The position numbers and the translations under genes were made by a program. Shown here piece by piece: positions 1-64,000 of a stretch of DNA of 64,000 nt; positions within the stretch are counted from its first letter, which is position 1, and every line of letters begins with the position of its first letter. The stretch spans positions 45,692 through 109,691 of the forward strand of contig DATDVR010000005.1 in NCBI GenBank assembly GCA_035289925.1. The letters are read 5' to 3'. The notes beneath the pieces are model-generated. The model was not told the DNA's origin. It saw only the letters and a list, made by a program, of their open reading frames with translations, and did not search any database. The stretch is from Candidatus Nanoarchaeia archaeon. Its GTDB lineage: Archaea; Nanobdellota; Nanobdellia; SCGC-AAA011-G17; DATDVL01.

Positions 1-165
1 TTTTTCAGCACATGGTTTGACAGGGGTAAGACTAATCATGCCAGAAATAGTACTTTCTAACCCATTGCCGCTTAAATTTTGAAATAATTTTTTATCAAAA
101 GCAGAAACATCTGCAGGCTTGTAGCCAGAAGTTATATCCTTGTATTTACGGCTTTCTTCATCCAT
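1..165 (-). CDS. N-terminal part of an unidentified gene running off the left edge (MDEESRKYKDITSGYKPADV...)
   Basis: ATG at 165-163 with AGGTGG (rc of 171-176) 5 nt upstream. The frame is open to position 1. It is missing from the ORF track because it is truncated. Confidence 0.35.
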   Translation of the reverse strand, partial: MDEESRKYKDITSGYKPADVSAFDKKLFQNLSGNGLESTISGMISLTPVKPCAEK

Positions 166-303
166 CAAAACCACCTCAATTGTTTTTACTGTTCAGTCCC
201 TAAGCCGTTAAATTAACAATCAGCAATACTATATAAAACCTTCCTTGCCTCTGTGTACATATTAAAACACGTCTACAGCCTTTTTTGATAATTTAATCCA
301 AGT

Positions 304-522
304 TCAACATCGATCAAGTATTTCCAATATTTTTTTCTTAGATTTTAAGCCTGAAACGAAAAGAACTGGCTTTTTAAAATGCTTGGAAAGCAGTTTTATC
401 AACTCAATATTAGCCTCATTTTCTTTTGCCTTTGCATTCAGCTCAACATAAAAAACATTACCTTCATGACTTACTATCTTTGATTCTCTCTTGTTAGTCT
501 TGACTTTAACTTCAATTTTCAT
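304..522 (-). CDS. DUF167/YggU-like small protein
   Basis: The internal Met (MKIEVKVKTNKRESKI...NAKAKENEANIELIKLLSKHF..VSGLKSKKKIL) matches the DUF167 pattern (beta strands, then xxGxANxELIxxLS, then xxGxxSRxK). Its ATG overlaps the dphB stop in an ATGA arrangement at 519-522. The longer 304..660 ORF is probably a 5' over-extension. Confidence 0.6.
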   Translation of the reverse strand: MKIEVKVKTNKRESKIVSHEGNVFYVELNAKAKENEANIELIKLLSKHFKKPVLFVSGLKSKKKILEILDRC

Positions 523-1235
523 TTGTACAAATTCAATGCTTCCTCTTCCTTGAAATGCAAATTGCCTGGGATAATCAAGCATTGCGGAAATTTTTTCAAG
601 CTTAATTGAGAGGCCTTGCAGTACTTTATTTCTGGAGATGAAGAACCTAGAGCGGCACATCCTACAATCATTGAATCTTTCTTCAATCCTTTCTTGATTA
701 AATAAGAAACTGCTTCTGTAACCTTCATCAATCTATCTGGCTTAATATCAAGCAAGAATAAAGTATGTAAACCAAGCTTCTTGTTTTCCAAAAAATAACT
801 ATAAGGGCTGTCTAAATTTTCATTTTCAAAAGGTATTGAGATTGTTCTTCCAAACTTGTATAATTCCAAGCCTGTAATGCCTATTGCTGTCAGGACAGAA
901 GCATTGTTCACAATGTTGACTTTGACTTTTTTCTCTTTTGCTCTCAATAAGACATCTATATGGGTTGTTGCAGAAAAAACATCACCTACAATCAATAATG
1001 CAACATCTTCTTTTTTTGCCTCTTCTAAAATGGCATCCAGATGGTTTTCAACTTGAAGACGATGAGCTTCTATTATCTTCTTTCCATAGAATTTTTCAAG
1101 GTCTTTCAAAGAGCAGTTCAATTTTGAAGTGTATGTTTCTAAGTAAACTCTCCTGGATTTTTTGACCAACTCCAGACCTTTTACTGTTATGTCCTTCTCA
1201 TCATTTAATCCAATTCCGACTAAGTTTAATGCCAT
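519..1235 (-). CDS. dphB: diphthine synthase (tetrapyrrole-methylase fold)
   Basis: The N-terminus MALNLVGIGLNDEKDITVKGLELVKKSRRVYLETYTS and the overall length are typical of archaeal Dph5/DphB. Confidence 0.9.
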   Translation of the reverse strand: MALNLVGIGLNDEKDITVKGLELVKKSRRVYLETYTSKLNCSLKDLEKFYGKKIIEAHRLQVENHLDAILEEAKKEDVALLIVGDVFSATTHIDVLLRAKEKKVKVNIVNNASVLTAIGITGLELYKFGRTISIPFENENLDSPYSYFLENKKLGLHTLFLLDIKPDRLMKVTEAVSYLIKKGLKKDSMIVGCAALGSSSPEIKYCKASQLSLKKFPQCLIIPGNLHFKEEEALNLYK

Positions 1236-1268
1236 AATAAAAAATCATAATTTGGGATATATAAAAGT

Positions 1269-1733
1269 TTAGTATCTGAGAAAAATAGAGCCTGCTGAAA
1301 ATGCCAAAATATATGGATTGAAATCTGATGGCAAGATGAAAACCAAAGCAAATCCTAAAATAATGTAGAGCAAATTCAATAAAATTCCCATGGATAAAGC
1401 TCCAAAGCTTAAGCCATAAAGAAAGACAAGCGAAGATGAAAAAACTAAAAGGTCAAGATTGAAAACACTAGAAGCCAAAATTAAACCTAGATAAAAATAT
1501 CTCTTTCTGAATAAAAATGAAGATAAAAAACCTAAAGCAAAGAATATTAGAACAATGAAAGACAAGTCCAAGTAATAAACAAGCGATATTGCCAATACAA
1601 ATAACACCAAATACTGCAGATAAATCAAATATTTTTTATAATTATTAACTTCTTCAAATGCAATTTTCCTTAAAATTTTTCCAAAGAATATACCTGAGAA
1701 TGCTAAGATTGACACTGCAAGAAAATTAAGCAT
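1269..1733 (-). CDS. polytopic membrane protein, unknown function
   Basis: Several hydrophobic helices. Met-15 (ATG at 1733-1731) lies directly after the upstream stop, so I prefer it over the 1775 start. Confidence 0.5.
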   Translation of the reverse strand: MLNFLAVSILAFSGIFFGKILRKIAFEEVNNYKKYLIYLQYLVLFVLAISLVYYLDLSFIVLIFFALGFLSSFLFRKRYFYLGLILASSVFNLDLLVFSSSLVFLYGLSFGALSMGILLNLLYIILGFALVFILPSDFNPYILAFSAGSIFLRY

Positions 1734-1734
1734 G

Positions 1735-2106
1735 CTACATACCGCCGGATAAAATCGTTGAAATCCTGGTTTCAAACTCCAATCTTGTCAAAACTTTGTC
1801 GCATCCTGACTTTAGGGCCTTTTCCCTCAATGAAGTCTGTGCAGGAGACAAGTAACCTACAATAGTCAAGTCAGTAGTTCTTGAATCCTTTCTTGCCTGC
1901 TCGATAAATGCCAACGGATCAAAGTTTTTCAAGTTTAAATCTATCAACAGCATCTGAGGCTTACTTTTGAAATCCCTGAAAGCTTCTGCCTTGTTCCTCA
2001 TAAAAAAAACTTCTATGCCTAGATTTCTCGCTGTCTCTGATATTCTAGAAGACAATCCAAAATCCTGGACTGCTGCCAAAATAAGCTTGTTTTTCTGCAA
2101 AAGCAT
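1735..2106 (-). CDS. CheY-like receiver-domain protein (stand-alone)
   Basis: About 120 aa with an alternating beta/alpha pattern. LLIDLNL supplies an acidic residue at the phospho-acceptor-like position, and KSGCDKVLTR resembles the receiver C-terminus. Confidence 0.5.
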   Translation of the reverse strand: MLLQKNKLILAAVQDFGLSSRISETARNLGIEVFFMRNKAEAFRDFKSKPQMLLIDLNLKNFDPLAFIEQARKDSRTTDLTIVGYLSPAQTSLREKALKSGCDKVLTRLEFETRISTILSGGM

Positions 2107-2143
2107 ACTAAAATGAAGAATGAAGTTTATATAAAGTTTTTGA

Positions 2144-2470
2144 TTAATATTTTCTTAGATAGCGCTTTATTTTTTTAAAAGCCAAATAAACTTCTTTTTT
2201 TAGTTTAGATTTATTAACATTTGACTCCTCTGCTCCATTACTTATTACTTCTTCAAGACTTTTACCAATTTTTGAAGTTGATTTAATCTTGAAGGTATCC
2301 TCAATGGTAAATTCTTCAATAAGCTCCAAAGAACTTAATGCCCTAATAATATATCGCTTAATGTCTCTTGAATTTTTATTCTTTGAATATTTATCGTCAA
2401 TAAAACCCAAGAATTTTCTGCAGTTGCCTATATTGTATCTGGTAACTTGATCTAAAACTGAATCAACCAT
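2144..2470 (-). CDS. hypothetical protein
   Basis: ORF only, with a TATA-like ATTTATAAATA upstream. It lies just outside the proposed att repeat. Confidence 0.4.
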   Translation of the reverse strand: MVDSVLDQVTRYNIGNCRKFLGFIDDKYSKNKNSRDIKRYIIRALSSLELIEEFTIEDTFKIKSTSKIGKSLEEVISNGAEESNVNKSKLKKEVYLAFKKIKRYLRKY

Positions 2471-2503
2471 GCTAATTTAGACTGATTAGAGATTTATAAA
2501 TAT

Positions 2504-2516
2504 TACGCCGCGACTG
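2504..2516. repeat. distal att-like copy of the tRNA-Ser 3' end (TACGCCGCGACTG)
   Basis: A perfect 13-mer identical to 14002-14014. The match extends to 17 of 18 nt (2499-2516 vs 13997-14014). The core is GC-rich in an AT-rich background. Confidence 0.6.
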
Positions 2517-2597
2517 TTATCCAGTTGCTTTGTCCACAGCTTAAAATATCAATTAGTATTAAATATATAAGTAAGTTATTATTTAAATGTTTCTAAA

Positions 2598-2747
2598 ATG
2601 GTTAAATTACAAAAGACAAAAAATGGCAGCTATGTCATTTCAATACCTTTAGAGAAAGTCAAAAGAAAAGGCTGGCAGAAAGGTCAGGAATTTGATGTTG
2701 AGTTCAATGAGCATGGCAGCTTAGTGCTGGTGCCTATTATGTCTTAA
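2598..2747 (+). CDS. AbrB/SpoVT (MazE-like) swapped-hairpin DNA-binding protein, 49 aa
   Basis: Hand-translated as MVKLQKTKNGSYVISIPLEKVKRKGWQKGQEFDVEFNEHGSLVLVPIMS. The pattern (K..GnSy.vsIP.e....g...G.e..ve....g.lvl.P) is the classic AbrB-domain signature. It is below the ORF-track size cut-off. Confidence 0.55.
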   Translation: MVKLQKTKNGSYVISIPLEKVKRKGWQKGQEFDVEFNEHGSLVLVPIMS

Positions 2748-3498
2748 TTTTAAATTCATAGTTAAATTGTTTGAATTGGATTTCATCGGCTACATACCCT
2801 ATCTTACAAGAGAAAGAATCAACTCCTTCCGATAGTTTGTAAATTAATACTAAACTAGAATCGTCTAAAGTATCAAGTCTACCATATTCTACTTTAAGAT
2901 ATGATTTTGATATGTCTGCTGTTTTAAATTTGCCGCGTAGGGAATATGTTACATAAAAATTAACATCTTCACAATTTAAGCTCACTACTACATTGTTAAG
3001 CCTTTTACCTACTCCCTTTATTATTAGATGGCTCTGATAGTAAAGTCCATTATCTTCTAATTCTGCTGTTTTAAATTGTCCGCAGTCAGGATTTGAAAAA
3101 ATAACACATAAAGTTTTTATTACAATACCCTCTACACTAGAGTTAAATAGATTATGATATGAAAAAGATAGGTCTGCTTTTTCTTTTTCTATTTCAGCTT
3201 TATTTAAATCAACGCCTTCTTTTGTATATTTAAGGGCTTCTTCAGATACTTGCAAACTTTTATTTGATATTTCTATTCCTTGTTTCCCTAAAGTTACACT
3301 CCAATTACTTAAATTTAAAGAGGTCTTAGCTACGTCAATGTTTGTCTGACCCCAATAATTTGTTTGATAGATTATAAAAAACGTCGTAAGTAGGGTCAAT
3401 ATTGCAATAACTAATGCCCATCCTGCTATCTTAATTGCTTTTGCAGCTAATTTATTACCTTCTGCAGCAAAAGCTTCAGGCATTCCTATTTTTATCAC
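2737..3498 (-). CDS. membrane-anchored protein of unknown function (partner of the trypco2-like gene)
   Basis: N-terminal TM helix (WALVIAILTLLTTFFIIY). A 4-nt overlap with the upstream gene implies translational coupling. Confidence 0.5.
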   Translation of the reverse strand: MIKIGMPEAFAAEGNKLAAKAIKIAGWALVIAILTLLTTFFIIYQTNYWGQTNIDVAKTSLNLSNWSVTLGKQGIEISNKSLQVSEEALKYTKEGVDLNKAEIEKEKADLSFSYHNLFNSSVEGIVIKTLCVIFSNPDCGQFKTAELEDNGLYYQSHLIIKGVGKRLNNVVVSLNCEDVNFYVTYSLRGKFKTADISKSYLKVEYGRLDTLDDSSLVLIYKLSEGVDSFSCKIGYVADEIQFKQFNYEFKIKT

Positions 3499-3812
3499 TT
3501 CTTTTTCTTTGGTTTTTCATCAAGTTTTTTTAGTTCTTCGAATACTTTTTTTAATTGAGCCTGTGCTTTCTTTGGGTCTCCAACAGAAAAGCTAACTTCT
3601 TGTGTCTGTTGGCTGGAAGCTTCACCACCTAATTTTAGGACTTTAATATCTACCCCACCATCCCCTGATTGTTCTTGAACGACTTTTAACTTAAAATCTA
3701 TATTACTTACAAGTTCAAAACCTTTAGGTAAGGCATCTTGTAGTTGGTTTATTGTGTCTCTTACAAATACTTTAATTGGACTTCCAATATCGCTGATATT
3801 ATCATCTGGCAT
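3495..3812 (-). CDS. trypco2-like small protein (conflict-system-associated domain)
   Basis: The pattern IKVFVRDTINQLQDA...FELVSNIDFKLKVVQEQSGDGGVDIKVLKLGGEASSQQTQEVSFSV resembles the trypco2 signature as I remember it: a helix, two long strands, a G-rich turn, and a second strand pair ending in a T/H-x-V-x-L-type strand. Confidence 0.45.
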   Translation of the reverse strand: MPDDNISDIGSPIKVFVRDTINQLQDALPKGFELVSNIDFKLKVVQEQSGDGGVDIKVLKLGGEASSQQTQEVSFSVGDPKKAQAQLKKVFEELKKLDEKPKKKK

Positions 3813-3914
3813 TTCTTACTCCTCTGGCAATCACCAGTTCAATTACTAAGTAAAGAACCTTTATAAAATTTATCTTATCAAAAATATTAAAAAGGCTTAA
3901 AACTTTAAATTTTT

Positions 3915-4325
3915 ATGAATAATAACCTAAATGATAAAGTTAAACATCTGGAATTAATACAAAGCATAATAAATAGAATGGCTACTAACTCGTTTATTTT
4001 AAAAGGCTGGTCTGTGACCTTAGTTACTGGGATAATCATCCTTTCTTTAAATAATAGTATAAAGAATTTTATTTATTTAGGACTCGTTCCTACATTAATT
4101 TTTTGGGGATTGGATGCTTATTATTTGAAGCAGGAAAGATTATTTAGAAAATTGTATGATGGAGTAAGGTGTAACATGAAAGGGATAGAACCTTTTTCAT
4201 TAGATACGAGGTTATTTAATAATGGATTTAAAGCATGGCTTTGCTGTTTCTTTTCATTTACACTTCTCGCCTTACATTTTGCGATAGTTTTAATAATCTT
4301 AATAACTGGGGATTATCATGGCTAG
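3915..4325 (+). CDS. small multi-TM protein, possible SLATT/DUF4231-like membrane effector
   Basis: N-terminal amphipathic helix (LELIQSIINRMATNSF), two TM helices, a conserved-looking YYLKQERLFRKLYD helix, and further TM segments. It overlaps the TIR-like gene by 8 nt. Confidence 0.55.
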   Translation: MNNNLNDKVKHLELIQSIINRMATNSFILKGWSVTLVTGIIILSLNNSIKNFIYLGLVPTLIFWGLDAYYLKQERLFRKLYDGVRCNMKGIEPFSLDTRLFNNGFKAWLCCFFSFTLLALHFAIVLIILITGDYHG

Positions 4326-4794
4326 AAGGGTATTCTTTAGCTTTCATTATGAAAGAGATGTCTGGCGTGCTGGACAAGTCAGAAATAGCTGGGTTACACA
4401 GGATAGTGCAGGATTTATAGATTCTGCTTCGTGGGAAGAAGTAAAGAAAAAAGGAAATGATGCAATAAAAAAATGGATTGCGGATGAACTTGCTGGAACT
4501 TCAGTAACCATTGTCTTAATAGGTAAGGAAACATCAGATAGGGAATGGGTTATCCATGAAATAATAGAAAGCTATAACAAGGGCAATGGTTTGATTGGTA
4601 TTTATGTTCATAATTTAAAAGATAGTCAAGGGAATGCAGATATTAAAGGAAAAAATCCTTTTGAGAATGTATATATTGAAAAGGATGGTAGGAAAAGATT
4701 TTTTTCTGAGATATATCCTACTTATGATTGGGTTAATGACGATGGTTATAACAACATTGGTAAATGGGTAGAATCTGCAGCCCCAAAAGAATAA
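4318..4794 (+). CDS. TIR-like domain protein (DUF1863 / MTH538-type, ThsB-like)
   Basis: RRVFFSFHYERDVWRAGQVRNSW ... TIVLIGKETSDREWVIHEIIES ... GLIGIYVHNL matches the DUF1863 TIR-like pattern, including the WV..EI motif. Confidence 0.75.
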   Translation: MARRVFFSFHYERDVWRAGQVRNSWVTQDSAGFIDSASWEEVKKKGNDAIKKWIADELAGTSVTIVLIGKETSDREWVIHEIIESYNKGNGLIGIYVHNLKDSQGNADIKGKNPFENVYIEKDGRKRFFSEIYPTYDWVNDDGYNNIGKWVESAAPKE

Positions 4795-4795
4795 A

Positions 4796-5083
4796 ATGTC
4801 AAAGCTCGTCCTAATAATCCTGCTTATTCAGTCAATCATAACATTTTCTATTAGCCATTATTTAGATTCTAAGGATATTCCTTCTGATGAAGTAAGTGCT
4901 GCTGTTTATGCAGGTCAACAAGTAAATAATGCAGTAGGAAACTCTACAAATGATTCTACAGTTAGACAGATAACTGCTAATATTGGTAAGGGCTATAATA
5001 ATTTTAATTCAACTATGAAGCTAGTCTCATTAATAGAGTTCATTGTAATCATTATTTTATTAGTTATCTCTTTCTTTGTATAA
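4796..5083 (+). CDS. small bitopic membrane protein (N- and C-terminal hydrophobic helices)
   Basis: It starts 1 nt after the TIR-like stop. Hydrophobic N- and C-termini flank an N/S/T-rich middle. Confidence 0.5.
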   Translation: MSKLVLIILLIQSIITFSISHYLDSKDIPSDEVSAAVYAGQQVNNAVGNSTNDSTVRQITANIGKGYNNFNSTMKLVSLIEFIVIIILLVISFFV

Positions 5084-5138
5084 TACTAAGAGAAGCATAA
5101 AATTGTGCGAAGAGAGAAATAAAATATCTCATAATATG

Positions 5139-5402
5139 CTAAGAAGGCTCAAACTTGATTGTGTTGCCAATGAATGCAACCTTACTTATTAATTTGACTT
5201 CTCTACCATCTTTCAGTTTCTGCAAAAGCCCTTCCTGCTCTAATAAAGTTACATAATCAGCACACTTTGTATATGACAGTTTCAATTTTGAACTAAGCTC
5301 ATTTATGCTTAAAGTCTCTTTTTGAATTAGCTCTAAAATACTAAATCTGAGCTCATTAGACATAACCTTAACTTTCCTAAAAAGAGCTTTATTTTGTAAC
5401 AT
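5139..5402 (-). CDS. ArsR-like winged-helix transcription regulator
   Basis: RFSILELIQKETLSINELSSKLKLSYTKCADYVTLLEQEGLLQK is a typical wHTH. The start is trimmed to Met-58 (ATG 5402-5400), and Met-71 at 5363 is also possible. The longer ORF runs into the divergent promoter. Confidence 0.6.
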   Translation of the reverse strand: MLQNKALFRKVKVMSNELRFSILELIQKETLSINELSSKLKLSYTKCADYVTLLEQEGLLQKLKDGREVKLISKVAFIGNTIKFEPS

Positions 5403-5460
5403 TACACCATAAGTAGAGTAATATTTATATATTAAATAAATACACCATTTATGGTGTAAT

Positions 5461-7032
5461 ATGGGTAAAAAGGTGATAATTCTAATTTTATTATTGGTTA
5501 CTATATCTGCTTGTAGCAAAACAAATTTACAAGAAGTTAATAATAATTTAGAAAAAGAATTAGAAGAAGTCAAGAATGAAGCACCAACTCAGGATTATGA
5601 AGCTCCAGTTCAAAATTATGAAGAGAAATGTACTATAGAGTTCTTTCATTGTGAGGAGTTCACCATAAATCCCGATGGTACTGCGACTCTTATAATAAAA
5701 AATGAAATTGGAAAAACTTTGACTGACTTTACTTTAAGCCTTGAAAGTGTTGCTGGAACTTGTAGTCCCCTCTACTGGGCTGGAACCTACTGGTATGAAG
5801 ACACATGGTTAAAGTGCGATTTCATAGGATTAGAAACTGGATTAGGGAAGACTTATAATTTAGATATTAAGTTAACATATTCTGAAAGAGGGAAGAGTGA
5901 TAGGATATCTGAGTTTGGCAAGTTAAGTAAACAAATAAAATCTGATGAAGTAAAGAATGGTCAACTTAATGGGAAAATAGAAAATAGTCCTATAAGTAAT
6001 ATTGAAACAAATAAAAAGCCAGAAGTCTCATTTGAAATAAAAGTTGTAAATAATGGATTGTCAGCCCTCACGTTATTTGCTAACAGGAAGCTTTTACATT
6101 ATGGCAGCTATTTAATTTCTGAGCCATTAATAAAATTGAATATAGTTTCAGATGAAAAAAATAATATTAAAAATGCAGTATTAAACTTACAATTTAATGA
6201 CTTTTCAAATGTTGAAACAATTGAAGTTGGCGATATAACCAAAAAAATAAATGATTGCGAAGAAAATTGTAAACAGCCTCAATACCGCAACGGTTACTTA
6301 ATTTGTCTTAAAGATTTTCATTGTGATACTGTAGAAATTGATTGGAATCCAACAATGAAAGAGAATATTTTAGAAGTTAGGTCTGAGATAGTAGTTCCAA
6401 TAACTGCTATCTTAAGCTATGAAGATTCTGAAGGTAATGTTTACTCAGATAAAAAAGTTGTAAATTACCAGCTTCTTCCAGTTGATAAAGCCAAAAGATT
6501 TGGTGGCTCTGGCAAAGACATGGAACTTTACTATGGAATGTTTATTACTCCTTATGCTGTTGAAGATTTTGCAAAAAACAAAGTTTCTTTTTCAATAAAC
6601 AATAAAGAAGATGTCAATAATGCTGTTAGAAATATCTACAACTCTTTAAAAGAATCAGGAGTAAGTTATAGTACAGAAAGAAAAGAAGCAGACTTACAGT
6701 CACCAGCAATGACTTTAAGATTAAAACAAGGCAAGTGCGATGAATCTTCTTTATTGATTTCATCTTTATTAGAATCGTTAGGCATTAAGACTAAATTAAT
6801 TGCTTATACTCGTCCTAATGCCCTGATTGGGCATATGTTTATAGTTTATTATGATACAGAGAACTGGATTCCATTGGAAACAACAACCATCTCTACTAAC
6901 AGTTTTGAAGAATCTTTAGAAGTTGGCAAAATTAATTTAAAAGAATCTGAAAACGATAAATGGAGTTATGTTATAGATTTACGAGAAATATTGGCTAAAG
7001 GGATTACACCTCCTTATTCTAAGAAAGAATAA
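5461..7032 (+). CDS. lipoprotein with a pilin-head-like N-domain and a C-terminal transglutaminase-like Cys-protease core
   Basis: Lipobox (LLLVTISAC). The N-domain aligns with pilin 37779..38234 (F.C.eF.i..DGT.T.IIkN.IGK.L.D..L..ESV..TC......W....L.C.F.GL.TG). The C-terminus GKCDESSLLISSLLESLGI...IGHMFIVYYD...WIPLETT gives a C/H/D-E triad pattern. Confidence 0.7.
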   Translation: MGKKVIILILLLVTISACSKTNLQEVNNNLEKELEEVKNEAPTQDYEAPVQNYEEKCTIEFFHCEEFTINPDGTATLIIKNEIGKTLTDFTLSLESVAGTCSPLYWAGTYWYEDTWLKCDFIGLETGLGKTYNLDIKLTYSERGKSDRISEFGKLSKQIKSDEVKNGQLNGKIENSPISNIETNKKPEVSFEIKVVNNGLSALTLFANRKLLHYGSYLISEPLIKLNIVSDEKNNIKNAVLNLQFNDFSNVETIEVGDITKKINDCEENCKQPQYRNGYLICLKDFHCDTVEIDWNPTMKENILEVRSEIVVPITAILSYEDSEGNVYSDKKVVNYQLLPVDKAKRFGGSGKDMELYYGMFITPYAVEDFAKNKVSFSINNKEDVNNAVRNIYNSLKESGVSYSTERKEADLQSPAMTLRLKQGKCDESSLLISSLLESLGIKTKLIAYTRPNALIGHMFIVYYDTENWIPLETTTISTNSFEESLEVGKINLKESENDKWSYVIDLREILAKGITPPYSKKE

Positions 7033-7191
7033 TATATAATAAGAAAAGAGCAGACGAGAGAGAGAAATATAATATTAAGAATAACGAAGCAAATTCACGC
7101 ACACCCACAACCAACGCCAACAACAATAGATAAGTTATTATAATTAAAGTCTAGGCATAACTTACAGCTGGCTTAATAATGAAAAGGATAT

Positions 7192-8208
7192 TTAATATTT
7201 TATTACAGTATCTGGATATTTTTGATAACTAAAGGGATATGTTTTAAAAATTTCTTGATGATATATGTTCCTGCCCTTCATTTCAATTGTTTGGCAATCT
7301 CTATCTTTATGTAGGATATATTTTTTTATTTTTGAGTCTAATTCACCATATTTTCCTTCAAGTTTCTTTATTATTTGCTTTGTTTTATTATAATCCTCAC
7401 CATAATTGTTAAATCCCATTTTTTTAAATTCATTTAATAAATATTTTAAACTTTCTTCACCATAATAATCAATTATTTTTTTAACAAGATACTCTGATGT
7501 TTCATAAGCGAGATTATCCCATTGAATCTTTTCATCTAAAGAAAATGCCAGATTATTTAATTTTTCTTTTTCATAAGCCCATGCAGAGATACAATAAAGC
7601 TCATCTTGAGGATAAAGAATTCTCTTATTTTTTATTGTATCCGCTACATATTGTGCTATTCCTGCTTCTAACCATCTTGGTAGATAAAGGTCTTCAATAT
7701 AACTGTCGGTAATTCCATGAATAATTCTAACATCATCATAAGAAGTTTCTAATTTACCTTGAAGATAAATACCCCCATCTATGTAATAACTAAAGAATAT
7801 TCTTGCTTCAGGTAAAGAATAAGTTTTAGCTGCTTCACTAAAACCAATTATATAAAATTTATAGGTTGATTCTAGACCTGTAATGTCTGTTATTTTATTT
7901 AATTCTTTACAAGTATCCTGCAAATTAAAAGCCCAACTAGTATAAATTGATTTATAATCTTTTTTAGAAATTAAAAATTTATCGCATACTTCAATATATT
8001 CCTCCGTTATATTAAATTTTAGTGGTATCTTTTTTGTTATTTCTTCAGTTTTATTAGCGGATTCATTAAATTTATGTTTTAAATCAGTAGTATTTTCTAG
8101 AACTTTATTAATTATTTTATTATCCTTGATTTCATAATGATTATTGCATCCTGACATAAAAGTTAATAATAAAATAAGAAAAACAATAAAAAATATTTTA
8201 AAAGTCAT
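7192..8208 (-). CDS. lipoprotein, unknown function
   Basis: Signal plus lipobox (LLLTFMSGC). It has a WLEAGIAQYVA motif reminiscent of MA-clan peptidase-like proteins, but no HExxH. Confidence 0.5.
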   Translation of the reverse strand: MTFKIFFIVFLILLLTFMSGCNNHYEIKDNKIINKVLENTTDLKHKFNESANKTEEITKKIPLKFNITEEYIEVCDKFLISKKDYKSIYTSWAFNLQDTCKELNKITDITGLESTYKFYIIGFSEAAKTYSLPEARIFFSYYIDGGIYLQGKLETSYDDVRIIHGITDSYIEDLYLPRWLEAGIAQYVADTIKNKRILYPQDELYCISAWAYEKEKLNNLAFSLDEKIQWDNLAYETSEYLVKKIIDYYGEESLKYLLNEFKKMGFNNYGEDYNKTKQIIKKLEGKYGELDSKIKKYILHKDRDCQTIEMKGRNIYHQEIFKTYPFSYQKYPDTVIKY

Positions 8209-8211
8209 AGA

Positions 8212-8532
8212 CTATCTGTTTCTCCATTCAATCTGATGCTTTGTATGCAAACTAGGAACATTTCTATAAAACCATACTTTTATGGCAATTAAACCTACAA
8301 TAAAGAAAACTATTGAAAAAAACAGAACCCACATTCTAAATTCAGTTACATTATTTCCAAATAAATTATTATTAAAAAAAGCTCTAAGTAAAATAATTCC
8401 TATAAGGATTGAACCACCAGATGAAATTAAGGGATGTCTTCTGCAAAACCAGTTTAATTTTTTAAATAAAGAAGGTCTAAAATGCCTTTTATGAAATCGA
8501 TGTCTAAATCTTCTATTTCTATGCCTTCCCAT
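8212..8532 (-). CDS. small basic membrane protein
   Basis: Arg/His-rich N-terminus followed by two hydrophobic helices. It lies 3 nt upstream of the lipoprotein gene. Confidence 0.45.
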   Translation of the reverse strand: MGRHRNRRFRHRFHKRHFRPSLFKKLNWFCRRHPLISSGGSILIGIILLRAFFNNNLFGNNVTEFRMWVLFFSIVFFIVGLIAIKVWFYRNVPSLHTKHQIEWRNR

Positions 8533-8593
8533 AGAGAAATAACTAGCTTTTTGCTATATAATCTTTTCCATCTTGCTATTAATAACTAAAGAA

Positions 8594-9403
8594 CTATTTT
8601 TTTATTCTGTAGAAATACTGTCCAACAAAATAAATAATTTCTGTCTTACCTTCATATCTATTTACAAATGAGCTTCCTTTTTCTGCTAATTTTTGCATAT
8701 CTTGAGAACTTTTAACTTCAATTAGTCCTTTGATATCAGGTAAATTTTTAACATTTATTATTTTAGATAATTCAATCCCTTCATCAGCAGGAATTCCGTT
8801 TTCAATTAGTACGGCTTTTTTTATAACTTTTAAATTTGTATTTTCAGTAATCACCAACGATTGATTAGCTGGGTTAGCATCAACAACAATAAACTTTAAT
8901 CCTCCAAATCCAGAATTGCCCATAAAACCTTCTTCAAATACATTAAAAATTTCCTCAAAAGGGCTTCCAGTAGTACTCTTTTTTCTTTTTCTAGTTCCGC
9001 CAGAAATAATAAGGTCTCCTTTGACAAGGGGTCTTCCAATTAGACTTTTCTTGAAAATAAATGGGTCTGCTTGAATCATTACACCTTGCTGTGCAGGCGC
9101 AATTGTAATTGACTTTGCTTCTTTAACATCTGCTTTCCTTATTCTAACATAGTCTCCAATCCCAGTTTTAGCATTTCTTCTTATTATGCCATCAATTCTC
9201 ATTATCTCTTGCCCAATATCAGAAGGATAGGCTCTATCAACAATGCCTAATGTAATCCTATCGCCTTCTATTTCAATAATGTCACTTGGCTTAACATTTA
9301 TTTCCCTCATAGTCTGGCTGTCAATCCTTACTATTCCTTTGTAAGCTTCTTCTTGCAAAGCTTCCTGTACTTTCAACCTAACTTCTTGTGTTTTTGTTTT
9401 CAT
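8594..9403 (-). CDS. stand-alone Cdc48/VAT N-terminal domain protein (no AAA+ module) with an uncharacterised C-domain
   Basis: VRLKVQEA..EAYKGIVRIDSQTMREINVKPSDIIEIEG.. ..MRIDGIIRRNAKTGIGDYVRIRK..V.EAKSITIAP is the double-psi-barrel signature of Cdc48-N. The start is trimmed to MKTKTQ (ATG 9403-9401). Confidence 0.7.
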   Translation of the reverse strand: MKTKTQEVRLKVQEALQEEAYKGIVRIDSQTMREINVKPSDIIEIEGDRITLGIVDRAYPSDIGQEIMRIDGIIRRNAKTGIGDYVRIRKADVKEAKSITIAPAQQGVMIQADPFIFKKSLIGRPLVKGDLIISGGTRKRKKSTTGSPFEEIFNVFEEGFMGNSGFGGLKFIVVDANPANQSLVITENTNLKVIKKAVLIENGIPADEGIELSKIINVKNLPDIKGLIEVKSSQDMQKLAEKGSSFVNRYEGKTEIIYFVGQYFYRIKK

Positions 9404-9914
9404 TTTGTTTTTTAGTTTTGTAAAAGTATTCATCAACAATAAAAATTAATTGAGTCTTATCTTCATAACAATTAACAAAAGAATAAGTTTCTATCAACTT
9501 TTTTAAGTCTTCTATGCTTCTTAGTTCTATTAAATTAGAAGTATCTGGTAAAGATTTTATATAAACAACTTTAGACTTGGGCATACCGTTATTATCTATA
9601 GCTTCGTGGTTTACATTAATTATGGTATTTTCAGTTATTTTCACTTCGCCCTTTGGTTCAGTAGAATTAACAAAGAAAGTAATTGAGCTGAAAAAACCTG
9701 CAAAGTTTTCAAATATTTCTTCAAATTGTCCTTTAGATTTTCTTGGTTTTTTATCAGGTTCTATTAAATCACCTTCTTTTATGACTTTACCAATTAAACT
9801 ATTTTTGAAATGATTTAAAGCTTCAATATAAACAGTTATTTTTACTCCTTCTATTGGACTTAAAGTAACTTCTTTTGCTTCAACACTTTTTGTCTTTTTT
9901 AAGAATTCTAGCAT
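9378..9914 (-). CDS. paralogue of the C-terminal domain of 8594..9403 with a degenerate N-domain
   Basis: The C-terminal halves align (ITENT..V....A....NG.P......I.....LPD...LIE..S..D..KL.E..SFVN.YE.KT..I..V..YFY..KK). Confidence 0.55.
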   Translation of the reverse strand: MLEFLKKTKSVEAKEVTLSPIEGVKITVYIEALNHFKNSLIGKVIKEGDLIEPDKKPRKSKGQFEEIFENFAGFFSSITFFVNSTEPKGEVKITENTIINVNHEAIDNNGMPKSKVVYIKSLPDTSNLIELRSIEDLKKLIETYSFVNCYEDKTQLIFIVDEYFYKTKKQNENKNTRS

Positions 9915-9958
9915 GATATTTAATTCATCTAATAAATATATAACCCTTTCTATCTTTC

Positions 9959-10126
9959 CTAAAGCGTTCTTGAACGTTCTTTATGTCTCTCAAGATATAA
10001 TTTAGCCTTATCAGGATGAAGCCTGTTAAAATGCCTCTGTCTGCAATATGAAGAACAAAAGATTTTCCGGCTTACCTCGCTTTTGATTTCAATGTCCTTA
10101 AAACAGGTTTTGCATTTACGAAACAT
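9959..10126 (-). CDS. 55-aa zinc-ribbon protein
   Basis: Hand-translated as MFRKCKTCFKDIEIKSEVSRKIFCSSYCRQRHFNRLHPDKAKLYLERHKERSRTL, with CxxC...CxxxC. It starts 2 nt after the upstream stop and is below the ORF-track cut-off. Confidence 0.45.
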   Translation of the reverse strand: MFRKCKTCFKDIEIKSEVSRKIFCSSYCRQRHFNRLHPDKAKLYLERHKERSRTL

Positions 10127-10128
10127 TT

Positions 10129-10443
10129 TTAGTGTCCTCCAACCCTTGACAAGCTAAATAAACCTTTATTTGTGCCAGAATCTGGATTTAGGAAACAATC
10201 TCTACATACTTTTTCATTTGCCTTACCAAAATCTACATGATTAGTGTCTTCCTTTATATTTCTCTTACAGCAAAAACACTTTGGATAGACAGGCTCTGAT
10301 GCCTTCACGATTGTTATATCAGCTATCTTTTTAGCAATAGCCTCGTCTGCGATTCCTGAAAGGTTTAGCCCAAATTTTTTAGCTTCTTGTAGTGTTTCAT
10401 AATCAATTGATAGATTTACAGGTATTTTTCTTTTTTCAACCAT
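10129..10443 (-). CDS. RHH/CcdA-like antitoxin-type N-domain fused to a Cys-rich Zn-binding tail
   Basis: VNLSIDYETLQEAKKFGLNLSGIADEAIAKKI matches the 'NlsldaeLl.eAk..giNlS' antitoxin pattern. The tail is CFCC...CRDC. The start is trimmed to Met-12. Confidence 0.5.
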   Translation of the reverse strand: MVEKRKIPVNLSIDYETLQEAKKFGLNLSGIADEAIAKKIADITIVKASEPVYPKCFCCKRNIKEDTNHVDFGKANEKVCRDCFLNPDSGTNKGLFSLSRVGGH

Positions 10444-10485
10444 AGTCAAAACCCGAATGCATATATGCGTGTGCATATGCGCATA

Positions 10486-10704
10486 TCATTTTTTAGTCAC
10501 TCCTAAAATTTTTGAATTCTCTTGTGAAAGTTCAATCTCTTTCAATAATCCAAGAGTTATCAATTCCTTACAGTAAGAAGACAACGAAATTCCACGTTTG
10601 CGGGAGTTTTCTTTTACCAGACTTAAAATAGTGATTTCATTAAGGCTTCTTTGAAGTAATATTTGAATCCTATCATTTCCAATCCAAGTTTGTAATCTTG
10701 CCAT
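10486..10704 (-). CDS. small hypothetical (possibly DNA-binding) protein
   Basis: ORF only. Same strand as the neighbouring small genes and tightly spaced with them. Confidence 0.35.
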   Translation of the reverse strand: MARLQTWIGNDRIQILLQRSLNEITILSLVKENSRKRGISLSSYCKELITLGLLKEIELSQENSKILGVTKK

Positions 10705-10823
10705 TTTTGAGTATAAAGCTTTTAAAGTCTAAAGAATTAACAGCTATTGGTTAAATGCTGCAATTCTTTTTTCTTTATTTTTTGGTGTTTGAATTTACAT
10801 TGCCAAGCAACTCTCTTAACCAT

Positions 10824-10985
10824 TCAGGTAACTCCATCTTTGACCCCCTTAATTTCTAAATAATTATAAATCAAAAGTCTAATCAAACCAGCAACAGAAC
10901 GTTGCTGTAGTTTGGCTTTTTGTTGTAGTTTCAAAACTACTGATTTATCCAGTCTTACACAAAAGTTGATTTTTGCTTCAGTCAT
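10824..10985 (-). CDS. 53-aa ribbon-helix-helix (CopG/Arc-type) protein
   Basis: Hand-translated as MTEAKINFCVRLDKSVVLKLQQKAKLQQRSVAGLIRLLIYNYLEIKGVKDGVT. It reads as a beta-strand (INFCVRLD) followed by two helices with the RS..gLIr motif. It is below the ORF-track cut-off. Confidence 0.5.
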   Translation of the reverse strand: MTEAKINFCVRLDKSVVLKLQQKAKLQQRSVAGLIRLLIYNYLEIKGVKDGVT

Positions 10986-11044
10986 TTTATATTAAAGAGA
11001 GAGATTTATATATAGTTTTAACCAACTTACACTGGTGTGTAACA

Positions 11045-11584
11045 ATGAAGAAGAAACCAATAATCAAAGACCATATTATTTCTTACAGAACCGATAAAAA
11101 AGCAGCATTTTTGATGTGTCTAATATTGGCTGCCATGGAAAATAAAGGTATAGTTGATATGAGCACCATAAAAATAAAAGCAAAAAAAGAAGGATATAAA
11201 GGATTAGGATATAGTGCTACAATATTCAATAATTACAAAGATGAGTTGGTAAGGAAAGGTATTTTAAAAAAGTTAAAGAATTATGGTGAAAAGGATTTAA
11301 GAAAGCAAATTTATCAATTAAATTTAAAAAAATTTGATAATTATATAGAAAGGTATAACGAAGAAACAAAAGAAAATACTTCTCTAAATAAGGCACTAAA
11401 GATTTCATTATTGTTAGATTTGTTGAACGAAATTCCATATTCTAAAAAATTAATAGAGCAGCTTAAGCAGGAAATCATTAATAAAAATAAGATTGATGAA
11501 AAAACGATGAATAAATATGATAAGCTATATCAAGAAACTGGAAAGAAAGTAATACACCGTTTAATTTTCGAGCTTAAGAGTTAA
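11045..11584 (+). CDS. winged-helix-like protein, unknown function
   Basis: The start is trimmed to ATG 11045, because the track start at 10973 is TTG and overlaps the RHH gene. DELVRKGILKKL is wHTH-like. Confidence 0.45.
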   Translation: MKKKPIIKDHIISYRTDKKAAFLMCLILAAMENKGIVDMSTIKIKAKKEGYKGLGYSATIFNNYKDELVRKGILKKLKNYGEKDLRKQIYQLNLKKFDNYIERYNEETKENTSLNKALKISLLLDLLNEIPYSKKLIEQLKQEIINKNKIDEKTMNKYDKLYQETGKKVIHRLIFELKS

Positions 11585-11616
11585 GAGCAAGTGAATTAAG
11601 GGTATTAAAAGAATTT

Positions 11617-12108
11617 TTAAGAGGGATAACATTTCATTTTTTCTTTAGATAAACTGGAGCCATCTACTTTAATCTTTACACAGATATTCTTTATAGGCTT
11701 GGAGTGATTGTCAATACCTGTTATGTAAAATATAAACTTCCATTCACCTTTGTTGCTAAAACTCTGTTGTAAATAGGTCTTTTCACACCTTTTTTTGATA
11801 TCTATTGGCTCTGGAACAATACTCAGACAGGTAATATTGTAGTCATTAGGGCTTTCACTTGGAAAGATGTATAAATCCGTATATTTTTGGTCATTATATG
11901 TGTTCTTTATTAAAAATTCAAGTTTCCCATCGTTAAAATTTAAACCACGTATTGAGAGCGGATTATAATTTAATGTATCATAAATCAGATTATCTCCGTA
12001 ATTAATCCAAAATGTGAGCAACACTGCAACGACAAAAATTGAGCTACCCCATTTAACAATTGGTTTTTCAGCAGCATGCTTAAAGAAGGCTATAATTTTA
12101 TTCATCAT
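11617..12108 (-). CDS. membrane-anchored/secreted protein, unknown
   Basis: N-terminal TM helix. A 4-nt overlap with the upstream lipoprotein gene. Confidence 0.45.
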   Translation of the reverse strand: MMNKIIAFFKHAAEKPIVKWGSSIFVVAVLLTFWINYGDNLIYDTLNYNPLSIRGLNFNDGKLEFLIKNTYNDQKYTDLYIFPSESPNDYNITCLSIVPEPIDIKKRCEKTYLQQSFSNKGEWKFIFYITGIDNHSKPIKNICVKIKVDGSSLSKEKMKCYPS

Positions 12109-12551
12109 CTTGTTATAGTTATATCTACAGATTGGCTACTGTAAACTATTGTGCCTTCTTGATTGCTTAAAACCAATAAAATCTTTTGAGTTCCATAGCA
12201 ACCTTCTTTATAAGCTTCCCATCTATTACCAACTGTTGGTGAGACTTTGACAGAATAAGAATCTTCTTTCTTGTCAATCTTAACATTAACCTTTGTCTCT
12301 TCCTCACTTAATCTTATACATTCTTTATTATATTGATAAGAAACTTTTCCTGTAAAGTCTAAGTTTGTTGGATTTTTTATAGTATAAATAAGAGTTACAA
12401 CTTTATTGAAATCATCAACATATTCGCTTGGTTTTAAATAACTAGGCTCTGCTTTTGTTCCTTCTGGCGTGAATGCAGGGCTAGTTTGGCAACCAGAAAA
12501 CAAAAAAGATAGCAATATCATCAACATAATAATTTTATAATTTATTCTCAT
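12105..12551 (-). CDS. lipoprotein, unknown
   Basis: Signal plus lipobox (LLSFLFSGC). Confidence 0.5.
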   Translation of the reverse strand: MRINYKIIMLMILLSFLFSGCQTSPAFTPEGTKAEPSYLKPSEYVDDFNKVVTLIYTIKNPTNLDFTGKVSYQYNKECIRLSEEETKVNVKIDKKEDSYSVKVSPTVGNRWEAYKEGCYGTQKILLVLSNQEGTIVYSSQSVDITITR

Positions 12552-12632
12552 TTTAACCTCCTAAGGCTAAGATTTACTATAATTTCAGCAATATAAAGTT
12601 TTTTGTTTGCAAAATTATGGTATAACTAAATT

Positions 12633-13940
12633 CTAGTTTCCTACAACTTCTTTAATCTTCTGCAACAATTCAATGCTTTTAGGCTGCTTTGACAGCTCTT
12701 TAGTCCTTTCCTTAATAACTTCATCTTCCATTATCAAATTAATAAAATCCATTATTCTTGCATTTTTGTTGTCCAAAGCTTCTACAGCATCCATACTTGA
12801 AAGCTTATTGCAAAAAGGACAAATTGGCTTGTCTTCCAATAAAACTTTATGGCAGCTTATACACTTCTTTAGCTTCTTGATTCCATTTGTTCTGTCTAAA
12901 ATGCCTTGACTTTCGAGTAAAGCATTATTTGCATCAGCAGAAACTACATGGCTATAAGTGCTTAACTGCGAACTGTCGAGTGTCCAGCCAAAATAAGCTT
13001 TAGCTTGCTGTTCCCCAATTATTTTATTGGCTAATAAATGTGAAACCCTGCTATGTCTAAACAGATGATTGTAAACTCTCTTATTTATCCCTGCTCTTGC
13101 TGTTAACCTCTTGATTGTCTTTGTAAAGCTTGCGTAACCTAACTTCTCGCCCCTGTTCCTATCTTTGCTTTTATGGCTTATTTCTACAACCCATAAAGGA
13201 CTATCAGCTTTTGGAACTGGATGATGCTGCAGCCAAGCATCAATGTAAGGAGCAGACATTATAGCAATTACAGTTCGTTGACCTGTTTTTCCATTCAAAT
13301 CAATCTCATAAACAGAGTTTTTCTTTCCTTTTGCTTCATATTCTTTTCTTGTTAGGTTCTTAATTTTCAGATTGCCAACTTCGCTAATCCTAGCCCCAGT
13401 TTCATACAGCACAGAAAGAAAGGCTTTATGTTGGATGTTTGTTGCAGCTTCTATAATCCTTGAAACTTCTTCTTCTGTCAAGATGTCAGAAGCAGCTATC
13501 TTTTTCTGATTTTTCTTCTTTATGTAAGTGTTAATCCATTCTACATTTTCAGGATAATCTTTTCTATTGAAAGCTTTGTCTCTGAAAGTAAGCCATCTTC
13601 CAAATTTCTTTAAGATTACTTTGAACTTGGCCTTTGTGTCCTCGCTGTAAAGTTTACCTAATGGAGTTTTGCCTTCTTCTATTCCAATAATTATGTTTTC
13701 ATAGTCCTGTTTTGTAAGCTTGTCAAAGTCTTTTTTAACCCATTTGTTAGAAATAGTAATCAAGCTGTCAATATACTTGATTCTTGTTGCAAATTCAAGG
13801 TTTTCAACTATTGTGCATTTCCTTTCAAATTCTAAAATCAAGTCCTTGTTTACCTTACTTATGCTTGAAGCTTGCAATCTTTCTTTAACTCTTTCATAGA
13901 TGCCTTTGTAATTGTATAAGTCCTGTTCTTGCTTTGCCAT
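12633..13940 (-). CDS. tyrosine recombinase/integrase with a C-terminal zinc ribbon
   Basis: ETGARISEV (Arg box), HLFRHSRVSHL (HxxR) and the LSTYSHV catalytic-Tyr region, plus CISCH...CPFC. It sits adjacent to tRNA-Ser. The start is trimmed to MAKQEQ (ATG 13940-13938). Confidence 0.85.
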   Translation of the reverse strand: MAKQEQDLYNYKGIYERVKERLQASSISKVNKDLILEFERKCTIVENLEFATRIKYIDSLITISNKWVKKDFDKLTKQDYENIIIGIEEGKTPLGKLYSEDTKAKFKVILKKFGRWLTFRDKAFNRKDYPENVEWINTYIKKKNQKKIAASDILTEEEVSRIIEAATNIQHKAFLSVLYETGARISEVGNLKIKNLTRKEYEAKGKKNSVYEIDLNGKTGQRTVIAIMSAPYIDAWLQHHPVPKADSPLWVVEISHKSKDRNRGEKLGYASFTKTIKRLTARAGINKRVYNHLFRHSRVSHLLANKIIGEQQAKAYFGWTLDSSQLSTYSHVVSADANNALLESQGILDRTNGIKKLKKCISCHKVLLEDKPICPFCNKLSSMDAVEALDNKNARIMDFINLIMEDEVIKERTKELSKQPKSIELLQKIKEVVGN

Positions 13941-14003
13941 ATCATTTACCTGTCCTTTCGTGCTTAAAAAACTGATACTAAAAGATATGGACAAAGAATA
14001 ATA

Positions 14004-14087
14004 CGCCGCGACTGGGATTTGAACCCAGATATCCTTTCGGAAACAGGATTAGCAATCCTGCGCGATACCAGGTTATGCGATCGCGGC
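14004..14087 (-). tRNA. tRNA-Ser (anticodon GCU), class II with a long variable arm
   Basis: The reverse complement folds as acceptor GCCGCGA/TCGCGGC, anticodon stem CAGGA/TCCTG with loop TTGCTAA, variable arm TTTCCGAAAGGATAT, and T-arm CTGGG-TTCAAAT-CCCAG. The discriminator is G. Confidence 0.85.
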
Positions 14088-14129
14088 ACAGCCTAAACAG
14101 GATATAAATGATTTATAAAACTTTAGCTT

Positions 14130-14336
14130 TTAAGTCAATTCTACTTCCCAGACTTCTTCATTATAATTAGAATCAAACTTTTTAATTATTAAAATAACTC
14201 CTTTTTTACTTAAACTTGAAAGAACTTCCTTTACCTTTGCTGTCTTAAAACCTGTGGTAAGAATCAATTGTCTGGAATTAGAATTTCCATCCTTGATGCC
14301 TTCAATAATTATTTCCTCATCTTGAGAAAGAATCAT
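14130..14336 (-). CDS. small winged-helix-like protein
   Basis: NSRQLILTTGFKTAKVKEVLSSLSKKGVI resembles an HTH plus wing. Confidence 0.4.
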   Translation of the reverse strand: MILSQDEEIIIEGIKDGNSNSRQLILTTGFKTAKVKEVLSSLSKKGVILIIKKFDSNYNEEVWEVELT

Positions 14337-14352
14337 AAAAAAAGAAAGGGGA

Positions 14353-14586
14353 TTATTTCCCCATCATCATGCTAGAGCAACTGCCGCAGTATCCCTTGCA
14401 TTTTAGCATCTTTCCAATTGCCCAAACTAAGATTCCACCTGCATAGTAAGCAAGTATCATCCACAAGGCATAGCTCTGGGTCTGTGCTATGAAGCCTTTT
14501 ACAAATAGAAATACACCTACTGCCATGACGATTACTCCTATAACCATCATGAACCAATTGCATTCGCATTTTCCTGCTTTAGCCAT
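14353..14586 (-). CDS. small Cys-rich two-TM membrane protein
   Basis: The start is trimmed to MAKAGKCECNWF. Two hydrophobic helices are flanked by CxC and CxxxCxxC clusters. Confidence 0.45.
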   Translation of the reverse strand: MAKAGKCECNWFMMVIGVIVMAVGVFLFVKGFIAQTQSYALWMILAYYAGGILVWAIGKMLKCKGYCGSCSSMMMGK

Positions 14587-14667
14587 TATACATACCTCCT
14601 TAAAATATGTTTTAAAATATAACGGAATAGGACTATATAAAGTTTTTTGTAAGCTTTGCACATAAAT

Positions 14668-15732
14668 CTAAGCAAAAATACAATTCTGCATTTTTATTGT
14701 GCTTGTTTCTTCATTATTGCTAATGAGAGACTTCAGGGCAGAAGCTTCTACCCCTGATTTAAGCATGTAGCTTAAACCCCGTTTGCTTATATTAAAGGCC
14801 GCATTCCTATCTGCATTATCTTCATATCTACAATTATTGCAGGAAAACCAATTGCCTTTTCTGCTTCCTATACTGCCACAGACAGTACAGGTTTTTGAAG
14901 TATATGCTTCATTCACAAAGATAACCGGCACTCCTTTTTCCTTTGCCTTATATTCAATATATTTATTAAATTTGTAATAAGAAAAATTATTTAGTTTTCT
15001 ATTAAATTTTCTTCCTTTATTTTTATTCAAATATTTTAATTCTCCAACTACAACTGCAGATTTGGTATTATAAGCAAGGTTTATAATATCTTTAGATATT
15101 TTATGTAATCTGGAGTTTATCTTGTTCTTTTCTTTGTTTCTTATCTTCTTAATTTGCTTTATATAATTGTTCTTTCCTAACTTTTTTCTTAGGTAATAAT
15201 ACTTACCCCTAATCTCTTTGATTTCCTTTCCTAAGAAAAATGTTTTTCTTGTTTTTAAGTCAACCATTACAATTGGATTTCTTAATCCTAGGTCCAAACC
15301 AAGAATATTTTTTGGCTGATAAACTTTAGGCTCTTCAATTTCAATCACAAAATGAATGTAATATTTATTATTCTTTCTTACCAAGTAAGAGTCTTTTAAT
15401 TCATATTTTTCTGGCAAAGGCTGGTGAAATTTCAACGGCAACCAGATTCCCTGTCCTTTTCTTCTGCTATTAGGGATCTTAATCCAGTTTTTAGTCAGTT
15501 TAGTATCCCGAGTTCTAAACCAATTTTTAATGAACCTTGTCTGCAAAGGTAAAGGATATTCTAGATAATTAACAATTTTTTGCTTGTGTCCTTTAGCAGC
15601 TTTAAAAGCGCTTAATAATCCCTTATCTACCCCAAATATCATCCACCATTGATAGTTAAAATAATCATTATCTAACAGTTCTTTTTTTATATTTGTTAGT
15701 CCTATTATAGAAGCTTTAATTGTTTTCTGCAT
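14668..15732 (-). CDS. tnpB: TnpB (IS200/IS605-family OrfB, RuvC-like RNA-guided nuclease family); no tnpA nearby
   Basis: ILGLDLGLRNP (RuvC-I), the VVVGELKYL glutamate region, and the zinc ribbon CTVCGS...CNNCRYEDNADRNAAFNI (RuvC-III). Confidence 0.85.
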   Translation of the reverse strand: MQKTIKASIIGLTNIKKELLDNDYFNYQWWMIFGVDKGLLSAFKAAKGHKQKIVNYLEYPLPLQTRFIKNWFRTRDTKLTKNWIKIPNSRRKGQGIWLPLKFHQPLPEKYELKDSYLVRKNNKYYIHFVIEIEEPKVYQPKNILGLDLGLRNPIVMVDLKTRKTFFLGKEIKEIRGKYYYLRKKLGKNNYIKQIKKIRNKEKNKINSRLHKISKDIINLAYNTKSAVVVGELKYLNKNKGRKFNRKLNNFSYYKFNKYIEYKAKEKGVPVIFVNEAYTSKTCTVCGSIGSRKGNWFSCNNCRYEDNADRNAAFNISKRGLSYMLKSGVEASALKSLISNNEETSTIKMQNCIFA

Positions 15733-15870
15733 CAGATAATTTAATAAGTAATTTTCATTTATAAGTCTTCATAAGGTGTTTGTCACGTGTCTATATTCTG
15801 CAGCATATAATTTATGTGCAAAGTCATTTTTGTAGAAAGGTTTAAAAAGCTACTTTGAGACTTAAAAATT

Positions 15871-16025
15871 AGCAGGGTGGAACAGCTAGGAGATACTTGA
15901 CAAAAAGTACCTAAATGTTCGTCACTTGACGTATGAGTCAGCGAAAAGGGCTCATAAGCTGTTTGGAGACACCCGAAAATAATACAATATCGGGAAGGTC
16001 GGAAGTTCAAATCTTCCCCCTGCTA
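15871..16025 (+). tRNA. initiator tRNA-Met (CAU) gene interrupted by four putative BHB introns (15893-15915, 15924-15947, 15957-15970, 15978-15996; boundaries +/-1 nt)
   Basis: A perfect 3' half (GGAAG-TTCAAAT-CTTCC, CCCTGCT, A) matches the acceptor strand AGCAGGG 155 nt upstream. Removing the four segments gives a 75-nt cloverleaf with all stems Watson-Crick, A1:U72, and GGG/CCC closing the anticodon stem. Each segment has bulge-helix-bulge-like flanks (see findings). Confidence 0.7.
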
Positions 16026-16592
16026 CTCGATTACTTTATCATTTATTAAATCTAAAACTCTTCTAAGTAGAACATTACTTATATCAAAATGGCAAACACC
16101 ATTACCTTCTTTAGTTAGATTGTGATTATAATCTCTTACTACAAACATTTCAATTGGGAACTCTAAATTATTAGACCAATATTTTTTAACAATTTCAGGA
16201 TCATTTTTAAAGTGATGAATTTGAAAACACCTACCTTTTATTTCATCTTTCAATAGCAAACCTGCCTTTTCTATTTCAGTAAATACTTTTTTTAAAAACA
16301 ATGGCTTTTTATTAGTTATATTAAATCTATAGTAAGCCTTATTCTTTATACTACTCAACCCTTCTGCTTTAAAGAAGCCAAGAACCCAACAGAAACTAGG
16401 GGTTAAATAAATATATCTTGGAAATATTTTTTGAAATTTTCTTTTAGTGATATGGTTTGTTGCTATATAGTAGATTAAAATTTTGTTTCTTGATAGAATC
16501 TCACCTTCTAATTTATATTGCCTTCCTGTTGACCAATTTGGATAAGTATATTTATCTTTTATCAATTCTAATAAGTCAATTTTTTGAGGCAT
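16023..16592 (-). CDS. free-standing LAGLIDADG-like protein (single motif)
   Basis: WVLGFFKAEGLSS fits the LAGLIDADG motif, with Glu at the catalytic acidic position. It is followed by the typical 'f.I....k..l..v...i...g' segment. TTTATAAA lies 23 nt upstream of the ATG. Confidence 0.45.
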   Translation of the reverse strand: MPQKIDLLELIKDKYTYPNWSTGRQYKLEGEILSRNKILIYYIATNHITKRKFQKIFPRYIYLTPSFCWVLGFFKAEGLSSIKNKAYYRFNITNKKPLFLKKVFTEIEKAGLLLKDEIKGRCFQIHHFKNDPEIVKKYWSNNLEFPIEMFVVRDYNHNLTKEGNGVCHFDISNVLLRRVLDLINDKVIE

Positions 16593-16754
16593 AAATATTA
16601 AAAAGCAACTTTTCTTTATAAACCTTCACAGGGCGGTTGTCGCATGTCCATAATAATTTCCGAAACCACCGAAAGATTTACGGAAAATGGTTCGTATAAA
16701 ACATAAAAAACTAACATAGAAATCTTTTTAAAGCCTTAATCTAAAATTTAAACA

Positions 16755-17507
16755 ATGAATGTGTGGGGATACTCAATAATTAGTGTCGTAATAATAAGTC
16801 TGCTTTCTTTCATAGGAATTTTTACATTAGGAATAAAGATTAACCAGCTAAACAAAATCTTGCTCTACTTGGTCAGCTTCGCAGCAGGAGCTTTGTTAGG
16901 AGATGTTTTTTTCCATCTAATGCCAGAAATTACTGAAGAAATTGGCTTTACAATAAAAGTTTCATTGTACATACTAGCAGGAATAGGAGTTTCATTCATT
17001 GTTGAAAAAATAGTAAGATGGAGACATTGCCATGTTCATGAAGCAGCACATCAGCACAAAGTACATCCTTTTGCAGTCATGAATTTATTTGGAGATTCTG
17101 TGCACAACTTCATTGATGGAATGATTATTGCTGCAGGATACTTGACAAGCGTTCCAGTAGGAATTGCAACAACCCTGGCAGTTTTTTTGCACGAAATACC
17201 TCAGGAGATAGGGGATTTTGCAATACTTTTACACGGCGGATTTTCAAAAACAAAAGCATTGTTTTATAATTTTATAACAGCATTGACAGCAGTTCTTGGA
17301 GCTATAATTGTTCTTCTCTTAAACCAAAAAATAGCAGGATTATCTGTTTTCTTCAATGCTTTTGCAGTCGGCGGATTTATTTATATTGCAGGTGCAGACT
17401 TGATACCTGAGATGCACAAGGAAGTTTCAGCAAGAAAATCATTGATGCAGTTTATGTTTCTAGTTTTAGGAGTTGCTGTTATGGCAGTTTTGTTGCTGTT
17501 AGAGTAA
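16755..17507 (+). CDS. ZIP-family divalent metal (Zn) transporter
   Basis: Polytopic, with a His-rich loop (HCHVHEAAHQHKVH) and the signature HEIPQEIGDFAILL. Confidence 0.85.
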   Translation: MNVWGYSIISVVIISLLSFIGIFTLGIKINQLNKILLYLVSFAAGALLGDVFFHLMPEITEEIGFTIKVSLYILAGIGVSFIVEKIVRWRHCHVHEAAHQHKVHPFAVMNLFGDSVHNFIDGMIIAAGYLTSVPVGIATTLAVFLHEIPQEIGDFAILLHGGFSKTKALFYNFITALTAVLGAIIVLLLNQKIAGLSVFFNAFAVGGFIYIAGADLIPEMHKEVSARKSLMQFMFLVLGVAVMAVLLLLE

Positions 17508-17539
17508 GTTATTTAAACAATCAAAAGTTAGAAATTTAT

Positions 17540-17857
17540 ATGGGAAATCCTTTTTTATTGCAAGGTTGTCTAAGACTAGATTTAAAAGACATACCAAAAC
17601 CACTTGAAATAGGAAAAAAATATAAATTTTACAAAGAAGGGCATAGACTATATATGATTAAAGTTCCAATGGATATATGGACTTCTGATTGGAAAGCGCT
17701 AGGAAGATGTGTAGTTTTAGAATATACGGTGGGTAAAGGCAAGACTGAGGGGACTTTTGTTGTGGTACAAATTTTCGACAAAAAACAATCTGATGAGGTA
17801 ACAAAGACTTATGTAGCTGATTTAGAAGTTGAAAAAATATTAAAAAACTTAGAATGA
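17540..17857 (+). CDS. hypothetical protein
   Basis: ORF only. Confidence 0.4.
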   Translation: MGNPFLLQGCLRLDLKDIPKPLEIGKKYKFYKEGHRLYMIKVPMDIWTSDWKALGRCVVLEYTVGKGKTEGTFVVVQIFDKKQSDEVTKTYVADLEVEKILKNLE

Positions 17858-17858
17858 T

Positions 17859-18260
17859 CTATACTAAACTCAATCCAGTTATCCTTGAAAAATCTTTAAT
17901 ATTATAAGTTTTTACAGAAAAATTGTTTTTAAGAGCTGTTACACCAATCAACAAATCTTTAAGCTCCATCATTTTTCCATTCTTCTCTAATTTAGCTGCC
18001 ATCTCTCCAGCTTTTATAGCCACTTCATCATCAGGCAGCAATATCTCTACTTTTTGCTTTAGAAATTCTATAGCTAAAATATCTTTGATCTTGCCAAGCT
18101 TGAAAGCTCCATAATAAAGCTCAAAAAGATTAATTGAAGTAGTAGCCAAAGAAGAAAAATTCTCTATTTTATTTATAAAGTCAACTTCTTCCTTCCTATT
18201 TCTCAATAAATTAACAAGAAAATCAGTATCTAAACATATCCTATCTTCCAATTTCTCCAC
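17859..18260 (-). CDS. vapC: PIN-domain toxin (VapC-like)
   Basis: ICLDTDFLVNLL is an N-terminal acidic PIN motif. The protein is ~130 aa and the downstream acidic residues fit. Confidence 0.8.
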   Translation of the reverse strand: MEKLEDRICLDTDFLVNLLRNRKEEVDFINKIENFSSLATTSINLFELYYGAFKLGKIKDILAIEFLKQKVEILLPDDEVAIKAGEMAAKLEKNGKMMELKDLLIGVTALKNNFSVKTYNIKDFSRITGLSLV

Positions 18261-18469
18261 CCTTTTCTTATATCTTTAAGCAATTTTCTAGCTTGCTTAT
18301 CACTTATATCCCAAGCACCAGCTAGATCACTTAACTTACCAGAAGACCTTAATTTAGATATAGCTTCATCTATAGATATACTTCTTTTTTCTTCTATTTG
18401 CACTTTTCCAGCAATCTCGCATAACCATTCATAGTTTTGCTTGCTTATCTTAACAGTTTTGGCTTCCAT
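18230..18469 (-). CDS. vapB: VapB-type antitoxin
   Basis: A small protein directly upstream of the PIN gene and overlapping it. It carries the archaeal antitoxin pattern (TVKISKQNYEWL...SIDEAISKL...LAGAW). Confidence 0.6.
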   Translation of the reverse strand: MEAKTVKISKQNYEWLCEIAGKVQIEEKRSISIDEAISKLRSSGKLSDLAGAWDISDKQARKLLKDIRKGWRNWKIGYV

Positions 18470-18535
18470 AGTTACTTAGTGGTAAAAGTAGTTTATAAAC
18501 TTTTCTATTCAAAATTCGCAAATCTTCTAGAATAA

Positions 18536-19699
18536 TTAAAAATTCTTCAGCTCTGCCTTCTTCAAAGCATCTTCAATCAATTTTTCATCTTCAATCTTTG
18601 CTTCAAAAGACTCAATTGTCTTCAAATCAGACTTTGTTGCTGGATGCTCTGCCACAAACAAAGAGCAGCAGTCTGAGTAAGGCATAATAGAGATATCGTA
18701 AGTTCCTAATTTTTTTGATTCTCTTATAACATCAACCTTGTCTTCGCCCATCAAAGGAGCTAAAACAGGATAAGAAGTTGCTGAATAAATGACTGAAATA
18801 TTGTCCAAAGTCTGAGAAGCTACTTGTGCCAATGAATCGCCAGTAACAAATGCCTTGCAGCCTTCTTTCTTCAAAATTTCTTCTGCAATTCTTAACATGT
18901 ATCTCCTGTAAACTATCATTCTGTATTCACCAGGAACTTTTTTAATGATTTCATGCTGCAAATCCTTGAAAGGAATCAAGAACAACTTAGCTTGGCCTTG
19001 ATATTCTGCTATTTTTTTTACTAATAATTCTACTTTTTCCTTTACTGCGTCCTTTGCTGTAGTGAAATTGTAAAAATGGACAAATGTTAATTGGCAACCT
19101 CTTTTAATCATTCTTATCGAAGCTACAGGGGAATCTATTCCGCCAGAAATCAATGAAACTAATTTTCCTGAAGTAGAAGTTGGCAATCCGCCCATAGATT
19201 GCAGCTTTTCTAGATAAATATAAGCGTTCTGATTTACAACTTCAATGTTAAAATTGACATCAGGCTTTTCTAAATCAACTTTAAAGCCTAAATTTTCAAC
19301 AACGTGCGAGCCAATTATCTGATTTAATTCCAATGAAGTGTACTTGAACTCATTTTTATTTGCATTCTTAGATATAATTCTAAAAACTTTCTTATCTTGA
19401 GCCTTGGCTAATTTTAAAACAATATCTTTTATCTTTTCCAAGTCCAAAGAAGTCTTCTCTGCAAATGAGAAATTTATTATTCCTGGTATTTTTCTTAATT
19501 TTTCTGCAACCTTTTCCTGGTCTGCCTGAGAATTCAATACAATTAAAAGCCTGCCATACAATCTTTTGACAGTTTGAGCTTCTTTTAACAAGGATTTCTT
19601 GATATTTTCGCACAGGACTCTTTCATAGTATTCTCTATTGCCTTTTTTTAGTGCAATTTCTCCATAATGAACTATTATGTTTTCCATATCAAAAACCAA
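18536..19699 (-). CDS. thiI: tRNA 4-thiouridine synthase ThiI (THUMP + PP-loop, no rhodanese domain)
   Basis: HYGEIALKKGNR, the PP-loop SGGIDSPVA, and TGDSLAQVASQT. Confidence 0.9.
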   Translation of the reverse strand: MVFDMENIIVHYGEIALKKGNREYYERVLCENIKKSLLKEAQTVKRLYGRLLIVLNSQADQEKVAEKLRKIPGIINFSFAEKTSLDLEKIKDIVLKLAKAQDKKVFRIISKNANKNEFKYTSLELNQIIGSHVVENLGFKVDLEKPDVNFNIEVVNQNAYIYLEKLQSMGGLPTSTSGKLVSLISGGIDSPVASIRMIKRGCQLTFVHFYNFTTAKDAVKEKVELLVKKIAEYQGQAKLFLIPFKDLQHEIIKKVPGEYRMIVYRRYMLRIAEEILKKEGCKAFVTGDSLAQVASQTLDNISVIYSATSYPVLAPLMGEDKVDVIRESKKLGTYDISIMPYSDCCSLFVAEHPATKSDLKTIESFEAKIEDEKLIEDALKKAELKNF

Positions 19700-20096
19700 A
19701 TACTTTTATTAAATCAGTAGTAGAGAAAACTTTTACTTTGGATTGTAGTTTTAAATTTTTATCATTTGACCATAAAGGATAATTCAACTTTAAAGCAAGA
19801 GCCATGAATGGAATGTCTTCAGGATGTGTAACTAATTCTTTTGCCTTTTCTTTAAATTCCTTGAAATCTTCTTTAGATATTATTTTTATATTTAATAGAA
19901 ATATACTTATTAGTTGATTGAAACTTTGTTCATCAATTTCAGCTCTTAATATAATCTCTTCTTTATTATTTAGGGTCTCTTCAATGATATTTTCTGGTGC
20001 GTATAAAGTTATCCCTGGTAAGCAAATTATTTCCCTAGATTTTCCATTGCTAATTAGTGAAGAAATCAAACAATTAGTATCTACAATTAAATTCAT
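19689..20096 (-). CDS. vapC: PIN-domain protein (VapC-like)
   Basis: MNLIVDTNCLISSL... and ...PEDIPFMALA are PIN-like. The 3' end overlaps the thiI start by 11 nt. Confidence 0.7.
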   Translation of the reverse strand: MNLIVDTNCLISSLISNGKSREIICLPGITLYAPENIIEETLNNKEEIILRAEIDEQSFNQLISIFLLNIKIISKEDFKEFKEKAKELVTHPEDIPFMALALKLNYPLWSNDKNLKLQSKVKVFSTTDLIKVFGF

Positions 20097-20327
20097 TTAC
20101 CATCCCTGCGCTTGATATTTCTTCCACATGGATTTTTTTATCTTATTCCCTATTTCAAAAGCATCTTTTTCTGTCAGCTTTGACTTTGCTGCAATTGCAT
20201 TTAAAACTGCTAATTGCCCTACTTTAATTCTGATAGCTTCCCTTGCTACTTCAGACCAATTAATAAATTTGGACTTGTCCATTTCTTTTTTTAGATCTTC
20301 TGGCACTGATAAAGTTATAGTTGGCAT
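20097..20327 (-). CDS. antitoxin-like small protein (RHH/VapB-type)
   Basis: PTITLSVPEDLKKEMDK...NWSEVAREAIR is a typical archaeal antitoxin N-terminus. It abuts the PIN gene with no gap. Confidence 0.6.
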   Translation of the reverse strand: MPTITLSVPEDLKKEMDKSKFINWSEVAREAIRIKVGQLAVLNAIAAKSKLTEKDAFEIGNKIKKSMWKKYQAQGW

Positions 20328-20437
20328 TTTTACCTCCGATATTTATTATATTTAAAACTGTGTAAATATTTAATCTATATAAATCTTTCTATTTTGAAAT
20401 TAAGAAGTTTTAAAAACGTTGTTAATAATAAGATTTT

Positions 20438-21376
20438 ATGAAAGAATTTCCTAGGTTAAAGAATAGGCTGATATTGGCGCCAATGGAAGAAGTTTCAGGA
20501 CTGCCCTTCAGATTGCTCTGCAGAAGATATGGAGCTGCTTTAACTTACACTGAAATGGTTTCAAGCCATGGAGTTAGAAATGATAATAAATCTACTTTAA
20601 AGCTTATTGAAACAAATGAAGAAGACAAGCCTGTAGGAATCCAGTTTTGCGGGCAATTAAGCAATGTAATATTAGAAGCTGCCAAAAAAGTTGAGAAAAA
20701 TTTTGACTTAATAGACATAAATATGGGATGCCCCAGCCCAAACATAATAAAACAAGGAGCAGGCTCTGCATTGTTAAAAAGGAAAAACAAGATTAAAGAA
20801 ATTATAAAGACTTTATCTAGTAATTTAAGCATCCCAGTAACTGCTAAAATTAGATCAGGATATTCTAAAGATGAGGCTGTTGAACTTGCAAAAGTAATTG
20901 AGAAAGCTGGAGCGGCTGCGGTTGCAATACATGCTAGATTAACAATACACAAAAGTAGTGTTAAAGCTGACTGGTCTAAAATAAAAAAAGTCAAAGAAAA
21001 TGTTTCTATTCCTGTAATTGGCAATGGGGATGTTTTTACAGCTAAAGATGCTGAAGAGATGCTGAAACACTGCGACTATGCCATGATTGCAAGAGGAGCT
21101 ATAAGAAATCCTATGATATTCAAGGAAATATTGCATTATTTTAAAACTGGAGAAACGCTAAAAATAAAACCTGAAGATAAAATTGACATGTTTTTTGATT
21201 ATCATAAATTGACAAAGAAATATCCTTATGGCGGCATTGTAATTCTAAGAAAAAGAGCTCAAGACTTTACTCATGGATTGATTAATTCAACTAAAATAAG
21301 AAATAAGATAACATATGTAAAGACAGAGGAAGAGCTTCTAGATTTAATGGAAAAATATAAGAAATCTCTAGTATAG
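20438..21376 (+). CDS. tRNA-dihydrouridine synthase (Dus family, TIM barrel)
   Basis: LAPMEEVSGLPFR, IDINMGCPSP and the AIHARL/IGNGD motifs. Confidence 0.85.
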   Translation: MKEFPRLKNRLILAPMEEVSGLPFRLLCRRYGAALTYTEMVSSHGVRNDNKSTLKLIETNEEDKPVGIQFCGQLSNVILEAAKKVEKNFDLIDINMGCPSPNIIKQGAGSALLKRKNKIKEIIKTLSSNLSIPVTAKIRSGYSKDEAVELAKVIEKAGAAAVAIHARLTIHKSSVKADWSKIKKVKENVSIPVIGNGDVFTAKDAEEMLKHCDYAMIARGAIRNPMIFKEILHYFKTGETLKIKPEDKIDMFFDYHKLTKKYPYGGIVILRKRAQDFTHGLINSTKIRNKITYVKTEEELLDLMEKYKKSLV

Positions 21377-21454
21377 ATGTTACTTATTAGTGATAATAAA
21401 TAGAAGGGTTTATAAAGGTAAATTACTCGATATAGGCATAGTAAGAGGATTAAA

Positions 21455-22321
21455 ATGCAAATGCAGCAAAGTATTGGAATGAGATTGGAACAGAGGTTAG
21501 AGTTAAAACCTACAAATCCACATGGTCCTATTAAAAATCCAAGAATTACTAAGATGGCTTTTGAAGGAGAACTAGATGAGCCATTTTCTTTAGAAGAAAC
21601 AATAAATGATAGATGTTATACAACAAAAATAGCATACTCTGTAGAAAGGGAATTGCTGAAAAGATGGAAATATGCTGGTGGATGGGAGAAATTTTTAGAT
21701 TCTCCTTTATTAGCTCATGCAGATGCTGCAATAGTTCTAGCGGAGGATTATGATGCTGTTGTAGGTATAAAAGAAGCTGGATTAGCCTATGCAGACATAT
21801 TTAGAATAATGGGTTTTCCAGTTGAAGAGATAGATTTTTCGCATCATAAAAAAAATATGACTTGGCCAGTGATGTCTAAAGAAAGCATAGAAAAATTAAA
21901 AGACAAAGAAGGAGTAATTTTAGTAGATATTGATGTAGTTACTGGAAAAAGTGTAAAAACGGTTTATGATTTCTTAACATCAAATGGAATCAAAGTAAAA
22001 GCACTATATTTGGGATTATCAAAGTGGTCTGGCATGAAAATGAAAACAACTAGTGCATGCGGATATAGTTGGAAAGAACCTTCTTTAGGACAGAAAGGAA
22101 TTGGTTTTAAAGGATTTTGGAAAAAAGCTGAAGGTGGATTAGTAGTAATGTCGAAAAGGGAAGCATATCAAGAAAATATTATACCTACTGGATTAGTAGT
22201 GTATGGATCAAATGCCAAACTGGACGCGCCAAATCACCATTGCAAAGCGATAGATCGCAAAGCAATGAAATCAGCTGCAAAAAGAGTTGCACAACATTTA
22301 CTTAAATTGGAGAAAAAATGA
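21455..22321 (+). CDS. phosphoribosyltransferase-like protein
   Basis: A PRPP-binding-type motif GVILVDIDVVTGKSV after a hydrophobic strand. The remainder is not recognised. Confidence 0.45.
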   Translation: MQMQQSIGMRLEQRLELKPTNPHGPIKNPRITKMAFEGELDEPFSLEETINDRCYTTKIAYSVERELLKRWKYAGGWEKFLDSPLLAHADAAIVLAEDYDAVVGIKEAGLAYADIFRIMGFPVEEIDFSHHKKNMTWPVMSKESIEKLKDKEGVILVDIDVVTGKSVKTVYDFLTSNGIKVKALYLGLSKWSGMKMKTTSACGYSWKEPSLGQKGIGFKGFWKKAEGGLVVMSKREAYQENIIPTGLVVYGSNAKLDAPNHHCKAIDRKAMKSAAKRVAQHLLKLEKK

Positions 22322-23502
22322 CTGATAAAATATTACTTTCAACAGATATTGGATCTGATGTAGATGATGCTCTAGCTTTGCTTACAATGCTAAATTCTGG
22401 GATGAATTTGAGAGCAATTTATACTACAAATGGGGACGTTAACTCAAGAAGTTATATTGCAAAACATATGATAAATTTATCTGGTAGAGATATTGCAGTT
22501 GCAAGGGGCGAGGCAAAACCATTGACTCATGGAAAAGATCCTTATTTTTTCTACGAAAATTGTCATATTGATGATTCTTTTGAGGATAAAGAAGAGAGCG
22601 AAATCGCTAGAGAAATTAAATATTTGCCTGTAGAAAGAGCAGGTATTGAACCAAAGGGGGTAGATGAGTTAGTTGAGAGACTAAGTAAAGAAAAACAGGT
22701 TGTATTTAGTATAGCCCCTCTTACAAATATCGCTCGAGTTATATTAGAACATCCTGAAGCTGCTAAAAACATTTTACAACTTTATGTAATGGGTTGTCGC
22801 TTTCCAACCAAAAGTTCACCAATATCTGAACTAGAACACAATTTGGGCTACGATACAGAAGCTGCAAAGATTGTTTTCAATTCCGATGTTCCAATAACCG
22901 TAGTTCCTAGCAATTTATGTGATCAATTTAGAATGCCAATCGATATTATCGGACAATTAGAAAGTGATGTTGGTAAATATGTTAAAAAAATGGCTGATGC
23001 CGCAGTAGGACTTGCTACTTGCATTAACCTTAATAGAACCCAAATAGGCAAATATCCCTTAACCGCTTTATTAACTCAAATGACTATTGTACCGCCAGAG
23101 GTTTTATTAGAATTGCCAAGAAAAGATATGGACAGATTGCTAGAAGATACACGTAAAAATATTGTTAATTTGAGTGATTTTTATTGGCCAGCAATGAATC
23201 CTGAAGAGTATATGCAGGTTTATAGAAAAATAATAGATAACCTTAAACATGCAAGTTGGAATAAAGATACATATAAGCTTGTTGCTGAAAAATTAGAAAG
23301 TTTGATTCCTAGAGATTTGTCAATATCTGATGTGTATGTCCCATATTGTTATGCCAACAGAGATAGAGTGAGAACTGTAAAGGGAAATATTGGTGTTACA
23401 AGCAGAGGAGAATCTTTTATAAGAAAGGGAAATAAACATACAATAGTTACTGAAATAGATTTCGAACACTTTAAAGAATTCTTGAGGCAAAACATTAAGT
23501 AA
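22318..23502 (+). CDS. inosine/uridine-preferring nucleoside hydrolase family protein with a long C-terminal extension
   Basis: The N-terminal Asp cluster LSTDIGSDVDDALAL is the IUNH signature. A 4-nt overlap with the PRT-like gene. Confidence 0.7.
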   Translation: MTDKILLSTDIGSDVDDALALLTMLNSGMNLRAIYTTNGDVNSRSYIAKHMINLSGRDIAVARGEAKPLTHGKDPYFFYENCHIDDSFEDKEESEIAREIKYLPVERAGIEPKGVDELVERLSKEKQVVFSIAPLTNIARVILEHPEAAKNILQLYVMGCRFPTKSSPISELEHNLGYDTEAAKIVFNSDVPITVVPSNLCDQFRMPIDIIGQLESDVGKYVKKMADAAVGLATCINLNRTQIGKYPLTALLTQMTIVPPEVLLELPRKDMDRLLEDTRKNIVNLSDFYWPAMNPEEYMQVYRKIIDNLKHASWNKDTYKLVAEKLESLIPRDLSISDVYVPYCYANRDRVRTVKGNIGVTSRGESFIRKGNKHTIVTEIDFEHFKEFLRQNIK

Positions 23503-23597
23503 TCTTTAAATCTTCCGGTAATTAAGACAAACTGCCTGTGAAAGTGATAGTTTCAGCTATAGAAACCTTTAAATATAAGGTTACCTATTAGGTAACT

Positions 23598-24200
23598 ATG
23601 TATAACGAGATTCCAAACTATGGATTAAGAGCCTATGCATTATTTTTTTCAAGGCATGGCTTGAAGGAAGAGTTTACACAGTCAGACTTAGATTGGATAG
23701 TTGGGCAAAGCATGAGAAAAAAAATCTTCTCCTTATTATTGAATAATGGGTGGATAAAAAAATCTTCTCCTAATTCATACAAATGCATAAACCCAGAAAT
23801 AATCTTAAAAGGCTTATTGGAGTTTAAGGTTCCAAGGATAATCAAGGAAGCCAAGAAGCCTTATGCATTTACAGGATTGTCTGCTGTTGAAATATGGTCA
23901 GACTACTCATATATCCAAAGAGGAAGAGAAAAATCCCCCTATTACATAAAAATTTTAAAGAGAGATTTCAAGTATTGGAGAAACTTCTTTAATCATTACA
24001 GAATTCCTAATTATGTTAATGCTGGTTCAACAATTGGCGAATTTATCATATTAGAACCTGTTGAAAAAATGGATTTTACTGAAAAAGACGGAATAAAAGT
24101 TGAAACATTAAAAGAAACTGAAAGAATAGCAAAAGCAAATAGTTTTTATGCCTATCCTTATAATTATATAAAGGAGAAATATGGAACAATTACAGCTTAG
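23598..24200 (+). CDS. AbiEi-like wHTH antitoxin/regulator candidate
   Basis: N-terminal wHTH-like FTQSDLDWIVGQSMRKKIFSLLLNNGWIKK..NSYKCI. A 20-nt overlap with the downstream nucleotidyltransferase-like gene. Confidence 0.4.
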   Translation: MYNEIPNYGLRAYALFFSRHGLKEEFTQSDLDWIVGQSMRKKIFSLLLNNGWIKKSSPNSYKCINPEIILKGLLEFKVPRIIKEAKKPYAFTGLSAVEIWSDYSYIQRGREKSPYYIKILKRDFKYWRNFFNHYRIPNYVNAGSTIGEFIILEPVEKMDFTEKDGIKVETLKETERIAKANSFYAYPYNYIKEKYGTITA

Positions 24201-24864
24201 AGAAAAAGAAATATTCGAGATGTTGAAAAAAATAAAGAAGCGAAAATTTGTAGTTATCGGAGGATATGCAGTTAATGCTTATACATTACCCAGATTTTCT
24301 GTCGACTGTGATATAGTAATAAAAGACAATGATGAATTGAAAAATATAGAGAATAATTTATATTATTTGGGTTATAAAAAAGTAAAAAATGCTTCTGAAA
24401 CTCCTTATGATGGCAAATTTGAGAGATATGAAAAAGAACTCGCGTCAAGCTTCAAAGTTAGTGTTGATATTCTCATAGGAGAAATCTTTGATAGGCAGAC
24501 AAATGCTAAATTCTCTGCAGAATGGGTTTTTAGCAACTCAAAAATAAGGAATCTAAGAGGCAAAACCATTGAAGAAGAACTAAAAATTAATATTATAAAC
24601 GTTGAAGCATTATTTACAATGAAGCTTATCAGCTGCAGATCAACAGATATCAGGGATCTTTTTCTTTTAGTTAACTTGATAAAGGATAAAGCTTGGATTA
24701 AAAAAGAAGTCTCACAAAGATATGACTTCAAGGATAGACTTTCAAGATTAATTAATGAAATAAAGTCTAAGCAGTTCAAAGATGGTCTACAAGGAGTCTT
24801 CGGATTAATTGATGAAAAAGTATTTGAAAGAAATAAGAGCATGATATTAGAGCTAGAAAAATAA
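24181..24864 (+). CDS. AbiEii/AbiGii-like nucleotidyltransferase toxin candidate
   Basis: FVVIGGYAVNAYTLPRFSVDCDIVI resembles the 'lkGGtal......R.S.DiDf' motif of DUF1814/AbiEii. Confidence 0.5.
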   Translation: MEQLQLREKEIFEMLKKIKKRKFVVIGGYAVNAYTLPRFSVDCDIVIKDNDELKNIENNLYYLGYKKVKNASETPYDGKFERYEKELASSFKVSVDILIGEIFDRQTNAKFSAEWVFSNSKIRNLRGKTIEEELKINIINVEALFTMKLISCRSTDIRDLFLLVNLIKDKAWIKKEVSQRYDFKDRLSRLINEIKSKQFKDGLQGVFGLIDEKVFERNKSMILELEK

Positions 24865-25105
24865 TAGATATCCAAAATTTTTGTAAGGGAATTTTATACC
24901 ATGTAAATTTTACTTAACAATTGTTAAAAATATTTAACAAAAACTGTAAATCTTACAATAATAAAGACAACTGCCTGTGAAGGTTTATAAATACTAAAAA
25001 TTCTAAATTAATTATGTCAAAGCTAATAGCGGCTGTTGATGACTCTTAATATACTCTAATAAGGAAAAGTATTTAAATAAGTAAATATTTACACAATTGA
25101 GTAAA

Positions 25106-25687
25106 ATGTTACACAATAAATACTTTTGGGTATTAGAACAATTTTTAGGTAATTATAACAAGCAAATATACGGGAGAGAGCTGGTGGGTAAAATACAATT
25201 AAGTCAAAAAGCTATAGCTCTTACGCTTGATGAACTAGAAAAGCAGGGTATTCTTAAGTCTAGAAGGCAAGCAAATTTGAAGTATTTTAGTTTAAATATC
25301 AAGAATCAAGAAGTTGCTGAATTGTTAATTACTACTGAATTGATTAAAAAGATAAATTTCCTAAAAAAACACAGAAAGTTAGCCAATATATTCAAGCAAG
25401 ATAATAGGATTGTTGGGATTTTTGGCAGCTATGCTAGGGGGCAAGAAACAGAAAACTCTGATGTTGATCTATTTATTATAGGTAAGAAGGCTAAACAAGA
25501 TTATAACAGTATTGGAAAATTATTTGATGTAGATATAAGCATTAAATATTTTACAGAAAAACAATTCAATATTTTAATCAAAGAAAAAAATAATTTATGC
25601 AGAGAAATAATAGAGAATCATGTACTAATTTTTGGAATTGAAAACTTTATCAATACTGTCTGGAGGGATTATTATGGTTTCTATTGA
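25106..25687 (+). CDS. wHTH-fused minimal nucleotidyltransferase (MNT)
   Basis: GIFGSYARGQETENSDVDLFIIG is the canonical GSxxRGx(n)DxD motif. The start is trimmed to ATG 25106. Confidence 0.75.
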   Translation: MLHNKYFWVLEQFLGNYNKQIYGRELVGKIQLSQKAIALTLDELEKQGILKSRRQANLKYFSLNIKNQEVAELLITTELIKKINFLKKHRKLANIFKQDNRIVGIFGSYARGQETENSDVDLFIIGKKAKQDYNSIGKLFDVDISIKYFTEKQFNILIKEKNNLCREIIENHVLIFGIENFINTVWRDYYGFY

Positions 25688-26168
25688 TTGGTGCCTAAAA
25701 CAAAAGGATGGCATTAAGTTGATAGAGCAAAATAAAAATATAGCTGATTCTTATTTAAAAATGGCTGAGGAGTCCATAAAACAACTAGAAAACGTAAAAA
25801 AGAGTAAAATATGGACTGCAACAATAACCTATTATACCTTTTATTACTCACTTTATTCATTAATGCGATATATAGGAGTAAAGTGCGAAATACACACCTG
25901 TTCTTTAGAATTTATTAAAGTTTATTTGGATGAATTTTACAATAAAAAGGATATTGAAATGTTTGAAAAAGCTTTTTCTGCTAGAATTAACCTACAATAT
26001 TACGCAGACAGACCTGTTGATGAGAGTGAGATTAGGGACACCAAAATATATTGCAAGGATTTTTATATAAAAACAAAAGATATTCTAACAAAGATAAGCG
26101 AGATTGAAATAAATAAAATCAGAGACAGAATAAAGAAAAGTAAAAATGCTAACACTAGGTATAGATGA
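25674..26168 (+). CDS. HEPN-like protein (partner of the MNT)
   Basis: All-helical, with the ARINLQYY motif in the HEPN R-x4-6-H/Y position. A GGAGGG Shine-Dalgarno-like motif lies 7 nt upstream of ATG 25674. It overlaps the MNT by 14 nt. Confidence 0.6.
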   Translation: MVSIDWCLKQKDGIKLIEQNKNIADSYLKMAEESIKQLENVKKSKIWTATITYYTFYYSLYSLMRYIGVKCEIHTCSLEFIKVYLDEFYNKKDIEMFEKAFSARINLQYYADRPVDESEIRDTKIYCKDFYIKTKDILTKISEIEINKIRDRIKKSKNANTRYR

Positions 26169-26811
26169 AGTGGCAAGAGGCCCAATTATCGGCAGTATGT
26201 TTATAGCAGGAACCATGTTTGATGAAAAAGATTTAGTGAAATTAAAAGAGTTGGGGGTTAAGGATTCTAAATTATTAGAACATTCAAAAAGAGTAGAATT
26301 AGCAAAAAAGATAAAGAAGCTAGCTAAAAAAATAAAAATAATAGAAGTGAAGCCAAAGGAAATAGATGAGGCTGTAGAATCTGAAACTGGAATGAACTTG
26401 AACTGGTTAGAAGCTTTAAAGCAAGCAGAAATAATAAATGAACTAAAGCCTGATAGAGCAATTATAGACTGCCCAAGCACAAATCCTAAAGCCTTTACAG
26501 AATATTTAAAAAAGCACATAAAAAAAGAGGTATTATCTAAAGTTAAATTGATTGTAGAGCACCATGCAGATTTTAATTTTTTGGAATGCAGTAGTGCCTC
26601 AATCATAGCCAAGTGCAAACGTGAAGCTTATATGGAGAAGTTAAGAAAAGATTTAAAAATAAATTGTGGCTCCGGATATCCATCAGATCCTTACACCCAG
26701 GAATTCATAAAAGACAACTACAAAAAATATCCAGCAATATTTAGGAAGAGCTGGCAGACCTACAGAAACTTAGTTGAAGGCAAAAAGCAGAAAAAATTAG
26801 GCGAATTTTAA
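26146..26811 (+). CDS. rnhB: ribonuclease HII
   Basis: MLTLGIDEVARGPIIGSMFIAG (GIDEaGRGp motif) and a DSK motif. Confidence 0.85.
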   Translation: MLTLGIDEVARGPIIGSMFIAGTMFDEKDLVKLKELGVKDSKLLEHSKRVELAKKIKKLAKKIKIIEVKPKEIDEAVESETGMNLNWLEALKQAEIINELKPDRAIIDCPSTNPKAFTEYLKKHIKKEVLSKVKLIVEHHADFNFLECSSASIIAKCKREAYMEKLRKDLKINCGSGYPSDPYTQEFIKDNYKKYPAIFRKSWQTYRNLVEGKKQKKLGEF

Positions 26812-27549
26812 GCTCTCTAAGTCCACTCTTCTAAAATCGTATAGTTTTCTTTCTTCCAAATCATAGAAACAATATTCAAAAGCGTTTTTTGAATTTCTCA
26901 ATCCTAAGAAATTTTTCTGTACCAAATAGATCTGAGATTTAAGGGGTTTTCCTGGGTAACACCAAAGTACCCATTTCTGATGTCCTTGTATATACTCGTT
27001 TTTTAATTCAATCTTTCCTTTTATAATCAGATAAAAAACCAGAGCTTCTTCTAGGAAGAAATTAAGTTGATTCTTGTCAAGTTTAGTCTTTCGGATACTA
27101 AGTAAATCCTCTTTTATATATCTTCTAAATCTTTTATCTTTTTTATATAGTTTATTTAATTGTCCTATATAGTTTGTAAAATCCTTGCATTCCAATAAGG
27201 TTTGACCCCAAGTGATGAATGAAAATGCTTTTAATATGTAAAATTGGTTCTTCGATATAATATTAGTAAATTCGTTTTTGTGAGAAAGGATTAGAGTTGT
27301 AAATCTATTCTTAAGTTTTGATGCTCTTTCTTCTGAATTAAAATACAGATAATCCCCATAAATAAAATTTAATCCAACTAAAGGTTTTATTATTTTTTCA
27401 GGGCTAAAGATCTTTACGTATTCCCAGCATTTTTTAGCATTTTGAGCATTAGATATTCTACTCATCGATATAGGAAACACTAAGATTCCATCTTCCGGCG
27501 GTAGCTTGTTTATATCAAAAAACCTGTTTGTTAGGTTAGTCTTTGGCAT
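26797..27549 (-). CDS. hypothetical 250-aa protein with weak cyclodipeptide-synthase-like motifs
   Basis: ILVFPISMSRIS resembles vLvGIS.gNs.fS. LNFFLEEALVF resembles LNYVLAEAPLF. VLWCYPGKP resembles vLcYh/YP. The size matches CDPS. This is a by-eye comparison with remembered AlbC/YvmC sequences only. Confidence 0.35.
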   Translation of the reverse strand: MPKTNLTNRFFDINKLPPEDGILVFPISMSRISNAQNAKKCWEYVKIFSPEKIIKPLVGLNFIYGDYLYFNSEERASKLKNRFTTLILSHKNEFTNIISKNQFYILKAFSFITWGQTLLECKDFTNYIGQLNKLYKKDKRFRRYIKEDLLSIRKTKLDKNQLNFFLEEALVFYLIIKGKIELKNEYIQGHQKWVLWCYPGKPLKSQIYLVQKNFLGLRNSKNAFEYCFYDLEERKLYDFRRVDLESLKFA

Positions 27550-27614
27550 ATAACTATAGTGGCGTTAGTATTTAATAAGCTTTCTTTTGATGTATATTTT
27601 ATATCATATAAACG

Positions 27615-27622
27615 TATATAAA
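27615..27622 (+). promoter_or_regulatory. TATA box candidate for guaB
   Basis: TATATAAA lies 28 nt upstream of ATG 27650, consistent with a leaderless or short-leader archaeal transcript. Confidence 0.4.
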
Positions 27623-27649
27623 TGAAGAAGTGCATTAAATTTTAACGGT

Positions 27650-29107
27650 ATGAGGTTAAAAGAGATTTATCATTCTAAGGAAGAAGTTATCAAAGAAGGA
27701 TTGACTTATGACGATGTTCTGTTAATACCACAATTATCAACTGTAAAGACAAGAAAAGAAGTTGATTTGAGTTCTAGAATAACTAAAAAATTAGGGTTCA
27801 AGCTGCCAATAATATCTGCCAACATGGATTCTGTTACAGAAGCAAATATGGCAATAGCAATGGCAAGATGTGGCGGATTAGGGATTGTACATAGATATCT
27901 TCCAATTGAAAATCAAGTAAAAGAAATATTAAAAGTAAAAAGGTCTGAAGGCCTTATTGTAGAAAATCCTTACTGTCTAGGCGAAGATGTCATTTTAAGA
28001 GACGCAAAAGTTTTGATGAAGGAAAATAATGTCTCAAGCGTCTTGATTATAGATGAGAACAGAAAATTAAAGGGAATAATTACCCAAAGAGATGTCTGGT
28101 TTGAAGAAAATTTAGATAAAACATTGAAAGAGATTATGACAAAAGATTTGATAACAGCAGAGCCTGGAATAAAGCTAGAAGAAGCAAAGGAATTTTTCAA
28201 GCATCATAAAATTGAGAAACTGCCAATTGTTGACAAAAAAGGAATTCTTCAAGGATTAATAACTTCTAAAGACTTGAATAAAAGAATGCAGTATCCTAAT
28301 GCCACAAAAGACAGCAAAGGAAGATTGATTGTTGGGGGAGCAATTGGAGTTGTTGGCGATTATCTTGAAAGGACTGAAGCCTTGTTGGAAGCTGGAACTG
28401 ATGTGATTGTAGTTGATATTGCACATGGACATTCTATTTTGGAAATTGATGTTGTAAAAAAACTAAGAAAAGAATTTGGAGACATTCAAATTGTTGGAGG
28501 CAATGTTGCAACCTACGAAGGAGCAGTTGCTTTGGTAAACGCAGGCGTAGATTGTGTCAAAGTGGGTATAGGCCCGGGAGCGACGTGTATCACTAGAAAA
28601 GTTACTGGTTCTGGAGTTCCACAATTAACTGCAGTTTTTGAATGTTCTAAAATCACAGAAGAAAATGATATTCCTATAATTGCTGATGGTGGGATAAAAA
28701 ATTCAGGGGACATTGTAAAAGCATTAGCAGCAGGAGCTTCTTCTGTTATGGTAGGCAATTTATTTGGAGGAACAGATGAAAGCCCTGGGCAAGTTATTAC
28801 AAAAGACGGAAGGAAATTCAAGGTTTACAGAGGCATGGCTTCATTTGGAGCTAATCATGGAAGAAGACAACTAGAAACTAAGAAAGAAGATGTGGCAATA
28901 AACGACGTTGTTCCTGAAGGTGTTGAAGCATATGTGCCTTACAGAGGCTCTGTCTATGATATTCTATACCAATTATCTGGAGGAATCAAATCTGGATTAA
29001 GCTATAATGGCAGCAACAGCATTGAAGAATTAAAAATAAAAGCAAAATTCACCAAAATAAGCCCTGCAGGATTTCAGGAATCTGGAGTTCATGACGTCAA
29101 GGTTTAA
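27650..29107 (+). CDS. guaB: IMP dehydrogenase with a CBS pair
   Basis: GGLGIVHR, the CBS region, the catalytic loop GIGPGATCITRKV, IADGGI, and GMAS. Confidence 0.9.
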   Translation: MRLKEIYHSKEEVIKEGLTYDDVLLIPQLSTVKTRKEVDLSSRITKKLGFKLPIISANMDSVTEANMAIAMARCGGLGIVHRYLPIENQVKEILKVKRSEGLIVENPYCLGEDVILRDAKVLMKENNVSSVLIIDENRKLKGIITQRDVWFEENLDKTLKEIMTKDLITAEPGIKLEEAKEFFKHHKIEKLPIVDKKGILQGLITSKDLNKRMQYPNATKDSKGRLIVGGAIGVVGDYLERTEALLEAGTDVIVVDIAHGHSILEIDVVKKLRKEFGDIQIVGGNVATYEGAVALVNAGVDCVKVGIGPGATCITRKVTGSGVPQLTAVFECSKITEENDIPIIADGGIKNSGDIVKALAAGASSVMVGNLFGGTDESPGQVITKDGRKFKVYRGMASFGANHGRRQLETKKEDVAINDVVPEGVEAYVPYRGSVYDILYQLSGGIKSGLSYNGSNSIEELKIKAKFTKISPAGFQESGVHDVKV

Positions 29108-29130
29108 ACGCGACAAATTGACCCATAACC

Positions 29131-29138
29131 TTTATAAA
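29131..29138 (+). promoter_or_regulatory. TATA box candidate for smc
   Basis: TTTATAAA lies 26 nt upstream of ATG 29164. Confidence 0.4.
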
Positions 29139-29163
29139 TTAAAAAATAGGGGTTATTATAGAG

Positions 29164-32100
29164 ATGACTTACATCACAAAAATGAGGCTGCATGGATTCA
29201 AGTCCTTTGCCAAGCCTACAGAATTAGAGTTTGGAAATAATTTTAATGTTGTAATAGGGCCGAATGGCTCAGGAAAAAGTTTGTCTGGAGAGAGTAAAGT
29301 ATTATTGTCAAATGGAGAAGAAATAAAAATTAAAAAATTAGCTGAGAAACAATTAAAAGAAACAGATAAAGTCTATACTCTTGATGATGGGGTATATTGT
29401 AAAAGTAAAGAACCGATAAAAATATTTTCCTTGAATCCATTAAGTATGAAAAATGAGGAGTATCAAGTTTCTAAATTTATCAGGAGAAATGGAGAGCCAT
29501 TTTTATATAAGATAAAAACAAGAACTGGTAAAAGCGTTACGTGTACTGGTTGCCATCCAGTCATGGTATTCAGAGAAAATAGGGTAATAAGTTCGCTAGT
29601 CAAAGATTTAAAGAATAATGATGCAATAGCAACTCCAAGGATTATACATACCAATTCAACCTCTAAAGATAAAGATTTTGCAAGATTATTTAGTTATCTA
29701 GTTGGGGATGGTTATATAAGGACTGATAGAATTGAATTTGGAAATGATGATAAGGATATTATAGAAGATTTAAAAAGGCTTGTTTTTGAATTGTTTGGAT
29801 TTAAACCACAATATGAAAAGATTAGTGGTAAAAACTATACTAAATTGATATATTATCAAAAAGACTTCATAAACAAGGTAATTGAGTTAATAAAAAATAA
29901 GCACAATAAATACACCACAGAATACAAATATATACCCAACTATTTCTTAAGTAAAGATTTAGAAACAACATCGCACATCTTAGCTGGTTTGTACGATACA
30001 GATGGATTTGTGCATAAAGACGATAATACAATAGAATTTTCATCCAAAAATGAAAGGTTGACTGATCAAGTACAAAGCCTCTTCCTTAGATTTGGGATAG
30101 TTGCAGTAAAAAAGACTAAAGTAAAATGGGCTTCAAATACCGCAAAAAAAATAAAGAGAAAATATTATTTTTTGTATATCCAGAATTATAAAGATATGAA
30201 AAAGTTTTATGAAAATATTCCTTTAAAATGCAAATACAAAATAGAAAGACTTGAAAAGCACTTGAAAAATATTAAAATATCTAATCCAAATATAGATTTA
30301 TTACCTATTGAAGTTAATCAACTTATAAAAAAAGCAATAAATCTTTTAGGTATAAAATATAAGCCTCTAAGAAAGGATTATCCAAAGCTTGCAGCCTACA
30401 TGGAAGATAGATGCAACCCGACTAGGCAAGGTTTACAAGAAATAATCCCAATTTTATCATCAAAACTACTAGAAATTTATACAACAGGTCTGTCTTTAAA
30501 GCAAGATCAATTAGAGCTAGTTAATGCTATGGATGAATTAGGATTATCTGGAAGACAAACAAGCAGAGAACTTGGATTAAGCCAACAAATTATAAGAGAT
30601 TATTGGGCTAAGAATCTATTCCAAGCAAAGCCAAAAAATTTAGAAAACTTTTATAATTTTATCAAGTCATCAATAACTTATAGAATAGAAGAAATTAAAA
30701 ATATTTTTAATACCTTATATAATCTAGCAAATTCAGATATATTCTGGGATGAAATAACTTCTATAGAAAAAGTTAAAGGTGAAAAATATGTATATGATCT
30801 AACAATACCTAATAACCATAACTTTATAGCAGATGGCATTTTTGTCCATAACAGCAACATCATGGATGCATTAACCTTCGTTTTAGGAAACATCTCTGCA
30901 AAATCAATGAGGGCTGAAAAAGCTGCAAACTTAATCTTCAATGGAGGAAAAAAAGGATCTGCGATGAAGGATGCTGAAGTAGCCTTATTTTTTGATAATT
31001 CCAAGAAAGAATTTCCTGTTGAACATAATCCAGTAAAGGTTTCAAGAATAATAAAGGATAGTGGAAGCTCTGTCTACAAGATGAATGATGATACTGTTAC
31101 AAGGCAGCAGATCCTTGAATTATTGAGTCATGCTAAAATAGATCCTGATGGGCACAATATTGTATTGCAGGGAGACATCACATACTTCATGGAGATGAAG
31201 CCTGAAGAAAGAAGGCAGATAATAGAAGAAGTTTCTGGGATTTCTATCTATGAAGACAAGAAGCAGAAAGCCATGCTAGAATTAACCAAAGTTGACACAA
31301 AATTAAATGAAGCCGAAATAATATTGACTGAAAGAAGCTCTTTCTTGAGAGAACTAAAGAAGGAAAGAGACCAGGCATTAAAATATAAGGAGCTTGAAAA
31401 AAATATCAAGAGCAACAAAGCTACATTCCTGCACATACAAATGAACGAGGCTGAAGAAAAAAGGGATGAAGTTGAAAAAAGAATAAATGAACATCAATCT
31501 GATCTTGATAAGATAAACAATAAAATAAAAGACATAAAGGAAAAAATAGACAATGAAAAGAAAAACCTTGACAATGTAAACAAAGACATAGAAGAAAAGG
31601 GGGAAATTGAAAGCCTAAAGATACAAAAGGAAATAGAAGATTTAAGGACTTCAAAAATAAGAAGCGAGGAAAGACTTAACACCTGCAAAACAGAGATTGA
31701 AAAGATAAACGAGAGAATAAAGCAATTAAATGAAGGGCTAAAGGACAATGACAATACAATTTATGGACTTGAAAATTCAAAGAAAGAGCTTGAGAAGAAA
31801 GCCAAAGAAATAGAAGCAAAAGAAGCCAAAAACGAGGAAGAAATAAAGAAGTTCAAGGAAAAATACAACATTTTTGACGCTTCAAGCTTTGAAAAGATTG
31901 AGAAAGAATTTGAAAATTTGCAGTCAGACATTTTGGAGACAAGAAACAAGTACAACAATTTATTGCAGAAGAAATTCCAGATTGACAGCAAGATAAACTT
32001 CCTGAAAGAAAGGATTAAGCAGGGTGAAAAACTGGAAGGCTCTGCAAACCTGAAGAAAAACAAGAATGAATTAAAAAAAGTCAATGATGAACTGACAAAA

Positions 32101-34170
32101 TTGCTGAGCGAAGATAGTGCAATCTCAATACAGTTTTCAAATGCAAACACAAAACTTAATGATACTAACACTGAACTCTACAAGCTGAATGCAAAGACAG
32201 CAGCTTTCAAGGAACATTCTTCTACAGACTTGGCAATTAACAAGATTTTAAGCTTAAAGAATAAAAATGTCCATGGTCTGATAACAGATTTAGGAAAAAT
32301 AGATTCAAGATATACTATGGCAATGGAAGTTGCAGCAGGCTCAAGGATGAAGGCAATAGTTGTAGAAGATGACAAAACAGCAGCAGAGTGCATCAAAGTA
32401 TTAAAGGAAAGCAAGATGGGTACATGCTTATTTTTACCATTAAACAAGATAAAGGGAAGCCAAAAGCCAAACGCTACCGGAAATGGAGTCTTGGGAAATG
32501 CTTTAGACTTAATAGAATTTGATTCTAAATACAAAGAAGCCTTCTCATATGTCTTTGGATCTACACTAATTGTAAATGATGTTGAGACTGCAAGAAGAAT
32601 TGGAGTTGGAAAGTGCAGAATGGTTACATTGGATGGGGATTTATTTGAATCTTCAGGAGCAATAGTTGGCGGATTCAGGAAACACAAGCTAAGCTTTGCA
32701 TTCAAGGAAAAAGATGTTGATGAAAAAATAAAAGTATTAGAAGATGAAATTGAAAAAAATCATAATCTAATCAAGCTATTGAACAGAAAAAGAGAAGACA
32801 ATCATAAAAAAATAAGCGAGCTAAGAAACAACAGGTCATTGTTTGAAGCAGAAATATTCAAGATTGAACAGACAGCAGGCTCAATAGACATTGAAAAGCT
32901 TGAGGAAGAAATTAAGCAGCTAAGCAAGAGCCAAGAGCTGAAAGATGTTGAAGAGCTTGAAGAGCTTGTAAAAAACAAGGAAAAGAACCTGGAAAAAATA
33001 AAGAAAGAGAAGGAAGAGCTCAAGGGAAGTAACAGCGAGCAAGATGGAGAGGTCATAAACAAGCTGGATTCGTTGGAAACAAAGAGAAACAAAACCAAAG
33101 AAGAGCTAATACAGTGCAGGAACGAGATAAAGAACATTGAAATACAGATAAGCAGCATCTACCAACCAGAAAAAGAAAAAGCACTGCAGATCATAAAACA
33201 GCAGGAAAAAGAATTTGAAAACTTCAGGAACGAAGCCGGAGAAATTGAAAAGAACCTTATAACAAACAACAAGCATCTTGCTGAAAAAGACAAGTTATTC
33301 ACAAGATTCCAGCGGGACTACAAAGATTTATTTTTGAAGAGAAACAAGATTTCTGAGGAAATAACAAAAAGAGAAGCAGGCATCGGAAATGAACTAACCA
33401 GAATAAGAGAGATTGAAGGAAAAATAAACAACCTTTCAATTAATAGAGCAAAGATAGTGGCAGAATATGAGGGCTTGGCAAAAGAATTCGAGCAGTACCA
33501 AGGAGTTTCATTAAGAAAGGGGACAAGCATAGAAGAACTTAAATTGGAGATAAGGAAGTTTGAACAGTCATTAATACAAATGGGCAATGTAAACTTGAAA
33601 GCACTTGAAGTTTATGAAGATGCTGAAAAAGAATACAACCATATCATGGAAAAAGCAGAGACACTGAAAACTGAAAAGAATGATGTTCTGAACATGATAG
33701 GGGAAATAGAGAAGAACAAGAAAGGGTTGTTCATAAAAACCTACAAGGAAATAGCAAACAACTTCAAGAATATATTCATGTCATTGTCAAGAAAAGGAGA
33801 AGCATTCTTGGAGCTTGAAAACAAGGAAGATCCACTTTCAGAAGGGCTTGACATAAAGGTAAGATTGGTTGGCAACAAGTTTCTGGACATAAAATCATTG
33901 TCTGGAGGAGAAAAGACCTTGACAGCGCTAGCATTTTTGTTTGCAATACAAGAATACCAGCCAGCTTCATTCTATTTACTGGATGAAGTCGATGCAGCTC
34001 TTGACAAGACAAACGCAGAATTGTTATCTAAATTGATTGCGAAATATTCTCAGAATGCACAATACATCTTGATTTCTCACAACGACGCTGTCATTACTGA
34101 AGCTCCTTTCATTTATGGAGTGTCAATGCAGGAAAACGGAGTTTCAAAAATTGTCAGTCTGAAGATTTAG
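29164..34170 (+). CDS. smc: SMC chromosome-segregation ATPase (intein-containing precursor, 1668 aa; ~1143 aa after splicing)
   Basis: Walker A GPNGSGKS, long K/E-rich coiled coils, a hinge (GLITDLG...YTMAMEVAAG), the signature LSGGEKTLTALAF, and Walker B FYLLDEVDAALD. Confidence 0.9.
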   Translation: MTYITKMRLHGFKSFAKPTELEFGNNFNVVIGPNGSGKSLSGESKVLLSNGEEIKIKKLAEKQLKETDKVYTLDDGVYCKSKEPIKIFSLNPLSMKNEEYQVSKFIRRNGEPFLYKIKTRTGKSVTCTGCHPVMVFRENRVISSLVKDLKNNDAIATPRIIHTNSTSKDKDFARLFSYLVGDGYIRTDRIEFGNDDKDIIEDLKRLVFELFGFKPQYEKISGKNYTKLIYYQKDFINKVIELIKNKHNKYTTEYKYIPNYFLSKDLETTSHILAGLYDTDGFVHKDDNTIEFSSKNERLTDQVQSLFLRFGIVAVKKTKVKWASNTAKKIKRKYYFLYIQNYKDMKKFYENIPLKCKYKIERLEKHLKNIKISNPNIDLLPIEVNQLIKKAINLLGIKYKPLRKDYPKLAAYMEDRCNPTRQGLQEIIPILSSKLLEIYTTGLSLKQDQLELVNAMDELGLSGRQTSRELGLSQQIIRDYWAKNLFQAKPKNLENFYNFIKSSITYRIEEIKNIFNTLYNLANSDIFWDEITSIEKVKGEKYVYDLTIPNNHNFIADGIFVHNSNIMDALTFVLGNISAKSMRAEKAANLIFNGGKKGSAMKDAEVALFFDNSKKEFPVEHNPVKVSRIIKDSGSSVYKMNDDTVTRQQILELLSHAKIDPDGHNIVLQGDITYFMEMKPEERRQIIEEVSGISIYEDKKQKAMLELTKVDTKLNEAEIILTERSSFLRELKKERDQALKYKELEKNIKSNKATFLHIQMNEAEEKRDEVEKRINEHQSDLDKINNKIKDIKEKIDNEKKNLDNVNKDIEEKGEIESLKIQKEIEDLRTSKIRSEERLNTCKTEIEKINERIKQLNEGLKDNDNTIYGLENSKKELEKKAKEIEAKEAKNEEEIKKFKEKYNIFDASSFEKIEKEFENLQSDILETRNKYNNLLQKKFQIDSKINFLKERIKQGEKLEGSANLKKNKNELKKVNDELTKLLSEDSAISIQFSNANTKLNDTNTELYKLNAKTAAFKEHSSTDLAINKILSLKNKNVHGLITDLGKIDSRYTMAMEVAAGSRMKAIVVEDDKTAAECIKVLKESKMGTCLFLPLNKIKGSQKPNATGNGVLGNALDLIEFDSKYKEAFSYVFGSTLIVNDVETARRIGVGKCRMVTLDGDLFESSGAIVGGFRKHKLSFAFKEKDVDEKIKVLEDEIEKNHNLIKLLNRKREDNHKKISELRNNRSLFEAEIFKIEQTAGSIDIEKLEEEIKQLSKSQELKDVEELEELVKNKEKNLEKIKKEKEELKGSNSEQDGEVINKLDSLETKRNKTKEELIQCRNEIKNIEIQISSIYQPEKEKALQIIKQQEKEFENFRNEAGEIEKNLITNNKHLAEKDKLFTRFQRDYKDLFLKRNKISEEITKREAGIGNELTRIREIEGKINNLSINRAKIVAEYEGLAKEFEQYQGVSLRKGTSIEELKLEIRKFEQSLIQMGNVNLKALEVYEDAEKEYNHIMEKAETLKTEKNDVLNMIGEIEKNKKGLFIKTYKEIANNFKNIFMSLSRKGEAFLELENKEDPLSEGLDIKVRLVGNKFLDIKSLSGGEKTLTALAFLFAIQEYQPASFYLLDEVDAALDKTNAELLSKLIAKYSQNAQYILISHNDAVITEAPFIYGVSMQENGVSKIVSLKI
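29278..30852 (+). mobile_element. 525-aa intein with a LAGLIDADG homing-endonuclease domain, inserted in the SMC P-loop
   Basis: GPNGSGK|SLSGESKVLLSNG (block A, Ser1) ... TCTGCHPVMV (block B TxxH) ... YLVGDGYI and LAGLYDTDGFV (two LAGLIDADG motifs) ... NFIADGIFVHN|SNIMDAL. Rejoining gives the canonical GPNGSGKSNIMDAL. Confidence 0.85.
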
Positions 34171-35410
34171 ATTTTTTTCTTAAAAATACATGGTGGAGAA
34201 TTATCAATATAACAAGAAGAAGCAAATAAAACAAGGTGCTTGCCCTAGGTATTGTAATTTCCAAGGGAGTTTCAAAAACTATTTTCTGCCTGTTTACAAC
34301 AAAGAAGTCAGAGTCTGCTGCCAAAGAATCTAAATTGGTAACTTGAACCGTGAATATATAATTGCCATCTCTAATGCCTTCAGGAAGCTTCAATGTTTTT
34401 TCAAAAATCTTTACATCGTTAACCAAAACGTTGTTTTCTCTTTCCTGAACTATTATATTACCCTTGAAATCTTTTATTGTGTAATAAACTTCAGAGTACA
34501 AAGGATAAGTTTTCTTCAAAGCTGTTATCTTGACATCTGCAGTGACGCTGTCCTTGTCTCTTATGACTCTGCTTTCATCTTTCAAGTTGACCTTGACATC
34601 AAAAAATCTCTGCCTGCTTTCAACCTGAAGGATTATTGGGACTTCCTTCAATGTCCTGCCGCCTAAGACATTTATTTTTCCTGTGAAAACACCCAATTTC
34701 TTTCCAAAGACATAAAATTCAAGTATCTTGCCCTCGTTTGTATTCAAGTCAAATTCACGTTCTTTCAAAGTTATAAAATCTTCAAGTCCTTCCACTGAAA
34801 TGTAAAACTTCAACTTTGAAGGTGAGTGACTCAATATCGACAGGCTTGAAAGGATTGTCTCATCTTTAACCAAGTTGAACTTGAATGATTTTGGCTTTAT
34901 TGAAAACAATTCAACATTGCTTTTTGTACCTTCACCATCGCTGTCAAAAGAGCCAGTGAAATTTACTCTGAAGTTTGACGTTGAGAAGTTCTGATTGTTT
35001 GCAGTGTCGTTTGCATAAGCATAGAATATAAAAGTAACATATTGCGGTGGAACATCTAAAGTTCCCTGAGAGCCTGTGCAGCTTATTCTATTGAATTCGG
35101 GAGTCAACAATATTCCAGTTGATGTTGTAACCTTGTACCAGCAACTGTCTAGAATCTGGTTGTCATCAAAAACAACAAGTATTGGAATGTTTGTGGCATT
35201 ATTAAAGAATCCAGACGGATTAAATATTGTTATTGAAGGAGAAAAGAAGTCTGTTGATGCATTTGCCATTATTGAAAAATTAGTCCTTGAAGAAGATGCC
35301 AAAACATCATGGCCAATGAAGATTATTCTGTAATCCTTAAGGCTTATTATTACAAAAAAAACTACAAAAATGCCGATAAGTACAAATATGAACTTTTTAT
35401 TTAGTGTCAT
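34154..35410 (-). CDS. surface protein with an N-terminal signal anchor, Ig-like repeats and a C-terminal TM anchor
   Basis: N-terminal hydrophobic helix. C-terminal LFYLLLLVILIIL followed by a basic tail. NxS/T-rich. Its 3' end overlaps the smc 3' end by 17 nt (convergent). Confidence 0.55.
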   Translation of the reverse strand: MTLNKKFIFVLIGIFVVFFVIISLKDYRIIFIGHDVLASSSRTNFSIMANASTDFFSPSITIFNPSGFFNNATNIPILVVFDDNQILDSCWYKVTTSTGILLTPEFNRISCTGSQGTLDVPPQYVTFIFYAYANDTANNQNFSTSNFRVNFTGSFDSDGEGTKSNVELFSIKPKSFKFNLVKDETILSSLSILSHSPSKLKFYISVEGLEDFITLKEREFDLNTNEGKILEFYVFGKKLGVFTGKINVLGGRTLKEVPIILQVESRQRFFDVKVNLKDESRVIRDKDSVTADVKITALKKTYPLYSEVYYTIKDFKGNIIVQERENNVLVNDVKIFEKTLKLPEGIRDGNYIFTVQVTNLDSLAADSDFFVVNRQKIVFETPLEITIPRASTLFYLLLLVILIILHHVFLRKKSKSSD

Positions 35411-35787
35411 GTTCTTTTTGAATAAATCTTTATTTGACCTTCATACAAACCCTGCTTGGCATCACTAGGAACAGAAGCTGTCATAGTGACCTTCTTTTTC
35501 TCACCAGGTGAAATTAAAAAATTGTTGATAGATGGATGAACAAAGTCAACATCATCTACAAAAATTTCTATTCTAGCATCCTTATCTGATGTAACAAAAA
35601 TGTCTCTGTCAGCAGAATTTCCAGCAGGTATAGTGCCAAAATGAATCTTGTCTGCGTCCAAATTAAATCCGACATGGTCTCCAACAACAACGTCAAAATA
35701 TAAAATTTCAACACTAAAGTTAAAATAAAGTACTGAAGCTACTAGAGCAATGAATATAAAAGGAACTAAAAAAAAACTAATCTTCAT
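35407..35787 (-). CDS. small secreted Ig-like (PapD-like pattern) protein
   Basis: Signal helix, then a beta-rich domain (FGTIPAGNSADRDIFVTS...KKKVTMTASVP). 4-nt overlaps with the genes on both sides. Confidence 0.5.
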   Translation of the reverse strand: MKISFFLVPFIFIALVASVLYFNFSVEILYFDVVVGDHVGFNLDADKIHFGTIPAGNSADRDIFVTSDKDARIEIFVDDVDFVHPSINNFLISPGEKKKVTMTASVPSDAKQGLYEGQIKIYSKRT

Positions 35788-36916
35788 CTTCCTTCTTCCT
35801 CCTGCCCAATATGAACCAGAGCAAGTCTATCAATATTATGAAGATTATTATCCCTATAAGCAACTTTGTCATGTCAATCTTAAGTCTTTCAAATATGTAG
35901 ATTTTTCCTGTCTCTTCATAGCTTTCATTCTCATAAGACAACCTAATCAAGATTCTATACTCGCCTTTATTCAATCCAGTTGTGTCAAAGAAAGTCCATA
36001 AAGTATCCTGAGCCCATGGCTTCAAGTCAAGAGATGGTGTCTTAAAAGAAGTTACAACCTCTCCATTTGCATCAAGAACAAAAACCTGAGCTGAAACTCC
36101 CTTTACTTCCTTTCCCCACCTATTCTCTATTTCCAACTCAAACCTTGATATCTTGTCCTTCTCAAAAGTATTTGAATAATTAAGAAGCTTCACGAAAAAA
36201 GTTCCAATCTTGAATGGCTTTTCAGCGCCAAAAGCTATTCCATCATATCTCAAGACAGCCCTTGCAAAATAATCCCCTGGCTGGAAGTCAGTTGTATTGA
36301 CTTTTGTCCTGAACTCAAAGTCCTCTTGAGAAGGTAAATTCCTTACTATAACAGATATTGATTTAGCAATTTCATTATCTAATGAAAGCTCAATATTTCC
36401 TTCTATCAACCCTATTAAATCGAGACCTACATTTCTTATCTTCATCTCAATGTTCAAATCATCTCCAAGATTAGTGTCTGGAACTTCAAACAAACTTATT
36501 TCTGCATATTTTCCAGGATATGGAATGAAGAAGTATATGGCTGCTTTTACTGTAACAACAGTGCCAAAACCAGTACCTGTGTTTGTAAGCTGGGAGGCCC
36601 CTTCCGTTGCCCCAACATAAACAGGATGCCATCCTGGAGTTAAAGGCTCTTTAGGAAAATTAATCTTAACATTTACATGGTAATTTGACCTTGCAGGAAC
36701 AACAATATTTTTAGGATCTATCTCAACATTGTCTTTTATCGCACCGTCTGGAAACAAAGTAACTGCCATGGGCTCAAAATTTATATTGACAACATCTATG
36801 CCAACTGTAACAGACTCTCCTGGCTTGTATTCTATATTTTGGTCTGATGGTGAAAGCCCAACTGCAGAGACGCTTGCTGCCAACACTAGCATAAAAAACA
36901 AAACCTCTTTTTTCAT
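35777..36916 (-). CDS. CARDB/NEW3-like Ig-repeat surface protein with a C-terminal TM anchor
   Basis: Signal peptide (start trimmed to MKKEVLFFML). It is a paralogue of 38302..39528 (G.Y.a..L.YDG ... RW ... G.Y...i.L.Y). C-terminal LLIGIIIFIILIDLLWFILGRRKK. Confidence 0.55.
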   Translation of the reverse strand: MKKEVLFFMLVLAASVSAVGLSPSDQNIEYKPGESVTVGIDVVNINFEPMAVTLFPDGAIKDNVEIDPKNIVVPARSNYHVNVKINFPKEPLTPGWHPVYVGATEGASQLTNTGTGFGTVVTVKAAIYFFIPYPGKYAEISLFEVPDTNLGDDLNIEMKIRNVGLDLIGLIEGNIELSLDNEIAKSISVIVRNLPSQEDFEFRTKVNTTDFQPGDYFARAVLRYDGIAFGAEKPFKIGTFFVKLLNYSNTFEKDKISRFELEIENRWGKEVKGVSAQVFVLDANGEVVTSFKTPSLDLKPWAQDTLWTFFDTTGLNKGEYRILIRLSYENESYEETGKIYIFERLKIDMTKLLIGIIIFIILIDLLWFILGRRKKEDED

Positions 36917-36930
36917 TATTATTGCCCTCT

Positions 36931-37575
36931 TTAAGTTCCAGGACAAGGCAATACTGAGCAGTAACGTTGAGCAGTAACATTGACCATTGTTTCTCTGTAG
37001 CCTGGCCTGACATCAGCAGGAATTCCTAGATAAATATCTATGTTTAATGCATCTGTAGATTCTGTAAAGGTAAAGTTAGTGCATACGTTTGTTGGAGTTG
37101 CTGTGAATGAAGTGATTGTACCTGTTAAATTGCTTGTTCCTGAACAGCTTCCAGTTTCATTTTGAGAAGCGTTCCATTCATAAGTTGGATTTGTCCCGCC
37201 AATAAAACCAGATGCTGTGACACTATAAATAGTGACATTGACGTCTACGTTCCCGTCATTCTGCAAAACCAAGGGACCTGGATCCTTGAATGATGAAGGA
37301 TTTATGTCGGGATCTGTAGTATTGATTGTTGTAAGGTTTGGGGCATAGACCAAGCTTCCATTGCCGAAGTCTACAAATGAAATGTTGAATCTTACTATGA
37401 CTGTCGGAGCGATAGTAACGTTAACTCTTGCAGAAGCATTTGAAGACTGAAAGCCAGTTATCAAGTTAGAATCAAATTTTCCTAATTTAATAAAGTTTAA
37501 TGATGCTGCAAATAAAGTTATTGCTATGAAAACAAACAAAAGATAAAACAAAGTTTTATTTGTAATCTCAGCCAT
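36931..37575 (-). CDS. secreted protein homologous to the C-terminal domain of the giant protein
   Basis: The start is trimmed to MAEITNKTLFYLLF (ATG 37575-37573; 8-nt overlap with the upstream gene). It shares V.F.....G....P..vQNDGN..vNV and ..DI.i..P.d..PG.R with residues near the C-terminus of 40089..52931. Confidence 0.5.
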   Translation of the reverse strand: MAEITNKTLFYLLFVFIAITLFAASLNFIKLGKFDSNLITGFQSSNASARVNVTIAPTVIVRFNISFVDFGNGSLVYAPNLTTINTTDPDINPSSFKDPGPLVLQNDGNVDVNVTIYSVTASGFIGGTNPTYEWNASQNETGSCSGTSNLTGTITSFTATPTNVCTNFTFTESTDALNIDIYLGIPADVRPGYRETMVNVTAQRYCSVLPCPGT

Positions 37576-37777
37576 TCTTGTTAGCCTCTTTTGAATCAGA
37601 ATTATTTTCAAGCGACAATATGGTAAAGCCAACTTTTCCGCCCGATGCTGGAGGCGAATAATAAATTTCATTTTTTGAGCTTAAGGCATCCAAAGTAATC
37701 CATGTACCTAAAATAGACAAAACTATTGCTATTATTAAGACAACCATTACAAGTTTTCTAGGTATTTCCTCTTCCAT
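37568..37777 (-). CDS. small single-TM protein
   Basis: One hydrophobic helix (LVMVVLIIAIVLSILGTWI). It starts 1 nt after the pilin stop. Confidence 0.4.
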   Translation of the reverse strand: MEEEIPRKLVMVVLIIAIVLSILGTWITLDALSSKNEIYYSPPASGGKVGFTILSLENNSDSKEANKNG

Positions 37778-37778
37778 G

Positions 37779-38234
37779 TTACTCGTATTTTGTTGCTACC
37801 TTACCATTTTCTCTGTGAAGCAACTCTGCTCCTTCTTCCTTATGCCAAAGCACCATATCCTGACTGTATGAATTTCCTTCTGTTCCTGTGGTCAATCCAA
37901 CAAAGTTGCAATTTAATTGTCTTCCTGCTTTCCATGTTGTGCCGTTTGCATCAACCAAAGTGCAGGTTGCATTAACACTTTCAATAACTAAAGCATAATC
38001 AACTAAAGACTTACCAATTCCATTTCTAATAATGAAAGTTCCTGTTCCATCAGACTTGACAATGAAATCATCACAGTTAAATCCTGGAGCCAAGATGCAT
38101 GATTTTGGCAATATCCCTTTTGGATTCAATACACCGAAATAAGCCAATGCTCCAATTGCTATTAGAACTACTAAAATAGCCCAGCCATAGGTCATTAAAA
38201 ACTCTAAAGCTGCTTGTCCTCTTTTGTTATTCAT
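37779..38234 (-). CDS. archaeal type IV pilin-like protein (class III signal peptide)
   Basis: MNNKRG|QAALEFLMTYGWAILVVLIAIGALAYF has a short basic leader, a G/Q cleavage context and a hydrophobic helix, as in the DUF361/class-III signal family. Confidence 0.75.
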   Translation of the reverse strand: MNNKRGQAALEFLMTYGWAILVVLIAIGALAYFGVLNPKGILPKSCILAPGFNCDDFIVKSDGTGTFIIRNGIGKSLVDYALVIESVNATCTLVDANGTTWKAGRQLNCNFVGLTTGTEGNSYSQDMVLWHKEEGAELLHRENGKVATKYE

Positions 38235-38301
38235 GATTTATCACCTTTACTCACTTTGAAGTTAATATATCCTAAACTTTAATTGTATTTAAGCTTTATT
38301 G

Positions 38302-39528
38302 TTAAATTTTTTCCTCTATTTTTCTTCTTTTTAAGTATCTAAACCAAATTATATTCAAGACTACAAGGACAACAACTGCAATCATAATTGCTGAATTTCT
38401 CTTTAAAATTCCTTCTTTGCCAGAAACTACTTCAGCTGTTGCCGAAACCAATGAGGTTTTAATCTGATTCAATGTAACTTCCAAATCTACCTTTGTTTCT
38501 TTGACTTTTCCTTTGTAGTGAAGCACTATTACTGCTTTATAAAATCCTGACTGCTGGTCTTTTGTATCCCAGAAGGCTTCAATTACTTCATTACTGTTTG
38601 GAGCAAGCTGTGTTGTTGCAGATTTAGACTCTGAGATAAATACGTTCTTGTCGTTTTGTATCAATAATTCTGCATATAAATCATCAATCATCTCCTGCCA
38701 TCTGCTCTCTACAGTTATTTCAAATTTGGCAACATCTCCTAATTGGAAGTTCCTGACTTTTACATCAGTAATTTCAACTATTGGATCTCCTAGAGTGAAT
38801 GTAGTCTCGTAAGTTTCTAGCTTTCCATCATAGTCTAATATGACAACAGCATAGTACAATCCTGGATTAATGCTTGAAGTATCCCACTTTGAAATCAATT
38901 CTTTTCTTCCTTTAGCATCTATAGACTCTTCTGTTGTAAATAATTTAGCAATTGGCTTGTTGTCAGGACCCTGAACTTCTATAGAGGCTTTTGCCTTTTC
39001 AATCTTTTCATCTCCCAAGTTGAAAACTGGCAAGATAAACTTGACTTCTCCAGGCTGTTCATCTATTTCAAACTTGAAACTGACGTGCTTGCCTGGGAAT
39101 GGAACTCTGATTACTAACTGTGATGCTACTGCCAATGAAACTCCGACATAAGTTCCCTTTGCATCTGAAGCTTCGGCAAGTTCTTGGGCAATTATTGAAA
39201 CTTCATGGTCACCTGGCCTTCCTAATGCACTTCCAGGGATGTCAATCTTGTATGTGAAGTTCTTCATGTATTCATCTGCCTTGAATTCTACAAACTGGCT
39301 GCTCAAAGTTACATACTTATCCAGCTTATCATCGCTCTCAAGCTTCAATAAGACTTTCATGTCTTTATGTTCAGTATTTACAACAGAGAATTTTATTTCT
39401 TTTTGTATATGCGGCTCGAATTCTAAGACTGTTCTGCCTGGAGTGATACCTATTGCTGAAACTTGTATTGTGAAAATAGCTGAAGCTAACAAAAATACTG
39501 CAATAATCCAAATTAATTTTTTATTCAT
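38302..39528 (-). CDS. CARDB/NEW3-like Ig-repeat surface protein with a C-terminal TM anchor
   Basis: Signal peptide, repeated ~100-aa beta-rich units, and C-terminal AIMIAVVVLVVLNIIWFRYLKRRK. Confidence 0.55.
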   Translation of the reverse strand: MNKKLIWIIAVFLLASAIFTIQVSAIGITPGRTVLEFEPHIQKEIKFSVVNTEHKDMKVLLKLESDDKLDKYVTLSSQFVEFKADEYMKNFTYKIDIPGSALGRPGDHEVSIIAQELAEASDAKGTYVGVSLAVASQLVIRVPFPGKHVSFKFEIDEQPGEVKFILPVFNLGDEKIEKAKASIEVQGPDNKPIAKLFTTEESIDAKGRKELISKWDTSSINPGLYYAVVILDYDGKLETYETTFTLGDPIVEITDVKVRNFQLGDVAKFEITVESRWQEMIDDLYAELLIQNDKNVFISESKSATTQLAPNSNEVIEAFWDTKDQQSGFYKAVIVLHYKGKVKETKVDLEVTLNQIKTSLVSATAEVVSGKEGILKRNSAIMIAVVVLVVLNIIWFRYLKRRKIEEKI

Positions 39529-39976
39529 CTTGCTTTCCTATTAAAATTTCATCTGTCAAGTTGAGATCGATTATACTTCCAACATCCAAAATTGCATAAC
39601 CTAATGGAGAGAATCTTCTGTCTGCTATTGTGACGTTCACTTTCACATTTCCTGCATTTTCTAGCTGGTAAGTGCCATTCAATTTCAGATTCAAAGCTAC
39701 TTTGCTTGATATTGTGAAGTTGTAGATTTCACTAATTCCAGTTCCTCTCCAGAAATATAATCCTGGAGACAATTCCAATATGAATGGAGGATTGATTTTT
39801 ATTGGGGAAGTGAAGAAAATATTGTCATCTACCAAAATATTTCCAAGTCCAATTTTTCTGAATCCTACTCTTGTTGAGTCTAATACAGAACCGTCATCAG
39901 GATACACCAAATAGTCTGTGTAGATAGCAAGGACTACAAAGATTGCAATCACTGAAAGCAGCTTTACTTTGTTCAT
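39521..39976 (-). CDS. small secreted Ig-like protein
   Basis: Signal helix, and the YQLENAGNVKVNVTI motif shared with the other small proteins. A strong GGAGG lies 6 nt upstream of the ATG. Confidence 0.5.
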   Translation of the reverse strand: MNKVKLLSVIAIFVVLAIYTDYLVYPDDGSVLDSTRVGFRKIGLGNILVDDNIFFTSPIKINPPFILELSPGLYFWRGTGISEIYNFTISSKVALNLKLNGTYQLENAGNVKVNVTIADRRFSPLGYAILDVGSIIDLNLTDEILIGKQDE

Positions 39977-40063
39977 CTTTCCTCCTTTGAATATAAAGAA
40001 GCCAAGACAGAGGAAATACCAGGGGGCTCATCCAAGTAATTAACCTCCATCTTAGCTTTTCTT

Positions 40064-40082
40064 CTCAATTTGGGGAATTGAG
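40064..40082 (-). promoter_or_regulatory. hairpin just 3' of the giant gene stop (CTCAATT-CCCCA-AATTGAG on the coding strand)
   Basis: A perfect 7-bp inverted repeat lies 6 nt after the TGA at 40089-40091. It could be an intra-operon attenuator or a processing or stability element. Confidence 0.35.
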
Positions 40083-40088
40083 CGTGAA

Positions 40089-43000
40089 TCATGGGAATCC
40101 TCCAGCGTAGTAACCAGTAATTGTCAAAATATTTGACCTGTTTCCTGGAGGCTCGTCTATTGGCGGAGTAATAGATATGTCAGCTTCACCACTATCTGTC
40201 AAATTAGAGAAATTCAACTGCGAGAACATTTTCTGCGTTGTAACTGCAACATTTGTGAAAGTGGTTGTAGACCCTGACCAGTTAAATGCGCCTTCTTCTC
40301 CAGTTGCATTGTCTACCTTGAACTGGAATGCTGATGATGGCGAAGGTGCTTGTACAAAAAGAAGCTTGTCTGCTGTCTTGTTGACATTAATTAATGAGTT
40401 ACCATCGTTCTGAACAATAAATGGCCTTGGACTGTTGTCTGTTGTATCATCAGTTACACCAATCTGAGCATTTGTGAAGTTTACTGATGAATTGTCTGTG
40501 CTGATAGCAACCAAAACTGAAATGTTTAAAGTCCTGTGAGTGCTGTTGAAGCTGTATTCAAAACCGTCATAAGATCTTACAAACCATCTGTAGAAATAAC
40601 CGTCATCTGCGAAGAAGTCCAAATCATCTGTCAAGTTCAAGCTGGTTGTAGTTGAATTCAATAATCTGTTGTCTGACGCGCAGCCGCCTATGCATAATAT
40701 TTCCAAAGTGTAATTGATTCTGTCAACTGAGTCTGCATCTCCTGATGTAATCCATGAGAAGTTTACATTTCTTTCTGTTGTAACTGTTAAATTTGCAGGA
40801 ACATTCTGTATTACTGTGTAAGGTCTGCTGTTTACAACTGAAACCAAAGAGGAATTTGTTTCATCGCTTGTGAACTGACCATCTGAAACCTGAACTCCGC
40901 ATCTCCAAGACTCTCCCTTTTCCTGCAAAGCATTTGTGAAATTAAATGAAGTTAAAGTTCCATTTGCAACTACAGTTGAGTTCTGCTGGTAGAATGTTGT
41001 TGTGTTGTACCATTTTATTGTTGTTGTCAAAACATCATCTGCGTTTGGATCTGAAACTGTGAATGAGCAGTTGAACTGGTCAGTAGTGTTTGCTGGATTT
41101 GGACCTAAGGCGACATTAAGGATTGTTGGGGCTATGTTTGGGGCTGTTTCTGCAAATCCAAATGCGACTTGCTTAACATCTGATGATTGATATCTGTCAA
41201 ATGTTTCAAAAGATAATTTCCACTGGAAGAAACGATTGGCAGGGACTACTGACTCATTCAAAGGATAAACTTGAGTCATGTTTTCAAAGTAAGAGGTTGT
41301 AGTGTTTGCTGGACCTACAAAAGATTCCCCAGCGCAATTAATATCATCACAGCTTCTGATTTGAAGCCTTGCTTTTGAAAATGCACTGTCATAAATATTT
41401 TGCAATTCTAATTCTGATAGAGTTCTATTGAGAATGAATAAAGTATCAATTGTTCCATTGAAGGCTGATTGAGGACTTGTAGATAAAGAACCAATCAATG
41501 TAGTCCCATTAGTATTGTTGAAACCTCCTGAAATTATTGAAGTACAAGCAGCAACCCTATGTCTTTCTCTAGGAATTTGAGAAATAGTCCAGACTGTTGC
41601 GTTCTGGTCTGATGAATTGAATGTTAAAGCTAAGAAATACCATCTGTTTCTTTCTAATATTACCCCACTTTGAGCACTACCACATAACGGAGCAGTAGTT
41701 CCTAAAGCATAGAAAGGCTGTGCTCCATTGTTTGAAGTTCCCTGAATACCAAAGGATTTTCTTCCCCTGTTTGCATTAAGGGCTCCAGATTCATCTCGGT
41801 TTATATTAATAATATATCCAAGACCTTGCGAACCTTGCCATTCCCATCTCATTATAATGCCAATGGTTGCTGAAGAATCATTATTAAAGTCGAAGTTGGA
41901 AGTGTTTTGCCCTTCTATTCTCATGAAAGTTGTCAAGTTGAAGTATCTTGCTTTCCCTTCTATTCCTGTTGTAACTGCAGGGCATCTTGATGCGTTGTTT
42001 CCTATTCCATTTCCACAAGTTCCACCTAAAGAAGAATTTGTTGAGCTTAAAAATAAAGTATCATTTTCTCCTGATTCGTTATTAAATCTAAAAATAGTTA
42101 CCTTGTCATTTGGGAAATCTTTCTGGCTTAACCTCTTTGGATAGTTTTGAGAACCGTTGAATGTCAAGTTGCCAAAGAACTGGGTGGTGTTTAAGTCAAA
42201 CACTTTTGAAGTGAAGGTTCCATTTTGAGGATACTTGCCTCTTAACCTTTCAAATATAGCCCTTATCTCTGGAATGCTTAAAGTCTTGTTGTAGATTGCA
42301 AGCTCGTCTATGAAGCCGTTGAAACTTGCAGATGAAGAGCTGTCATTGGCTGAACCCAAGTATAGATTCATCTTTCCATCGCCATCAAGATTAGAAATGT
42401 TAATCATGTTTGGTGAATCTACACTTCTCAAAGCTCCAGCATCTATTCCTAATCCTTCATCCTGAACAAATAAAGTTACATTAGCCCCATTGTTGGAATA
42501 ATTAGAAGTGAAAGCCATGAATCTCCATTTCTGGTCTGATGGAGAACCACCTGCACCAGAAACTTGGATTGTTGTTGTAGTTCCAGTTGCGTTTTGGTCA
42601 CGAATTTGCATTATCAAAGTTGATGAGCTGAAAAGAACACTAAAGGTATTTGACTTTGTAAGTCCAATAGAATGGCATATTATACACAAGCTTAAACCTC
42701 CAGTTGCATTTGGCATCCACATTAAAATAACTGTTGCATTTTGTCCCAATCCAATTGGATTTATCGTGATGTTTCTTCCAGTTGTATTAAAAGTCAAAAA
42801 TCCTTGTATTCCGCCTGAATTTGTCAAGTCATCTTCAAAAGATATTTTAGGACACTTGTCTCTTGGGTCTAAAGACAATGGAGAGCAAGAGCCATGATTA
42901 TTGTTTCCAGAAGAGTCATTGAAGAAAGAAGAATTACCTTCGTTTCTCCATGATTCGTTGTTGAAATGCAACGATAAAAGCATATTTGAATACAATGAAT

Positions 43001-46000
43001 TATTAAGCTCAGAATCGTTGGCGTGAACTAAGGTAACATTAGCTGCTGTTGCTGAGACCTGAATTGTAGTGTTTGCGCTAAAGTTTAAGATAGCTGTAAA
43101 TTCTGCAGCTGATCCTGTTAAAACATCAGATGGCCTGCTTGTAACTGTAACTACAGTTGAATTGACAAAGTTTGATCCTAAAAGGCCGTCTGAAGAATTC
43201 CATTGAACCAATACTGTATTGTTGACTGTAATATTCGTTGCGTTGAAAACAATTGACAAGATGCCGCCAGAAGGAACACTATTCAAGAATTGCAAGGTTA
43301 TATTTGTCTTGTCATTAATGAATAAAACTGCAGTTCCATTAATCCTGTCTTCTGAATCAGAATCTGTTACTGTTACAGAAGCGTTTATCTGCTCGCCTGT
43401 GGCAAAGAAGGTTCCATTTGTGTAGTTTATTGCTGCGTTAGTCAATACAGGAGCTGCATTTGTTCCATAACCTACTTTAACAAGCTTGACATCTGCTGTC
43501 TGAAGCCTGTCATATGTTTCATATGATAATTTCCACTGGAAGAACCTATTAGGTATTACAATAGAATCGTTCAATGGATAAACTTGAGTCATGTTTTCAA
43601 AAGATGAGCCTGCTGTGCCATTTACTCCTACAAAGGTTTCACCAGAACATGATTCATCATCGCAGCTTCTTACCTGAAGCTTTGCTTCTGAAAACGCAGA
43701 ATCATAAATCCTTAGAAGCTCAAATTCATCTAATGTTCTGTTGACAATGAAGATTGTGTCTATTGTGCCATTGAAACCTCTAGCTCCAGCAAGTGGAGTT
43801 TCAGAACCTATTATGGTAGTTTCATTTGTATTGTTAAAGCCACCAGAAATAATGCTTGAACAAGAATCAGCAGGATGCATTTCTCGAGGTATAGGAGAAA
43901 CATGCCAAACTGTCTTGTTTTGTGTTGTATGATTAAAAGTTAAGGCAACTAAATACCATCTTTTTAGCTCAAGAGTGACTCCTGCTTCTCCACCACCACA
44001 AAAACCTGAATTTCTTCCTAAAGTCCAAGAGAGATCGCCTCCATTCCTAGCCTGTGCAAGAACATAAAGCTGTTTTGATCCAGAACTCCCAGCTATACCA
44101 TCCAAATCGTTCATTGAAAAAATGTAATAATTGATACCAGAGCCACCAGACCCAAGGCCGTTCCAGTTGATAATAGCCCCTATAGTGAAAGAAGAATCAT
44201 TGTTATAGTCAAAGTTTGATGTATTTTGATTTTCTATTCTTATGAATTGCGAGGTGTTAAAATTAACTGCATTGCCTTCAATTCCTGTTGTGATTGAAGG
44301 GCATCTTGATGCATTGTTACCAACACCTTTGCCGCAGGTAGCACCTAAGGAATTATTGGCTGCATCCAAAAATAAGGTGTCGTTTTCTCCTACAGTATCA
44401 TTATTGAACCTGAAGATTGTTACCTTGTCGTTTGGGAAATCTTTTTGGGAAAGCCTTCTTGGATAGTCTATTGAGCCGTTGAAAGTAATATTTTTGAATT
44501 TCTGCAAAGAGCCTAAGTCAAATACTTTAGAGGTGTAAGTCCCATTTTGGGGATACTTGCTCCTTATTCTTTCATACACTGATTGAATTTCTGGGATGCT
44601 TAAAGTTTTGTTGAAGATTGCTATTTCATCAACGTAACCAGTGAAAGCGCCGCTGGTATTTCTCTGGCCTATATAGTAATTCATCTTTCCATCTCCGTCT
44701 AGATTTGAGATGTTAATTGCACTAGTAGAACCGACCATTTTCAATGCAGGATAATCTAAGGCTCCGGATATTTCATCCTGAAAGAACAGAGTAATGTTGG
44801 CACTGTTGCTGCTATAATTAGAGGTGAAAGCAACAAAGCGCCATTTTTTCGGATCTGGGTCATTATTTGTACCTGAGCTACTGATGGTATGAAGATTCTG
44901 CGTTGCATTATTATCAACTATCTGAACAATTATGTTAGTGCCAGCTTGAAATGCAAAAGTATTCTTCATTGTTGCTCCCTGAGCAGCCTGAGGATTGCTA
45001 TTGTCATTGCATATTATGCAGCCATCAGATGATGACCCATTGACCATAATCAACATAATTACTGTAGCGTTATTACCCAACCCAAGAGAATTCACAGTGA
45101 TGTTGCTTGAACCATTAAATTCTAGGAAGCCTTGGATTCCCCCAGACATGGTATAATTATCATCAAACAATATTCTTGGACATCTTGTTTCTAATGAAGG
45201 ACAGCTTCCATGATGATTATTTCCAGAAGAGTCATTGAAGAAAGATGAGTTGCCTTCGTTTCTCCATGACTCGTTGTTGAAGTGCAATGATAACAACAAT
45301 TTATCATTTGAAGATAAAGTTGTAGTGTTTATTTCAGAATCGTTACCATGGACTAAAGTTATATTTCTTGCAGGAATGCTGCTTTCAAGGATTGTTGTGT
45401 TTGCAGAGACATTTATCTGATTAGAAAGCGCACCTTTTGTAGTTGCAAAGCTTGATGGGGCGTTTGCTATGAATGAGCTTGAGTTCAAGAATACTGTAGA
45501 ATAACCATCAGTAGCGCTGAACTGAAGTTTGACATCATCTTCACTTGTCAGATTTGTCCTGTTAAAGATAACTGAATAAGTGCTGGAAGCAATTTTATTA
45601 TTATCAAAAGTGGATGTTATATTTGCCTTGTCATTTACAAACAGAACAACAGTTGCATTAATTCTGTCTTCAGTGTTTTCCTCCAAAATATAGGCAGAAG
45701 CATTAATGAAGTCGCTTGTAGAAAAGAAAGTTGTGTCTGTGTAGTTTATTGTTGCATTTGATATAACTGGAGCAGTTTGAGCACACACCCCGATGCAGAA
45801 GCTTCTTGTCTCGCTGAAATTGTAGTTTATCCAGTCTGAAACATTTGCAATCCAAAAGTAAGTGCCATTTTTTAATCTGTAAACATCTTCAATCTCGGAT
45901 AGCCTTAAAGATCTGTTCCAGATTGCTATTTCATCCAGTAAACCAGCGTAATAGTTTGAATCTTCGCTGTCTCTTCCGATGTCTATAAAATTATGGTTAG

Positions 46001-49000
46001 TTGAAGTGTCTTCATAAGTCGCCATAGTGCCTCTTTGGACACCATCAATGTAAAGTTCAGACCTGCTTGCAGCAACAGAATGCGTTGCAACAACATGAGT
46101 CCACTTGTTTAAGCTTAATGCGCTTGTTGCAGTTATTGACTGATAAGAACCTGTGTCTAAAGCAAACACTACGCTAGTTCCAGTTTGATAAATGATAAGG
46201 AAATTTCCAGAGCCTGCAAGACCGTGACCCATAGAGACAAATTTATGTTCACCTGTCAAAGTATGTGGCATTACCCACAATGAAATTGTTTCTTCCTGCT
46301 TGTCGTTTGCAGCCAACGAACTTGTATTAATAAAATCATTAGTGCCATCAAACTGCAGAGCATAACCAAACTTTCCAGAAATATTGAAGAATGGGCAAGA
46401 AGAACCTGAACAGCTTAAATTGCTTCTTCTTCCAGATGCGTCAAAGAAATTTGTTGTGCCTTCATTATGCTTTGTCTCGTTGTTTGCATGCAATATCAAT
46501 ATTGTATGATTGTCTTCAACTGTTACAGGAGAAGTCCAGTTGTATGTGACTTGAGAGCCATTAAATATTGTGCCATTGAATTTGTAAAGCAAGGTAGTGT
46601 CATTCAAAATTGAGCTGTTAATTCTGCCGTAAATCTCTACTCTTAATGGCTGAGTTAATACATCATCGTATGGCGTTGCATTCAAGATAACGTTGAAAAC
46701 TCCTTGAGTGAAAGTCGTTCCATTTGCAGGAGCGTTCAAAACTATTGAAGGCGCGTCTGTTTGCTGGTTAACGTAAAGTGTATTTAATGGAGTTATGTTC
46801 ACGCTTTTTGAATCATACAAAACATCAGATATTTTTACCTTCCAATAATAAGTTCCGTTTTTTAATCTGTATAAGTCTAAAATTTCATTTGCGGATAAAG
46901 AACGATTCCAAATTGCAACTTCGTCTATAGCCATCGTTGAAGGAAAAGTCCCTACATTATATCCCCCAATTGTATCAATATCTTGAACTGCATTAGAACC
47001 TAAAGTAAGATTGCTTCCTAATTGAACTCCATTTTTAAAAAATCTAACTTGCCTGTCACTTCTTGTAATAACGACATGATTCCAGATTCCTGATGTAAAT
47101 CCATTATGGGCGGTAGAAACAAAATTACCAGCGACAGCAGAATAATAGATGGTCGTGGTATCAATATATGGGGCATAATGACCAGCACTTCCGCCAATTA
47201 CAACTCCATCTCCACTATCCTTCCAGTTTAGCCATAATGAAAATGAACTATTTATTAATCCAATTGTTTTAAAAGTAATATTGTTAGCTACGCCATCAAA
47301 TTCGTAAGTTCCGCCAAACTTTCCCGATGAATTGAATAAAGGACAATTTGAGCATACTCCATATTTATTTAATTTGGACGAATCATTGAAAAAGCTTCCA
47401 TTTAACTCATTTCTTTCAGTTCTATTATCTAAGTGATATAATAAAAGCAAACTACTATCTTTATTGTCTGTTACAAGAGAAGTCCAGTTGTAAGTAATTT
47501 GTGTGCCATTGAAGATTGTATCATTGCCTTTGAACAACAATAAGGTATCATTTAATGTTGTAGTATTAGAACCATAAATCTCTACTGTCAAAGGAGAAGT
47601 AAGCGAGTCATTTGCAGACGTTGCGTTTATACTAATTGTAAGATTAAATCTATTTTCAAAGTAGTTTGAATTGTTTTGCGGTGTATTAATCTTTATTGAA
47701 GGCTGGAATTCTCTATTGACATAAATAGTGTTGACTGGATGAAGAGTTGAAGTTTTGCCTACACTAACATTTACAATCCAATAATAAGTGTCATTTCTTA
47801 GCCTGTACAAGTTTAAGATTTCATAATCATCCAAGCTTCTATTCCAGATTGCAACTTCGTCTATTGAACCATTCCAGAACCTATTTACAGAGTCTGTTGG
47901 TCCTACTCCGCCAATTCTCAATTCATTATTTGTTATAGGAAGAGTATTATTGGTGATGTTTATCTGATAAGTTAATGTCCTGTTCACTCCATTAAGATAA
48001 AATTTCAACCTGCTTGAATTAATATTAGCACTGCCATTGAAAACCATTGCAACATGGAACCATTCTCCAGCCCTAAATTCATTGTCATTTGTATAGCCAA
48101 ACTGAGAGCCACCATAATTTGACACAATAAAGTCATCATTGCCACCAACCCCTGTTGTGCCTGTTTCAATTACCCAGCCTACATTGTTGCTATTGGCAAA
48201 CTTTGCAACAACTGCCTTCAGGTTTAATAATGTTCTTGCATAGACCCATGCAGAAACAGTCATTTCAGAAAGATTGTCTGTGTCTGTGATGTCTGTGACA
48301 TTGATAAAATTATCTATGCCATCAAATGTGTAAGTCCCACCAAACTTTCCTGATGTGTTTGTTACTGAGCAATTTGTTCCTACGCATAGCCCATGATTTT
48401 CATTGCCAGAAGAATCATTGAAGAAGGTTCCATTATTTTCATTTCTTGATGATAAATTGTCAAGGTGCATCAGCAATATCAATGATTTATCACCTTTCTC
48501 AACCAGCGGAGAAGTCCAGTTGTAAGTAATTTGTGTGCCATTGAAGATTGTGTCATTGCCTTTGAATAATAAAACAGATTCATTCAAATCATTTATATTT
48601 GACGAGTTTGAGCCGTAGATTTCAATTGTCAAAGGAGTTGTAGTCAGATTGTAAATTGCAGTGAAATTCAGGGTTATGTTAAAAATCTTTTCTATAAAGT
48701 TTGTGCCATTTATGAAACTAGTATCATTTCCAGAGAAGTTGAACGTCAATGAAGGAGTTACTTCTACGCTATAACTTGTCTGAATAGAATTTACATCTGC
48801 TGTTTGATATCTATCATAGCTTTCAAAAAATAATTTCCACTGGAAGAACTTGTTAGCAGGGGTTACAGTGCTATTAAGAGTGTATAACTGCGACATATTA
48901 TCAAAATAAGTATTTGCTGTTCCGTCTTTTCCAACAAAGGTTTCACCTGAACAAGCAGAATCATCACAGCTTCTTACCTGAAGCTTTGCAGTTGAAAATG

Positions 49001-52000
49001 CACCATCATAAAGCTTTAGTAATTCACTTTCAGACAATGTCCTGTTGACAATGAATAAAGTGTCTATTGTTCCATTGAAAGAAGATGAAGGAGTTACTGC
49101 TATAGTTCCAATTAATGTAGTGCCATTTGTGTTGTTGAAGCCACCTGAAATTATATTAGAACATGAAGTAACTCTGTGCCTTTCTCTTGGAACTGGTGAG
49201 ATTTGCCAGACAGTTGCGTTCTGGTTTGATGAATTAAAAGTTAATGCGAGGAAATACCACCTGTTTCTTTCTAAAATTATTCCACTTTGAGCTCCCGAAC
49301 ATAATGGAGCTGTAGTTCCTAAAGCATAGAAAGGTTGAGCACCATTGTTTGCAGTTCCCTGAATACCAAATGACTTTCTTCCCCTGTTTGCATTTGCACC
49401 ACCAGCTTCATCCCTATTCATATTAATAATATATCCAAAACCTTGCGAACCTTGCCATTCCCATCTTAAGATAACTCCTATTGTTGCAGAAGAATCATTG
49501 CTAAAATCGAAGTTGGAAGTGTTTTGTCCTTCAATTCTCATGAAAGTTGTCAGGTTAAAGTATCTTGCCTTGCCTTCTATACCTGTTGTAACTGCTGGAC
49601 ATCTTGAAGCGTTGTTTCCTATTCCTAATCCACAAGTTCCGCCCAGAGAAGAATTTGTTGAGCTTAAAAATAAAGTATCATTTTCTCCTGACTCGTTGTT
49701 GAACCCGAAAATTGTAACCTTGTCATTTGGGAAATCTGACTGGCTGAATCTTCTTGGATAGTTTTGAGAACCATTAAAAGTGATATTTTTTAAGGTTTCA
49801 GTGGTATTTAGTGCAAAAACTTTTGATGTATATGTTCCATTTTGAGGATACTTGCCTCTTAATCTTTCAAACAATGCCCTTATCTCCGGGATGCTTAAAG
49901 TCTTGTTGTAGATTGCAACTTCATCTATGAAGCCGTTGAAAGGTGAAGAAGCATTTGTCTGCCCTATATAATACTGCATCTTTCCATCACCATCTAAGTT
50001 AGAAATATTTATCATATTTGCAGAATCAACGCTTCTTAAAGCATATTGGTCAATTCCTGTTGCTCCTCCTTCATCTTGGACAAACAAGGTAACATTAGCT
50101 CCATTGTTGGAATAATTTGAAGTGAACGCTATGAATCTCCATTTTTGATCTGTTGGGCTTCCACCTGCACCAGAAACTTGTATTGTAGTTGTTGTCATGG
50201 TTGCATTGTTGTCATTAACCTGCATTATCAAAGTGCTTGAGCTGAATAATAAGTTGAAAGTATTTTTCTTTGTATTAGCTGGGCCATTGCAAAGGATACA
50301 TAAAGACAATGCTCCAGTTGCATTTGGCATGAACATCAAGACAACTGTTGCGTTCTGGCCTAATCCTATTGGGTTTATTGTTATATTTCTTCCATTTGTT
50401 TGAGTAGTGTTAAATTGTATGAAACCTTGAATGCCGCCAGAATTTGTTAAATCATCTTCAAAGAATATCTTTGGGCACTTGTCTCTTGGGTCATCTGCCA
50501 ATGGAGAGCAAGAACCGTGATTGTTGTTTCCTGAAGAGTCATTGAAGAAAGAAGAATTGCCTTCGTTTCTCCAGCTTTCATTGTTGAAGTGCAATGATAA
50601 TAACAAATTGGAAGTGAGTGAAGTGTTTATTTCTGTGTCATTGCCGTGAACTAAAGTCAAGTTTGAAGCTGTTGTAGATACCTGAGTTGTAATGTTGGTT
50701 GATGAAGTTGCATGCGCTGTAAATTCCTGAGTCGTATTTGTAACTATCAAAAAAGTCTGCAATGACAAGTGAGGAACTATCCACTGTATTTCATCTGCGT
50801 TTCCATCTTCATCATAGTCTGAATAAGTGAAAGGAAGTATTTGATTATTGTTTGTAACCCAGTAAACCCTTATAAAATCTGGATGAATATTAGCTACAGC
50901 AGTATAAGCAAGAACATTCTGATAACTAATGTCAGAAGATACAGAAACTGTTTTCTGGTTTTCTTCTTCAACCTCGACCAACTCAGGACCTTGAGTCTCA
51001 TAAATGACTTCAAGAGTGTCGTTTTTTGTTATGTTTTCATTTATTTTTATTGTAATATTCTCTTCAGGCTCAAAGCCGAAAAATCCCGTAAATCTAAAAA
51101 ACCTTACAAAGAAATTTCCTGTAATAGCATTGCCATTAGATTGAGTTTCATTTTCTAAAACAGGATTTATCTCAATGTCTGCAGTAATATTATTTTTAAG
51201 AACAGTAATGTTCTCAGCATAAGAAGGAATCTCAGTCAATAAACCTGATATAGTTTCATTTACAGTTATTGTCTTGACCCATTTTACAGGCTTTCTTACT
51301 ACAATAGGATAATGCTCTAGAAGTTCTGTAATGTTTGCTTTTGTATAAAGAGGAACTTCAGTTGTAATATTACTCTCATTTGAAGAAGTTTCGTTTGTTA
51401 CATTCACAGGAACAATCGTGACATTGACAATGCTTATGTTCGTTGTTTCATTTGTGATGTTTACTTCTGCTGTAATGTTTGTCTCATTTGAAAGTGTAAA
51501 GTTAGTAACATTTATAGTGAAATTAGTTTCTTCCTGCGTAACATTTGCTTCAGTTTCATTTGTAATGTTTTCTTCAGCTGTCTCGTTTGAAAATGTAAAG
51601 TTAGTCTCAGTTAAGTTTGAAACATTAGATATCATATCTATGGAGATGTTAAAAAAAGTCTCGTTAAATTGCTCTGAAACATTTACTGAAGATTCATTAG
51701 AAGTGTAATTAGTATTGTTTACAGCTATAGCAAATGCAGTGTTCCAAACAGATTCTGAGAATTCTCCAGAAACGTCCTTAATATATTGCCATAAGCCTAA
51801 GCATTCATTTGCATCAAAGTCAAATAAGCTGCACTTGTACAAGCTTCCTGTAGCATCAGAAAAAAATTCTGCCTCGTCAAAATCCAGATCATGCTTGAAT
51901 GCAAAAGAGGTTAAAAAAGAAAGATGAGGTGGGGGGGCTAAATCCACCTCTCTTAACTCTATTGAAGAACCTGACTTTAGATTTTTTATCTTGATTTTTT

Positions 52001-52931
52001 CAACTACATTTCCAGTTATAAGCTCAGAATCAGCATCTAAAGGAGCTATATAATCAATGTCATTTATCTTTATAGAAATTGTCTCATTTTCGTGGACTGT
52101 AAAGCCTGTCAGTTTGAAGTCAGAAACAAAGAAAGTTCCTAAGCCAACAGCAAATAAAAGAAAAACAAGCAGAAATACAAATGGAATTTTTTTCTTTTCA
52201 GAAATTTTTTCAGGCTTTTGCTTCAAGAAATCAATTATTGAATTATTTTTAAGCTTTTCGGGGGTTAAATCAGAATCTATAGTGTAATTGTTGGGGATAA
52301 TAAAAAAAAGACTGAATCTGTGCTTTATTTTTCTTCTTATGGCCAAGTATAAAGCGAACAAAAGCAATAGAATGAAAACAATATAGATAGGCGTGAGATG
52401 ATTGGCAGCAGAATTAAAGCTTTCTAAAAATGGTGTTTTATAGAAACTGGAGGTTATAAAATTAGCTGAAGAACTAGAAAACAAATATAATGTCAATAAT
52501 ATCAAACTTACTGAAGCTGAAACTAATAAAGTCGCGAACAATGGTTTCAAAGGAGAGAAATATAAAATTGATTCTTTCTTCTCTTCTTTTTCAAAGTCAG
52601 AAAGCTTTGCATTTTCATTCTTAAGAAGCTTAGAGTCAAGCTCATGGTAAGATTGTTCCAGCTCAGATTCTGAATCTAGGTCAAAGAATTCTTCGTTTAC
52701 AGGGGCTCTTAATAAATCTAGTCTGTCTATTATCTTTTTATTTTCGTAGTCATCTTCTAATTTTTTTAATTCATTTTCGTAAGCTTCTAATGTTAAAGAT
52801 TTAGTATTAAAGTCAGAAGGAATTGGAGATGATAATAAATTAAGCCTTTCAGAGATAGAACTATCTAGTTTTTTAGAACTAACTACTGCGCCACGCCTTT
52901 TTCTTTGCAAACTACTAACCCCTTTTAACAA
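40089..52931 (-). CDS. giant (4280-aa) membrane-anchored surface protein with nine LamG/concanavalin-A-like lectin domains
   Basis: The N-terminus has three TM helices (about nt 52120-52550), followed by an NxT-rich stalk. Repeated LamG_3 signatures occur (FNDSSGNxxHG ... GKFGGxxxFDG ... W.hva.t.. ... F.G.IDEvAIwNrsL...EI..lY). The C-terminal Ig-like domain is shared with 36931..37575. The track start is a TTG codon. Confidence 0.85.
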   Translation of the reverse strand: MLKGVSSLQRKRRGAVVSSKKLDSSISERLNLLSSPIPSDFNTKSLTLEAYENELKKLEDDYENKKIIDRLDLLRAPVNEEFFDLDSESELEQSYHELDSKLLKNENAKLSDFEKEEKKESILYFSPLKPLFATLLVSASVSLILLTLYLFSSSSANFITSSFYKTPFLESFNSAANHLTPIYIVFILLLLFALYLAIRRKIKHRFSLFFIIPNNYTIDSDLTPEKLKNNSIIDFLKQKPEKISEKKKIPFVFLLVFLLFAVGLGTFFVSDFKLTGFTVHENETISIKINDIDYIAPLDADSELITGNVVEKIKIKNLKSGSSIELREVDLAPPPHLSFLTSFAFKHDLDFDEAEFFSDATGSLYKCSLFDFDANECLGLWQYIKDVSGEFSESVWNTAFAIAVNNTNYTSNESSVNVSEQFNETFFNISIDMISNVSNLTETNFTFSNETAEENITNETEANVTQEETNFTINVTNFTLSNETNITAEVNITNETTNISIVNVTIVPVNVTNETSSNESNITTEVPLYTKANITELLEHYPIVVRKPVKWVKTITVNETISGLLTEIPSYAENITVLKNNITADIEINPVLENETQSNGNAITGNFFVRFFRFTGFFGFEPEENITIKINENITKNDTLEVIYETQGPELVEVEEENQKTVSVSSDISYQNVLAYTAVANIHPDFIRVYWVTNNNQILPFTYSDYDEDGNADEIQWIVPHLSLQTFLIVTNTTQEFTAHATSSTNITTQVSTTASNLTLVHGNDTEINTSLTSNLLLSLHFNNESWRNEGNSSFFNDSSGNNNHGSCSPLADDPRDKCPKIFFEDDLTNSGGIQGFIQFNTTQTNGRNITINPIGLGQNATVVLMFMPNATGALSLCILCNGPANTKKNTFNLLFSSSTLIMQVNDNNATMTTTTIQVSGAGGSPTDQKWRFIAFTSNYSNNGANVTLFVQDEGGATGIDQYALRSVDSANMINISNLDGDGKMQYYIGQTNASSPFNGFIDEVAIYNKTLSIPEIRALFERLRGKYPQNGTYTSKVFALNTTETLKNITFNGSQNYPRRFSQSDFPNDKVTIFGFNNESGENDTLFLSSTNSSLGGTCGLGIGNNASRCPAVTTGIEGKARYFNLTTFMRIEGQNTSNFDFSNDSSATIGVILRWEWQGSQGFGYIINMNRDEAGGANANRGRKSFGIQGTANNGAQPFYALGTTAPLCSGAQSGIILERNRWYFLALTFNSSNQNATVWQISPVPRERHRVTSCSNIISGGFNNTNGTTLIGTIAVTPSSSFNGTIDTLFIVNRTLSESELLKLYDGAFSTAKLQVRSCDDSACSGETFVGKDGTANTYFDNMSQLYTLNSTVTPANKFFQWKLFFESYDRYQTADVNSIQTSYSVEVTPSLTFNFSGNDTSFINGTNFIEKIFNITLNFTAIYNLTTTPLTIEIYGSNSSNINDLNESVLLFKGNDTIFNGTQITYNWTSPLVEKGDKSLILLMHLDNLSSRNENNGTFFNDSSGNENHGLCVGTNCSVTNTSGKFGGTYTFDGIDNFINVTDITDTDNLSEMTVSAWVYARTLLNLKAVVAKFANSNNVGWVIETGTTGVGGNDDFIVSNYGGSQFGYTNDNEFRAGEWFHVAMVFNGSANINSSRLKFYLNGVNRTLTYQINITNNTLPITNNELRIGGVGPTDSVNRFWNGSIDEVAIWNRSLDDYEILNLYRLRNDTYYWIVNVSVGKTSTLHPVNTIYVNREFQPSIKINTPQNNSNYFENRFNLTISINATSANDSLTSPLTVEIYGSNTTTLNDTLLLFKGNDTIFNGTQITYNWTSLVTDNKDSSLLLLYHLDNRTERNELNGSFFNDSSKLNKYGVCSNCPLFNSSGKFGGTYEFDGVANNITFKTIGLINSSFSLWLNWKDSGDGVVIGGSAGHYAPYIDTTTIYYSAVAGNFVSTAHNGFTSGIWNHVVITRSDRQVRFFKNGVQLGSNLTLGSNAVQDIDTIGGYNVGTFPSTMAIDEVAIWNRSLSANEILDLYRLKNGTYYWKVKISDVLYDSKSVNITPLNTLYVNQQTDAPSIVLNAPANGTTFTQGVFNVILNATPYDDVLTQPLRVEIYGRINSSILNDTTLLYKFNGTIFNGSQVTYNWTSPVTVEDNHTILILHANNETKHNEGTTNFFDASGRRSNLSCSGSSCPFFNISGKFGYALQFDGTNDFINTSSLAANDKQEETISLWVMPHTLTGEHKFVSMGHGLAGSGNFLIIYQTGTSVVFALDTGSYQSITATSALSLNKWTHVVATHSVAASRSELYIDGVQRGTMATYEDTSTNHNFIDIGRDSEDSNYYAGLLDEIAIWNRSLRLSEIEDVYRLKNGTYFWIANVSDWINYNFSETRSFCIGVCAQTAPVISNATINYTDTTFFSTSDFINASAYILEENTEDRINATVVLFVNDKANITSTFDNNKIASSTYSVIFNRTNLTSEDDVKLQFSATDGYSTVFLNSSSFIANAPSSFATTKGALSNQINVSANTTILESSIPARNITLVHGNDSEINTTTLSSNDKLLLSLHFNNESWRNEGNSSFFNDSSGNNHHGSCPSLETRCPRILFDDNYTMSGGIQGFLEFNGSSNITVNSLGLGNNATVIMLIMVNGSSSDGCIICNDNSNPQAAQGATMKNTFAFQAGTNIIVQIVDNNATQNLHTISSSGTNNDPDPKKWRFVAFTSNYSSNSANITLFFQDEISGALDYPALKMVGSTSAINISNLDGDGKMNYYIGQRNTSGAFTGYVDEIAIFNKTLSIPEIQSVYERIRSKYPQNGTYTSKVFDLGSLQKFKNITFNGSIDYPRRLSQKDFPNDKVTIFRFNNDTVGENDTLFLDAANNSLGATCGKGVGNNASRCPSITTGIEGNAVNFNTSQFIRIENQNTSNFDYNNDSSFTIGAIINWNGLGSGGSGINYYIFSMNDLDGIAGSSGSKQLYVLAQARNGGDLSWTLGRNSGFCGGGEAGVTLELKRWYLVALTFNHTTQNKTVWHVSPIPREMHPADSCSSIISGGFNNTNETTIIGSETPLAGARGFNGTIDTIFIVNRTLDEFELLRIYDSAFSEAKLQVRSCDDESCSGETFVGVNGTAGSSFENMTQVYPLNDSIVIPNRFFQWKLSYETYDRLQTADVKLVKVGYGTNAAPVLTNAAINYTNGTFFATGEQINASVTVTDSDSEDRINGTAVLFINDKTNITLQFLNSVPSGGILSIVFNATNITVNNTVLVQWNSSDGLLGSNFVNSTVVTVTSRPSDVLTGSAAEFTAILNFSANTTIQVSATAANVTLVHANDSELNNSLYSNMLLSLHFNNESWRNEGNSSFFNDSSGNNNHGSCSPLSLDPRDKCPKISFEDDLTNSGGIQGFLTFNTTGRNITINPIGLGQNATVILMWMPNATGGLSLCIICHSIGLTKSNTFSVLFSSSTLIMQIRDQNATGTTTTIQVSGAGGSPSDQKWRFMAFTSNYSNNGANVTLFVQDEGLGIDAGALRSVDSPNMINISNLDGDGKMNLYLGSANDSSSSASFNGFIDELAIYNKTLSIPEIRAIFERLRGKYPQNGTFTSKVFDLNTTQFFGNLTFNGSQNYPKRLSQKDFPNDKVTIFRFNNESGENDTLFLSSTNSSLGGTCGNGIGNNASRCPAVTTGIEGKARYFNLTTFMRIEGQNTSNFDFNNDSSATIGIIMRWEWQGSQGLGYIININRDESGALNANRGRKSFGIQGTSNNGAQPFYALGTTAPLCGSAQSGVILERNRWYFLALTFNSSDQNATVWTISQIPRERHRVAACTSIISGGFNNTNGTTLIGSLSTSPQSAFNGTIDTLFILNRTLSELELQNIYDSAFSKARLQIRSCDDINCAGESFVGPANTTTSYFENMTQVYPLNESVVPANRFFQWKLSFETFDRYQSSDVKQVAFGFAETAPNIAPTILNVALGPNPANTTDQFNCSFTVSDPNADDVLTTTIKWYNTTTFYQQNSTVVANGTLTSFNFTNALQEKGESWRCGVQVSDGQFTSDETNSSLVSVVNSRPYTVIQNVPANLTVTTERNVNFSWITSGDADSVDRINYTLEILCIGGCASDNRLLNSTTTSLNLTDDLDFFADDGYFYRWFVRSYDGFEYSFNSTHRTLNISVLVAISTDNSSVNFTNAQIGVTDDTTDNSPRPFIVQNDGNSLINVNKTADKLLFVQAPSPSSAFQFKVDNATGEEGAFNWSGSTTTFTNVAVTTQKMFSQLNFSNLTDSGEADISITPPIDEPPGNRSNILTITGYYAGGFP
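41165..43035 (-). repeat. supermodule copy C (two LamG domains + CxxxxC 'QVRSCDD' domain); approximate borders
   Basis: It begins with VTLVHANDSELN...LLSLHFNNESWRNEGNSSFFNDSSGNNNHG and ends with FFQWKLSFETFDRYQSSDV. It is closest to copy A. Confidence 0.7.
43480..45365 (-). repeat. supermodule copy B (more divergent); approximate borders
   Basis: ITLVHGNDSEIN...LLLSLHFNNESWRNEGNSSFFNDSSGNNHHG ... FFQWKLSYETYDRLQTADV. Confidence 0.7.
45790..48790 (-). repeat. three tandem ~330-aa modules (Ig-like + LamG); approximate borders
   Basis: The recurring block FKGNDTIFNGTQITYNWTS...FNDSS...SGKFGGTY.FDG...EVAIWNRSL...YRL.NGTYYW occurs with ~1 kb periodicity. The nt motif ttgtaagtaatttgtgtgccattgaagattgt is at ~48521 and ~47491, with a variant at ~46541. 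Confidence 0.7.
48790..50660 (-). repeat. supermodule copy A; approximate borders
   Basis: LTLVHGNDTEIN...LLLSLHFNNESWRNEGNSSFFNDSSGNNNHG ... FFQWKLFFESYDRYQTADV. It is offset exactly 7617 nt (in frame) from copy C. Confidence 0.7.
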
Positions 52932-53310
52932 ATCGGAGAACTCTTTTGCCTATTACATACTACTAAGTGCAGTACGTAAAAAAAGGTTAATTGAGCCCCC
53001 TTTATTTTACTGATTACACTATTAAATTAACTTTTAACCCCAAGAATAACAACTAAAATTGATTTATATAGTTTTCTGTGAAGGAAAATTACTACATTTA
53101 AAGGAATATCAATCAAATAAGGCTGACTAGTCTGGATTATTACTTTTTAAAAGCTTATAATAAGCCTTTTTTTACCACTTCCTTTAATTTTGGATATATT
53201 TTATCTTTAATTAATCTTTTTAGCAAAACTTCGTAAATCTTACGGTAAATATAAAAGTTTTAGATTATATGAACGACAAAGTATATAAAAACTAATAACT
53301 TATTTAGATA

Positions 53311-53667
53311 ATGCAAGTAAGATTGAAGCCTGCAAATGTGGAAAAAATAAAAAAGAGGCTAAGAAAGTATACTGAAAAAGACTTAGAATATAATGAGCCA
53401 CATTTTACCCTTAAACTTGAGAGAGAAAAGATAGACAAAAGGGAAGTCATAAAGAATATATTAAAACCAGATAATTTGGCCTTTGTAGGAATATCAGAAT
53501 CTAAGAACCCTAATTATAATTATATATATGACTTATACTTTAAACTGGGAAACAACCGGGTTTTTAAGATACCTATAAGTATTAAACCAAAATCTTTATA
53601 TTTGGTTACTATCTATAAAATAAGGAGGAAGCTACAAAATGAAGCAAATAAATATTTCAGGAAATAG
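53311..53667 (+). CDS. DUF4258-like small toxin candidate
   Basis: Its size, the overlap with a DUF2283-like gene, and the basic C-terminus fit the family. Motif support is weak. Confidence 0.35.
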   Translation: MQVRLKPANVEKIKKRLRKYTEKDLEYNEPHFTLKLEREKIDKREVIKNILKPDNLAFVGISESKNPNYNYIYDLYFKLGNNRVFKIPISIKPKSLYLVTIYKIRRKLQNEANKYFRK

Positions 53668-54022
53668 GAAGGAATATTCATTAAAGGGATTAAAATTTAA
53701 TTACGATGGCCTTAATGATTTGCTTTATGTCTACAAGCAAAATTCAGAGGTTTACTCTACTGTTATGGTTGGAGAGTTTCATTTGGAATTTAGCAGAGAT
53801 GGAGAAGTTGTTGGAGTTGAAATATTGAAAGCTTCTGATTTGCTTAAAGAATATGATGTCTCTAAATCTTTATTAAATAATCTTGATGGAATAAAAATTA
53901 GGGTAGTTGTGAGAAGTGACTCATTAATAGTATTTTTAGTAATTGGCGCAATGAACAAGGAAAGATCTATTCCGATAACTACTAATAATTTAGAATCTCC
54001 AATTATGCAAATAATTAATTAA
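53639..54022 (+). CDS. DUF2283-like protein
   Basis: NYDGLNDLLYVYK......V.VGEFHLEFSRDGEVVGVEILKAS matches the 'YD.eaD.lYi.....vd.d..G.vvGiEil.as' pattern. Confidence 0.55.
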   Translation: MKQINISGNRKEYSLKGLKFNYDGLNDLLYVYKQNSEVYSTVMVGEFHLEFSRDGEVVGVEILKASDLLKEYDVSKSLLNNLDGIKIRVVVRSDSLIVFLVIGAMNKERSIPITTNNLESPIMQIIN

Positions 54023-54201
54023 ATTTTATATAAGCCGCTTGTAAAGTATCCTTCAAAGAATAGTTTTGCCTATCCACTTTACTTTATATGTGTAAACTTA
54101 AGTTTATATTGATATCTTCGGTTTTATATGTGTAAAAATAAATGTTAAGAATTTAGAAGAATAAAAAGAAAAAATTAAAGGGGGTTTAATCCCTTATAGC
54201 T

Positions 54202-55506
54202 TTACTGTCTTGGGTAGTAGTAATAGCTTTGCCCTTCAACTGTTGAAGGCTCTTTTCCGCTGCCCTTTTTCATGGCTAGGACTAGAGCTAAAACAATCAA
54301 GACAACAACCAAGACGATAAAGACAACTGCCAAAACAGTTTTCAAGTCGTCAAAGCTTTGCTGTGGCTCTGCTACTCTTGCGTTAAGGTTTACTTCCCTT
54401 ACAATATTGCTTCCCATCATTACTCTAGCAACAAAGTTGTAGTTGCCTGGTTTTGCATTGTCTCTTGGCTTCAAGTAGATGTTTGCTTCGCCAGTTCTTC
54501 CAGCTTCCAAATTAATGAAACCTGGATCAACTCTGGATTCTGCCCAAAGGTCTTCTCCGTCTAATTCAACTGAGAATACTCCTTTTGCATCTCCTAGATT
54601 TGCTAAAGTCAATCTGAATAATGTTTCCTGACCAGCCATTAAATCTTTGCTGGATGAGTCTACATTAACTATTGCTTGTGGGCCTACTGCAACTTTTTCC
54701 TGACCTTGTACAAAGATTGTCTTTGTTTCGGTTGCAAAGTCATGTCCTCTGTTGTATTCTATTACAACATTGACGTTATAGTTGCCTGTAGGTGCATCTT
54801 CTGGTAATCTTAATATTAGATTGATGCTCTCTGAAGACTCTTCATTGTCATCTAACAATCCATTAGATTCCTCTGCCAATTGATTGACAAGTTCATCTAT
54901 GAAATTAGATGTTGAAACTCCTAGCTCTGGAATTGATGCAGTAACTTTTATGTCCTGCTCTTTCTTCTGACCTAGGTTCTCTGCCCTTACAGTCACGAAC
55001 AACGGAGCACCAGCCCTTAAGTTGCTGCTTGGATTAAATAGAACTGCAAATGGCTCAATACTGTGTCTTCTCTCATCAATTCTAACCTGGAATTCCTGTT
55101 CAACTTCAGCTGTGTTTGAAGCAACTACAGTTATTCTTAAAGTATAGATTTCCTGAGCATCTATATCATTTGGTATTAACAATCTTAATGATTTCCTATA
55201 GACGTTATTACCTGCTTTGACTATGAATAGGTCTGTTTCATCTTTTACATCACCATATTCATAACCTAAGATCTCAGCTTTAACTTCGACCTTATCTGTT
55301 GTAGTGCTTGCGTTTGATCTGACCCAAACCTCTACAAGAATTTCATCTGTTCTTTCAATTGCATAGACATCGGTTGTTGAAGACAATACTTGATTGTCTA
55401 TCTTTACGCTATCTATCGCAAATGGTCCAACGACTTGTGCATTAACTGCACCAACTAGTGCGAACAAAAACACTAGCATTGCGCTCAATAATATTGTTTT
55501 TCTCAT
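54202..55506 (-). CDS. S-layer-like/Ig-repeat surface protein with a C-terminal TM anchor
   Basis: Signal peptide (LFALVGAVNA), ~100-aa beta-rich repeats, and a C-terminal LAVVFIVLVVVLIVLALVLAMKK helix. GGGGG lies 12 nt upstream of the ATG. Confidence 0.55.
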   Translation of the reverse strand: MRKTILLSAMLVFLFALVGAVNAQVVGPFAIDSVKIDNQVLSSTTDVYAIERTDEILVEVWVRSNASTTTDKVEVKAEILGYEYGDVKDETDLFIVKAGNNVYRKSLRLLIPNDIDAQEIYTLRITVVASNTAEVEQEFQVRIDERRHSIEPFAVLFNPSSNLRAGAPLFVTVRAENLGQKKEQDIKVTASIPELGVSTSNFIDELVNQLAEESNGLLDDNEESSESINLILRLPEDAPTGNYNVNVVIEYNRGHDFATETKTIFVQGQEKVAVGPQAIVNVDSSSKDLMAGQETLFRLTLANLGDAKGVFSVELDGEDLWAESRVDPGFINLEAGRTGEANIYLKPRDNAKPGNYNFVARVMMGSNIVREVNLNARVAEPQQSFDDLKTVLAVVFIVLVVVLIVLALVLAMKKGSGKEPSTVEGQSYYYYPRQ

Positions 55507-55673
55507 TTTAATTAAACCCCCAATATATGTTTTATTACTATTAGCCAGTTATGACTAATATATAAACCTTTCGGTAGTAGCAACAAATAGACTTTTTTGC
55601 CTGATTTGCCTTGTATTTTGATGTTTTAGAGAAGTACTTTGTCTTAAAATAAGTGATTGAGGATAGGCAAGTA

Positions 55674-56117
55674 ATGAAAAAAAGACAGCAAGTTTTATAT
55701 ACCAATGGGACAAATTATTCAGTTATGGGATGTTATACTGGAGATGGAGGACCTGCTCATGTTACGGTTCTTGAAAATTCTATAAAATATTGGGATACTA
55801 GAACAACAAACTCTGGGATTCCTAGAACTTGGGGACCTCATTATGGAGAAGTTATCTGGGCTTTTAACAGGGAAACTGGAGAGTTAAAGCTTAATAGGAA
55901 ATACTATTCTAAAGAAGAACCAAGCTTACATAATGCAGAAGATTTTGAACCTCATTTTTTAATTGGAGAAAAAGGAATAAATTTAGGATCCATAGTCAAG
56001 GAAACTGACATTAAATATGAATTGCATGATGAAATTGACAATGTCAGAAGCATATGTTACTTGACTCCTGAGCAAGAAAAATGCTATACAAGATTAATTA
56101 ATTCTACAAGCACTTAA
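55674..56117 (+). CDS. hypothetical protein
   Basis: ORF only. The start is trimmed from GTG 55653 to ATG 55674. Confidence 0.4.
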   Translation: MKKRQQVLYTNGTNYSVMGCYTGDGGPAHVTVLENSIKYWDTRTTNSGIPRTWGPHYGEVIWAFNRETGELKLNRKYYSKEEPSLHNAEDFEPHFLIGEKGINLGSIVKETDIKYELHDEIDNVRSICYLTPEQEKCYTRLINSTST

Positions 56118-56126
56118 TAAAATAGG

Positions 56127-56200
56127 TGGGGTCATCAGGATTTGAACCTGAATCTGGCGCTTTGGAGGCGCTAATACTAACCGGGTTATACTATGACCCC
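56127..56200 (-). tRNA. tRNA-Trp (anticodon CCA), intron-less
   Basis: The reverse complement is GGGGTCA TA GTAT AACCCGGTTA GTAT T AGCGC CTCCAAA GCGCC AGAT TCAGG TTCAAAT CCTGA TGACCCC A. The acceptor and T arms are perfect. There is one A:C mismatch at the top of the anticodon stem. Confidence 0.8.
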
Positions 56201-56260
56201 TTTAAAGAAAAACTAGAAAATTGCCTATATAAATATTACCTAATCTGAGGGTGTTAAGTA

Positions 56261-57508
56261 TTAAGGGCTTTTAGTCATTTTCTGCTCTCCTGTTAAGCTC
56301 GTGGCTTTCTTAACTGAATTTACTAAAATGGGATACCATCTATTCTGCTCATTAATCCCAATTCCACACTTCTCTGCTGGAGTTAATTTATCCTTTACAT
56401 TCTTTCTTACAAAGTTATGATAGACTTTGAAGCCATCAGCATATGCTTGGGTTTCGGTTATCCCTCTTCTGATTTTCTGAAACTCTTTCTGATGAGTGTG
56501 GTGGCTTTCAACTGCATTATTGTTTATTTGTTTTCTTCTTCCTAAAATTGAGATATGCTTTACTTTATTTTTGCTTCCCCAATTCTTAAAGGTTTTTCTA
56601 ATGCCTTCTTGATACCCAGCATATCTATCGGTTATTATCTGATTAGGCATTTCTTGTGTTTGCTGATATGCTTCTGTCATTACATTTTGTGCGTCTTTTA
56701 TCTTTCTGCTTCTGCCAGAATTAATAGAAGCCAATAAGAATTTAGTATTATTGTCTATGACATTCCAAACATAATCAAAGTTCTTGTTTGGGTTTTCTTT
56801 GTCCTTTCCTCTCTTTGTTAAGACAAGAGTTTCATCAGCGTTCCATGTTCCACTTGTTTTAGGTGTCAAAGTTTTAGAGTATTTTTCCATGACTTTTGAA
56901 AACTTTAATACCCATTCCCTTATTGAAACATGAGAAATATTCAAGCCATAAAATTGCTTGAATTGGTCTGAAATATCTCTATAACTTAATCCTTTGTAAT
57001 AGCAGTCCATAGCTAAGCAGACTAGTTTAGCATTTCCTTTTATATTTTTTATAGGCTCTAAAACAAATCTTTTTCTACAATTCTTACAACAGTAAAGCTG
57101 TTTTAATCCTAATTGCGTTTTTCTTAATCCTCTCTTGAATATATTTTCACAAGAACAATAAGGGCAAATATCATTCTTAGGAGTTTCAATAACGACTTCA
57201 ATTTCTCTTTTAGCCTGTGGCTCTATTTCATAGGCGTTCTTTAATCTTTCAAACAAAAAGATGGCTTTGATATGCTTACAATAAATGCCTTTGTTTCTGC
57301 ATCTTAATTCAAAGTCCTTGCATTCACAAGAATAGCTGTCTATATGAGTTACTTTGTATTTTTTATTGCTATCAAATTGTGATGGAACTAAATAGGTAAA
57401 TTCGTCTAAAGCCTGTGGCTGTCCTTTCTCTAAAACTGCTTTGGCTCTTATTTCTCTTTTGTCTGAATATGTTTTTAATTGTTCTTGTATTATTTGCATT
57501 TTTATCAC
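56261..57508 (-). CDS. IS6/IS240-like DDE transposase with N-terminal SWIM-type and further zinc fingers
   Basis: YSCECKDFELRCRNKGIYCKHIKA is SWIM-like (CxCx(n)CxH). The DDE region is WNADETLV..., YVWNVID, ITDRYAGY, NNAVESHHTHQKEF..R, as in IS6-family enzymes. Confidence 0.7.
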   Translation of the reverse strand: MIKMQIIQEQLKTYSDKREIRAKAVLEKGQPQALDEFTYLVPSQFDSNKKYKVTHIDSYSCECKDFELRCRNKGIYCKHIKAIFLFERLKNAYEIEPQAKREIEVVIETPKNDICPYCSCENIFKRGLRKTQLGLKQLYCCKNCRKRFVLEPIKNIKGNAKLVCLAMDCYYKGLSYRDISDQFKQFYGLNISHVSIREWVLKFSKVMEKYSKTLTPKTSGTWNADETLVLTKRGKDKENPNKNFDYVWNVIDNNTKFLLASINSGRSRKIKDAQNVMTEAYQQTQEMPNQIITDRYAGYQEGIRKTFKNWGSKNKVKHISILGRRKQINNNAVESHHTHQKEFQKIRRGITETQAYADGFKVYHNFVRKNVKDKLTPAEKCGIGINEQNRWYPILVNSVKKATSLTGEQKMTKSP

Positions 57509-57531
57509 TCCATTATTTACCTTTATAGGTA

Positions 57532-57589
57532 TACTTATATAAGTAATGCTAATATATAAACCTTCCTGTTTCTTACTTATATAAGTAAG
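57532..57589. promoter_or_regulatory. two copies of a perfect palindrome (TACTTATATAAGTA at 57532-57545; CTTACTTATATAAGTAAG at 57572-57589) upstream of the transposase gene
   Basis: Exact self-complementary sequences containing a TATA-like core lie 24-81 nt upstream of the transposase ATG (57508). Confidence 0.4.
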
Positions 57590-57707
57590 GATTATATAAA
57601 TATCTCTTTGTTTATAACTTAGTTAATAATACCTTATTTAAATAGTGTTTATATAAATGGTATCTTAAAAAGTAAGGTTTATATAGAAGCTATGTCTTTA
57701 AATTCTT

Positions 57708-57890
57708 ATGAATAATAAGAGATATATAATTAAAAAAGAGGTGAACGCTTTTAAGTGTTTAAGATGTAATCATGAGTGGTTACCAAGAGTCAGCATGGAA
57801 GAGCTTGAAAGCGAAGTAAAAGAAAAGCCGAGAATCTGTCCAAATTGTAAATCTGCTTATTGGGATTTAGAAAAGAAAAAGAAGAAATAG
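57708..57890 (+). CDS. small zinc-ribbon protein
   Basis: CLRCNHEW...CPNCKS (two CxxC pairs) with a Lys-rich tail. Confidence 0.5.
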   Translation: MNNKRYIIKKEVNAFKCLRCNHEWLPRVSMEELESEVKEKPRICPNCKSAYWDLEKKKKK

Positions 57891-57965
57891 AAAATAATCC
57901 GATAAAGTAAGAAGATTTTCGGAAAAAACACAGAAAGAAATAAAAAGGATTTTCAATTAAAAGAA

Positions 57966-58379
57966 ATGACGATGAAATATTGGTTATGTATAACAAATAT
58001 GGAAAATTGGGATGTTATTTTAGATAAAGAGGTTCATGGATTTAATGAAAGAAATAAAAGATATTTTGAACTTTTAAGTATTGGTGATAAAGTTGCCATG
58101 TATATCACTCCTAAAAGAATAGGCGGTCTTTTTGAAATAGTAAAAATAGATTTCAGCAAAGAAGTAATATTTGGAGGCGGAGATTATCCTTATAGAATAA
58201 AATTAAAGAAAATTAAGCTACCATCGCAGTTTATTCTTATGGACGAAAGACTAACGGATAATCTTTCTATTTTCAAAGGAGCAATTAAATGGGGTGCAAC
58301 TCTAATGGGTAAATCTATTAGAGAGATTACTAAAAATGATTTTGAGCTTATATCAAAAATAATCAACGAGCAAAAATGA
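57966..58379 (+). CDS. EVE (PUA-like) domain protein
   Basis: KYWLCITNMENWDVILDKEVHGF.......LSIGDKVAMYIT..RIGGLFEIV....YPYRIKLKKIK closely follows the archaeal EVE-domain pattern (PH1033-like, from memory). A 4-nt overlap with the methylase gene. Confidence 0.75.
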   Translation: MTMKYWLCITNMENWDVILDKEVHGFNERNKRYFELLSIGDKVAMYITPKRIGGLFEIVKIDFSKEVIFGGGDYPYRIKLKKIKLPSQFILMDERLTDNLSIFKGAIKWGATLMGKSIREITKNDFELISKIINEQK

Positions 58380-59539
58380 AACCTTTAATTAAATGGGCTG
58401 GTGGAAAATCAAGCGAGATAAAACATATAGAAAGGATTATTCCAGAATTTAATAGATATATAGAGCCCTTTTTTGGTGGTGGTGCATTATTCTTTGATTT
58501 AGAACCAAAAAAAGCAATAATAAATGATATTTCAAAAGAGCTGATTTTATTTTATAAGCTACTAAAGAATAATAAGAGCCGAGAAAGATTTAAGAAAGAA
58601 TTATTTAGGTATGTAGAATCATGGGAGAGGATTGGAGTTTACATGAAACATTTTGGAAATGATTTCATAGTTCTTTACAATAAATATAAGACAAATAGAT
58701 TAAATGAAGATAGCTTTGAAAAAGAAATAGAATTATTATTCAAGAAAAAGATAGTCCCTTTTAATGGATTATTCCATAAGAATTTTTGCATAAATCAAGA
58801 AGGATTATTGAAAGAAATAAAAGACAATCTGATAGCAAAACTGCAAAGAACTAGGAATAATGTTGATGTTAATAATCACTTTTCTGATTATGAAATAAAG
58901 AAAAACATAGAATCTGCTTTTAGAAGTGGCTTTTATATGCACTTTAGAAATTTAATGAACCGAGAGAAAAAAAGGAAAATAAGATTATCTAAAGAAAAGA
59001 AAATAGCTAATTATTATTTTATAAGAGAATTTTGCTATGGTGGAATGTTCAGATTTAATAGCTCTGGCGACTTTAATGTTCCCTATGGTGGTATAGCTTA
59101 CAATAAAAAGGATTTTAGAGCAAAAGTGAAATATCTATTCTCTGAAAAGATAATTAATTTATTGAAGAATATAAAAATAGAGAACAGGGATTTTGAAGAA
59201 TTGCTTAAAAGTTCAAGATTAAACAAAAAGGACTTTGTTTTTTTAGACCCACCTTATGATACAGAATTTAGTGGGTATGAAGAAAATCCTTTTACTAAAG
59301 AAGACCAAGAGAGATTAGCTAAAACTTTAATAAATCTAAAAGCTAACTTCATTTTAATAATAAAAGAAACTCCTTTTATCCTTAATTTATATCAAGGTAA
59401 GAGGGGTATAAAAATATCTAAATTTAATAAAGAATACAAATTCAACATAAGAGAAAGGAATGTTAGAGATGTAAGGCATTTAATAATTCATAATCTAAAT
59501 ATTAAGCAACACCGACAGGCTTCACTTTCGCATTATTAA
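58376..59539 (+). CDS. Dam-family (D12 class) N6-adenine DNA methyltransferase
   Basis: IKWAGGKS, the EPFFGGGALFF AdoMet motif, and the catalytic FLDPPYDTEF. Confidence 0.85.
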   Translation: MKPLIKWAGGKSSEIKHIERIIPEFNRYIEPFFGGGALFFDLEPKKAIINDISKELILFYKLLKNNKSRERFKKELFRYVESWERIGVYMKHFGNDFIVLYNKYKTNRLNEDSFEKEIELLFKKKIVPFNGLFHKNFCINQEGLLKEIKDNLIAKLQRTRNNVDVNNHFSDYEIKKNIESAFRSGFYMHFRNLMNREKKRKIRLSKEKKIANYYFIREFCYGGMFRFNSSGDFNVPYGGIAYNKKDFRAKVKYLFSEKIINLLKNIKIENRDFEELLKSSRLNKKDFVFLDPPYDTEFSGYEENPFTKEDQERLAKTLINLKANFILIIKETPFILNLYQGKRGIKISKFNKEYKFNIRERNVRDVRHLIIHNLNIKQHRQASLSHY

Positions 59540-60263
59540 TAATCTCTTGAAGCTCTTTTAGAGTTAATACTTTGCTTCTATTCCTATGCATCATTCTATG
59601 ACAATTAGAACATAAAGGAATTACTTTATTCAAGGCTTCTTTTAGCTTTTGTTTTGTGCCTTCAATATCCATTAAGTGAACAGGCTCTAAATGATGTATC
59701 TCTATGTAATCTTTTCCATGTCCATTATATTTTATTGAGAAATCAAATCCACAAGCTTCACAAGATACTCCTATTAGGGATTGTTTTAATTCTCTTAATT
59801 TCATTTCTCTTAACTTTCTTGACCTTTGCCTATGTTTTGCTTTTCTTTCTGTTTGCAGTCCTTCACTTATTGTATCTTCTAAAATAATGTCAGTATAATC
59901 TTTGTTAATAGCTTTCCTTACTTTGCTCTCTTCAAATCCACTTTCTTTGACATAATCAATAAGAATTTCATTATCTTCTAAATATTCAATTCCTTTTTTA
60001 GTTATTTTATTTAGACCACCCCTACCACCATAAATAATTAATCCTCTACTTACTAAACTTGTTTTTTGTTCTCTATGACAGATAAGATTTCTAACCTTTT
60101 GTGTAAAATGAGTATCATTTCTATCTTTAAGTATCTCGGCATCATAGCCCGTTGGTTTAAATTCTTGAACTAATAATTTTATAATTTCTGATGTAGAAAT
60201 TCCATCTGGATTATCCCTTAAATGTCTTAAAGCTGGAATATCAAGCTCTCTTTCGGTAATCAT
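59502..60263 (-). CDS. HNH endonuclease with an N-terminal winged-helix-like domain (candidate restriction partner)
   Basis: CEACGFDF...YIEIHHLEP...IPLCSNCHRMMH is an H-N-H Zn-finger nuclease core. Its 3' end overlaps the methylase 3' end by 38 nt (convergent). Confidence 0.75.
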   Translation of the reverse strand: MITERELDIPALRHLRDNPDGISTSEIIKLLVQEFKPTGYDAEILKDRNDTHFTQKVRNLICHREQKTSLVSRGLIIYGGRGGLNKITKKGIEYLEDNEILIDYVKESGFEESKVRKAINKDYTDIILEDTISEGLQTERKAKHRQRSRKLREMKLRELKQSLIGVSCEACGFDFSIKYNGHGKDYIEIHHLEPVHLMDIEGTKQKLKEALNKVIPLCSNCHRMMHRNRSKVLTLKELQEIINNAKVKPVGVA

Positions 60264-60353
60264 AAAAAATTAAGGGTAAAATACCTATAAAAAACTATCT
60301 GAGCCACGCCACTTAACACATCTATTCAAGCCACGAAGACTTAACACTCTCAC

Positions 60354-60749
60354 CTAATCTGTCTCGTCTTCTTCAGTGCTTAAATCTTTGGCCCTGAAAG
60401 TAGAGGCTAAATCTATCAAGTATTTTCCATCTTCTAATTTATAGACTAATGGCTTTCCCTTGAACAAATCTACTAAATCTATCTCAAACTTTCCTGGCTT
60501 TAACATACGAACACTCTCCAAATCTAAGATAACTGGCTTGTCAACTTCATCTTCGCCTAATAATTCCAAGGCATCATTCATGATTGACTGCTTTTCTTCT
60601 GTTGTCAATTTAACAGTTAAATTCTTCACATCTTCAACATCTTTCTTCTTCATGAAGAAAAAGAACTTGGCTCCACAATCACAGCCTTTTAGAATCTGAT
60701 TAGAACCGTCTGGATAAAGTTTCCCGCATTTGACGCATTGGTGAGGCAT
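60354..60749 (-). CDS. archaeal Zn-ribbon protein (DUF2072/COG3364-like, from memory)
   Basis: MPHQCVKCGKLYPDGSNQILKGCDCGAKFFFF gives two Cys pairs at the N-terminus. It is the last gene of the GTPase operon. Confidence 0.55.
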   Translation of the reverse strand: MPHQCVKCGKLYPDGSNQILKGCDCGAKFFFFMKKKDVEDVKNLTVKLTTEEKQSIMNDALELLGEDEVDKPVILDLESVRMLKPGKFEIDLVDLFKGKPLVYKLEDGKYLIDLASTFRAKDLSTEEDETD

Positions 60750-60752
60750 TGT

Positions 60753-61139
60753 TTACCTTTTTTTCTTCTTTTTAGGAACATCAGTGTAAAGCATTATCTT
60801 GTTTGGATCTTTCCTGATTTCCTTTACAATAGAAGCTGGACCTATTATTGTGATACCATCGCGATTGCCAACTAAAAGCTTAATCATCTCTGACTTTATT
60901 TTTCCAAATAATTGTCTTTTACTTTCCTCTGGGTAAATTGTACAGATCTCAATTCCTTTGAATTCTTTCTTGATAGTTTCCATAGTCTTCTGAATTAAAC
61001 CTGATTCTTCTTCTGGCTTCAATCTACCTTGCATAAGAACTATTTTTTCTTCTTTAACTAATTTTAATAATCTGTTTATTCTTTCAGCTGAAGAAAGGCT
61101 TTCTATTTCCGAATACGGCACAAATTGTAATGTTAACAT
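60753..61139 (-). CDS. conserved archaeal protein (DUF2073/COG3365-like, from memory)
   Basis: It lies between the GTPase and the Zn-ribbon gene with 3-nt spacers. The family assignment rests on context and size. Confidence 0.4.
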   Translation of the reverse strand: MLTLQFVPYSEIESLSSAERINRLLKLVKEEKIVLMQGRLKPEEESGLIQKTMETIKKEFKGIEICTIYPEESKRQLFGKIKSEMIKLLVGNRDGITIIGPASIVKEIRKDPNKIMLYTDVPKKKKKR

Positions 61140-61142
61140 TTT

Positions 61143-61781
61143 TCACCCTCTTTTTATTACTCTAAATAATGACTCATAAAACTCAGCCATGTTAGTTCCT
61201 TTTAATGCTGATATTCCTACAACATCATACTGCGGGAAAGCTGCTTCAACCTTTTTTATGTTTGATTTTTTCAAGTCAACTTTGTTAGCTACAATCAAGA
61301 CAGGAATTTTTCTTGCTGCTAGATTACCAACTATTGTGATGTTAACCTGTGAATAAGGATTAATTGCTGAATCTAGAACTATTACGACACAGTCCATGTC
61401 ATCAAGCCATTTTATTGATTCAATGACTCCTTTTGTAGCTTCCTTAGCTCTTTTCTTAGCCTGACCTTCAGGCATCTTGAATTTCAAAAAATCTTCATAA
61501 TCAATTTTTGTTGCTATTCCAGGAGTGTCTACAATGTTAAAATTAATTTCCTTTCCTTTTTGCTTTATCTTGACTGATTCTTTAATGTTAATCTTGCGAG
61601 TCTCATGCGGAATCTTAGAAACAGTCCCCATTTCTTCTCCAAGCCAGTCCTTGCAGATTCTGTTTGCTAAACTGGTTTTCCCTGCATTTGGAGGACCATA
61701 AAAACCTAGCTTAATCTCTTTTTTTTCGTTAAACAACTGCAAGAATATTCTTCTTATGAAATTTGTCAAGACTCTTAGCAT
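61143..61781 (-). CDS. small P-loop GTPase
   Basis: G1 GPPNAGKTS, G3 DTPG, G4 NKVD, G5 ISAL. Confidence 0.8.
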   Translation of the reverse strand: MLRVLTNFIRRIFLQLFNEKKEIKLGFYGPPNAGKTSLANRICKDWLGEEMGTVSKIPHETRKINIKESVKIKQKGKEINFNIVDTPGIATKIDYEDFLKFKMPEGQAKKRAKEATKGVIESIKWLDDMDCVVIVLDSAINPYSQVNITIVGNLAARKIPVLIVANKVDLKKSNIKKVEAAFPQYDVVGISALKGTNMAEFYESLFRVIKRG

Positions 61782-61882
61782 TTAGTTTCCCCTTTTGACT
61801 ATACCTTATGTTGCTAGGTTGTTTTTAAGCTTTTTGGTGATAAAAACAGGCAAGTTTAGATTACTTACATAAATATAATCTA

Positions 61883-62266
61883 TTACAAGGCATACTCAAA
61901 CTTTTCTTTATCTAATGCTTCAGCTAGTGTTTTTTTTAATAACTTTTTATCAAATGCTCCGAGAACTGAACTTCTTCCATAAAAGCGTAGCCAAGGCTTT
62001 GTTGTATTGTGACGATATATATTAACCCAACCACCACCATGCTTTGTAAAAGTTGATGGAGACTCTCCTTGATCACTCAAATAACGGTTTAATCGTCCTA
62101 AAGTATTTACATGCTCAGGTCCTTTATCGATTCTTATAAAACCTCTTCCATCAGGAGATTCTAACAATACAAACTTGAGTATTGCATCCGGGTCTTGAGA
62201 ACTAAGTCTAGATAATCCACTTTCAACTTCAAATAAATTTTCCCCAGTAATTTGTTCAAGAGTCAT
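61883..62266 (-). CDS. hypothetical protein
   Basis: ORF only, with a 4-nt overlap with the upstream gene. Confidence 0.4.
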   Translation of the reverse strand: MTLEQITGENLFEVESGLSRLSSQDPDAILKFVLLESPDGRGFIRIDKGPEHVNTLGRLNRYLSDQGESPSTFTKHGGGWVNIYRHNTTKPWLRFYGRSSVLGAFDKKLLKKTLAEALDKEKFEYAL

Positions 62267-62997
62267 TTTATCTTAAATTCTAGATTATCTAGATCTCCAA
62301 TAAAAACTTCTCCAATGCCTTCTTTTTCTTTAATAAAAAGCATTCTACTAACGGCACCAATTGGATCTTGAGGTCTACCGTGGTGACATACATCAATATC
62401 TAAACTAGGATCTTCAAATAAGCCTAATAATTTAGTTATATAGCGTTTGTAGGATTCAGCAAATTCTTGCCTATTTTTTAGCAGAGCAAAATGATGAGGG
62501 GATATATCTGAAACTTCGTAGGTTCCATTTTCCGTCAAATCTTCTGTAATAGTCCAACCATACCTAGTTGGATCTACCTTTGCTTTCCCATCAACCCTGT
62601 TCACACCTATAACTTTATGTTTAGGAACATAAAAATCATTTTCTCTTGTAAAGCCATAGTTCAAAAGAACTTGTACATTGATCTCTTCGAACCTAGTATC
62701 AGTGAATGAAGAAATATCAATGACATCAAGAGGAAGACACTTCCCGAAAGACATTTCATCTCCAACATCGGGTTTTACTTTAACTAAGTATCCACTACCT
62801 AAAATAAAAGGTATCCTCTCAGTTATCCATGTCCTTGAACGTGGTCTATTCGGCTTTAATATTAACATTCTTTCTTTAATCCATTCCTTAAACCATTCAT
62901 CTTTACTGCTTTCAGGTACAGCTTCACTTCCTTTATCTATAATATCTTCCAATGCTTTGTAAGCTTCCTCAATATTTTCAAGAAAGGTTTCTACCAT
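62263..62997 (-). CDS. hypothetical protein
   Basis: ORF only. It leads a two-gene unit. Confidence 0.4.
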   Translation of the reverse strand: MVETFLENIEEAYKALEDIIDKGSEAVPESSKDEWFKEWIKERMLILKPNRPRSRTWITERIPFILGSGYLVKVKPDVGDEMSFGKCLPLDVIDISSFTDTRFEEINVQVLLNYGFTRENDFYVPKHKVIGVNRVDGKAKVDPTRYGWTITEDLTENGTYEVSDISPHHFALLKNRQEFAESYKRYITKLLGLFEDPSLDIDVCHHGRPQDPIGAVSRMLFIKEKEGIGEVFIGDLDNLEFKIK

Positions 62998-63038
62998 AGT
63001 AAAAAATCAAATTCACCAATTTATAACAATTATGCATC

Positions 63039-63470
63039 TTAGATATCTACAATAACACGAGCTTTCCAATATTTTTTAAGTTTTTTTACTTCAAATAAAT
63101 GCAGTGTCACAGCCTTAACATCATTTCCTAGTTTATGCTTCTTTGGATTGATTTTTTCCCCTTTAATTTCTGCTTCAAGATGATAAGTCTTATTTTTCTC
63201 TGTAATTTTTACCTTAACTTTGTCAAATATAGAGTAATCCTTGTCTTTCAAGAAAATAATTTCATCTAAAAAATCAAACAACAAGTTGTCAATTTTCTCA
63301 TTTTTTAACTTCACTTTCCAGGTTTTCTTAGAAGTTACGGTCTTCAAGTCTACCTGCATGTTGAACAAAGCCAAAGCTGCATTAGTGAATAGCTCATTCA
63401 AGTCTTTACCAAAAGCATCGAAAGCTATGTCTGCTACTGCTATATCTTCTAAATACTCAAATTTTTTCAT
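63039..63470 (-). CDS. archease
   Basis: MKKFEYLEDIAVADIAFDAFGKDLNELFTNAALAL and the C-terminal KAVTLH..EV are typical of archease. Confidence 0.8.
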   Translation of the reverse strand: MKKFEYLEDIAVADIAFDAFGKDLNELFTNAALALFNMQVDLKTVTSKKTWKVKLKNEKIDNLLFDFLDEIIFLKDKDYSIFDKVKVKITEKNKTYHLEAEIKGEKINPKKHKLGNDVKAVTLHLFEVKKLKKYWKARVIVDI

Positions 63471-63547
63471 AAAGTATTAAAACATGTCTTGATGTTATAA
63501 ATCTAACTATCATAATACTTATATAGTGTAATATATGGGTTGCAGAT

Positions 63548-64000
63548 ATGGAAGGCCGAATAATCAGAACAATTGAAAAAGCAGTATTGCTAGGGAAAAA
63601 TCTCAAAGAGAGGCATCCTGAAATTGCCCAGATGTATAGACAAAATGGTGATGGTATGCTATCTTACCAAGAGATTGCAATGAAATTAAGATTACCTACT
63701 AGATGCCATCTAAAAAAAAGAATTACAGCATTGGCTGTCTCATATACATTAAAGGGTTATGATGGTAAAGGTGAATTCACTGAACCTTATGAAGGCTTGA
63801 TTAAAGATAGAAGCGAATTGGAAATATTGTGCAAGCAACATGAGATTAATGGATCAAGAAAAGCAGGCAGATATATTGTAGAAAACAAAAAAGGCATTCA
63901 TGGCATGAGCGAAAAGAGAAGAAGAAAGCTAGGAAGAATAAGGGGGCTAGATTCTTATTTAAGAAAAGTTGGAGTTCATGCAAGAACTGAAGAAAAGATG
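63548..64000 (+). CDS. 5' part of a hypothetical gene running off the right edge
   Basis: ATG at 63548. The frame stays open for 151 codons to the window end (MEGRIIRTIEKAVLLGKNLKERHPEIAQMYRQ...). It has no stop, so it is not in the ORF track. Confidence 0.45.
   Translation, partial: MEGRIIRTIEKAVLLGKNLKERHPEIAQMYRQNGDGMLSYQEIAMKLRLPTRCHLKKRITALAVSYTLKGYDGKGEFTEPYEGLIKDRSELEILCKQHEINGSRKAGRYIVENKKGIHGMSEKRRRKLGRIRGLDSYLRKVGVHARTEEKM

What the first reader, a model, noticed from the sequence alone, without database searches (positions are those of the whole stretch)
2499..14014. ~11.5 kb integrated element at tRNA-Ser bounded by a duplicated tRNA 3' end
TACGCCGCGACTG at 14002-14014 is the last 11 nt of tRNA-Ser(GCU) plus 2 flanking nt. 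It recurs perfectly, in direct orientation, at 2504-2516, and the match extends to 17 of 18 nt. A GC-rich 13-mer repeated by chance in this AT-rich DNA is unlikely.

A tyrosine integrase (12633-13940) lies immediately inside the tRNA-proximal repeat. This is the classical attL-int...attR layout.

The interior holds only accessory-type genes: RHH, AbrB, wHTH and Zn-ribbon proteins, a TIR-like cassette, a trypco2-like pair, Cdc48-N proteins and five lipoproteins or secreted proteins. I recognised no capsid, replication or conjugation genes, so the element type is unclear.
Basis: partly seen in the sequence, partly recalled or inferred. Interest (0 to 1): 0.6.

Follow-up and report, generated by a model that had tools for sequence, protein, structure and literature searches.

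The report
Integrated mobile island at tRNA-Ser
An 11.5-kb piece of mobile DNA, carrying its own integrase and mostly anti-virus and cell-surface genes, sits at the end of the only tRNA-Ser(GCU) gene of a tiny DPANN archaeon; it is a small, capsid-less and replication-gene-less member of a common kind of archaeal integrated element.

Summary
The 13-mer TACGCCGCGACTG occurs only twice in the 916-kb genome: at the 3' end of the single tRNA-Ser(GCU) gene (14002-14014) and at 2504-2516. The match is 17/18 with flanks. An intact tyrosine integrase (12633-13940) starts 63 nt from the tRNA end.

Integrase homologues occur in 47 of 240 genomes of the same order. In 17 of 26 fetched loci they lie beside, or 7-13 kb from, a tRNA gene (once RNase P RNA). 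In 10 loci, a 12-23 nt GC-rich repeat of that RNA's 3' end bounds a 5-18 kb segment. Joining the two inner ends of the window's element (the predicted attP) brings a 9-bp inverted repeat to either side of the core. Five relatives have 8-15 bp arms in the same position.

Only the integrase is shared between elements. The window's cargo is a PDC-M50 TIR defence pair, a Trypco2 pair, small regulators, lipoproteins and two host-derived gene fragments. No capsid, ATPase, replication or conjugation gene was detected.

It fits the class of cryptic integrated elements. This is a new member of a known kind, of moderate interest.

The parts
2504..2516 (+). It is a copy of the last 11 nt of tRNA-Ser(GCU) plus 2 nt. 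The match extends to 2499-2516 (17/18).
14002..14014 (+). tRNA-proximal att core (attR). It overlaps the 3' acceptor strand and discriminator of tRNA-Ser(GCU).
14004..14087 (-). tRNA-Ser(GCU), the only gene for this isoacceptor in the genome. It is intact, with acceptor stem GCCGCGA/TCGCGGC.
   Evidence: sequence read
12633..13940 (-). Tyrosine integrase, 435 aa. The gene is intact after integration. The family-invariant R184, K218, H292, R295 and Y329 and the near-invariant W319 are all present, as is a C-terminal four-Cys zinc ribbon (C360, C363, C374, C377).
13988..13996 (+). TGGACAAAG: arm of a 9-bp inverted repeat, 5 nt inside the proximal core. It pairs with 2528-2536 once the ends are joined (predicted attP).
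   Evidence: sequence
2528..2536 (+). CTTTGTCCA: the other arm of the inverted repeat, 11 nt inside the distal core.
   Evidence: sequence
2598..2747 (+). AbrB/MazE-like 49-aa protein at the element border.
   Evidence: phrog_661; MazE/PemI, 5.5e-4, below cut-off
2737..3812 (-). Trypco2-like 105-aa protein (3495-3812) overlapping a 253-aa N-terminally anchored protein of unknown fold (2737-3498).
   Evidence: Trypco2 1.4e-4, just below cut-off; AF2 model poor
3915..4794 (+). Two-gene defence candidate PDC-M50: a membrane protein (PDC-M50A, 2.6e-45) and a ThsB-type TIR protein (PDC-M50B 3.5e-64; ThsB 1.1e-68).
4796..5083 (+). 95-aa protein with hydrophobic N and C termini. No family match.
5139..5402 (-). 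Winged-helix regulator (HTH_24).
5461..7032 (+). 523-aa lipoprotein. Its N-terminal domain is 41-46% identical to the globular domain of chromosomal pilin-like proteins. Its C-terminal part is a transglutaminase-like core.
7192..8532 (-). 338-aa lipoprotein (weak Peptidase_MA_2 match) and a 106-aa protein with a basic N-terminus and two hydrophobic segments.
8594..9914 (-). Two stand-alone Cdc48 N-domain proteins without an ATPase. The 281-aa one is 70-77% identical to the N-terminus of the host's own Cdc48.
9959..11584 (.). Cluster of small regulators: Zn-ribbon 55 aa, CcdA-like RHH with Cys motifs 115 aa, 72 aa, RHH 53 aa. A divergent 179-203-aa ORFan has no homologue in 5.8 billion proteins.
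11617..12551 (-). 163-aa membrane-anchored protein and 148-aa lipoprotein. No family match.

Best explanation
Bases 2504-14014 (11,511 bp counting both core copies) are an integrated mobile element. It entered by site-specific recombination, catalysed by its own tyrosine integrase. The recombination joined an attP on a circular form of the element to the 3' end of the chromosomal tRNA-Ser(GCU) gene (attB).

The exchange took place inside a 13-bp identical core. The tRNA is therefore rebuilt at the integrase end, and a partial tRNA copy is left at the far end. The integrase gene stays whole (the lambda or 'classical' archaeal mode).

In attP the core is flanked by a 9-bp inverted repeat, which is the likely integrase binding pair.

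The element has no detectable replication, virion or transfer genes. It is therefore copied passively with the chromosome and is best filed as a cryptic integrated element or genomic island. Its cargo is mainly conflict and cell-surface genes: the PDC-M50 TIR pair, the Trypco2 pair, lipoproteins and host-derived Cdc48-N decoys. The regulatory cluster at 9959-11584 probably controls integrase and cargo expression.

Shown: the repeats, the integrase, the family habit and the cargo identities. Inferred: the circular intermediate, the binding role of the inverted repeat, and present-day activity.
For: - The 13-mer is unique to the two ends in the whole genome.
- The integrase is intact and carries all family-invariant catalytic residues.
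- Relatives in the same order. The integrase family occurs in 47 of 240 genomes. In 26 fetched loci, 14 have a tRNA gene (one of these RNase P RNA) ending just upstream of int, and 3 have the tRNA at the far end. In 10 loci a 12-23 nt repeat of that RNA's 3' end bounds 4.8-17.9 kb.
- Two close and two more distant relatives also use tRNA-Ser(GCU): L076, L116, L148.
- In 80 more loci from named genomes, 28 of 73 with enough upstream DNA have a same-strand tRNA ending 42-177 nt before int. The chance expectation is under 1%.
- Predicted attP inverted repeats. The window has 9 bp (12/300 shuffles). L057, L062, L064 and L066 have 10-15 bp (0-1/300). attB controls reach only 4-7 bp.
- Element GC is 30.3% against 33.4% for the genome, in the lowest 2.4% of windows.
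- Host-core synteny (PF1765-like, dph5, receiver-domain gene) stops left of the element.
- Only the integrase is shared between family elements. Their cargo is restriction-modification, toxin-antitoxin, reverse transcriptase and primase-helicase genes.
- Short att cores of 8-17 bp are documented for other archaeal integrated elements (PMC6563490, PMC8371274).
Against: - No empty site and no circular junction was seen. About 40 contigs from at least 10 other assemblies of the same population are 99-100% identical and all occupied.
- A metagenome pattern scan for all four junction types returned nothing, but near-identical records are withheld there.
- The 9-bp inverted repeat in the window is only marginally beyond chance on its own (12/300).
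- Tetranucleotide deviation is modest (top 13%).
- The left-flank 108-aa gene is itself an orphan, so the ancestral attB context is not independently known.
Confidence: 0.88

Rival explanations
1. It is a provirus or a virus satellite. It would be an integrated genome of an unknown small DPANN virus whose structural proteins are unrecognisable, or a capsid-less satellite that borrows a helper virus. The lipoproteins and small membrane proteins would be virion or entry components.
For: - The size (11.5 kb) and layout (integrase, a divergent cluster of small repressors, many orphan membrane or secreted proteins) resemble small archaeal temperate viruses.
- 7 of 20 ORFs have no family match at E<=0.01 in any library they were scanned against (Pfam for all; PHROGs, NCBIfam or PADLOC for most).
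- One ORF has no homologue at all.
Against: - No capsid, portal, terminase or packaging/morphogenesis ATPase was found by Pfam or PHROGs.
- There is no P-loop NTPase of any kind.
- tblastn of two cargo proteins against 50,697 phage and archaeal-virus records found nothing.
- IMG/VR holds no relative of the integrase.
- Ten relatives' elements show no virion genes among their commonest families.
- The genome has no CRISPR array that could give spacer evidence.
Confidence: 0.1
2. It is a fossil island. It entered as described but is now fixed and immobile, kept for its cargo, and the integrase no longer excises it.
For: - All other assemblies of the population carry it in the same place, with no variation at the junctions.
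- There is no replication gene to maintain a free form.
Against: - The unconstrained distal core is still a perfect 13/13 (17/18 with flank).
- The integrase ORF and its catalytic residues are intact.
- The split inverted repeat is perfect.
- Contigs report only the majority form, so rare excision would be invisible.
- One scaffold has a gap exactly at the attL core and one contig stops inside the attR core. This could reflect junction heterogeneity.
Confidence: 0.35
3. It is a chance repeat next to an unrelated chromosomal recombinase. On this view there is no element, and the block is ordinary lineage-specific DNA.
For: The repeat is only 13 nt long. No empty site is available.
Against: - None was expected by shuffling, and the 13-mer is unique in 916 kb.
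- It coincides exactly with a tRNA 3' end adjacent to an integrase.
- The same arrangement is found in at least 10 relatives.
- The genome has a separate XerA-like gene at C6:92310-92732.
Confidence: 0.02

Closest known systems
Cryptic integrated elements (CIE) of Thaumarchaeota (Krupovic et al. 2019, PMC6563490)
   Same: - Integrase plus att direct repeats are the only defining features.
- Sizes are mostly under 20 kb.
- att sites are short (8-26 bp, median 17).
- tRNA genes are frequent targets.
- Cargo is variable and includes restriction-modification and other accessory genes.
- There are no virion or conjugation genes.
   Different: - The host phylum differs (a DPANN Nanoarchaeota-type genome).
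- The integrase belongs to a family with a C-terminal four-Cys zinc ribbon.
- The window's element lacks even the replication genes that many CIE carry.
PYG1 genomic island of Pyrococcus yayanosii and other 'classical' (type II, lambda-paradigm) archaeal integrase elements (review PMC8371274)
   Same: - The integrase gene stays intact after integration.
- The island has no identified replication module.
- Integration is at a tRNA gene.
   Different: - PYG1 excision has been shown experimentally; here it has not.
- att cores of Sulfolobales and Methanococcales elements are 40-60 bp, against 13 bp here.
- The pNOB8 subfamily motif is R..YxxR..Y, whereas this integrase has HxxR.
Archaeal XerA recombinase (PDB 4a8e, 5hxy)
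   Same: It is the closest solved structure and NCBIfam model to the catalytic domain.
   Different: - The match scores 62.7 bits against a cut-off of 220, so it is not XerA.
- The protein is about 150 aa longer.
- It has a zinc-ribbon tail.
- It is element-borne and lies next to a tRNA.
Thoeris / PADLOC candidate system PDC-M50 (cargo only)
   Same: Both genes match the PDC-M50A and PDC-M50B models end to end. The TIR protein matches ThsB models.
   Different: - There is no ThsA (SIR2 or Macro) effector, so it is not canonical Thoeris.
- Its function as a defence system is only a database candidate.
- Homologues at 63-73% identity are spread over bacteria and archaea.

Membership tests
Tyrosine recombinase (Phage_integrase, PF00589) | Catalytic domain with the R-K-H-x-x-R-[H/W]-Y residues | tested here: met
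   Pfam 6.5e-18. R184, K218, H292, R295 and Y329 are invariant, and W319 is nearly invariant, in a 19-sequence alignment. All are present in the window's protein.
Classical (type II, lambda-paradigm) archaeal integrase element | The att site lies outside the integrase ORF, and the gene is intact in the integrated state | tested here: met
   The ORF 12633-13940 is uninterrupted. The core lies 61 nt upstream of the ATG.
Classical (type II, lambda-paradigm) archaeal integrase element | Direct repeats (attL/attR) that overlap the target gene and restore it | tested here: met
   The 13-nt core is the tRNA-Ser 3' end, and the tRNA is intact.
Classical (type II, lambda-paradigm) archaeal integrase element | Demonstrated integration or excision (attB and attP forms) | not testable with these tools
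Near-identical metagenome records are withheld. All contigs are occupied.
pNOB8 integrase subfamily | Motif R...YxxR...Y (She et al., as quoted in PMC8371274) | tested here: not met
   The protein has H292-L-F-R295, which is HxxR.
SSV-type (type I, 'suicidal') integrase element | The integrase gene is split by integration, with att inside the ORF | tested here: not met
   The ORF is intact and the core is outside it.
Cryptic integrated element (PMC6563490) | Integrase and att present; no virion, conjugation or casposase genes | tested here: met
   Pfam, PHROGs, NCBIfam and PADLOC scans of the ORFs. The absence is limited by the sensitivity of profile searches.
Provirus | Capsid protein, packaging or morphogenesis ATPase, or portal/terminase | tested here: not met
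   No such Pfam or PHROG match. tblastn against phage records found nothing. AF2 models of two orphan ORFs were too poor to search, so cryptic folds are not excluded.
Integrative-conjugative element | VirB4/VirD4-type ATPase and mating-pore genes | tested here: not met
   No ATPase of any kind among the ORFs.
Thoeris defence system (cargo) | ThsB TIR protein together with a ThsA effector (SIR2 or Macro) | tested here: not met
   ThsB matched at 1.1e-68. The partner matches PDC-M50A, not ThsA.
PADLOC candidate PDC-M50 (cargo) | Adjacent A and B genes | tested here: met
   A at 2.6e-45 (3915-4325) and B at 3.5e-64 (4318-4794), with an 8-nt overlap.

The most novel reading that the evidence does not exclude
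The element may be one tip of a large, barely described clade of zinc-ribbon-tailed tyrosine integrases. These would move small defence and 'host-mimic' islands among DPANN and other archaea, using minimal 12-17 bp cores at the 3' ends of tRNA genes (once RNase P RNA) in either orientation, with palindromic arms in attP.

The window's copy, with no replication or virion genes, would be a satellite-like parasite. It carries a 70-77% identical copy of the host Cdc48 substrate-recognition domain and a pilin-domain/transglutaminase lipoprotein. On this reading it manipulates host proteostasis and cell-surface contact, and depends on a helper element for spread.
Probability: 0.15. Interest if true: 0.6.

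Novelty: new member of a known kind. Interest (0 to 1): 0.35.

Why it matters
The boundaries of this island are now exact. That lets the unusual cargo be read as mobile, accessory genes rather than core DPANN biology. This cargo includes a cross-domain TIR defence pair, stand-alone copies of the host's Cdc48 N-domain, and a pilin-domain lipoprotein.

The family-level pattern gives a practical rule for delimiting similar islands in fragmentary DPANN genomes. The rule is a very short tRNA-end core, either orientation, and palindromic attP arms. Standard island finders need long repeats, and tRNA finders miss intron-rich genes.

The integration mechanism itself is conventional.

Tried and rejected
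**Searches for the empty site or a free form**
- Empty site in relatives. The genome is the only member of its genus. The left-flank 108-aa protein has no homologue in 60 relatives. Host synteny (PF1765-like, dph5, receiver gene) is kept in the family, but no tRNA-Ser lies beside it.
- Other assemblies of the same population. Five exact-protein look-ups covered about 40 contigs, all occupied and 99-100% identical.
- One degenerate pattern matching attL, attR, attB and attP in metagenome contigs gave 0 hits. Near-identical records are withheld.
- CRISPR spacer evidence. The genome has no array.

**Searches for viral or plasmid relatives**
- IMG/VR scan with the integrase: no relative.
- tblastn of the Cdc48-N protein and the 203-aa ORF against phage records: nothing.
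- The 179-aa ORF has no homologue in 5.8 billion proteins.
- AF2 single-sequence models of 2737-3498 and 11045-11584 had pLDDT 49 and 57. They were too poor for a fold search, so none was run.

**Other checks**
- Rfam scan of 1-18000 at E<=0.1 found only the tRNA.
- Other repeats inside the element are AT-rich chance matches.

**Rejected classifications**
- SSV-type integration (gene not split).
- pNOB8 subfamily (HxxR, not YxxR).
- Integrative-conjugative element (ICE) and provirus (no hallmark genes).


Full report
**Observation**

The window carries two tRNA genes. tRNA-Ser(GCU) lies at 14003-14088(-) by ARAGORN and at 14004-14087(-) by Rfam, 50.9 bits.

The 13-mer TACGCCGCGACTG is found only at 2504-2516 and 14002-14014, both in the same orientation. 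None was expected in 100 dinucleotide-preserving shuffles. In the whole assembly (915,979 bp, 16 contigs, 88.5% complete) these are the only two copies. The nearest 2-mismatch hit is the 3' end of another tRNA gene, and tRNA-Ser(GCU) is single-copy.

Read from the sequence, 2499-2516 and 13997-14014 agree at 17 of 18 positions. Bases 14004-14014 are the discriminator and the 3' acceptor strand (TCGCGGC-G, pairing with GCCGCGA at the 5' end), so the tRNA is intact.

ORF 12633-13940(-) is a tyrosine recombinase: Pfam PF00589 at 6.5e-18 and phrog_1 'integrase' at 2.2e-20. Its ATG lies 63 nt from the tRNA end.

**Host and surroundings**

The genome is small (0.9 Mb), AT-rich (33.4% GC) and archaeal, with diphthine synthase just left of the element. 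It is the only species of its genus in the genome set. One genome of the same order is the record titled 'Nanoarchaeota archaeon SCGC AAA011-G17': L057 and L172 share contig length and coordinates. This is therefore a DPANN archaeon. Record names of identical contigs point to aquifer metagenomes.

Left of the element, the genes PF1765-like, dph5, a membrane protein and a receiver-domain protein are syntenic in family relatives. The 108-aa gene next to the distal core is an orphan.

**Comparative evidence that this is how the integrase family behaves**

The integrase has more than 200 homologues in the protein collection, at 49% identity or less. It is present in 47 of 240 genomes of the order, a patchy distribution.

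I fetched 20 loci from those genomes and 6 from metagenome contigs.

- In 14 of the 26, a structured-RNA gene ends just upstream of the integrase start, on the same strand as in the window. These are L052, L053, L054, L057, L059, L060, L063, L064, L067, L072, L074, L076, L077 (tRNA) and L066 (archaeal RNase P RNA).
- In three more (L062, L065, L068) the tRNA lies at the far end, with its 3' end facing inward.

In ten loci the longest direct repeat between the integrase-proximal 500 nt and the downstream DNA is a GC-rich 12-23-mer. It is exactly the 3' end of that RNA, directly following the T-arm sequence, and it bounds 4.8-17.9 kb:

| Locus | Core | Core length (nt) | Bounded segment (kb) | Target |
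|---|---|---|---|---|
| L054 | CCCTGCCTCGGCG | 13 | 15.4 | tRNA |
| L057 | ATCTCGGCTGGAGCA | 15 | 7.7 | tRNA |
| L062 | not listed | 16 | 12.1 | tRNA-Thr |
| L063 | GGGCGTTGGCGT | 12 | 12.1 | tRNA-Ser(GGA) |
| L064 | not listed | 17 | 12.8 | tRNA |
| L065 | not listed | 14 | 12.6 | tRNA |
| L066 | not listed | 14 | 11.9 | RNase P RNA |
| L067 | not listed | 14 | 17.9 | tRNA |
| L068 | not listed | 13 | 7.0 | tRNA-Ser(UGA) |
| L076 | not listed | 23 | 4.8 | tRNA-Ser(GCU) |

The integrase of L076 is 46-48% identical to the window's and uses the same isoacceptor.

In a further 80 loci from named genomes, 28 of the 73 with at least 250 nt upstream have a same-strand tRNA ending 42-177 nt before the integrase. 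All 28 are in records titled as archaea. Two more are at tRNA-Ser(GCU) (L116, with an 18-nt repeat and a 4.8-kb element, and L148). With about 35-45 tRNA genes per megabase, chance adjacency is below 1%.

**A second signature: the predicted attP**

I joined the two inner flanks in silico. In the window, the 9-mer TGGACAAAG (13988-13996) and its complement CTTTGTCCA (2528-2536) then lie 5 and 11 nt either side of the core. In the chromosome these two are 11.4 kb apart.

Alone this is only marginal: 12 of 300 shuffles reach 9 bp. The same construction, however, gives 10 bp (L057), 15 bp (L062), 12 bp (L064), 13 bp (L066) and 8 bp (L054). For the four longest arms, 0-1 of 300 shuffles reach the observed value. 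The matching attB constructs give only 4-7 bp.

Inverted binding sites around a crossover region are the standard core architecture of tyrosine recombinase sites (established knowledge). I infer that these arms bind the integrase.

**The integrase**

An alignment of 19 family members has invariant R184, K218, H292, R295 and Y329 and near-invariant W319. It also has four invariant cysteines (C360, C363, C374, C377) forming a C-terminal zinc-ribbon-like tail. Some sources annotate this tail as 'ribosomal protein L40E'. All of these residues are present in the window's copy.

The nearest solved structures are archaeal XerA (4a8e at 7e-9; 5hxy). The XerA NCBIfam model scores 62.7 bits against a cut-off of 220, so the protein is XerA-like in fold but is not XerA. 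A separate 272-aa recombinase ORF elsewhere in the genome (C6:92310-92732) is the likelier XerA.

The gene is intact in the integrated state. This is the classical (type II) mode, not the SSV-type mode. The HxxR motif differs from the YxxR of the pNOB8 subfamily as quoted in PMC8371274.

**Cargo**

Only the integrase is shared among eleven delimited elements.

Relatives carry the following:
- Prim-pol plus AAA_25 helicase genes (L063-L065), D5-like primase-helicase (L062, L066) and a weak Rep_1 (L074).
- Type I and other restriction-modification genes, HNH nucleases, MazE, Fic and RadC.
- A reverse transcriptase with an RT-16 RNA.
- No virion family appears among the commonest 25 Pfam or PHROG families.

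The window's element carries the following:
- A complete PDC-M50 candidate defence pair: A at 2.6e-45, B at 3.5e-64, ThsB at 1.1e-68. Its TIR protein has more than 5,600 homologues at up to 73% identity in both bacteria and archaea.
- A weak Trypco2 protein coupled to a 253-aa membrane-anchored protein.
- AbrB/MazE-like, RHH, CcdA-like, Zn-ribbon and winged-helix regulators.
- Lipoproteins with transglutaminase-like and weak Peptidase_MA-like domains.
- Two stand-alone Cdc48 N-domain proteins.

Two cargo genes are host-derived. The 281-aa Cdc48-N protein is 70-77% identical to the N-terminus of the chromosomal Cdc48 ORF. Residues 62-158 of the 523-aa lipoprotein are 41-46% identical to the globular domain of three chromosomal pilin-like genes.

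No ORF matches a capsid, portal, terminase, ATPase, replication initiator, primase, helicase or conjugation protein.

Element GC is 30.3%, in the lowest 2.4% of 11.5-kb windows. Tetranucleotide distance is in the top 13%.

**Mechanism, and what is inferred**

Shown:
- The duplicated tRNA end.
- The intact, catalytically complete integrase next to it.
- The family-wide recurrence of the layout.
- The cargo identities.

Inferred:
- A circular intermediate carried attP, made of the core plus the inverted arms.
- Int-mediated exchange took place within the 13-bp core, at the 3' end of tRNA-Ser(GCU).
- The tRNA was restored by the element-borne core.
- The element is inherited passively, because it has no replication gene.
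- Control comes from the divergent RHH/wHTH cluster.

Whether it still excises is open. The perfect unconstrained distal core, the perfect arms and the intact integrase speak for recent or continuing activity. Uniform occupancy in about 40 contigs speaks for fixation, although contigs show only the majority form. Assembly breaks at the att cores hint at heterogeneity: an N-gap immediately left of the attL core in a 99.3% variant scaffold and a contig ending inside the attR core. These prove nothing.

**Comparison with what is known**

The closest described category is the 'cryptic integrated element' of Krupovic et al. 2019 (PMC6563490). It is defined by integrase plus att, a median size of 17 kb, att sites as short as 8 bp (median 17), and no signature genes.

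The review of archaeal tyrosine recombinases (PMC8371274) lists att sites of 8-13 bp in several archaea. It also describes the PYG1 island, which excises without having a replication module.

A 2024 survey of DPANN viruses and mobile elements (Wu et al., Nat Microbiol, cited in PMC13573593) could not be read here, so prior description of this integrase family cannot be excluded.

Earlier notes of this scan report similar tRNA-integrated islands with 12-nt cores in either orientation in other DPANN genomes. They agree with this report but are not independent evidence.

**Verdict**

It is a new member of a known kind. Interest is moderate (0.35) and lies mostly in the cargo and in the compact att architecture, not in the integration itself.

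**Tool note**

Noticed in passing
window 8594-9439(-) and G000:C6:132802-133530: The element's stand-alone Cdc48 N-domain protein is 70-77% identical over about 210-250 aa to the N-terminus of the host's own Cdc48/VAT ORF. It looks like a recently captured host gene fragment and a possible decoy for Cdc48 substrates or adaptors.
   Followed up: partly
window 5461-7032(+) vs window 37779-38234(-) and G000:C8:41273-42075: Residues 62-158 of the element lipoprotein are 41-46% identical (E 7e-22) to the globular domain of three chromosomal pilin-like proteins. Here the domain is fused to a transglutaminase-like core.
   Followed up: partly
L066:18119-18418(-) (G210:C45): A relative of the integrase sits next to the archaeal RNase P RNA gene (Rfam, 148 bits). 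The 14-nt direct repeat TTACACTTGCCTAC is that gene's 3' end. The second copy is 11.9 kb away, and the predicted attP has a 13-bp inverted repeat. This points to integration into an RNase P RNA gene rather than a tRNA gene.
   Followed up: partly
L057:1923-9608 (= L172, record titled Nanoarchaeota archaeon SCGC AAA011-G17): A 7.7-kb element of the same family contains an Rfam RT-16 RNA (L057:7379-7514, 101 bits). A reverse transcriptase (RVT_1) matched one ORF among the ten related elements scanned together, but one search does not say which element it lies in.
   Followed up: no
L092:1330-1345 (scaffold of SAMN03842430) and L021 start (= window 14010): A 99.3%-identical variant scaffold has a run of N exactly at the left edge of the attL core. 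One contig from another assembly stops inside the attR core. These are assembly breaks at both att sites, of unknown cause.
   Followed up: no
L097-L176: The zinc-ribbon integrase family also occurs in records titled as bacteria (Acidobacteriota, Planctomycetota incl. a 2.6-Mb chromosome, Omnitrophota, Elusimicrobiota). There, none of the loci has a tRNA upstream. These are either a different target habit or mis-binned contigs.
   Followed up: no
window 14668-15732(-) and 15871-16592: Just right of the tRNA-Ser lie a solo TnpB (OrfB_IS605/Cas12f-like) and a 189-aa ORF (16023-16592). Earlier notes of this scan read the latter as LAGLIDADG-like, next to a multi-intron initiator tRNA. The region around the element is a small hotspot of mobile DNA.
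   Followed up: no
L078 vs L079: Two contigs encode the identical integrase P0011 but differ upstream of it. One carries TIR_2, HEPN and SLFN/AlbA genes and the other only the SLFN/AlbA pair. This is variable defence content beside the same integrase.
   Followed up: no

What the first reader, a model, noticed from the sequence alone, without database searches (positions are those of the whole stretch)
15871..16025. Initiator tRNA-Met gene apparently split by four bulge-helix-bulge introns
A flawless tRNA 3' half (T-arm GGAAG/TTCAAAT/CTTCC, acceptor CCCTGCT, discriminator A; 16001-16025) has its complementary acceptor strand AGCAGGG 155 nt upstream. A cloverleaf forms only if four segments are removed:
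- 15893-15915: 23 nt, in the D-loop.
- 15924-15947: 24 nt, in the anticodon stem at 28/29.
- 15957-15970: 14 nt, at the canonical 37/38 position.
- 15978-15996: 19 nt, in the variable region at 44/45.

The 75-nt product is AGCAGGG TG GAAC AGCTAGGAGT GTTC G TCGGG CTCATAA CCCGA AGGTC GGAAG TTCAAAT CTTCC CCCTGCT A. Every stem is Watson-Crick and the anticodon is CAU. It also has A1:U72 and three G:C pairs closing the anticodon stem, which are archaeal initiator hallmarks.

Each segment sits in a BHB-like fold:
- Intron 1: outer helix AGC/GTT, central helix TAGG/CCTA, 3-nt bulges AGA and AAT, inner helix TACTT/AAGTA.
- Intron 2: central TTCG/CGAA, bulges TCA and AAG, inner TGAC/GTCA.
- Intron 3: the anticodon stem as outer helix, central CTC/GAG, bulges TAA and ACA.
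- Intron 4: central CCCG/CGGG, bulges AAA and AAG, inner ATA/TAT.

Cutting after the second bulge nucleotide gives exactly these junctions. Introns 1 and 2 share ACTTGAC, hinting at intron duplication or transposition. To my knowledge multi-intron archaeal tRNAs carry up to three introns, so four would be unusual.
Basis: partly seen in the sequence, partly recalled or inferred. Interest (0 to 1): 0.8.

Follow-up and report, generated by a model that had tools for sequence, protein, structure and literature searches.

The report
Initiator tRNA gene with four introns
This is very probably a working gene for the start-codon (initiator) tRNA of a tiny DPANN archaeon, interrupted by four short introns that standard tRNA finders miss; relatives carry the same gene with zero to seven such introns.

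Summary
Removing 15893-15915, 15924-15947, 15957-15970 and 15978-15996 from window 15871-16025 (+) gives a 75-nt tRNA-Met(CAU) that ARAGORN calls. ARAGORN and Rfam find nothing in the unspliced locus.

A homology-only spliced alignment to uninterrupted orthologs recovers the same four junctions. Each insertion is precisely absent in at least one relative.

Every junction sits in the canonical bulge-helix-bulge (BHB) register. Three central helices have 4/4 pairs and one has 3/4. Over 35 introns from nine genes, 91% of central-helix positions pair in that register, against 24-45% in any slid register. The helix is kept by compensatory changes.

Ten spliced products pair at 100% of cloverleaf stem positions, and 10 of 21 pairs show double changes. 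A BRE/TATA-like box lies about 30 nt upstream.

The host is a Woesearchaeota/Nanoarchaeia-type DPANN archaeon from groundwater.

Four introns exceeds the "up to three" stated in the 2021 tRNAscan-SE 2.0 paper. It is not unprecedented, because a 2024 supplement lists four-intron Asgard tRNA genes.

Relatives of this gene carry five (L253/L254) and seven (L250) BHB-framed insertions, and I found no report of that.

No RNA data were available, and the splicing endonuclease was not in the window.

The parts
15834..15848 (+). BRE/TATA-like promoter box (agaaaggTTTAAAAA). The TATA element starts 30 nt upstream of tRNA position 1.
   Evidence: Read directly from the sequence. The same aaaNNTTTAAAAA-type box lies about 30-33 nt upstream of the orthologous genes in L248, L249, L247, L112, L103 and L092, with a variant in L251. 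Assigning it as an archaeal promoter is an inference from established knowledge of archaeal BRE/TATA promoters.
15871..15892 (+). Exon 1 (22 nt): acceptor 5' strand AGCAGGG, positions 8-9, D-stem 5' strand GAAC, and the D-loop up to 20a.
15893..15915 (+). Intron 1 (23 nt) in the D-loop at 20a/21. It has a strict hBHBh' motif: H TAGG/CCTA, bulges AG|A and AA|T, inner helix TACTT/AAGTA, outer helix AGC/GTT.
   Evidence: Orthologous introns lie at the same site in L248, L249, L251, L250 and L253, with a compensatory change in H (CAGG/CCTG). The site is empty in L112, L103, L247, L086 and L092. RNAfold gives the H helix P = 0.54-0.82 in the primary transcript.
15916..15923 (+). Exon 2 (8 nt): T21, D-stem 3' strand GTTC, G26, T27, C28.
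15924..15947 (+). Intron 2 (24 nt) in the anticodon stem at 28/29. It has a relaxed HBh' motif: H TTCG/CGAA (H is the D-stem 3' strand plus G26), bulges TC|A and AA|G, inner helix CT(T)GAC/GTCAG, and no outer helix.
   Evidence: Orthologs at 28/29 in L112 and L103 have TCCG/CGGA, a compensatory change. Orthologs at 29/30 occur in L249, L250, L247 and L253. The site is empty in L248, L251, L086 and L092. RNAfold does not favour this helix (P < 0.1).
15948..15956 (+). Exon 3 (9 nt): G29-G31 and anticodon loop C32-A37, including the CAT anticodon.
15957..15970 (+). Intron 3 (14 nt) at the canonical 37/38 position. H is CTCA/GGAG (3 pairs plus an A.G mismatch), the bulges are TA|A and AC|A, and the anticodon stem is the outer helix.
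   Evidence: Close orthologs in L112 (AGCTGTTCTGAGAC) and L103 have a perfect CTCA/TGAG. The site is empty in L248, L086 and L092. The full motif needs the anticodon stem, which introns 2 and 4 disrupt. P = 0.91 for the three pairs after those two are removed.
15971..15977 (+). Exon 4 (7 nt): A38, anticodon-stem 3' strand CCCGA, A44.
15978..15996 (+). Intron 4 (19 nt) in the variable region at 44/45. It has an HBh' motif: H CCCG/CGGG (H is the anticodon-stem 3' strand), bulges AA|A and AA|G, inner helix ATA/TAT.
   Evidence: (shuffle p = 0.0008). Introns lie at 44/45 in L251 and L250, and at 43/44 in L112, L103, L247 and L253. The site is empty in L248, L249, L086 and L092. RNAfold gives P = 0.98 in the primary transcript.
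15997..16025 (+). Exon 5 (29 nt): GGTC of the variable loop, T-arm GGAAG/TTCAAAT/CTTCC, acceptor 3' strand CCCTGCT, and discriminator A73. No CCA is encoded.
16026..16050 (+). T-rich 3' trailer (ctcgattactttatcatttattaaa), a likely transcription stop. It overlaps the 3' end of the converging ORF 16023-16592(-).
   Evidence: T-rich trailers follow most orthologs. The terminator role is inferred.
63039..63470 (-). Archease gene. Archease is the known cofactor of the RtcB tRNA-splicing ligase. It is the only splicing-machinery component found in the window.
   Evidence: Pfam PF01951, E = 5e-39. Its link to this tRNA is an inference from established knowledge of RtcB/archease.

Best explanation
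Window 15871-16025 (+) is the functional initiator tRNA-Met gene of a Woesearchaeota/Nanoarchaeia-type DPANN archaeon. It is interrupted by four short introns of 23, 24, 14 and 19 nt at positions 20a/21, 28/29, 37/38 and 44/45. These introns are of the archaeal bulge-helix-bulge (BHB) class.

Proposed mechanism, with each step marked as shown or inferred:

1. Transcription. It starts from a BRE/TATA promoter about 30 nt upstream. The promoter box is shown and conserved. Transcription itself is inferred.

2. Cleavage. At each intron, four exon bases just upstream of the 5' splice site pair with four bases near the 3' end of the intron. This leaves two 3-nt bulges on opposite strands. The pairing is shown in sequence and supported by covariation. 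The archaeal splicing endonuclease EndA would cut after the second base of each bulge. This step is inferred from established BHB biochemistry, and the junctions fit it exactly.

3. Ligation. RtcB with archease would join the exons. This is inferred. An archease gene is present in the window.

4. Order of splicing. The four BHBs cannot coexist:
- The central helix of intron 2 uses the D-stem 3' strand.
- The central helix of intron 4 uses the anticodon-stem 3' strand.
- Intron 2 splits the anticodon-stem 5' strand.

This conflict is shown directly by the sequence. The likely order is therefore introns 1 and 4 first, since their motifs form in the primary transcript. Intron 2 would follow. The canonical 37/38 intron would go last, once the anticodon stem can form. 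This order is inferred. It also keeps the 7-9-nt micro-exons tethered by base pairing.

5. Finishing. End trimming and CCA addition complete a 75-nt tRNA with A1:U72, A11:U24 and G29-31:C39-41.

Evolutionary setting. The four sites are shared with relatives. The gene belongs to a lineage-wide family of intron-riddled initiator tRNA genes carrying 0, 2, 3, 4, 5 and 7 introns, with ongoing gain, loss and 1-nt sliding.
For: Product:
- ARAGORN and Rfam do not see the unspliced gene.

Independent definition of the junctions:
- A BHB-blind spliced aligner against uninterrupted orthologs returns the same four introns.

Presence and absence among relatives:
- L086 and L092 have the uninterrupted 75-nt gene.
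- L248 lacks introns 2, 3 and 4, and L112 and L103 lack intron 1. The junction is exact in each case.

BHB geometry:
- Window central helices have 4, 4, 3 and 4 of 4 pairs.
- 20 of the first 30 introns are 4/4 against a positional null of 2.4% (binomial p = 1e-25; Fisher p = 1.3e-4 for the window alone).
- Over 35 introns, 91% of positions pair in the canonical register against 24-45% when either strand is slid by 1-4 nt.

Covariation in the central helix:
- TAGG/CCTA versus CAGG/CCTG.
- TTCG/CGAA versus TCCG/CGGA.
- TCGT/GCGA versus CCGT/GCGG.
- GAAC/GTTC versus GGAC/GTCT.

Selection on the exons:
- In ten spliced products, 100% of 210 stem cells are paired.
- 10 of 21 pairs show changes on both sides, and 0 of 500 shuffles reach this.
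- Slid controls give 40-55% paired.

Expression signals and stability:
- The promoter box is conserved at a fixed distance.
- The locus is identical in three independent assemblies, and the flanking gene is found on 13 contigs.

No competing copy:
- There is no second initiator copy or remnant in the 64-kb window, including the ancestral position next to rnhB.

Host:
- Neighbouring proteins are 100% identical to proteins that NCBI labels Candidatus Nanoarchaeia archaeon.

Literature context:
- DPANN EndAs carry an L3 loop that is associated with increased tRNA gene disruption.
- DPANN tRNA sets, including a Rifle Woesearchaeote, are incompletely predicted (PMC5829648).
- Peripheral introns are removed before the 37/38 intron in C. 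merolae (PMC3728597).
Against: - No RNA evidence of any kind was available: no spliced species, intermediates or circular introns.
- EndA and RtcB were not found in the window (Pfam), so the enzyme type and its specificity in this organism are unknown.
- RNAfold never favours the central helix of intron 2 (P < 0.1 in every splicing state). An alternative 8-bp helix between intron 2 (TATGAGTC) and the anticodon loop appears in the minimum-free-energy fold.
- Intron 3 has only 3 of 4 central pairs, where its orthologs have 4. Its predicted helix probability is unstable across contexts (0.91 or 0.01).
- Introns 2 and 4 lack an outer helix, so they need an endonuclease that accepts relaxed HBh' motifs.
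- Whether the rest of the genome holds another initiator gene could not be checked.
Confidence: 0.88

Rival explanations
1. The locus is a decaying initiator-tRNA pseudogene that accumulated insertions, and the working initiator tRNA is encoded elsewhere in the genome.
For: - Standard finders do not call the locus.
- Intron 3 has lost one central-helix pair relative to its orthologs.
- The BHB of intron 2 is thermodynamically disfavoured.
- The gene sits in a region rich in mobile elements, with TnpB and an integrase nearby.
- The rest of the genome could not be searched.
Against: - All five exons are intact, and every stem of the product is Watson-Crick paired.
- Stem changes relative to nine orthologs are all compensated.
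- The insertions fall exactly at BHB-competent sites shared with other species, and their central helices covary with the exons.
- The promoter box is retained.
- No other copy exists in 64 kb, nor at the ancestral rnhB-adjacent position.
- Eight other species keep interrupted versions in the same state, which is not expected for independent pseudogenes.
Confidence: 0.05
2. The gene is real, but one or more of the four insertions (most likely intron 2) is removed at different junctions or by a different route than canonical EndA cleavage. Alternatively, splicing may be inefficient and act as a throttle on initiator tRNA supply.
For: - The central helix of intron 2 has P < 0.1 in all RNAfold states, and a competing 8-bp helix with the anticodon loop is predicted.
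- Introns 2 and 4 lack outer helices.
- Orthologous introns sit 1 nt apart (28/29 versus 29/30, and 43/44 versus 44/45), so the register is evolutionarily labile.
Against: - Only the proposed junctions give a 75-nt product with a complete anticodon stem.
- In the window, a 29/30 junction is impossible because the exon base there is A, not G.
- The canonical register is the only one with 4/4 pairing.
- H/H' covariation at this very site (TTCG/CGAA versus TCCG/CGGA) argues that the helix is used.
- The inserts, at 14-24 nt, are far too small for self-splicing group I or II introns.
Confidence: 0.06
3. The resemblance to a split tRNA arises by chance or from an assembly artefact.
For: The window is an AT-rich metagenomic contig, and short helices are easy to find by eye. 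About 2% of arbitrary positions give a 4/4 central helix.
Against: - The locus is identical in independent assemblies from different samples.
- The spliced-alignment score is 143 for the window and 137-211 for relatives. Wrong strands and unrelated DNA score 40-56.
- The combined statistics are far beyond chance.
Confidence: 0.01

Closest known systems
Multi-intron tRNA genes of Thermoproteales (Pyrobaculum, Thermofilum, Caldivirga): Sugahara et al. 2007/2008, Fujishima et al. 2010, as summarised in PMC8450103 and PMC4090602
   Same: - Several short BHB introns in one tRNA gene.
- Non-canonical positions such as the D-loop, anticodon stem and variable region.
- Relaxed HBh'/hBH motifs.
- Some motifs form only after another intron has been removed.
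- Hints of intron transposition.
   Different: - Those genes have at most three introns (PMC8450103).
- The hosts are GC-rich hyperthermophilic Crenarchaeota with an (alpha-beta)2 EndA carrying the L1 loop.
- Here the host is an AT-rich (33% GC) groundwater DPANN archaeon. Its lineage is reported to have alpha4-type EndA with an L3 loop (PMC5829648).
- The gene here has four introns, and relatives have up to seven.
Intron-rich tRNA genes of the Asgard lineages Atabeyarchaeia and Freyarchaeia (Valentin-Alvarado et al. 2024, PMC11291895, Supplementary Data 4)
   Same: - Most tRNA genes there are interrupted, and over half have multiple introns.
- Individual genes with four introns are tabulated, including Freyarchaeia Arg-TCT and Ile2-CAT.
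- A three-intron initiator tRNA-Met is listed.
- Some introns were missed by tRNAscan-SE.
   Different: - It is a different superphylum, and the high intron load there is genome-wide.
- In this window the other two tRNA genes (Ser, Trp) are uninterrupted, and it is the initiator gene that is heavily fragmented.
- No Asgard gene in the part of the table I read has more than four introns.
Split tRNA genes of Nanoarchaeum equitans and its heteromeric EndA (Randau et al. 2005, cited in PMC12397907 and PMC5829648)
   Same: - The same broad lineage (DPANN, Nanoarchaeota in the GTDB sense).
- tRNA genes are disrupted at BHB-forming sites.
- The endonuclease accepts non-canonical BHBs.
- From memory, the initiator tRNA is among the split genes in N. 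equitans.
   Different: - N. equitans encodes the halves at separate loci, and they are joined in trans.
- Here all five exons are colinear behind one promoter and would be spliced in cis.
Highly disrupted nuclear tRNA genes of the red alga Cyanidioschyzon merolae (Soma et al. 2013, PMC3728597)
   Same: - Up to three BHB-type introns scattered over the D-arm, 37/38 and the T-loop.
- RT-PCR showed that peripheral introns are removed before the 37/38 intron, which matches the order inferred here.
   Different: - The host is a eukaryote, and some of its genes are also permuted.
- The maximum there is three introns per gene.
Non-canonical tRNA introns and the epsilon2 EndA of ARMAN-2 / Ca. Micrarchaeum (Fujishima et al. 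2011, PMC3239211)
   Same: It is an ultrasmall DPANN archaeon whose endonuclease has broad substrate specificity for relaxed BHB motifs at non-canonical positions.
   Different: - It is a different DPANN lineage with a different enzyme architecture.
- Genes with four or more introns are not described there.

Membership tests
Archaeal BHB (EndA-dependent) tRNA intron | A 4-bp central helix is flanked by two 3-nt bulges on opposite strands at the exon-intron boundaries (hBHBh', or relaxed HBh'/hBH). | tested here: met
   Central-helix pairs are 4, 4, 3 and 4 of 4 in the canonical register. Intron 1 has a strict hBHBh' motif, introns 2 and 4 have HBh', and intron 3 has hBH with one mismatch.
Archaeal BHB (EndA-dependent) tRNA intron | Symmetric cuts after the second base of each bulge yield exons that join into a canonical cloverleaf. 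| tested here: met
   The product is a 75-nt tRNA-Met(cat) according to ARAGORN. The same junctions come from homology-only spliced alignment.
Archaeal BHB (EndA-dependent) tRNA intron | The motif is conserved through compensatory change in orthologous introns. | tested here: met
   H/H' covariation is seen at sites 15/16, 20a/21, 28/29 and 29/30. Inner helices differ in sequence but stay paired.
Archaeal BHB (EndA-dependent) tRNA intron | The host encodes a splicing endonuclease (EndA) able to cut relaxed motifs, and an RtcB-type ligase. | tested here: inconclusive
   No EndA or RtcB was found among 61 window ORFs scanned with Pfam. Archease, the RtcB cofactor, is present at 63039-63470.
Archaeal BHB (EndA-dependent) tRNA intron | Introns are actually excised in vivo, shown by spliced RNA or by linear or circular introns. 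| not testable with these tools
   No transcriptome data could be queried.
Archaeal initiator tRNA-Met | CAU anticodon in a 7-nt loop. | tested here: met
   The loop is CTCATAA. ARAGORN places anticodon cat at position 36 of the linear sequence.
Archaeal initiator tRNA-Met | An A1:U72 terminal pair (elongators have G1:C72). | tested here: met
   AGCAGGG...CCCTGCT is invariant A:U in all ten orthologs. That A1:U72 marks archaeal and eukaryotic initiators is established knowledge.
Archaeal initiator tRNA-Met | Three consecutive G:C pairs (29-31:39-41) close the anticodon stem. | tested here: met
   GGG/CCC is invariant in ten orthologs (columns 31-33 with 41-43). The 5' strand is assembled from exons 2 and 3.
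Archaeal initiator tRNA-Met | A purine11:pyrimidine24 pair in the D-stem. | tested here: met
   The window has A11:U24. Orthologs have A:U or G:C (columns 11 with 26).
Archaeal initiator tRNA-Met | Charged with methionine and used for initiation. | not testable with these tools
   This requires biochemistry.
Split or permuted tRNA gene (N. equitans, Caldivirga or Thermofilum type) | Exons are encoded at separate loci, or the 3' part is encoded upstream of the 5' part. | tested here: not met
   All five exons are colinear within 155 nt behind one promoter box.
tRNA pseudogene or integrase attachment-site remnant | A truncated or mismatched tRNA copy without a promoter, usually a partial duplicate next to an integrated element. 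| tested here: not met
   All stems are complete and paired, the promoter is retained, and no partial duplicate exists in the window. The true att-type repeat in the window belongs to tRNA-Ser.
TnpB-associated omega RNA (IS200/IS605) | The RNA is encoded on the tnpB strand and overlaps or follows the 3' end of tnpB. | tested here: not met
   The locus lies upstream of the tnpB start, on the opposite strand. It is conserved in relatives that lack tnpB.
Self-splicing group I or group II intron | A catalytic RNA core of hundreds of nucleotides. | tested here: not met
   The inserts are 14-24 nt, and no Rfam intron family matches.

The most novel reading that the evidence does not exclude
The window gene is one state of what may be the most intron-dense tRNA gene family yet seen.

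Among ten related Woesearchaeota/Nanoarchaeia genomes, the single initiator tRNA gene carries 0, 2, 3, 4, 5 or 7 BHB introns. These are spread over ten insertion sites: 4/5, 15/16, 20a/21, 28-30, 37-39, 43-45, 53/54, 59/60 and 64/65.

The family shows lineage-specific gains, precise losses and 1-nt sliding. Neighbouring tRNA genes, by contrast, are intact.

If the seven-intron gene (L250: eight exons of 4-18 nt in 247 nt) is truly spliced, it sets a new upper bound for tRNA gene fragmentation. It would also give a natural series for working out how BHB introns are gained and lost, and how a DPANN endonuclease and ligase handle micro-exons in order.
Probability: 0.6. Interest if true: 0.78.

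Novelty: new member of a known kind. Interest (0 to 1): 0.6.

Why it matters
1. Annotation. The essential initiator tRNA is invisible to ARAGORN and Rfam at this locus. Published work already notes that DPANN genomes yield incomplete tRNA sets. Genes like this one explain such gaps, and they caution against reading missing tRNAs as biology.

2. Range. The gene extends multi-intron BHB tRNA genes to Woesearchaeota-type DPANN archaea. Four introns in the window equals the highest count I could find on record. Relatives carry five and seven.

3. Evolution. Closely related genomes differ by precise presence or absence of introns at the same sites. This gives a natural series for studying BHB intron gain, loss and sliding, an open question since the Thermoproteales studies.

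4. Mechanism. The BHBs are mutually exclusive and the exons are only 7-9 nt long, which predicts an obligatory splicing order. It also predicts an endonuclease with broad specificity. Both predictions can be tested directly.

Tried and rejected
- **Loose 3'-exon pattern.** My first pattern, GGTCNNNNGTTCAAATCNNNNCCCTGCTA, was too permissive. Many were bacterial initiator tRNAs with the same anticodon arm. Four archaeal loci (L086, L092, L103, L112) were salvaged by screening.
- **Rfam at E <= 10 on the whole window.** Not even the intact 3' half is reported, so Rfam gives no information on fragmented tRNAs.
- **Viral-contig scan with an intron-3 pattern.** No matches.
- **Synteny through RNase HII.** This worked for L247 only. 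The closest rnhB relatives (L243-L246) have no tRNA nearby.
- **Synteny through the converging 189-aa ORF.** This worked for L248-L251 and L253/L254. L252 has no tRNA there, with spliced-alignment scores of 40-43.
- **RNAfold as a test of the BHBs.** It supports introns 1 and 4, gives context-dependent results for intron 3 and never supports intron 2. I treat it as inconclusive rather than negative, because 3-4-bp helices between bulges are poorly modelled and are stabilised by the enzyme.
- **Recent duplication of intron 2 into intron 1.** The shared ACTTGAC has p = 0.03, and TTGACAAAA shared with L112 intron 2 has p = 0.004. I set this aside because intron 1 has positional orthologs in five relatives.
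- **Second or ancestral initiator copy upstream of rnhB.** None found.
- **EndA or RtcB in the window.** Not found. Only archease is present.
- **Omega RNA of the adjacent TnpB, tRNA-Ser att remnant, or group I/II intron.** All rejected; see the membership tests.
Full report
**1. The observation**

The sequence at 15871-16025 (+) is as quoted. ARAGORN calls it tRNA-Met(cat), and its minimum-free-energy fold is a cloverleaf.

The unspliced locus is invisible to ARAGORN. It is also invisible to Rfam, both at gathering thresholds and at E <= 10. A custom scan looked for a T-arm followed by an acceptor strand whose complement lies within 400 nt upstream. In 64 kb it finds only the two known tRNAs (Ser-GCT at 14003-14088 and Trp-CCA at 56125-56200, both uninterrupted) and this locus.

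**2. Geometry of the junctions**

In the canonical archaeal bulge-helix-bulge (BHB) motif, the 5' exon ends with a 4-nt helix strand (H) plus two bulge bases. The intron ends with the complementary strand (H') plus two bulge bases. This follows from established BHB biochemistry.

In exactly that register the window introns show the following:

| Intron | H/H' | Pairs | Inner helix | Outer helix |
|---|---|---|---|---|
| 1 | TAGG/CCTA | 4/4 | 5 bp | 3 bp |
| 2 | TTCG/CGAA | 4/4 | 5 bp with one bulged T | none |
| 3 | CTCA/GGAG | 3/4 | none | anticodon stem |
| 4 | CCCG/CGGG | 4/4 | 3 bp | none |

Shuffling each intron reaches the observed pairing in 2%, 6%, 26% and 0.05% of trials. Fisher-combined p is 1.3e-4.

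**3. Host**

The window has 33% GC. It matches scaffold_429 of an ENA assembly of SAMN03842437. The same locus is present, base for base, in two other assemblies.

Neighbouring proteins are 100% identical to NCBI entries labelled Candidatus Nanoarchaeia archaeon. Their homologs are labelled Nanoarchaeota or Woesearchaeota.

**4. Relatives**

My first pattern scans were too loose and were flooded by bacterial tRNAs. Screening the fetched loci gave four archaeal orthologs. Further orthologs came from contigs that encode homologs of two window genes. One is RNase HII, which abuts the tRNA in several relatives. The other is the 189-aa ORF that converges on the tRNA's 3' end.

A spliced aligner that uses only similarity to an uninterrupted reference gives the results below. 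Every product is a 75-nt tRNA-Met(CAU).

| Locus | Introns | Sites |
|---|---|---|
| L086 (Ca. Forterrea) | 0 | none |
| L092 | 0 | none |
| L248 | 2 | 15/16, 20a/21 |
| L251 | 3 | 20a/21, 37/38, 44/45 |
| L112 | 3 | 28/29, 37/38, 43/44 |
| L247 | 3 | 29/30, 37/38, 43/44 |
| window | 4 | 20a/21, 28/29, 37/38, 44/45 |
| L103 | 4 | 15/16, 28/29, 37/38, 43/44 |
| L249 | 4 | 15/16, 20a/21, 29/30, 37/38 |
| L253 = L254 | 5 | 20a/21, 29/30, 37/38, 43/44, 59/60 |
| L250 | 7 | 4/5, 20a/21, 29/30, 38/39, 44/45, 53/54, 64/65 |

Wrong strands and unrelated DNA score 40-56, against 137-211 for the genes.

Each window intron is precisely absent from at least one relative, which fixes its boundaries independently of any folding argument.

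**5. Are the insertions BHB introns?**

- Of the first 30 introns, 20 have 4/4 central pairs, 8 have 3/4 and 2 have 2/4. In the positional null, 2.4% have 4/4 (binomial p = 1e-25).
- With all 35 introns, 91% of central-helix positions pair in the canonical register, and 23 helices are perfect. Sliding either strand by 1-4 nt gives 24-45% paired and 0-2 perfect helices.
- H is exonic and H' is intronic, yet they covary: TAGG/CCTA versus CAGG/CCTG at 20a/21, TTCG/CGAA (window) versus TCCG/CGGA at 28/29, TCGT/GCGA versus CCGT/GCGG at 29/30, and GAAC/GTTC versus GGAC/GTCT at 15/16.
- Inner helices differ in sequence and length but stay paired.
- The first intron base is A in 25 of 35 introns, and the second-to-last base is A in 31 of 35.

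**6. Is the product under selection as a tRNA?**

On the alignment of ten spliced products, all 210 stem cells form standard pairs. Ten of 21 pairs show changes on both sides, and 0 of 500 shuffles reach this. Slid structures give 40-55% pairing.

Several covarying pairs have their two halves in different exons. A1:U72, G29-31:C39-41 and purine11:pyrimidine24 are kept throughout, as expected of an archaeal initiator.

An aaaNNTTTAAAAA box lies about 30 nt upstream of most genes, at 15834-15848 in the window. T-rich trailers follow the genes.

No second copy or remnant exists in the window. This includes the stretch upstream of rnhB (26146), where the gene sits in relatives.

**7. Mechanism and order**

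The sequence shows that the four BHBs cannot coexist:

- The H of intron 2 (positions 23-26) overlaps the D-stem 3' strand and the outer helix of intron 1.
- The H of intron 4 (positions 39-42) is the anticodon-stem 3' strand.
- Intron 2 splits the anticodon-stem 5' strand.

The full motif of the 37/38 intron therefore needs introns 2 and 4 to be gone.

RNAfold gives the following:

- The helices of introns 1 and 4 form in the primary transcript (P 0.54-0.82 and 0.98).
- The helix of intron 3 forms after introns 2 and 4 are removed (0.91 for its three pairs). This estimate is unstable.
- The helix of intron 2 is never favoured. A non-conserved 8-bp pairing of intron 2 with the anticodon loop competes with it.

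I infer the order 1 and 4, then 2, then 3. This order also keeps the 7-9-nt micro-exons tethered by pairing. It agrees with RT-PCR results in C. merolae, where peripheral introns go before the 37/38 intron (PMC3728597).

Cleavage by EndA and ligation by RtcB with archease are inferred. An archease gene lies at 63039-63470, but no EndA or RtcB is in the window.

Kaneta et al. 2018 report that DPANN EndAs carry an L3 loop associated with increased tRNA gene disruption. They also report that tRNA sets of DPANN genomes, including a Rifle Woesearchaeote, could not be completed, which implies unidentified disrupted genes (PMC5829648).

**8. Comparison with what is known, and novelty**

The kind is known: archaeal tRNA genes with multiple BHB introns. 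The tRNAscan-SE 2.0 paper states that archaeal tRNA genes contain up to three introns (PMC8450103). Supplementary Data 4 of Valentin-Alvarado et al. 2024, however, lists Asgard tRNA genes with four (PMC11291895).

The window gene is therefore a new member of a known kind. It equals the highest count on record, in a lineage (Woesearchaeota-type DPANN) and for an isotype (initiator) where I found no such report.

The five- and seven-intron relatives go beyond anything I could find. The library searched is incomplete, so this is absence of evidence only.

**9. Rivals**

- **Pseudogene.** Disfavoured by intact and compensated exons, the retained promoter, BHB covariation, and the same state in eight other species. 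It cannot be excluded without the whole genome and RNA data.
- **Alternative junctions or processing for intron 2.** Possible but unsupported.
- **Chance or assembly artefact.** Excluded.

**10. Limits**

- No RNA evidence was available.
- The enzyme was not identified.
- The whole genome was not searched.
- Junction choice among equivalent registers used the best central helix. This gave a small selection effect, because few introns had alternatives.
- The boundary of L247 intron 4 was set by hand.

Noticed in passing
L250 (CAYXPX010000011.1), minus strand, about 3074-3320: The orthologous initiator tRNA gene appears to be cut into eight exons of 4-18 nt by seven BHB-framed insertions, at 4/5, 20a/21, 29/30, 38/39, 44/45, 53/54 and 64/65. 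The gene is 247 nt and the product is a perfect 75-nt tRNA-Met(CAU). Central helices have 4, 3, 4, 3, 3, 4 and 4 of 4 pairs. Its TATA-like box lies about 60 nt upstream, and the leader takes part in the first BHB.
   Followed up: partly
L253 about 1743-1927 (minus strand) and L254 (same sequence from a second sample): This is a five-intron version of the same gene, with introns at 20a/21, 29/30, 37/38, 43/44 and 59/60 in the T-loop. It is 185 nt and identical in two independent assemblies.
   Followed up: partly
window 2499-2516 and 13997-14014; integrase at 12633-13994 (-): A 17/18 direct repeat (AATA[T/A]TACGCCGCGACTG) covers the 3' end of tRNA-Ser(GCT). Together with the tyrosine-integrase gene that abuts the tRNA, it brackets an integrated element of about 11.5 kb. 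The element has 30% GC and carries a ThsB-like TIR gene (4318-4794), a CcdA-like antitoxin and CDC48-like genes.
   Followed up: partly
window 14668-15732 (-): A TnpB / Cas12f-like (IS200/IS605 OrfB) gene starts 138 nt upstream of the tRNA on the opposite strand. The identical protein is found on 13 contigs. Relatives L248-L251 have other genes at this position, and L251 has a DDE transposase there.
   Followed up: partly
window 16023-16025; also L248-L251: The stop codon (TAG) of the converging 189-aa ORF (16023-16592, minus strand, no Pfam match) is the reverse complement of the last three tRNA bases (CTA). This 3-nt overlap is kept in the relatives.
   Followed up: partly
window 15932-15939 with 15949-15956: Intron 2 contains TATGAGTC, complementary to GGCTCATA (G30 to A37, including the anticodon). 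This 8-bp helix appears in the minimum-free-energy fold of the precursor and competes with the BHB of intron 2. It is not conserved in L112 or L103. Its significance is unknown.
   Followed up: no
window 29164-34170 (+): The SMC gene carries an intein with a LAGLIDADG domain (amino acids 47-563). The protein is 1668 aa, against about 1150 aa for SMC in relatives.
   Followed up: no
window 16026-26145: In L103, L112 and L092 the initiator tRNA abuts rnhB. In the window the two are 10 kb apart. The interval holds a ZIP transporter, ThiI, Dus and several toxin-antitoxin or defence-type genes (two PIN genes, AbiEii, and a nucleotidyltransferase pair), which suggests insertion or rearrangement.
   Followed up: partly
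window 60354-61781 (-) and 63039-63470 (-): Origin-associated protein genes OapC and OapB, plus a GTPase, lie next to each other, hinting at a nearby replication origin. An archease gene follows. No RtcB gene lies beside it within the window.
   Followed up: no
window 40089-52931 (-): A giant ORF of 4280 aa has five Laminin_G_3 (concanavalin-like) domains, typical of large DPANN surface proteins.
   Followed up: no
all 35 introns of the gene family (window, L103, L112, L247-L251, L253): The first intron base is A in 25 of 35 introns, and the second-to-last base is A in 31 of 35. Orthologous introns also sit 1 nt apart in different genomes (28/29 versus 29/30, and 43/44 versus 44/45), that is, apparent intron sliding.
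   Followed up: partly
L247 537-1322 (-) and L251 1371-2366 (+): In L247 a LAGLIDADG-like ORF lies between the tRNA and rnhB and overlaps the tRNA's 3' end. In L251 an RNA 3'-terminal phosphate cyclase (RtcA) gene lies just upstream of the 189-aa ORF homolog that abuts the tRNA.
   Followed up: no

What the first reader, a model, noticed from the sequence alone, without database searches (positions are those of the whole stretch)
34154..52931. ~19 kb single-strand operon: giant LamG-repeat protein + type IV pilin-like protein + anchored Ig-like proteins (candidate attachment apparatus)
Nine consecutive minus-strand genes have overlaps or spacers of at most ~110 nt. In order they are:
- the 4280-aa protein;
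- a small secreted Ig-like protein;
- an anchored Ig-repeat protein;
- a class-III-signal pilin;
- a tiny TM protein;
- a secreted protein homologous to the giant protein's own C-terminal domain;
- a second anchored Ig-repeat paralogue;
- another small Ig-like protein;
- a third anchored protein.

The giant protein's C-terminal domain and 36931..37575 share V.F...G...P..vQNDGN..vNV ... DI.i..P.d..PG.R. The NDGN/NAGN..V.V motif recurs in 39521..39976. This suggests a set of interacting or co-assembling modules.

I saw no pilus ATPase, platform protein or prepilin peptidase in the window. For a small-genome archaeon, such a locus is a plausible host- or surface-attachment system and may be uncharacterised as a unit.
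Basis: partly seen in the sequence, partly recalled or inferred. Interest (0 to 1): 0.75.

Follow-up and report, generated by a model that had tools for sequence, protein, structure and literature searches.

The report
Conserved DPANN giant-adhesin display cassette
The nine genes are real and eight of them form a surface-protein cassette conserved across DPANN (ultra-small, mostly symbiotic) archaea, which probably holds a hypervariable giant sugar-binding protein on the cell surface; the pilin gene is only an occasional passenger.

Summary
In detail: there are nine co-directional minus-strand genes with spacers of 112 nt or less. The claimed paralogies are real (g3~g7, E 9e-25; g6~giant C-terminus, E 3e-9).

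In about 60 independent DPANN contigs the same gene families recur in the same order. These contigs come from Woesearchaeota, Pacearchaeota, Nanoarchaeota, Aenigmatarchaeota and Parvarchaeum.

- **Module A:** HEAD (427 to 4,280 aa, always ending in a ~170-aa beta-sandwich "handle"), then g2, then IG1.
- **Module B:** g5, D6 (a free-standing handle), IG2, g8 and often G9.
- **Spacing:** junctions inside each module are overlapping or nearly so. A variable slot of 22 nt to 9 kb separates the modules.
- **Pilin:** a class-III pilin sits in that slot only here and in one relative. No pilus ATPase, platform protein or prepilin peptidase recurs in any locus.

The handle has no Pfam family. Its model weakly resembles donor-strand pilins. 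g5 is a headless copy of the D6 N-terminus. The IG proteins have three Ig domains plus a C-terminal anchor, and their most frequent Pfam match is WxLIP_HBD.

The logic parallels Firmicute WxL/WxLIP clusters and tip-adhesin fibres. It is not a type IV pilus. The assembly mechanism and any role in host attachment are inferred, not shown. I found no paper describing the cassette.

The parts
40089..52931 (-). HEAD: a 4,280-aa giant surface protein. It has an N-terminal ~128-aa hydrophilic region plus three hydrophobic segments (aa 128-272). An N/T/S-rich low-complexity stretch follows, then 8 LamG domains, arranged partly as three ~2.3-kb super-repeats, then an Fn3-like domain and the C-terminal handle.
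   Evidence: ORF; translation; Pfam Laminin_G_3, 8 stretches, E 7e-81; TM-like segments and 252 sequons, observed/expected 2.7; DNA repeats at 71-78% identity.
40092..40634 (-). The C-terminal 'handle' domain of the giant (about aa 4100-4280). It is the only part of HEAD proteins that is conserved across loci.
   Evidence: BLASTP to g6, E 3e-9; alignment A1. Handle-bearing proteins of 427-3,098 aa lie upstream of IG1 in 41 of 45 loci. The handle is fused to LamG, beta-helix or FG-GAP heads elsewhere.
39521..39976 (-). g2: a 151-aa protein with an N-terminal anchor or signal, an Fn3-like segment (..G.YFW..) and a partial handle (S.V.LN..Y.LEN.GN..VNVTI). Its stop overlaps the IG1 start.
   Evidence: Alignment A4; hhalign to the handle, 76%, E 2e-5; g2->IG1 junction median -8 nt, 41 of 43 at 20 nt or less.
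38302..39528 (-). IG1 (g3): signal peptide, three Ig-like beta-sandwich domains and a C-terminal TM helix with a basic tail.
   Evidence: AF2 model, pLDDT 85. The family has 4,157 representative clusters. Pfam WxLIP_HBD hit on Ig3 is sub-threshold: 21.5 bits against a 28.9-bit cutoff. It is the most frequent Pfam hit in the family, 25 of 100, best 2e-9.
37779..38234 (-). g4: a class-III-signal (type IV pilin-like) protein. It is an accessory gene in the variable slot between the two modules, not part of the core.
   Evidence: N-terminus RG|QAALEF plus a hydrophobic helix. The only other locus with a pilin in this slot is L014, 59% identical.
37568..37777 (-). g5: a 69-aa protein with a TM helix, a linker and one short beta-strand motif (GKVGFTI). 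It is a headless paralogue of the D6 N-terminus.
   Evidence: Family alignment and hhalign against the D6 family, 96.4%, E 1e-9; g5->D6 junction median -1 nt.
36931..37575 (-). D6 (g6): a free-standing handle. It has a conserved N-terminal TM (M.EI(S/T)NKTL..), a ~25-aa linker with a TGF motif, and a sequon-rich ~160-aa beta-sandwich.
   Evidence: AF2 model, pLDDT 87. Foldseek top hits are chaperone-usher pilins and CanA, but with E 7e-3 or worse. No Pfam hit in 69 members. 13 sequons, observed/expected 3.4. Consensus.
35777..36946 (-). IG2 (g7): a paralogue of IG1 with a C-terminal TM anchor. The likely true start is the ATG at 36916.
   Evidence: BLASTP g3~g7, E 9e-25; D6+IG2 found downstream in 26 of 42 loci.
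35407..35787 (-). g8: a 126-aa N-anchored single Ig-like domain of ASH/DUF1573/fn3_5 type.
   Evidence: Weak Pfam hits; family alignment A5; IG2->g8 junction median -4 nt.
34154..35410 (-). G9: a 418-aa protein with an N-terminal TM, a variable region, two IG-type Ig domains and a C-terminal TM. It is a divergent third paralogue of IG1/IG2.
   Evidence: Alignment A6; hhalign to the IG family, 95%, E 2e-8; present in 12 of 42 loci.
52932..53310 (-). AT-rich upstream region of the giant gene with TATA-like boxes (for example ACTATATAAATC). Putative promoter; not tested.
   Evidence: Sequence read directly.

Best explanation
This is one copy of a conserved, previously undescribed DPANN-archaeal cell-surface cassette. 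It displays a hypervariable giant glycan-binding protein. It consists of two tightly coupled sub-operons.

**Module A (HEAD-g2-IG1).** HEAD is a Sec-exported protein whose N-terminal part is free to vary. Here it carries 8 LamG domains; elsewhere it carries Cys-rich repeats, beta-helix or FG-GAP. Its last ~170 residues are a conserved beta-sandwich 'handle'. g2 is a small N-anchored protein carrying half a handle. IG1 is a three-Ig-domain protein anchored by a C-terminal TM helix.

**Module B (g5-D6-IG2-g8-G9).** D6 is a free-standing handle. g5 is a TM helix plus a single strand that copies the D6 N-terminus. IG2 and G9 are two more anchored Ig paralogues. g8 is an N-anchored single Ig domain.

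**Proposed mechanism (inferred, not shown).** The C-anchored Ig proteins and the small anchored pieces form a membrane-bound scaffold. The scaffold holds the handle domains non-covalently by beta-strand or beta-sheet complementation. The constant handle is therefore the cell-proximal attachment point, and the variable LamG array projects outward as an adhesin for host or substrate glycans.

This is the same logic as the WxL/WxLIP complexes of Firmicutes: a small WxL protein, a large protein with a C-terminal WxL domain, and a TM-anchored Ig-domain WxLIP that inserts a strand into WxL. Here there is no peptidoglycan involved.

The type IV pilin gene is a lineage-specific passenger in the variable spacer between the modules.
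For: **Shown.**
- Collinear homologues of eight genes occur in about 60 loci from at least five named DPANN lineages.
- A handle-bearing protein lies directly upstream of IG1 in 41 of 45 loci. D6+IG2 lie downstream in 26 of 42.
- Junctions are conserved and tight: HEAD->g2 median +1 nt, g2->IG1 -8, g5->D6 -1, IG2->g8 -4. The IG1->g5 spacer is never 20 nt or less and reaches 9 kb.
- HEAD length ranges from 427 to 4,280 aa with different head domains but the same C-terminal handle.
- g6 is homologous to the giant's C-terminus.
- g5 is a headless D6 N-terminus. g2 carries a partial handle.
- IG1 is predicted as three Ig domains plus a C-terminal TM helix.
- WxLIP_HBD is the most frequent Pfam hit of the IG family (25 of 100, best 2e-9). 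In g3 it falls on the TM-proximal domain, the same position as in WxLIP.
- E. faecium WxLIP structures are among the fold matches.
- Sequons are strongly enriched in HEAD, D6 and g2 (observed/expected about 3) and not in IG1 or IG2 (0.6 and 1.2).

**Inferred.**
- By eye, about 11 of 19 complete HEADs start with an ordinary cleavable-looking signal peptide. They would need another means of retention, and the handle is the only conserved candidate.
- The WxL cluster architecture is taken from PMC10599100 and PMC9772566.
Against: - No interaction was predicted or observed.
- The handle has no WxL motif and no Pfam WxL hit in 69 members. No WxL chain appeared among the 50 listed PDB fold matches of the D6 model.
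- The IG-WxLIP similarity is weak. g3 itself is below the gathering score, and CARDB is hit almost as often (19 of 100), so the similarity may be generic to Ig folds.
- This window's giant, and about 8 of 19 other HEADs, have their own N-terminal TM segments, some with long cytoplasmic N-termini. A glycosylation-rich low-complexity stretch sits next to them. These proteins could therefore be N-anchored, with the handle at the distal end.
- Host attachment is not tested.
Confidence: 0.5

Rival explanations
1. A chaperone-free donor-strand-complemented fibre that is not a type IV pilus. D6 polymerises head-to-tail as the shaft. HEAD is the tip adhesin: a lectin array plus a C-terminal pilin domain, like FimH, or like TafC of haloarchaeal tafi, which also carries a laminin-G domain. 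g5, a TM helix plus only the strand, caps the last subunit and anchors the fibre in the membrane. The IG proteins and g8 act as assembly helpers or base.
For: - The best PDB fold matches of the D6 model are almost all donor-strand pilins: CS20, Csu, FimG/FimA/FimI, PapA/PapE. Pyrodictium cannulae CanA also matches (probability 1.0, TM 0.55).
- g5 is exactly a D6 N-terminus without the globular domain.
- D6 or g5-D6 is duplicated in several loci (L003, L019, L039, L054, L056, L060).
- The tafi precedent has a LamG tip, an adapter, a shaft and a membrane-anchoring subunit (PMC11821415).
Against: - Foldseek E-values are only 7e-3 to 0.15 and TM-scores are 0.55 or less.
- There is no Pfam Fimbrial, SCPU, DUF1102 or Peptidase_M73 signal in 69 members.
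- No SipW/TafD-type signal peptidase, chaperone or usher recurs near the cassette.
- The strand shared by g5 and D6 aligns with a strand that HEAD handles also possess internally. It may simply be the domain's first strand rather than a free donor strand.
- D6 keeps a strongly conserved N-terminal TM helix, which suggests it stays membrane-bound.
Confidence: 0.22
2. An envelope (S-layer-type) module. The C-anchored Ig proteins are SlaB-like stalks and HEAD/D6 are canopy components of the cell wall, with no specific adhesive role.
For: - IG1 has the SlaB-like plan of beta-sandwich domains plus a C-terminal TM anchor (the SlaA/SlaB comparison is from my own knowledge).
- The Haloferax S-layer protein 7ptp is among the fold hits.
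- The IG family is very large, with 4,157 representative clusters.
- Another anchored Ig protein lies just upstream at 54202-55506.
Against: - A lattice protein is not expected to vary tenfold in length or to swap whole domain classes between relatives.
- At least one MAG carries two cassettes with different heads (L011 and L014).
- LamG arrays point to ligand binding.
Confidence: 0.1
3. One reading: a type IV pilus-related attachment apparatus in which the class-III pilin co-assembles with the giant protein and the Ig proteins.
For: - A bona fide class-III signal is present in g4.
- g4 lies inside the gene string with a Shine-Dalgarno-like GGTGAT upstream.
- A pilin is retained in the same slot in L014 at 59% identity.
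- In Mia14 some LamG genes lie near type IV pili loci (PMC5498576).
Against: - The pilin is present in only 2 of the 27 loci where the slot is visible.
- No ATPase, platform protein or prepilin peptidase is found in the window or recurring in related loci.
- The slot holds unrelated genes elsewhere.
Confidence: 0.04

Closest known systems
WxL / Csc cell-surface clusters of Firmicutes (small WxL + large WxL + WxLIP = DUF916-DUF3324-TM)
   Same: - A small secreted protein consists of one ~170-180-aa beta domain.
- A large protein carries that same domain strictly at its C-terminus, with variable binding domains N-terminal to it.
- One or more Ig-domain proteins have a signal peptide and a C-terminal TM helix.
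- All are encoded in one tight cluster.
- The IG family's most frequent Pfam match is WxLIP_HBD, on the TM-proximal domain.
- WxLIP structures are among the fold hits.
   Different: - There is no WxL motif and no PF13731 match.
- The host is archaeal and has no peptidoglycan.
- The IG proteins have three Ig domains, not two.
- Extra conserved parts have no WxL counterpart: g2 (half-handle), g5 (TM plus strand), g8 and G9.
- There is no LPxTG protein.
- The large protein can reach 4,280 aa.
Donor-strand-exchange fibres: chaperone-usher type 1/P pili (FimH two-domain adhesin), haloarchaeal tafi (TafC/TafE/TafA/TafF), Pyrodictium cannulae (CanA)
   Same: - The adhesin combines a lectin-type module with a domain homologous to the small subunit.
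- TafC also carries a laminin-G domain.
- There is a membrane-anchoring minor component.
- The D6 model's best fold matches are these pilins.
   Different: - There is no significant sequence or profile match, and fold scores are weak.
- No chaperone, usher or dedicated signal peptidase is present.
- The pilin-like domain is at the C-terminus, as in FimH but unlike TafC.
- D6 retains a conserved TM helix.
LamG-rich giant surface proteins of DPANN archaea (Mia14 LamG expansion; nanohaloarchaeal LamG operons and SPEARE-type giants)
   Same: - A small-genome DPANN archaeon devotes about 13 kb to one LamG-rich surface protein.
- Such proteins have been proposed to act in host recognition (PMC5498576 and PMC10266531).
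   Different: Those papers describe the giant proteins themselves. They do not describe the conserved C-terminal handle or the seven-gene partner set found here. SPEARE-type giants carry a VirB4/TraG-like ATPase domain, which is absent here.
Sulfolobales S-layer pair SlaA/SlaB (from my own knowledge)
   Same: A large glycosylated outer protein is held by a stalk protein built of beta-sandwich domains with a C-terminal TM anchor.
   Different: - SlaB uses a coiled coil.
- No sequence relation was seen.
- HEAD is hypervariable in size and domain content, unlike a lattice protein.

Membership tests
[quoted passage not shown] | Small and large proteins share a WxL domain (dual Trp-x-Leu motifs; Pfam PF13731), which is C-terminal in the large protein. 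| tested here: not met
   A shared domain exists, and it is C-terminal in the large protein. However, it has no conserved W-x-L, and none of 69 family members hits PF13731 at E of 1 or less. No WxL chain is in the top 50 fold hits.
WxL/WxLIP cluster | WxLIP: signal peptide, DUF916 (PF06030), DUF3324 (PF11797) and a C-terminal TM helix. | tested here: inconclusive
   A signal peptide, Ig domains and a C-terminal TM are present. PF11797 in g3 scores 21.5 bits, below the 28.9 cutoff. In the family it is hit by 25 of 100 members at E of 1e-3 or less, best 2e-9. PF06030 is hit by only 3 of 25 at E of 0.1 or less. CARDB is hit nearly as often.
WxL/WxLIP cluster | A strand from WxLIP inserts into the WxL domain; peptidoglycan binding. 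| not testable with these tools
   No multimer prediction is available. DPANN archaea are not known to have peptidoglycan (my own knowledge).
Archaeal type IV pilus locus | Pilin with a class III signal: [KR][GA]|Q...E followed by a hydrophobic helix. | tested here: met
   g4 reads MNNKRG|QAALEFLMTYGWAILVVLIAIGAL. The L014 homologue has KA|QAALEF. There is no Pfam or NCBIfam support.
Archaeal type IV pilus locus | Assembly ATPase, membrane platform protein and prepilin peptidase encoded with the pilin. | tested here: not met
   None matched among the scanned window ORFs outside the locus (nearly all of those ≥220 aa plus some shorter ones); several ORFs gave no Pfam match, and 62263-62997 was not scanned. 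None is among the recurrent neighbours of 61 related loci.
Archaeal type IV pilus locus | The pilin is conserved together with the other genes of the unit. | tested here: not met
   A class-III ORF in the slot was found only in the window and in L014, out of 27 loci with a visible slot.
Donor-strand-complemented pilins (chaperone-usher, TasA/tafi, CanA) | A subunit with a pilin-type Ig or jellyroll fold. | tested here: inconclusive
   The top PDB hits of the D6 model are these pilins, with probabilities 0.8-1.0. But E-values are 7e-3 to 0.15 and TM-scores 0.55 or less. There is no Pfam Fimbrial, SCPU, DUF1102 or Peptidase_M73 hit.
Donor-strand-complemented pilins | An N-terminal donor strand that completes the neighbour's fold. 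| not testable with these tools
   A conserved G.VNVTI strand follows a low-confidence linker in D6, and it is the only extracellular element of g5. Whether it is exchanged between subunits needs oligomer models or structures.
Donor-strand-complemented pilins | A dedicated chaperone/usher or SipW/TafD-type signal peptidase in the cluster. | tested here: not met
   No such family is among the recurrent neighbours. Cannulae are chaperone-free, so this does not exclude the mechanism.
Laminin G-like / concanavalin A-like lectin superfamily (giant protein) | Pfam PF13385 match above the gathering score. | tested here: met
   270 bits against a cutoff of 27.6, with 8 stretches.

The most novel reading that the evidence does not exclude
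The cassette is the general host/substrate-attachment organelle of Woese-, Pace-, Nano- and Aenigmatarchaeota. It would be an archaeal, peptidoglycan-independent counterpart of WxL/WxLIP that works by strand complementation. A new DPANN-only handle domain lets cells plug interchangeable giant adhesins of 0.4 to 4.3 thousand residues into a constant membrane socket built from IG1/IG2/G9, g2, g5 and g8. Head swapping at a fixed handle would then be how these symbionts change host or ligand specificity.
Probability: 0.3. Interest if true: 0.85.

Novelty: new variant of a known kind. Interest (0 to 1): 0.68.

Why it matters
How DPANN archaea attach to hosts or surfaces is a central open question. 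Giant LamG proteins have been pointed to, but without any partner proteins or mechanism. This analysis does three things:

- It turns one anonymous 19-kb gene string into a defined, widely conserved eight-family cassette.
- It identifies a recognisable constant part, the handle, which has no Pfam family.
- It gives a concrete, testable architecture: who anchors, who is displayed, and which gene is a passenger.

The result supplies specific targets for multimer modelling, metaproteomics, and cryo-ET of enrichment cultures. It also gives a marker (handle plus IG pair) for finding the displayed adhesins in any DPANN genome.

Tried and rejected
1. **Type IV pilus apparatus.** Rejected. The pilin is not conserved with the cassette and no machinery was found.
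2. **True WxL membership of the handle.** Rejected. There is no PF13731 hit, no WxL motif, and no WxL chain among the top 50 fold hits.
3. **Sequence links to solved structures.**
   - Profiles A1 and A2 gave only noise (E of 0.04 or worse).
   - phmmer with two IG homologues that carry PF11797 gave nothing useful, so no WxLIP sequence could be obtained for a profile-profile test.
4. **Second-iteration profile search of the handle (75 sequences, E up to 1).** It found only more proteins named as DPANN and no known family.
5. **Fold search of D6 against viral models.** Nothing at E of 1e-3 or better.
6. **NCBIfam on all nine proteins.** Nothing meaningful.
7. **Tool failures that had to be redone.**
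   - The first genome scan with the 25-sequence alignment failed for lack of conserved stretches. It was redone with 9 sequences.
   - A protein self-BLAST of the giant printed nothing. It was replaced by DNA repeat finding.
   - A Pfam scan of 150 IG homologues exceeded the size limit. It was redone with 100.
8. **The NDGN motif as evidence of a special interaction.** Downgraded. The same F..N.G...V turn occurs in g8, the IG domains and generic CARDB/ASH/DUF1573 domains.


Full report
**1. Observation**

The largest spacer is 112 nt, between the giant gene and g2. Most other junctions overlap or nearly so. g2, g4 and g8 are preceded by GGAGG or GGTGA-type ribosome-binding sites.

The giant ORF (40089-52931, 4,280 aa) opens with TTG and has no in-frame ATG for about 420 codons. 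Because the frame stays open over this stretch in a ~31-35% GC genome, I take the N-terminal part as coding.

Pfam finds 8 Laminin_G_3 stretches in the giant (E 7e-81). The gene contains three copies of a large internal repeat with start-to-start spacings of 2.3 and 5.3 kb, at 71-78% nucleotide identity.

BLASTP confirms the claimed paralogies. g3 matches g7 at E 9e-25, and g6 matches giant residues 4123-4273 at E 3e-9. The g2~g6 similarity is marginal by BLAST (E 0.05) and moderate by profile comparison (76%). g9 is a distant paralogue of g3/g7 (95%, E 2e-8).

g4 has a textbook class-III signal by direct reading, RG|QAALEF followed by a hydrophobic helix. No library model supports it.

No pilus ATPase, platform protein or prepilin peptidase matched any of the 29 window ORFs outside the locus that I scanned against Pfam. 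These covered 20 of the 21 ORFs of 220 aa or more. Several gave no Pfam match at all, and one ORF of that size (62263-62997, 244 aa) and most shorter ones were not scanned, so absence is not fully shown.

**2. Is it a unit?**

I first searched with g3 and found 26 homologues, all from metagenomes; the few that carry source names are DPANN. The contigs encoding seven of them already showed the same neighbours in the same order.

A scan of GTDB species representatives then added 56 loci. These are named Woesearchaeota, Nanoarchaeota/Nanoarchaeia, Pacearchaeota, Aenigmatarchaeota and Parvarchaeum. A few bins are labelled Methanosarcinales or 'bacterium', which I suspect are labelling errors.

With HMMs built from my family alignments, one pattern recurs throughout: HEAD - g2 - IG1 - [slot] - g5 - D6 - IG2 - g8 - (G9).

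Counts over 61 non-redundant loci:

| Feature | Loci |
|---|---|
| Handle-bearing protein directly upstream of IG1 | 41 of 45 where visible |
| g2 adjacent to IG1 | 35 of 59 |
| D6 downstream (loci with ≥3 kb downstream) | 27 of 42 |
| D6 + IG2 downstream | 26 of 42 |
| g8 downstream | 23 of 42 |
| g5 downstream | 22 of 42 |
| G9 downstream | 12 of 42 |

Junction spacing:

| Junction | Median gap (nt) | Junctions at ≤20 nt |
|---|---|---|
| HEAD->g2 | +1 | 26 of 31 |
| g2->IG1 | -8 | 41 of 43 |
| g5->D6 | -1 | 21 of 28 |
| IG2->g8 | -4 | 22 of 25 |
| D6->IG2 | about +40 | 10 of 36 |
| IG1->g5 | +160 | 0 of 25 (range 22 nt to 9.2 kb) |

One caveat applies to the junction figures. For each downstream gene I picked, among the ORF start and the Met codons in its first 45 residues, the start that gave the most compact junction. 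This biases the gaps towards small values.

The cassette is therefore two tightly coupled sub-operons joined at a variable slot.

**3. The pilin**

A relaxed class-III pattern search over all ORFs of all loci found a pilin in the slot only in this window and in L014. The two pilins are 59% identical. Elsewhere the slot is empty or holds unrelated genes.

Clustering all unassigned neighbours found no ATPase, platform protein, peptidase, chaperone or usher recurring in four or more loci. The recurrent neighbours were:
- a ~106-aa coiled-coil protein;
- a ~149-aa TM protein;
- a ~157-aa HTH-like protein;
- further large surface proteins.

None of these four is present in the window. The pilin is a lineage-specific passenger, not a core part.

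**4. The parts**

*HEAD.* Complete HEADs range from 427 to 3,098 aa, and this one is 4,280 aa. Their N-terminal parts differ in kind: LamG arrays, Cys-rich 'TNAHAE' repeats, and, in database relatives, parallel beta-helix or FG-GAP/VCBS. Only the last ~170 residues are constant.

*Handle family.* This family covers both HEAD C-termini and D6. It has 97-131 clusters at 90% identity. Nearly all that are named are DPANN, now including Undinarchaeales; one is labelled Parcubacteria. None carries a precomputed Pfam domain on the handle. Scanning 69 members against Pfam gives no recurrent family.

*D6 model.* The AF2 model (pLDDT 87) shows three elements:
- an N-terminal helix;
- a low-confidence linker of about 20 residues;
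- a nine-strand beta-sandwich.

Its best PDB matches are almost all donor-strand pilins (CS20, Csu, FimG/A/I, PapA/E) plus Pyrodictium CanA. However, E-values are only 7e-3 to 0.15 and TM-scores are 0.55 or less. No viral model matched at E of 1e-3 or better.

*D6 and g5.* D6 proteins share a strikingly conserved N-terminus: M.EISNKTL.vLLi.AI.iSl.GT, then a linker, then TGfA...G.VNVTI. The g5 family is homologous to exactly this segment and nothing more (hhalign 96.4%, E 1e-9). g5 is thus a TM helix plus one strand.

*g2.* g2 is an N-anchored Fn3-like segment plus the first strands of a handle.

*IG1.* IG1 models confidently (pLDDT 85) as three Ig-like domains and a C-terminal TM helix. Its family is very large: 4,157 representative clusters at E of 1e-3 or less.

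*g8.* g8 is a single ASH/DUF1573/fn3_5-like Ig domain with an N-terminal anchor.

*Sequons.* N-x-S/T sequons are about threefold over-represented in HEAD, D6 and g2. They are not over-represented in IG1 or IG2. This fits exposed glycosylated parts versus buried or membrane-proximal scaffold parts; that reading is an inference.

**5. Comparison with known systems**

*WxL/Csc clusters.* The arrangement matches the published definition of these Firmicute clusters: a small protein that is essentially one domain, a large protein carrying that domain strictly at its C-terminus behind variable binding domains, and signal-peptide Ig-domain proteins with a C-terminal TM helix (PMC10599100, PMC9772566). 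In those clusters WxLIP is predicted to insert a beta-hairpin into WxL.

There is also a sequence thread. WxLIP_HBD (DUF3324) is the most frequent Pfam match of the IG family:
- 12 of 25 members at E of 0.1 or less;
- 25 of 100 members at E of 1e-3 or less, best 2e-9.

In g3 the match lies on the TM-proximal domain, as in WxLIP. E. faecium WxLIP structures (9i25_C, 9i1y_A) appear among the IG1 fold matches. They sit at ranks 16 and 42 among many generic multi-Ig hits.

Membership nevertheless fails on the defining feature. The handle has no WxL motif or PF13731 match and no WxL chain among the top fold hits. CARDB is hit by IG proteins almost as often as WxLIP_HBD.

I therefore file the cassette as 'works like', with possible distant homology of the anchored component. 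It is not a WxL cluster.

*Donor-strand fibres.* This is the second analogy. FimH and haloarchaeal TafC combine a lectin module with a subunit-like domain, and TafC's lectin module is laminin-G (PMC11821415). Tafi also has a membrane-anchoring terminal subunit. The fold hits of D6 and the headless g5 fit this picture. The weak scores, the absence of a TafD/SipW-type peptidase, and the conserved TM helix of D6 do not.

**6. Mechanism**

*Best supported (confidence about 0.5).* A membrane socket built from the C-anchored IG paralogues and the small anchored pieces holds handle domains by strand or sheet complementation. The constant handle is the proximal attachment point and the variable, glycosylated LamG array is displayed outward.

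The main argument is that a conserved partner set can reach a constant handle whatever the HEAD length only if the handle sits at the membrane. In addition, about 11 of 19 complete HEADs look, by eye, as if they start with ordinary cleavable signal peptides. Those would need some other means of retention.

The main counter-argument is that this window's giant and about 8 of 19 others have N-terminal TM segments with cytoplasmic extensions. Here, an N/T/S-rich stretch sits next to them. These proteins could be N-anchored, with the handle at the far end.

*Rivals.*
- Donor-strand fibre: about 0.22.
- S-layer-type envelope module: about 0.1.

Host attachment is plausible for a DPANN archaeon with LamG arrays (PMC5498576, PMC10266531), but nothing here tests it.

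**7. Novelty and verdict**

The literature held here describes LamG giants and many unannotated membrane or extracellular DPANN-specific families. I found no description of this cassette, of the handle domain, or of any donor-strand or WxL-like system in DPANN. The search is limited to open-access full text, so it is not exhaustive.

I rate the finding a new variant of a known kind: a multi-protein cell-surface adhesin display system built around a new domain family. Interest is 0.68.

Noticed in passing
window 29164-34170 (+): The SMC gene (1,668 aa), convergent with and overlapping g9 by 17 nt, carries an intein with a LAGLIDADG homing-endonuclease domain. The intein is inserted right after the Walker A motif: Intein_splicing spans aa 47-563 and LAGLIDADG_3 is also matched.
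   Followed up: partly
window 54202-55506 (-): Another surface protein lies 1.3 kb upstream of the giant on the same strand. It is 434 aa, with a signal peptide, an NPCBM_assoc/NEW3-type Ig domain and a C-terminal TM. It is not a member of the IG or G9 families by my HMMs.
   Followed up: partly
window 12633-15732 and 56261-57508: Mobile-element genes lie around the locus: a phage-type integrase (12633-13994), a TnpB/Cas12f-like OrfB (14668-15732) and a DDE transposase with a SWIM finger (56261-57508).
   Followed up: no
window 53311-54022 (+): Two small overlapping plus-strand ORFs sit between the giant's promoter region and the next surface protein. The second has a DUF2283 domain; the first has no match. 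They may be a small toxin-antitoxin-like pair.
   Followed up: no
window 58376-60263: A D12-class N6-adenine DNA methyltransferase lies next to an HNH endonuclease gene on the opposite strand. This is a likely restriction-modification pair. An AbiEii-type toxin is at 24181-24864.
   Followed up: no
L008:3247, L027:4815, L028:2755, L064:1875 (HEAD N-termini): Several large HEAD proteins begin with the same cytoplasmic motif, M(V)(Y/H)KKYI.RDGK.YGPY.Y.S, before their TM helix. Its function is unknown. This window's giant has a different, acidic, coiled-looking N-terminal region.
   Followed up: no
L001, L013, L030, L049, L058, L061, L063 (short HEADs): Short HEADs of 500-900 aa carry Cys-rich repeats with a recurring (S/T)N.(T/S)NAHA(E/Q) motif instead of LamG. 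This may be a metal- or glycan-binding module and was not identified.
   Followed up: no
L003:1-3354: Upstream of one cassette lie three KaiC/RecA-like ATPase genes (PF06745) and a DUF87/HerA-like ATPase. They did not recur in other loci.
   Followed up: partly
L011 and L014 (both MAG DATDVX01); L031 and L055 (both CAYRIP01): Two IG-family loci occur in the same MAG. In DATDVX01 the two have different heads, so genomes can carry more than one cassette.
   Followed up: no
L022, L052, L054, L057, L058; L048: Several cassette-bearing contigs are titled 'uncultured Methanosarcinales archaeon' or 'bacterium', and one handle protein is titled Parcubacteria. These are probably taxonomic labelling or binning errors, but a wider distribution was not excluded.
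   Followed up: no
many loci, e.g. window giant aa ~275 (KLTGFTV), D6 (LITGFQ), L013:11194-11643: A short [IL][TS]G[aromatic/aliphatic][AVT] motif follows the first TM helix of many unrelated secreted proteins in these loci. It may mark a processing site or a common first strand. This is unexplained.
   Followed up: no
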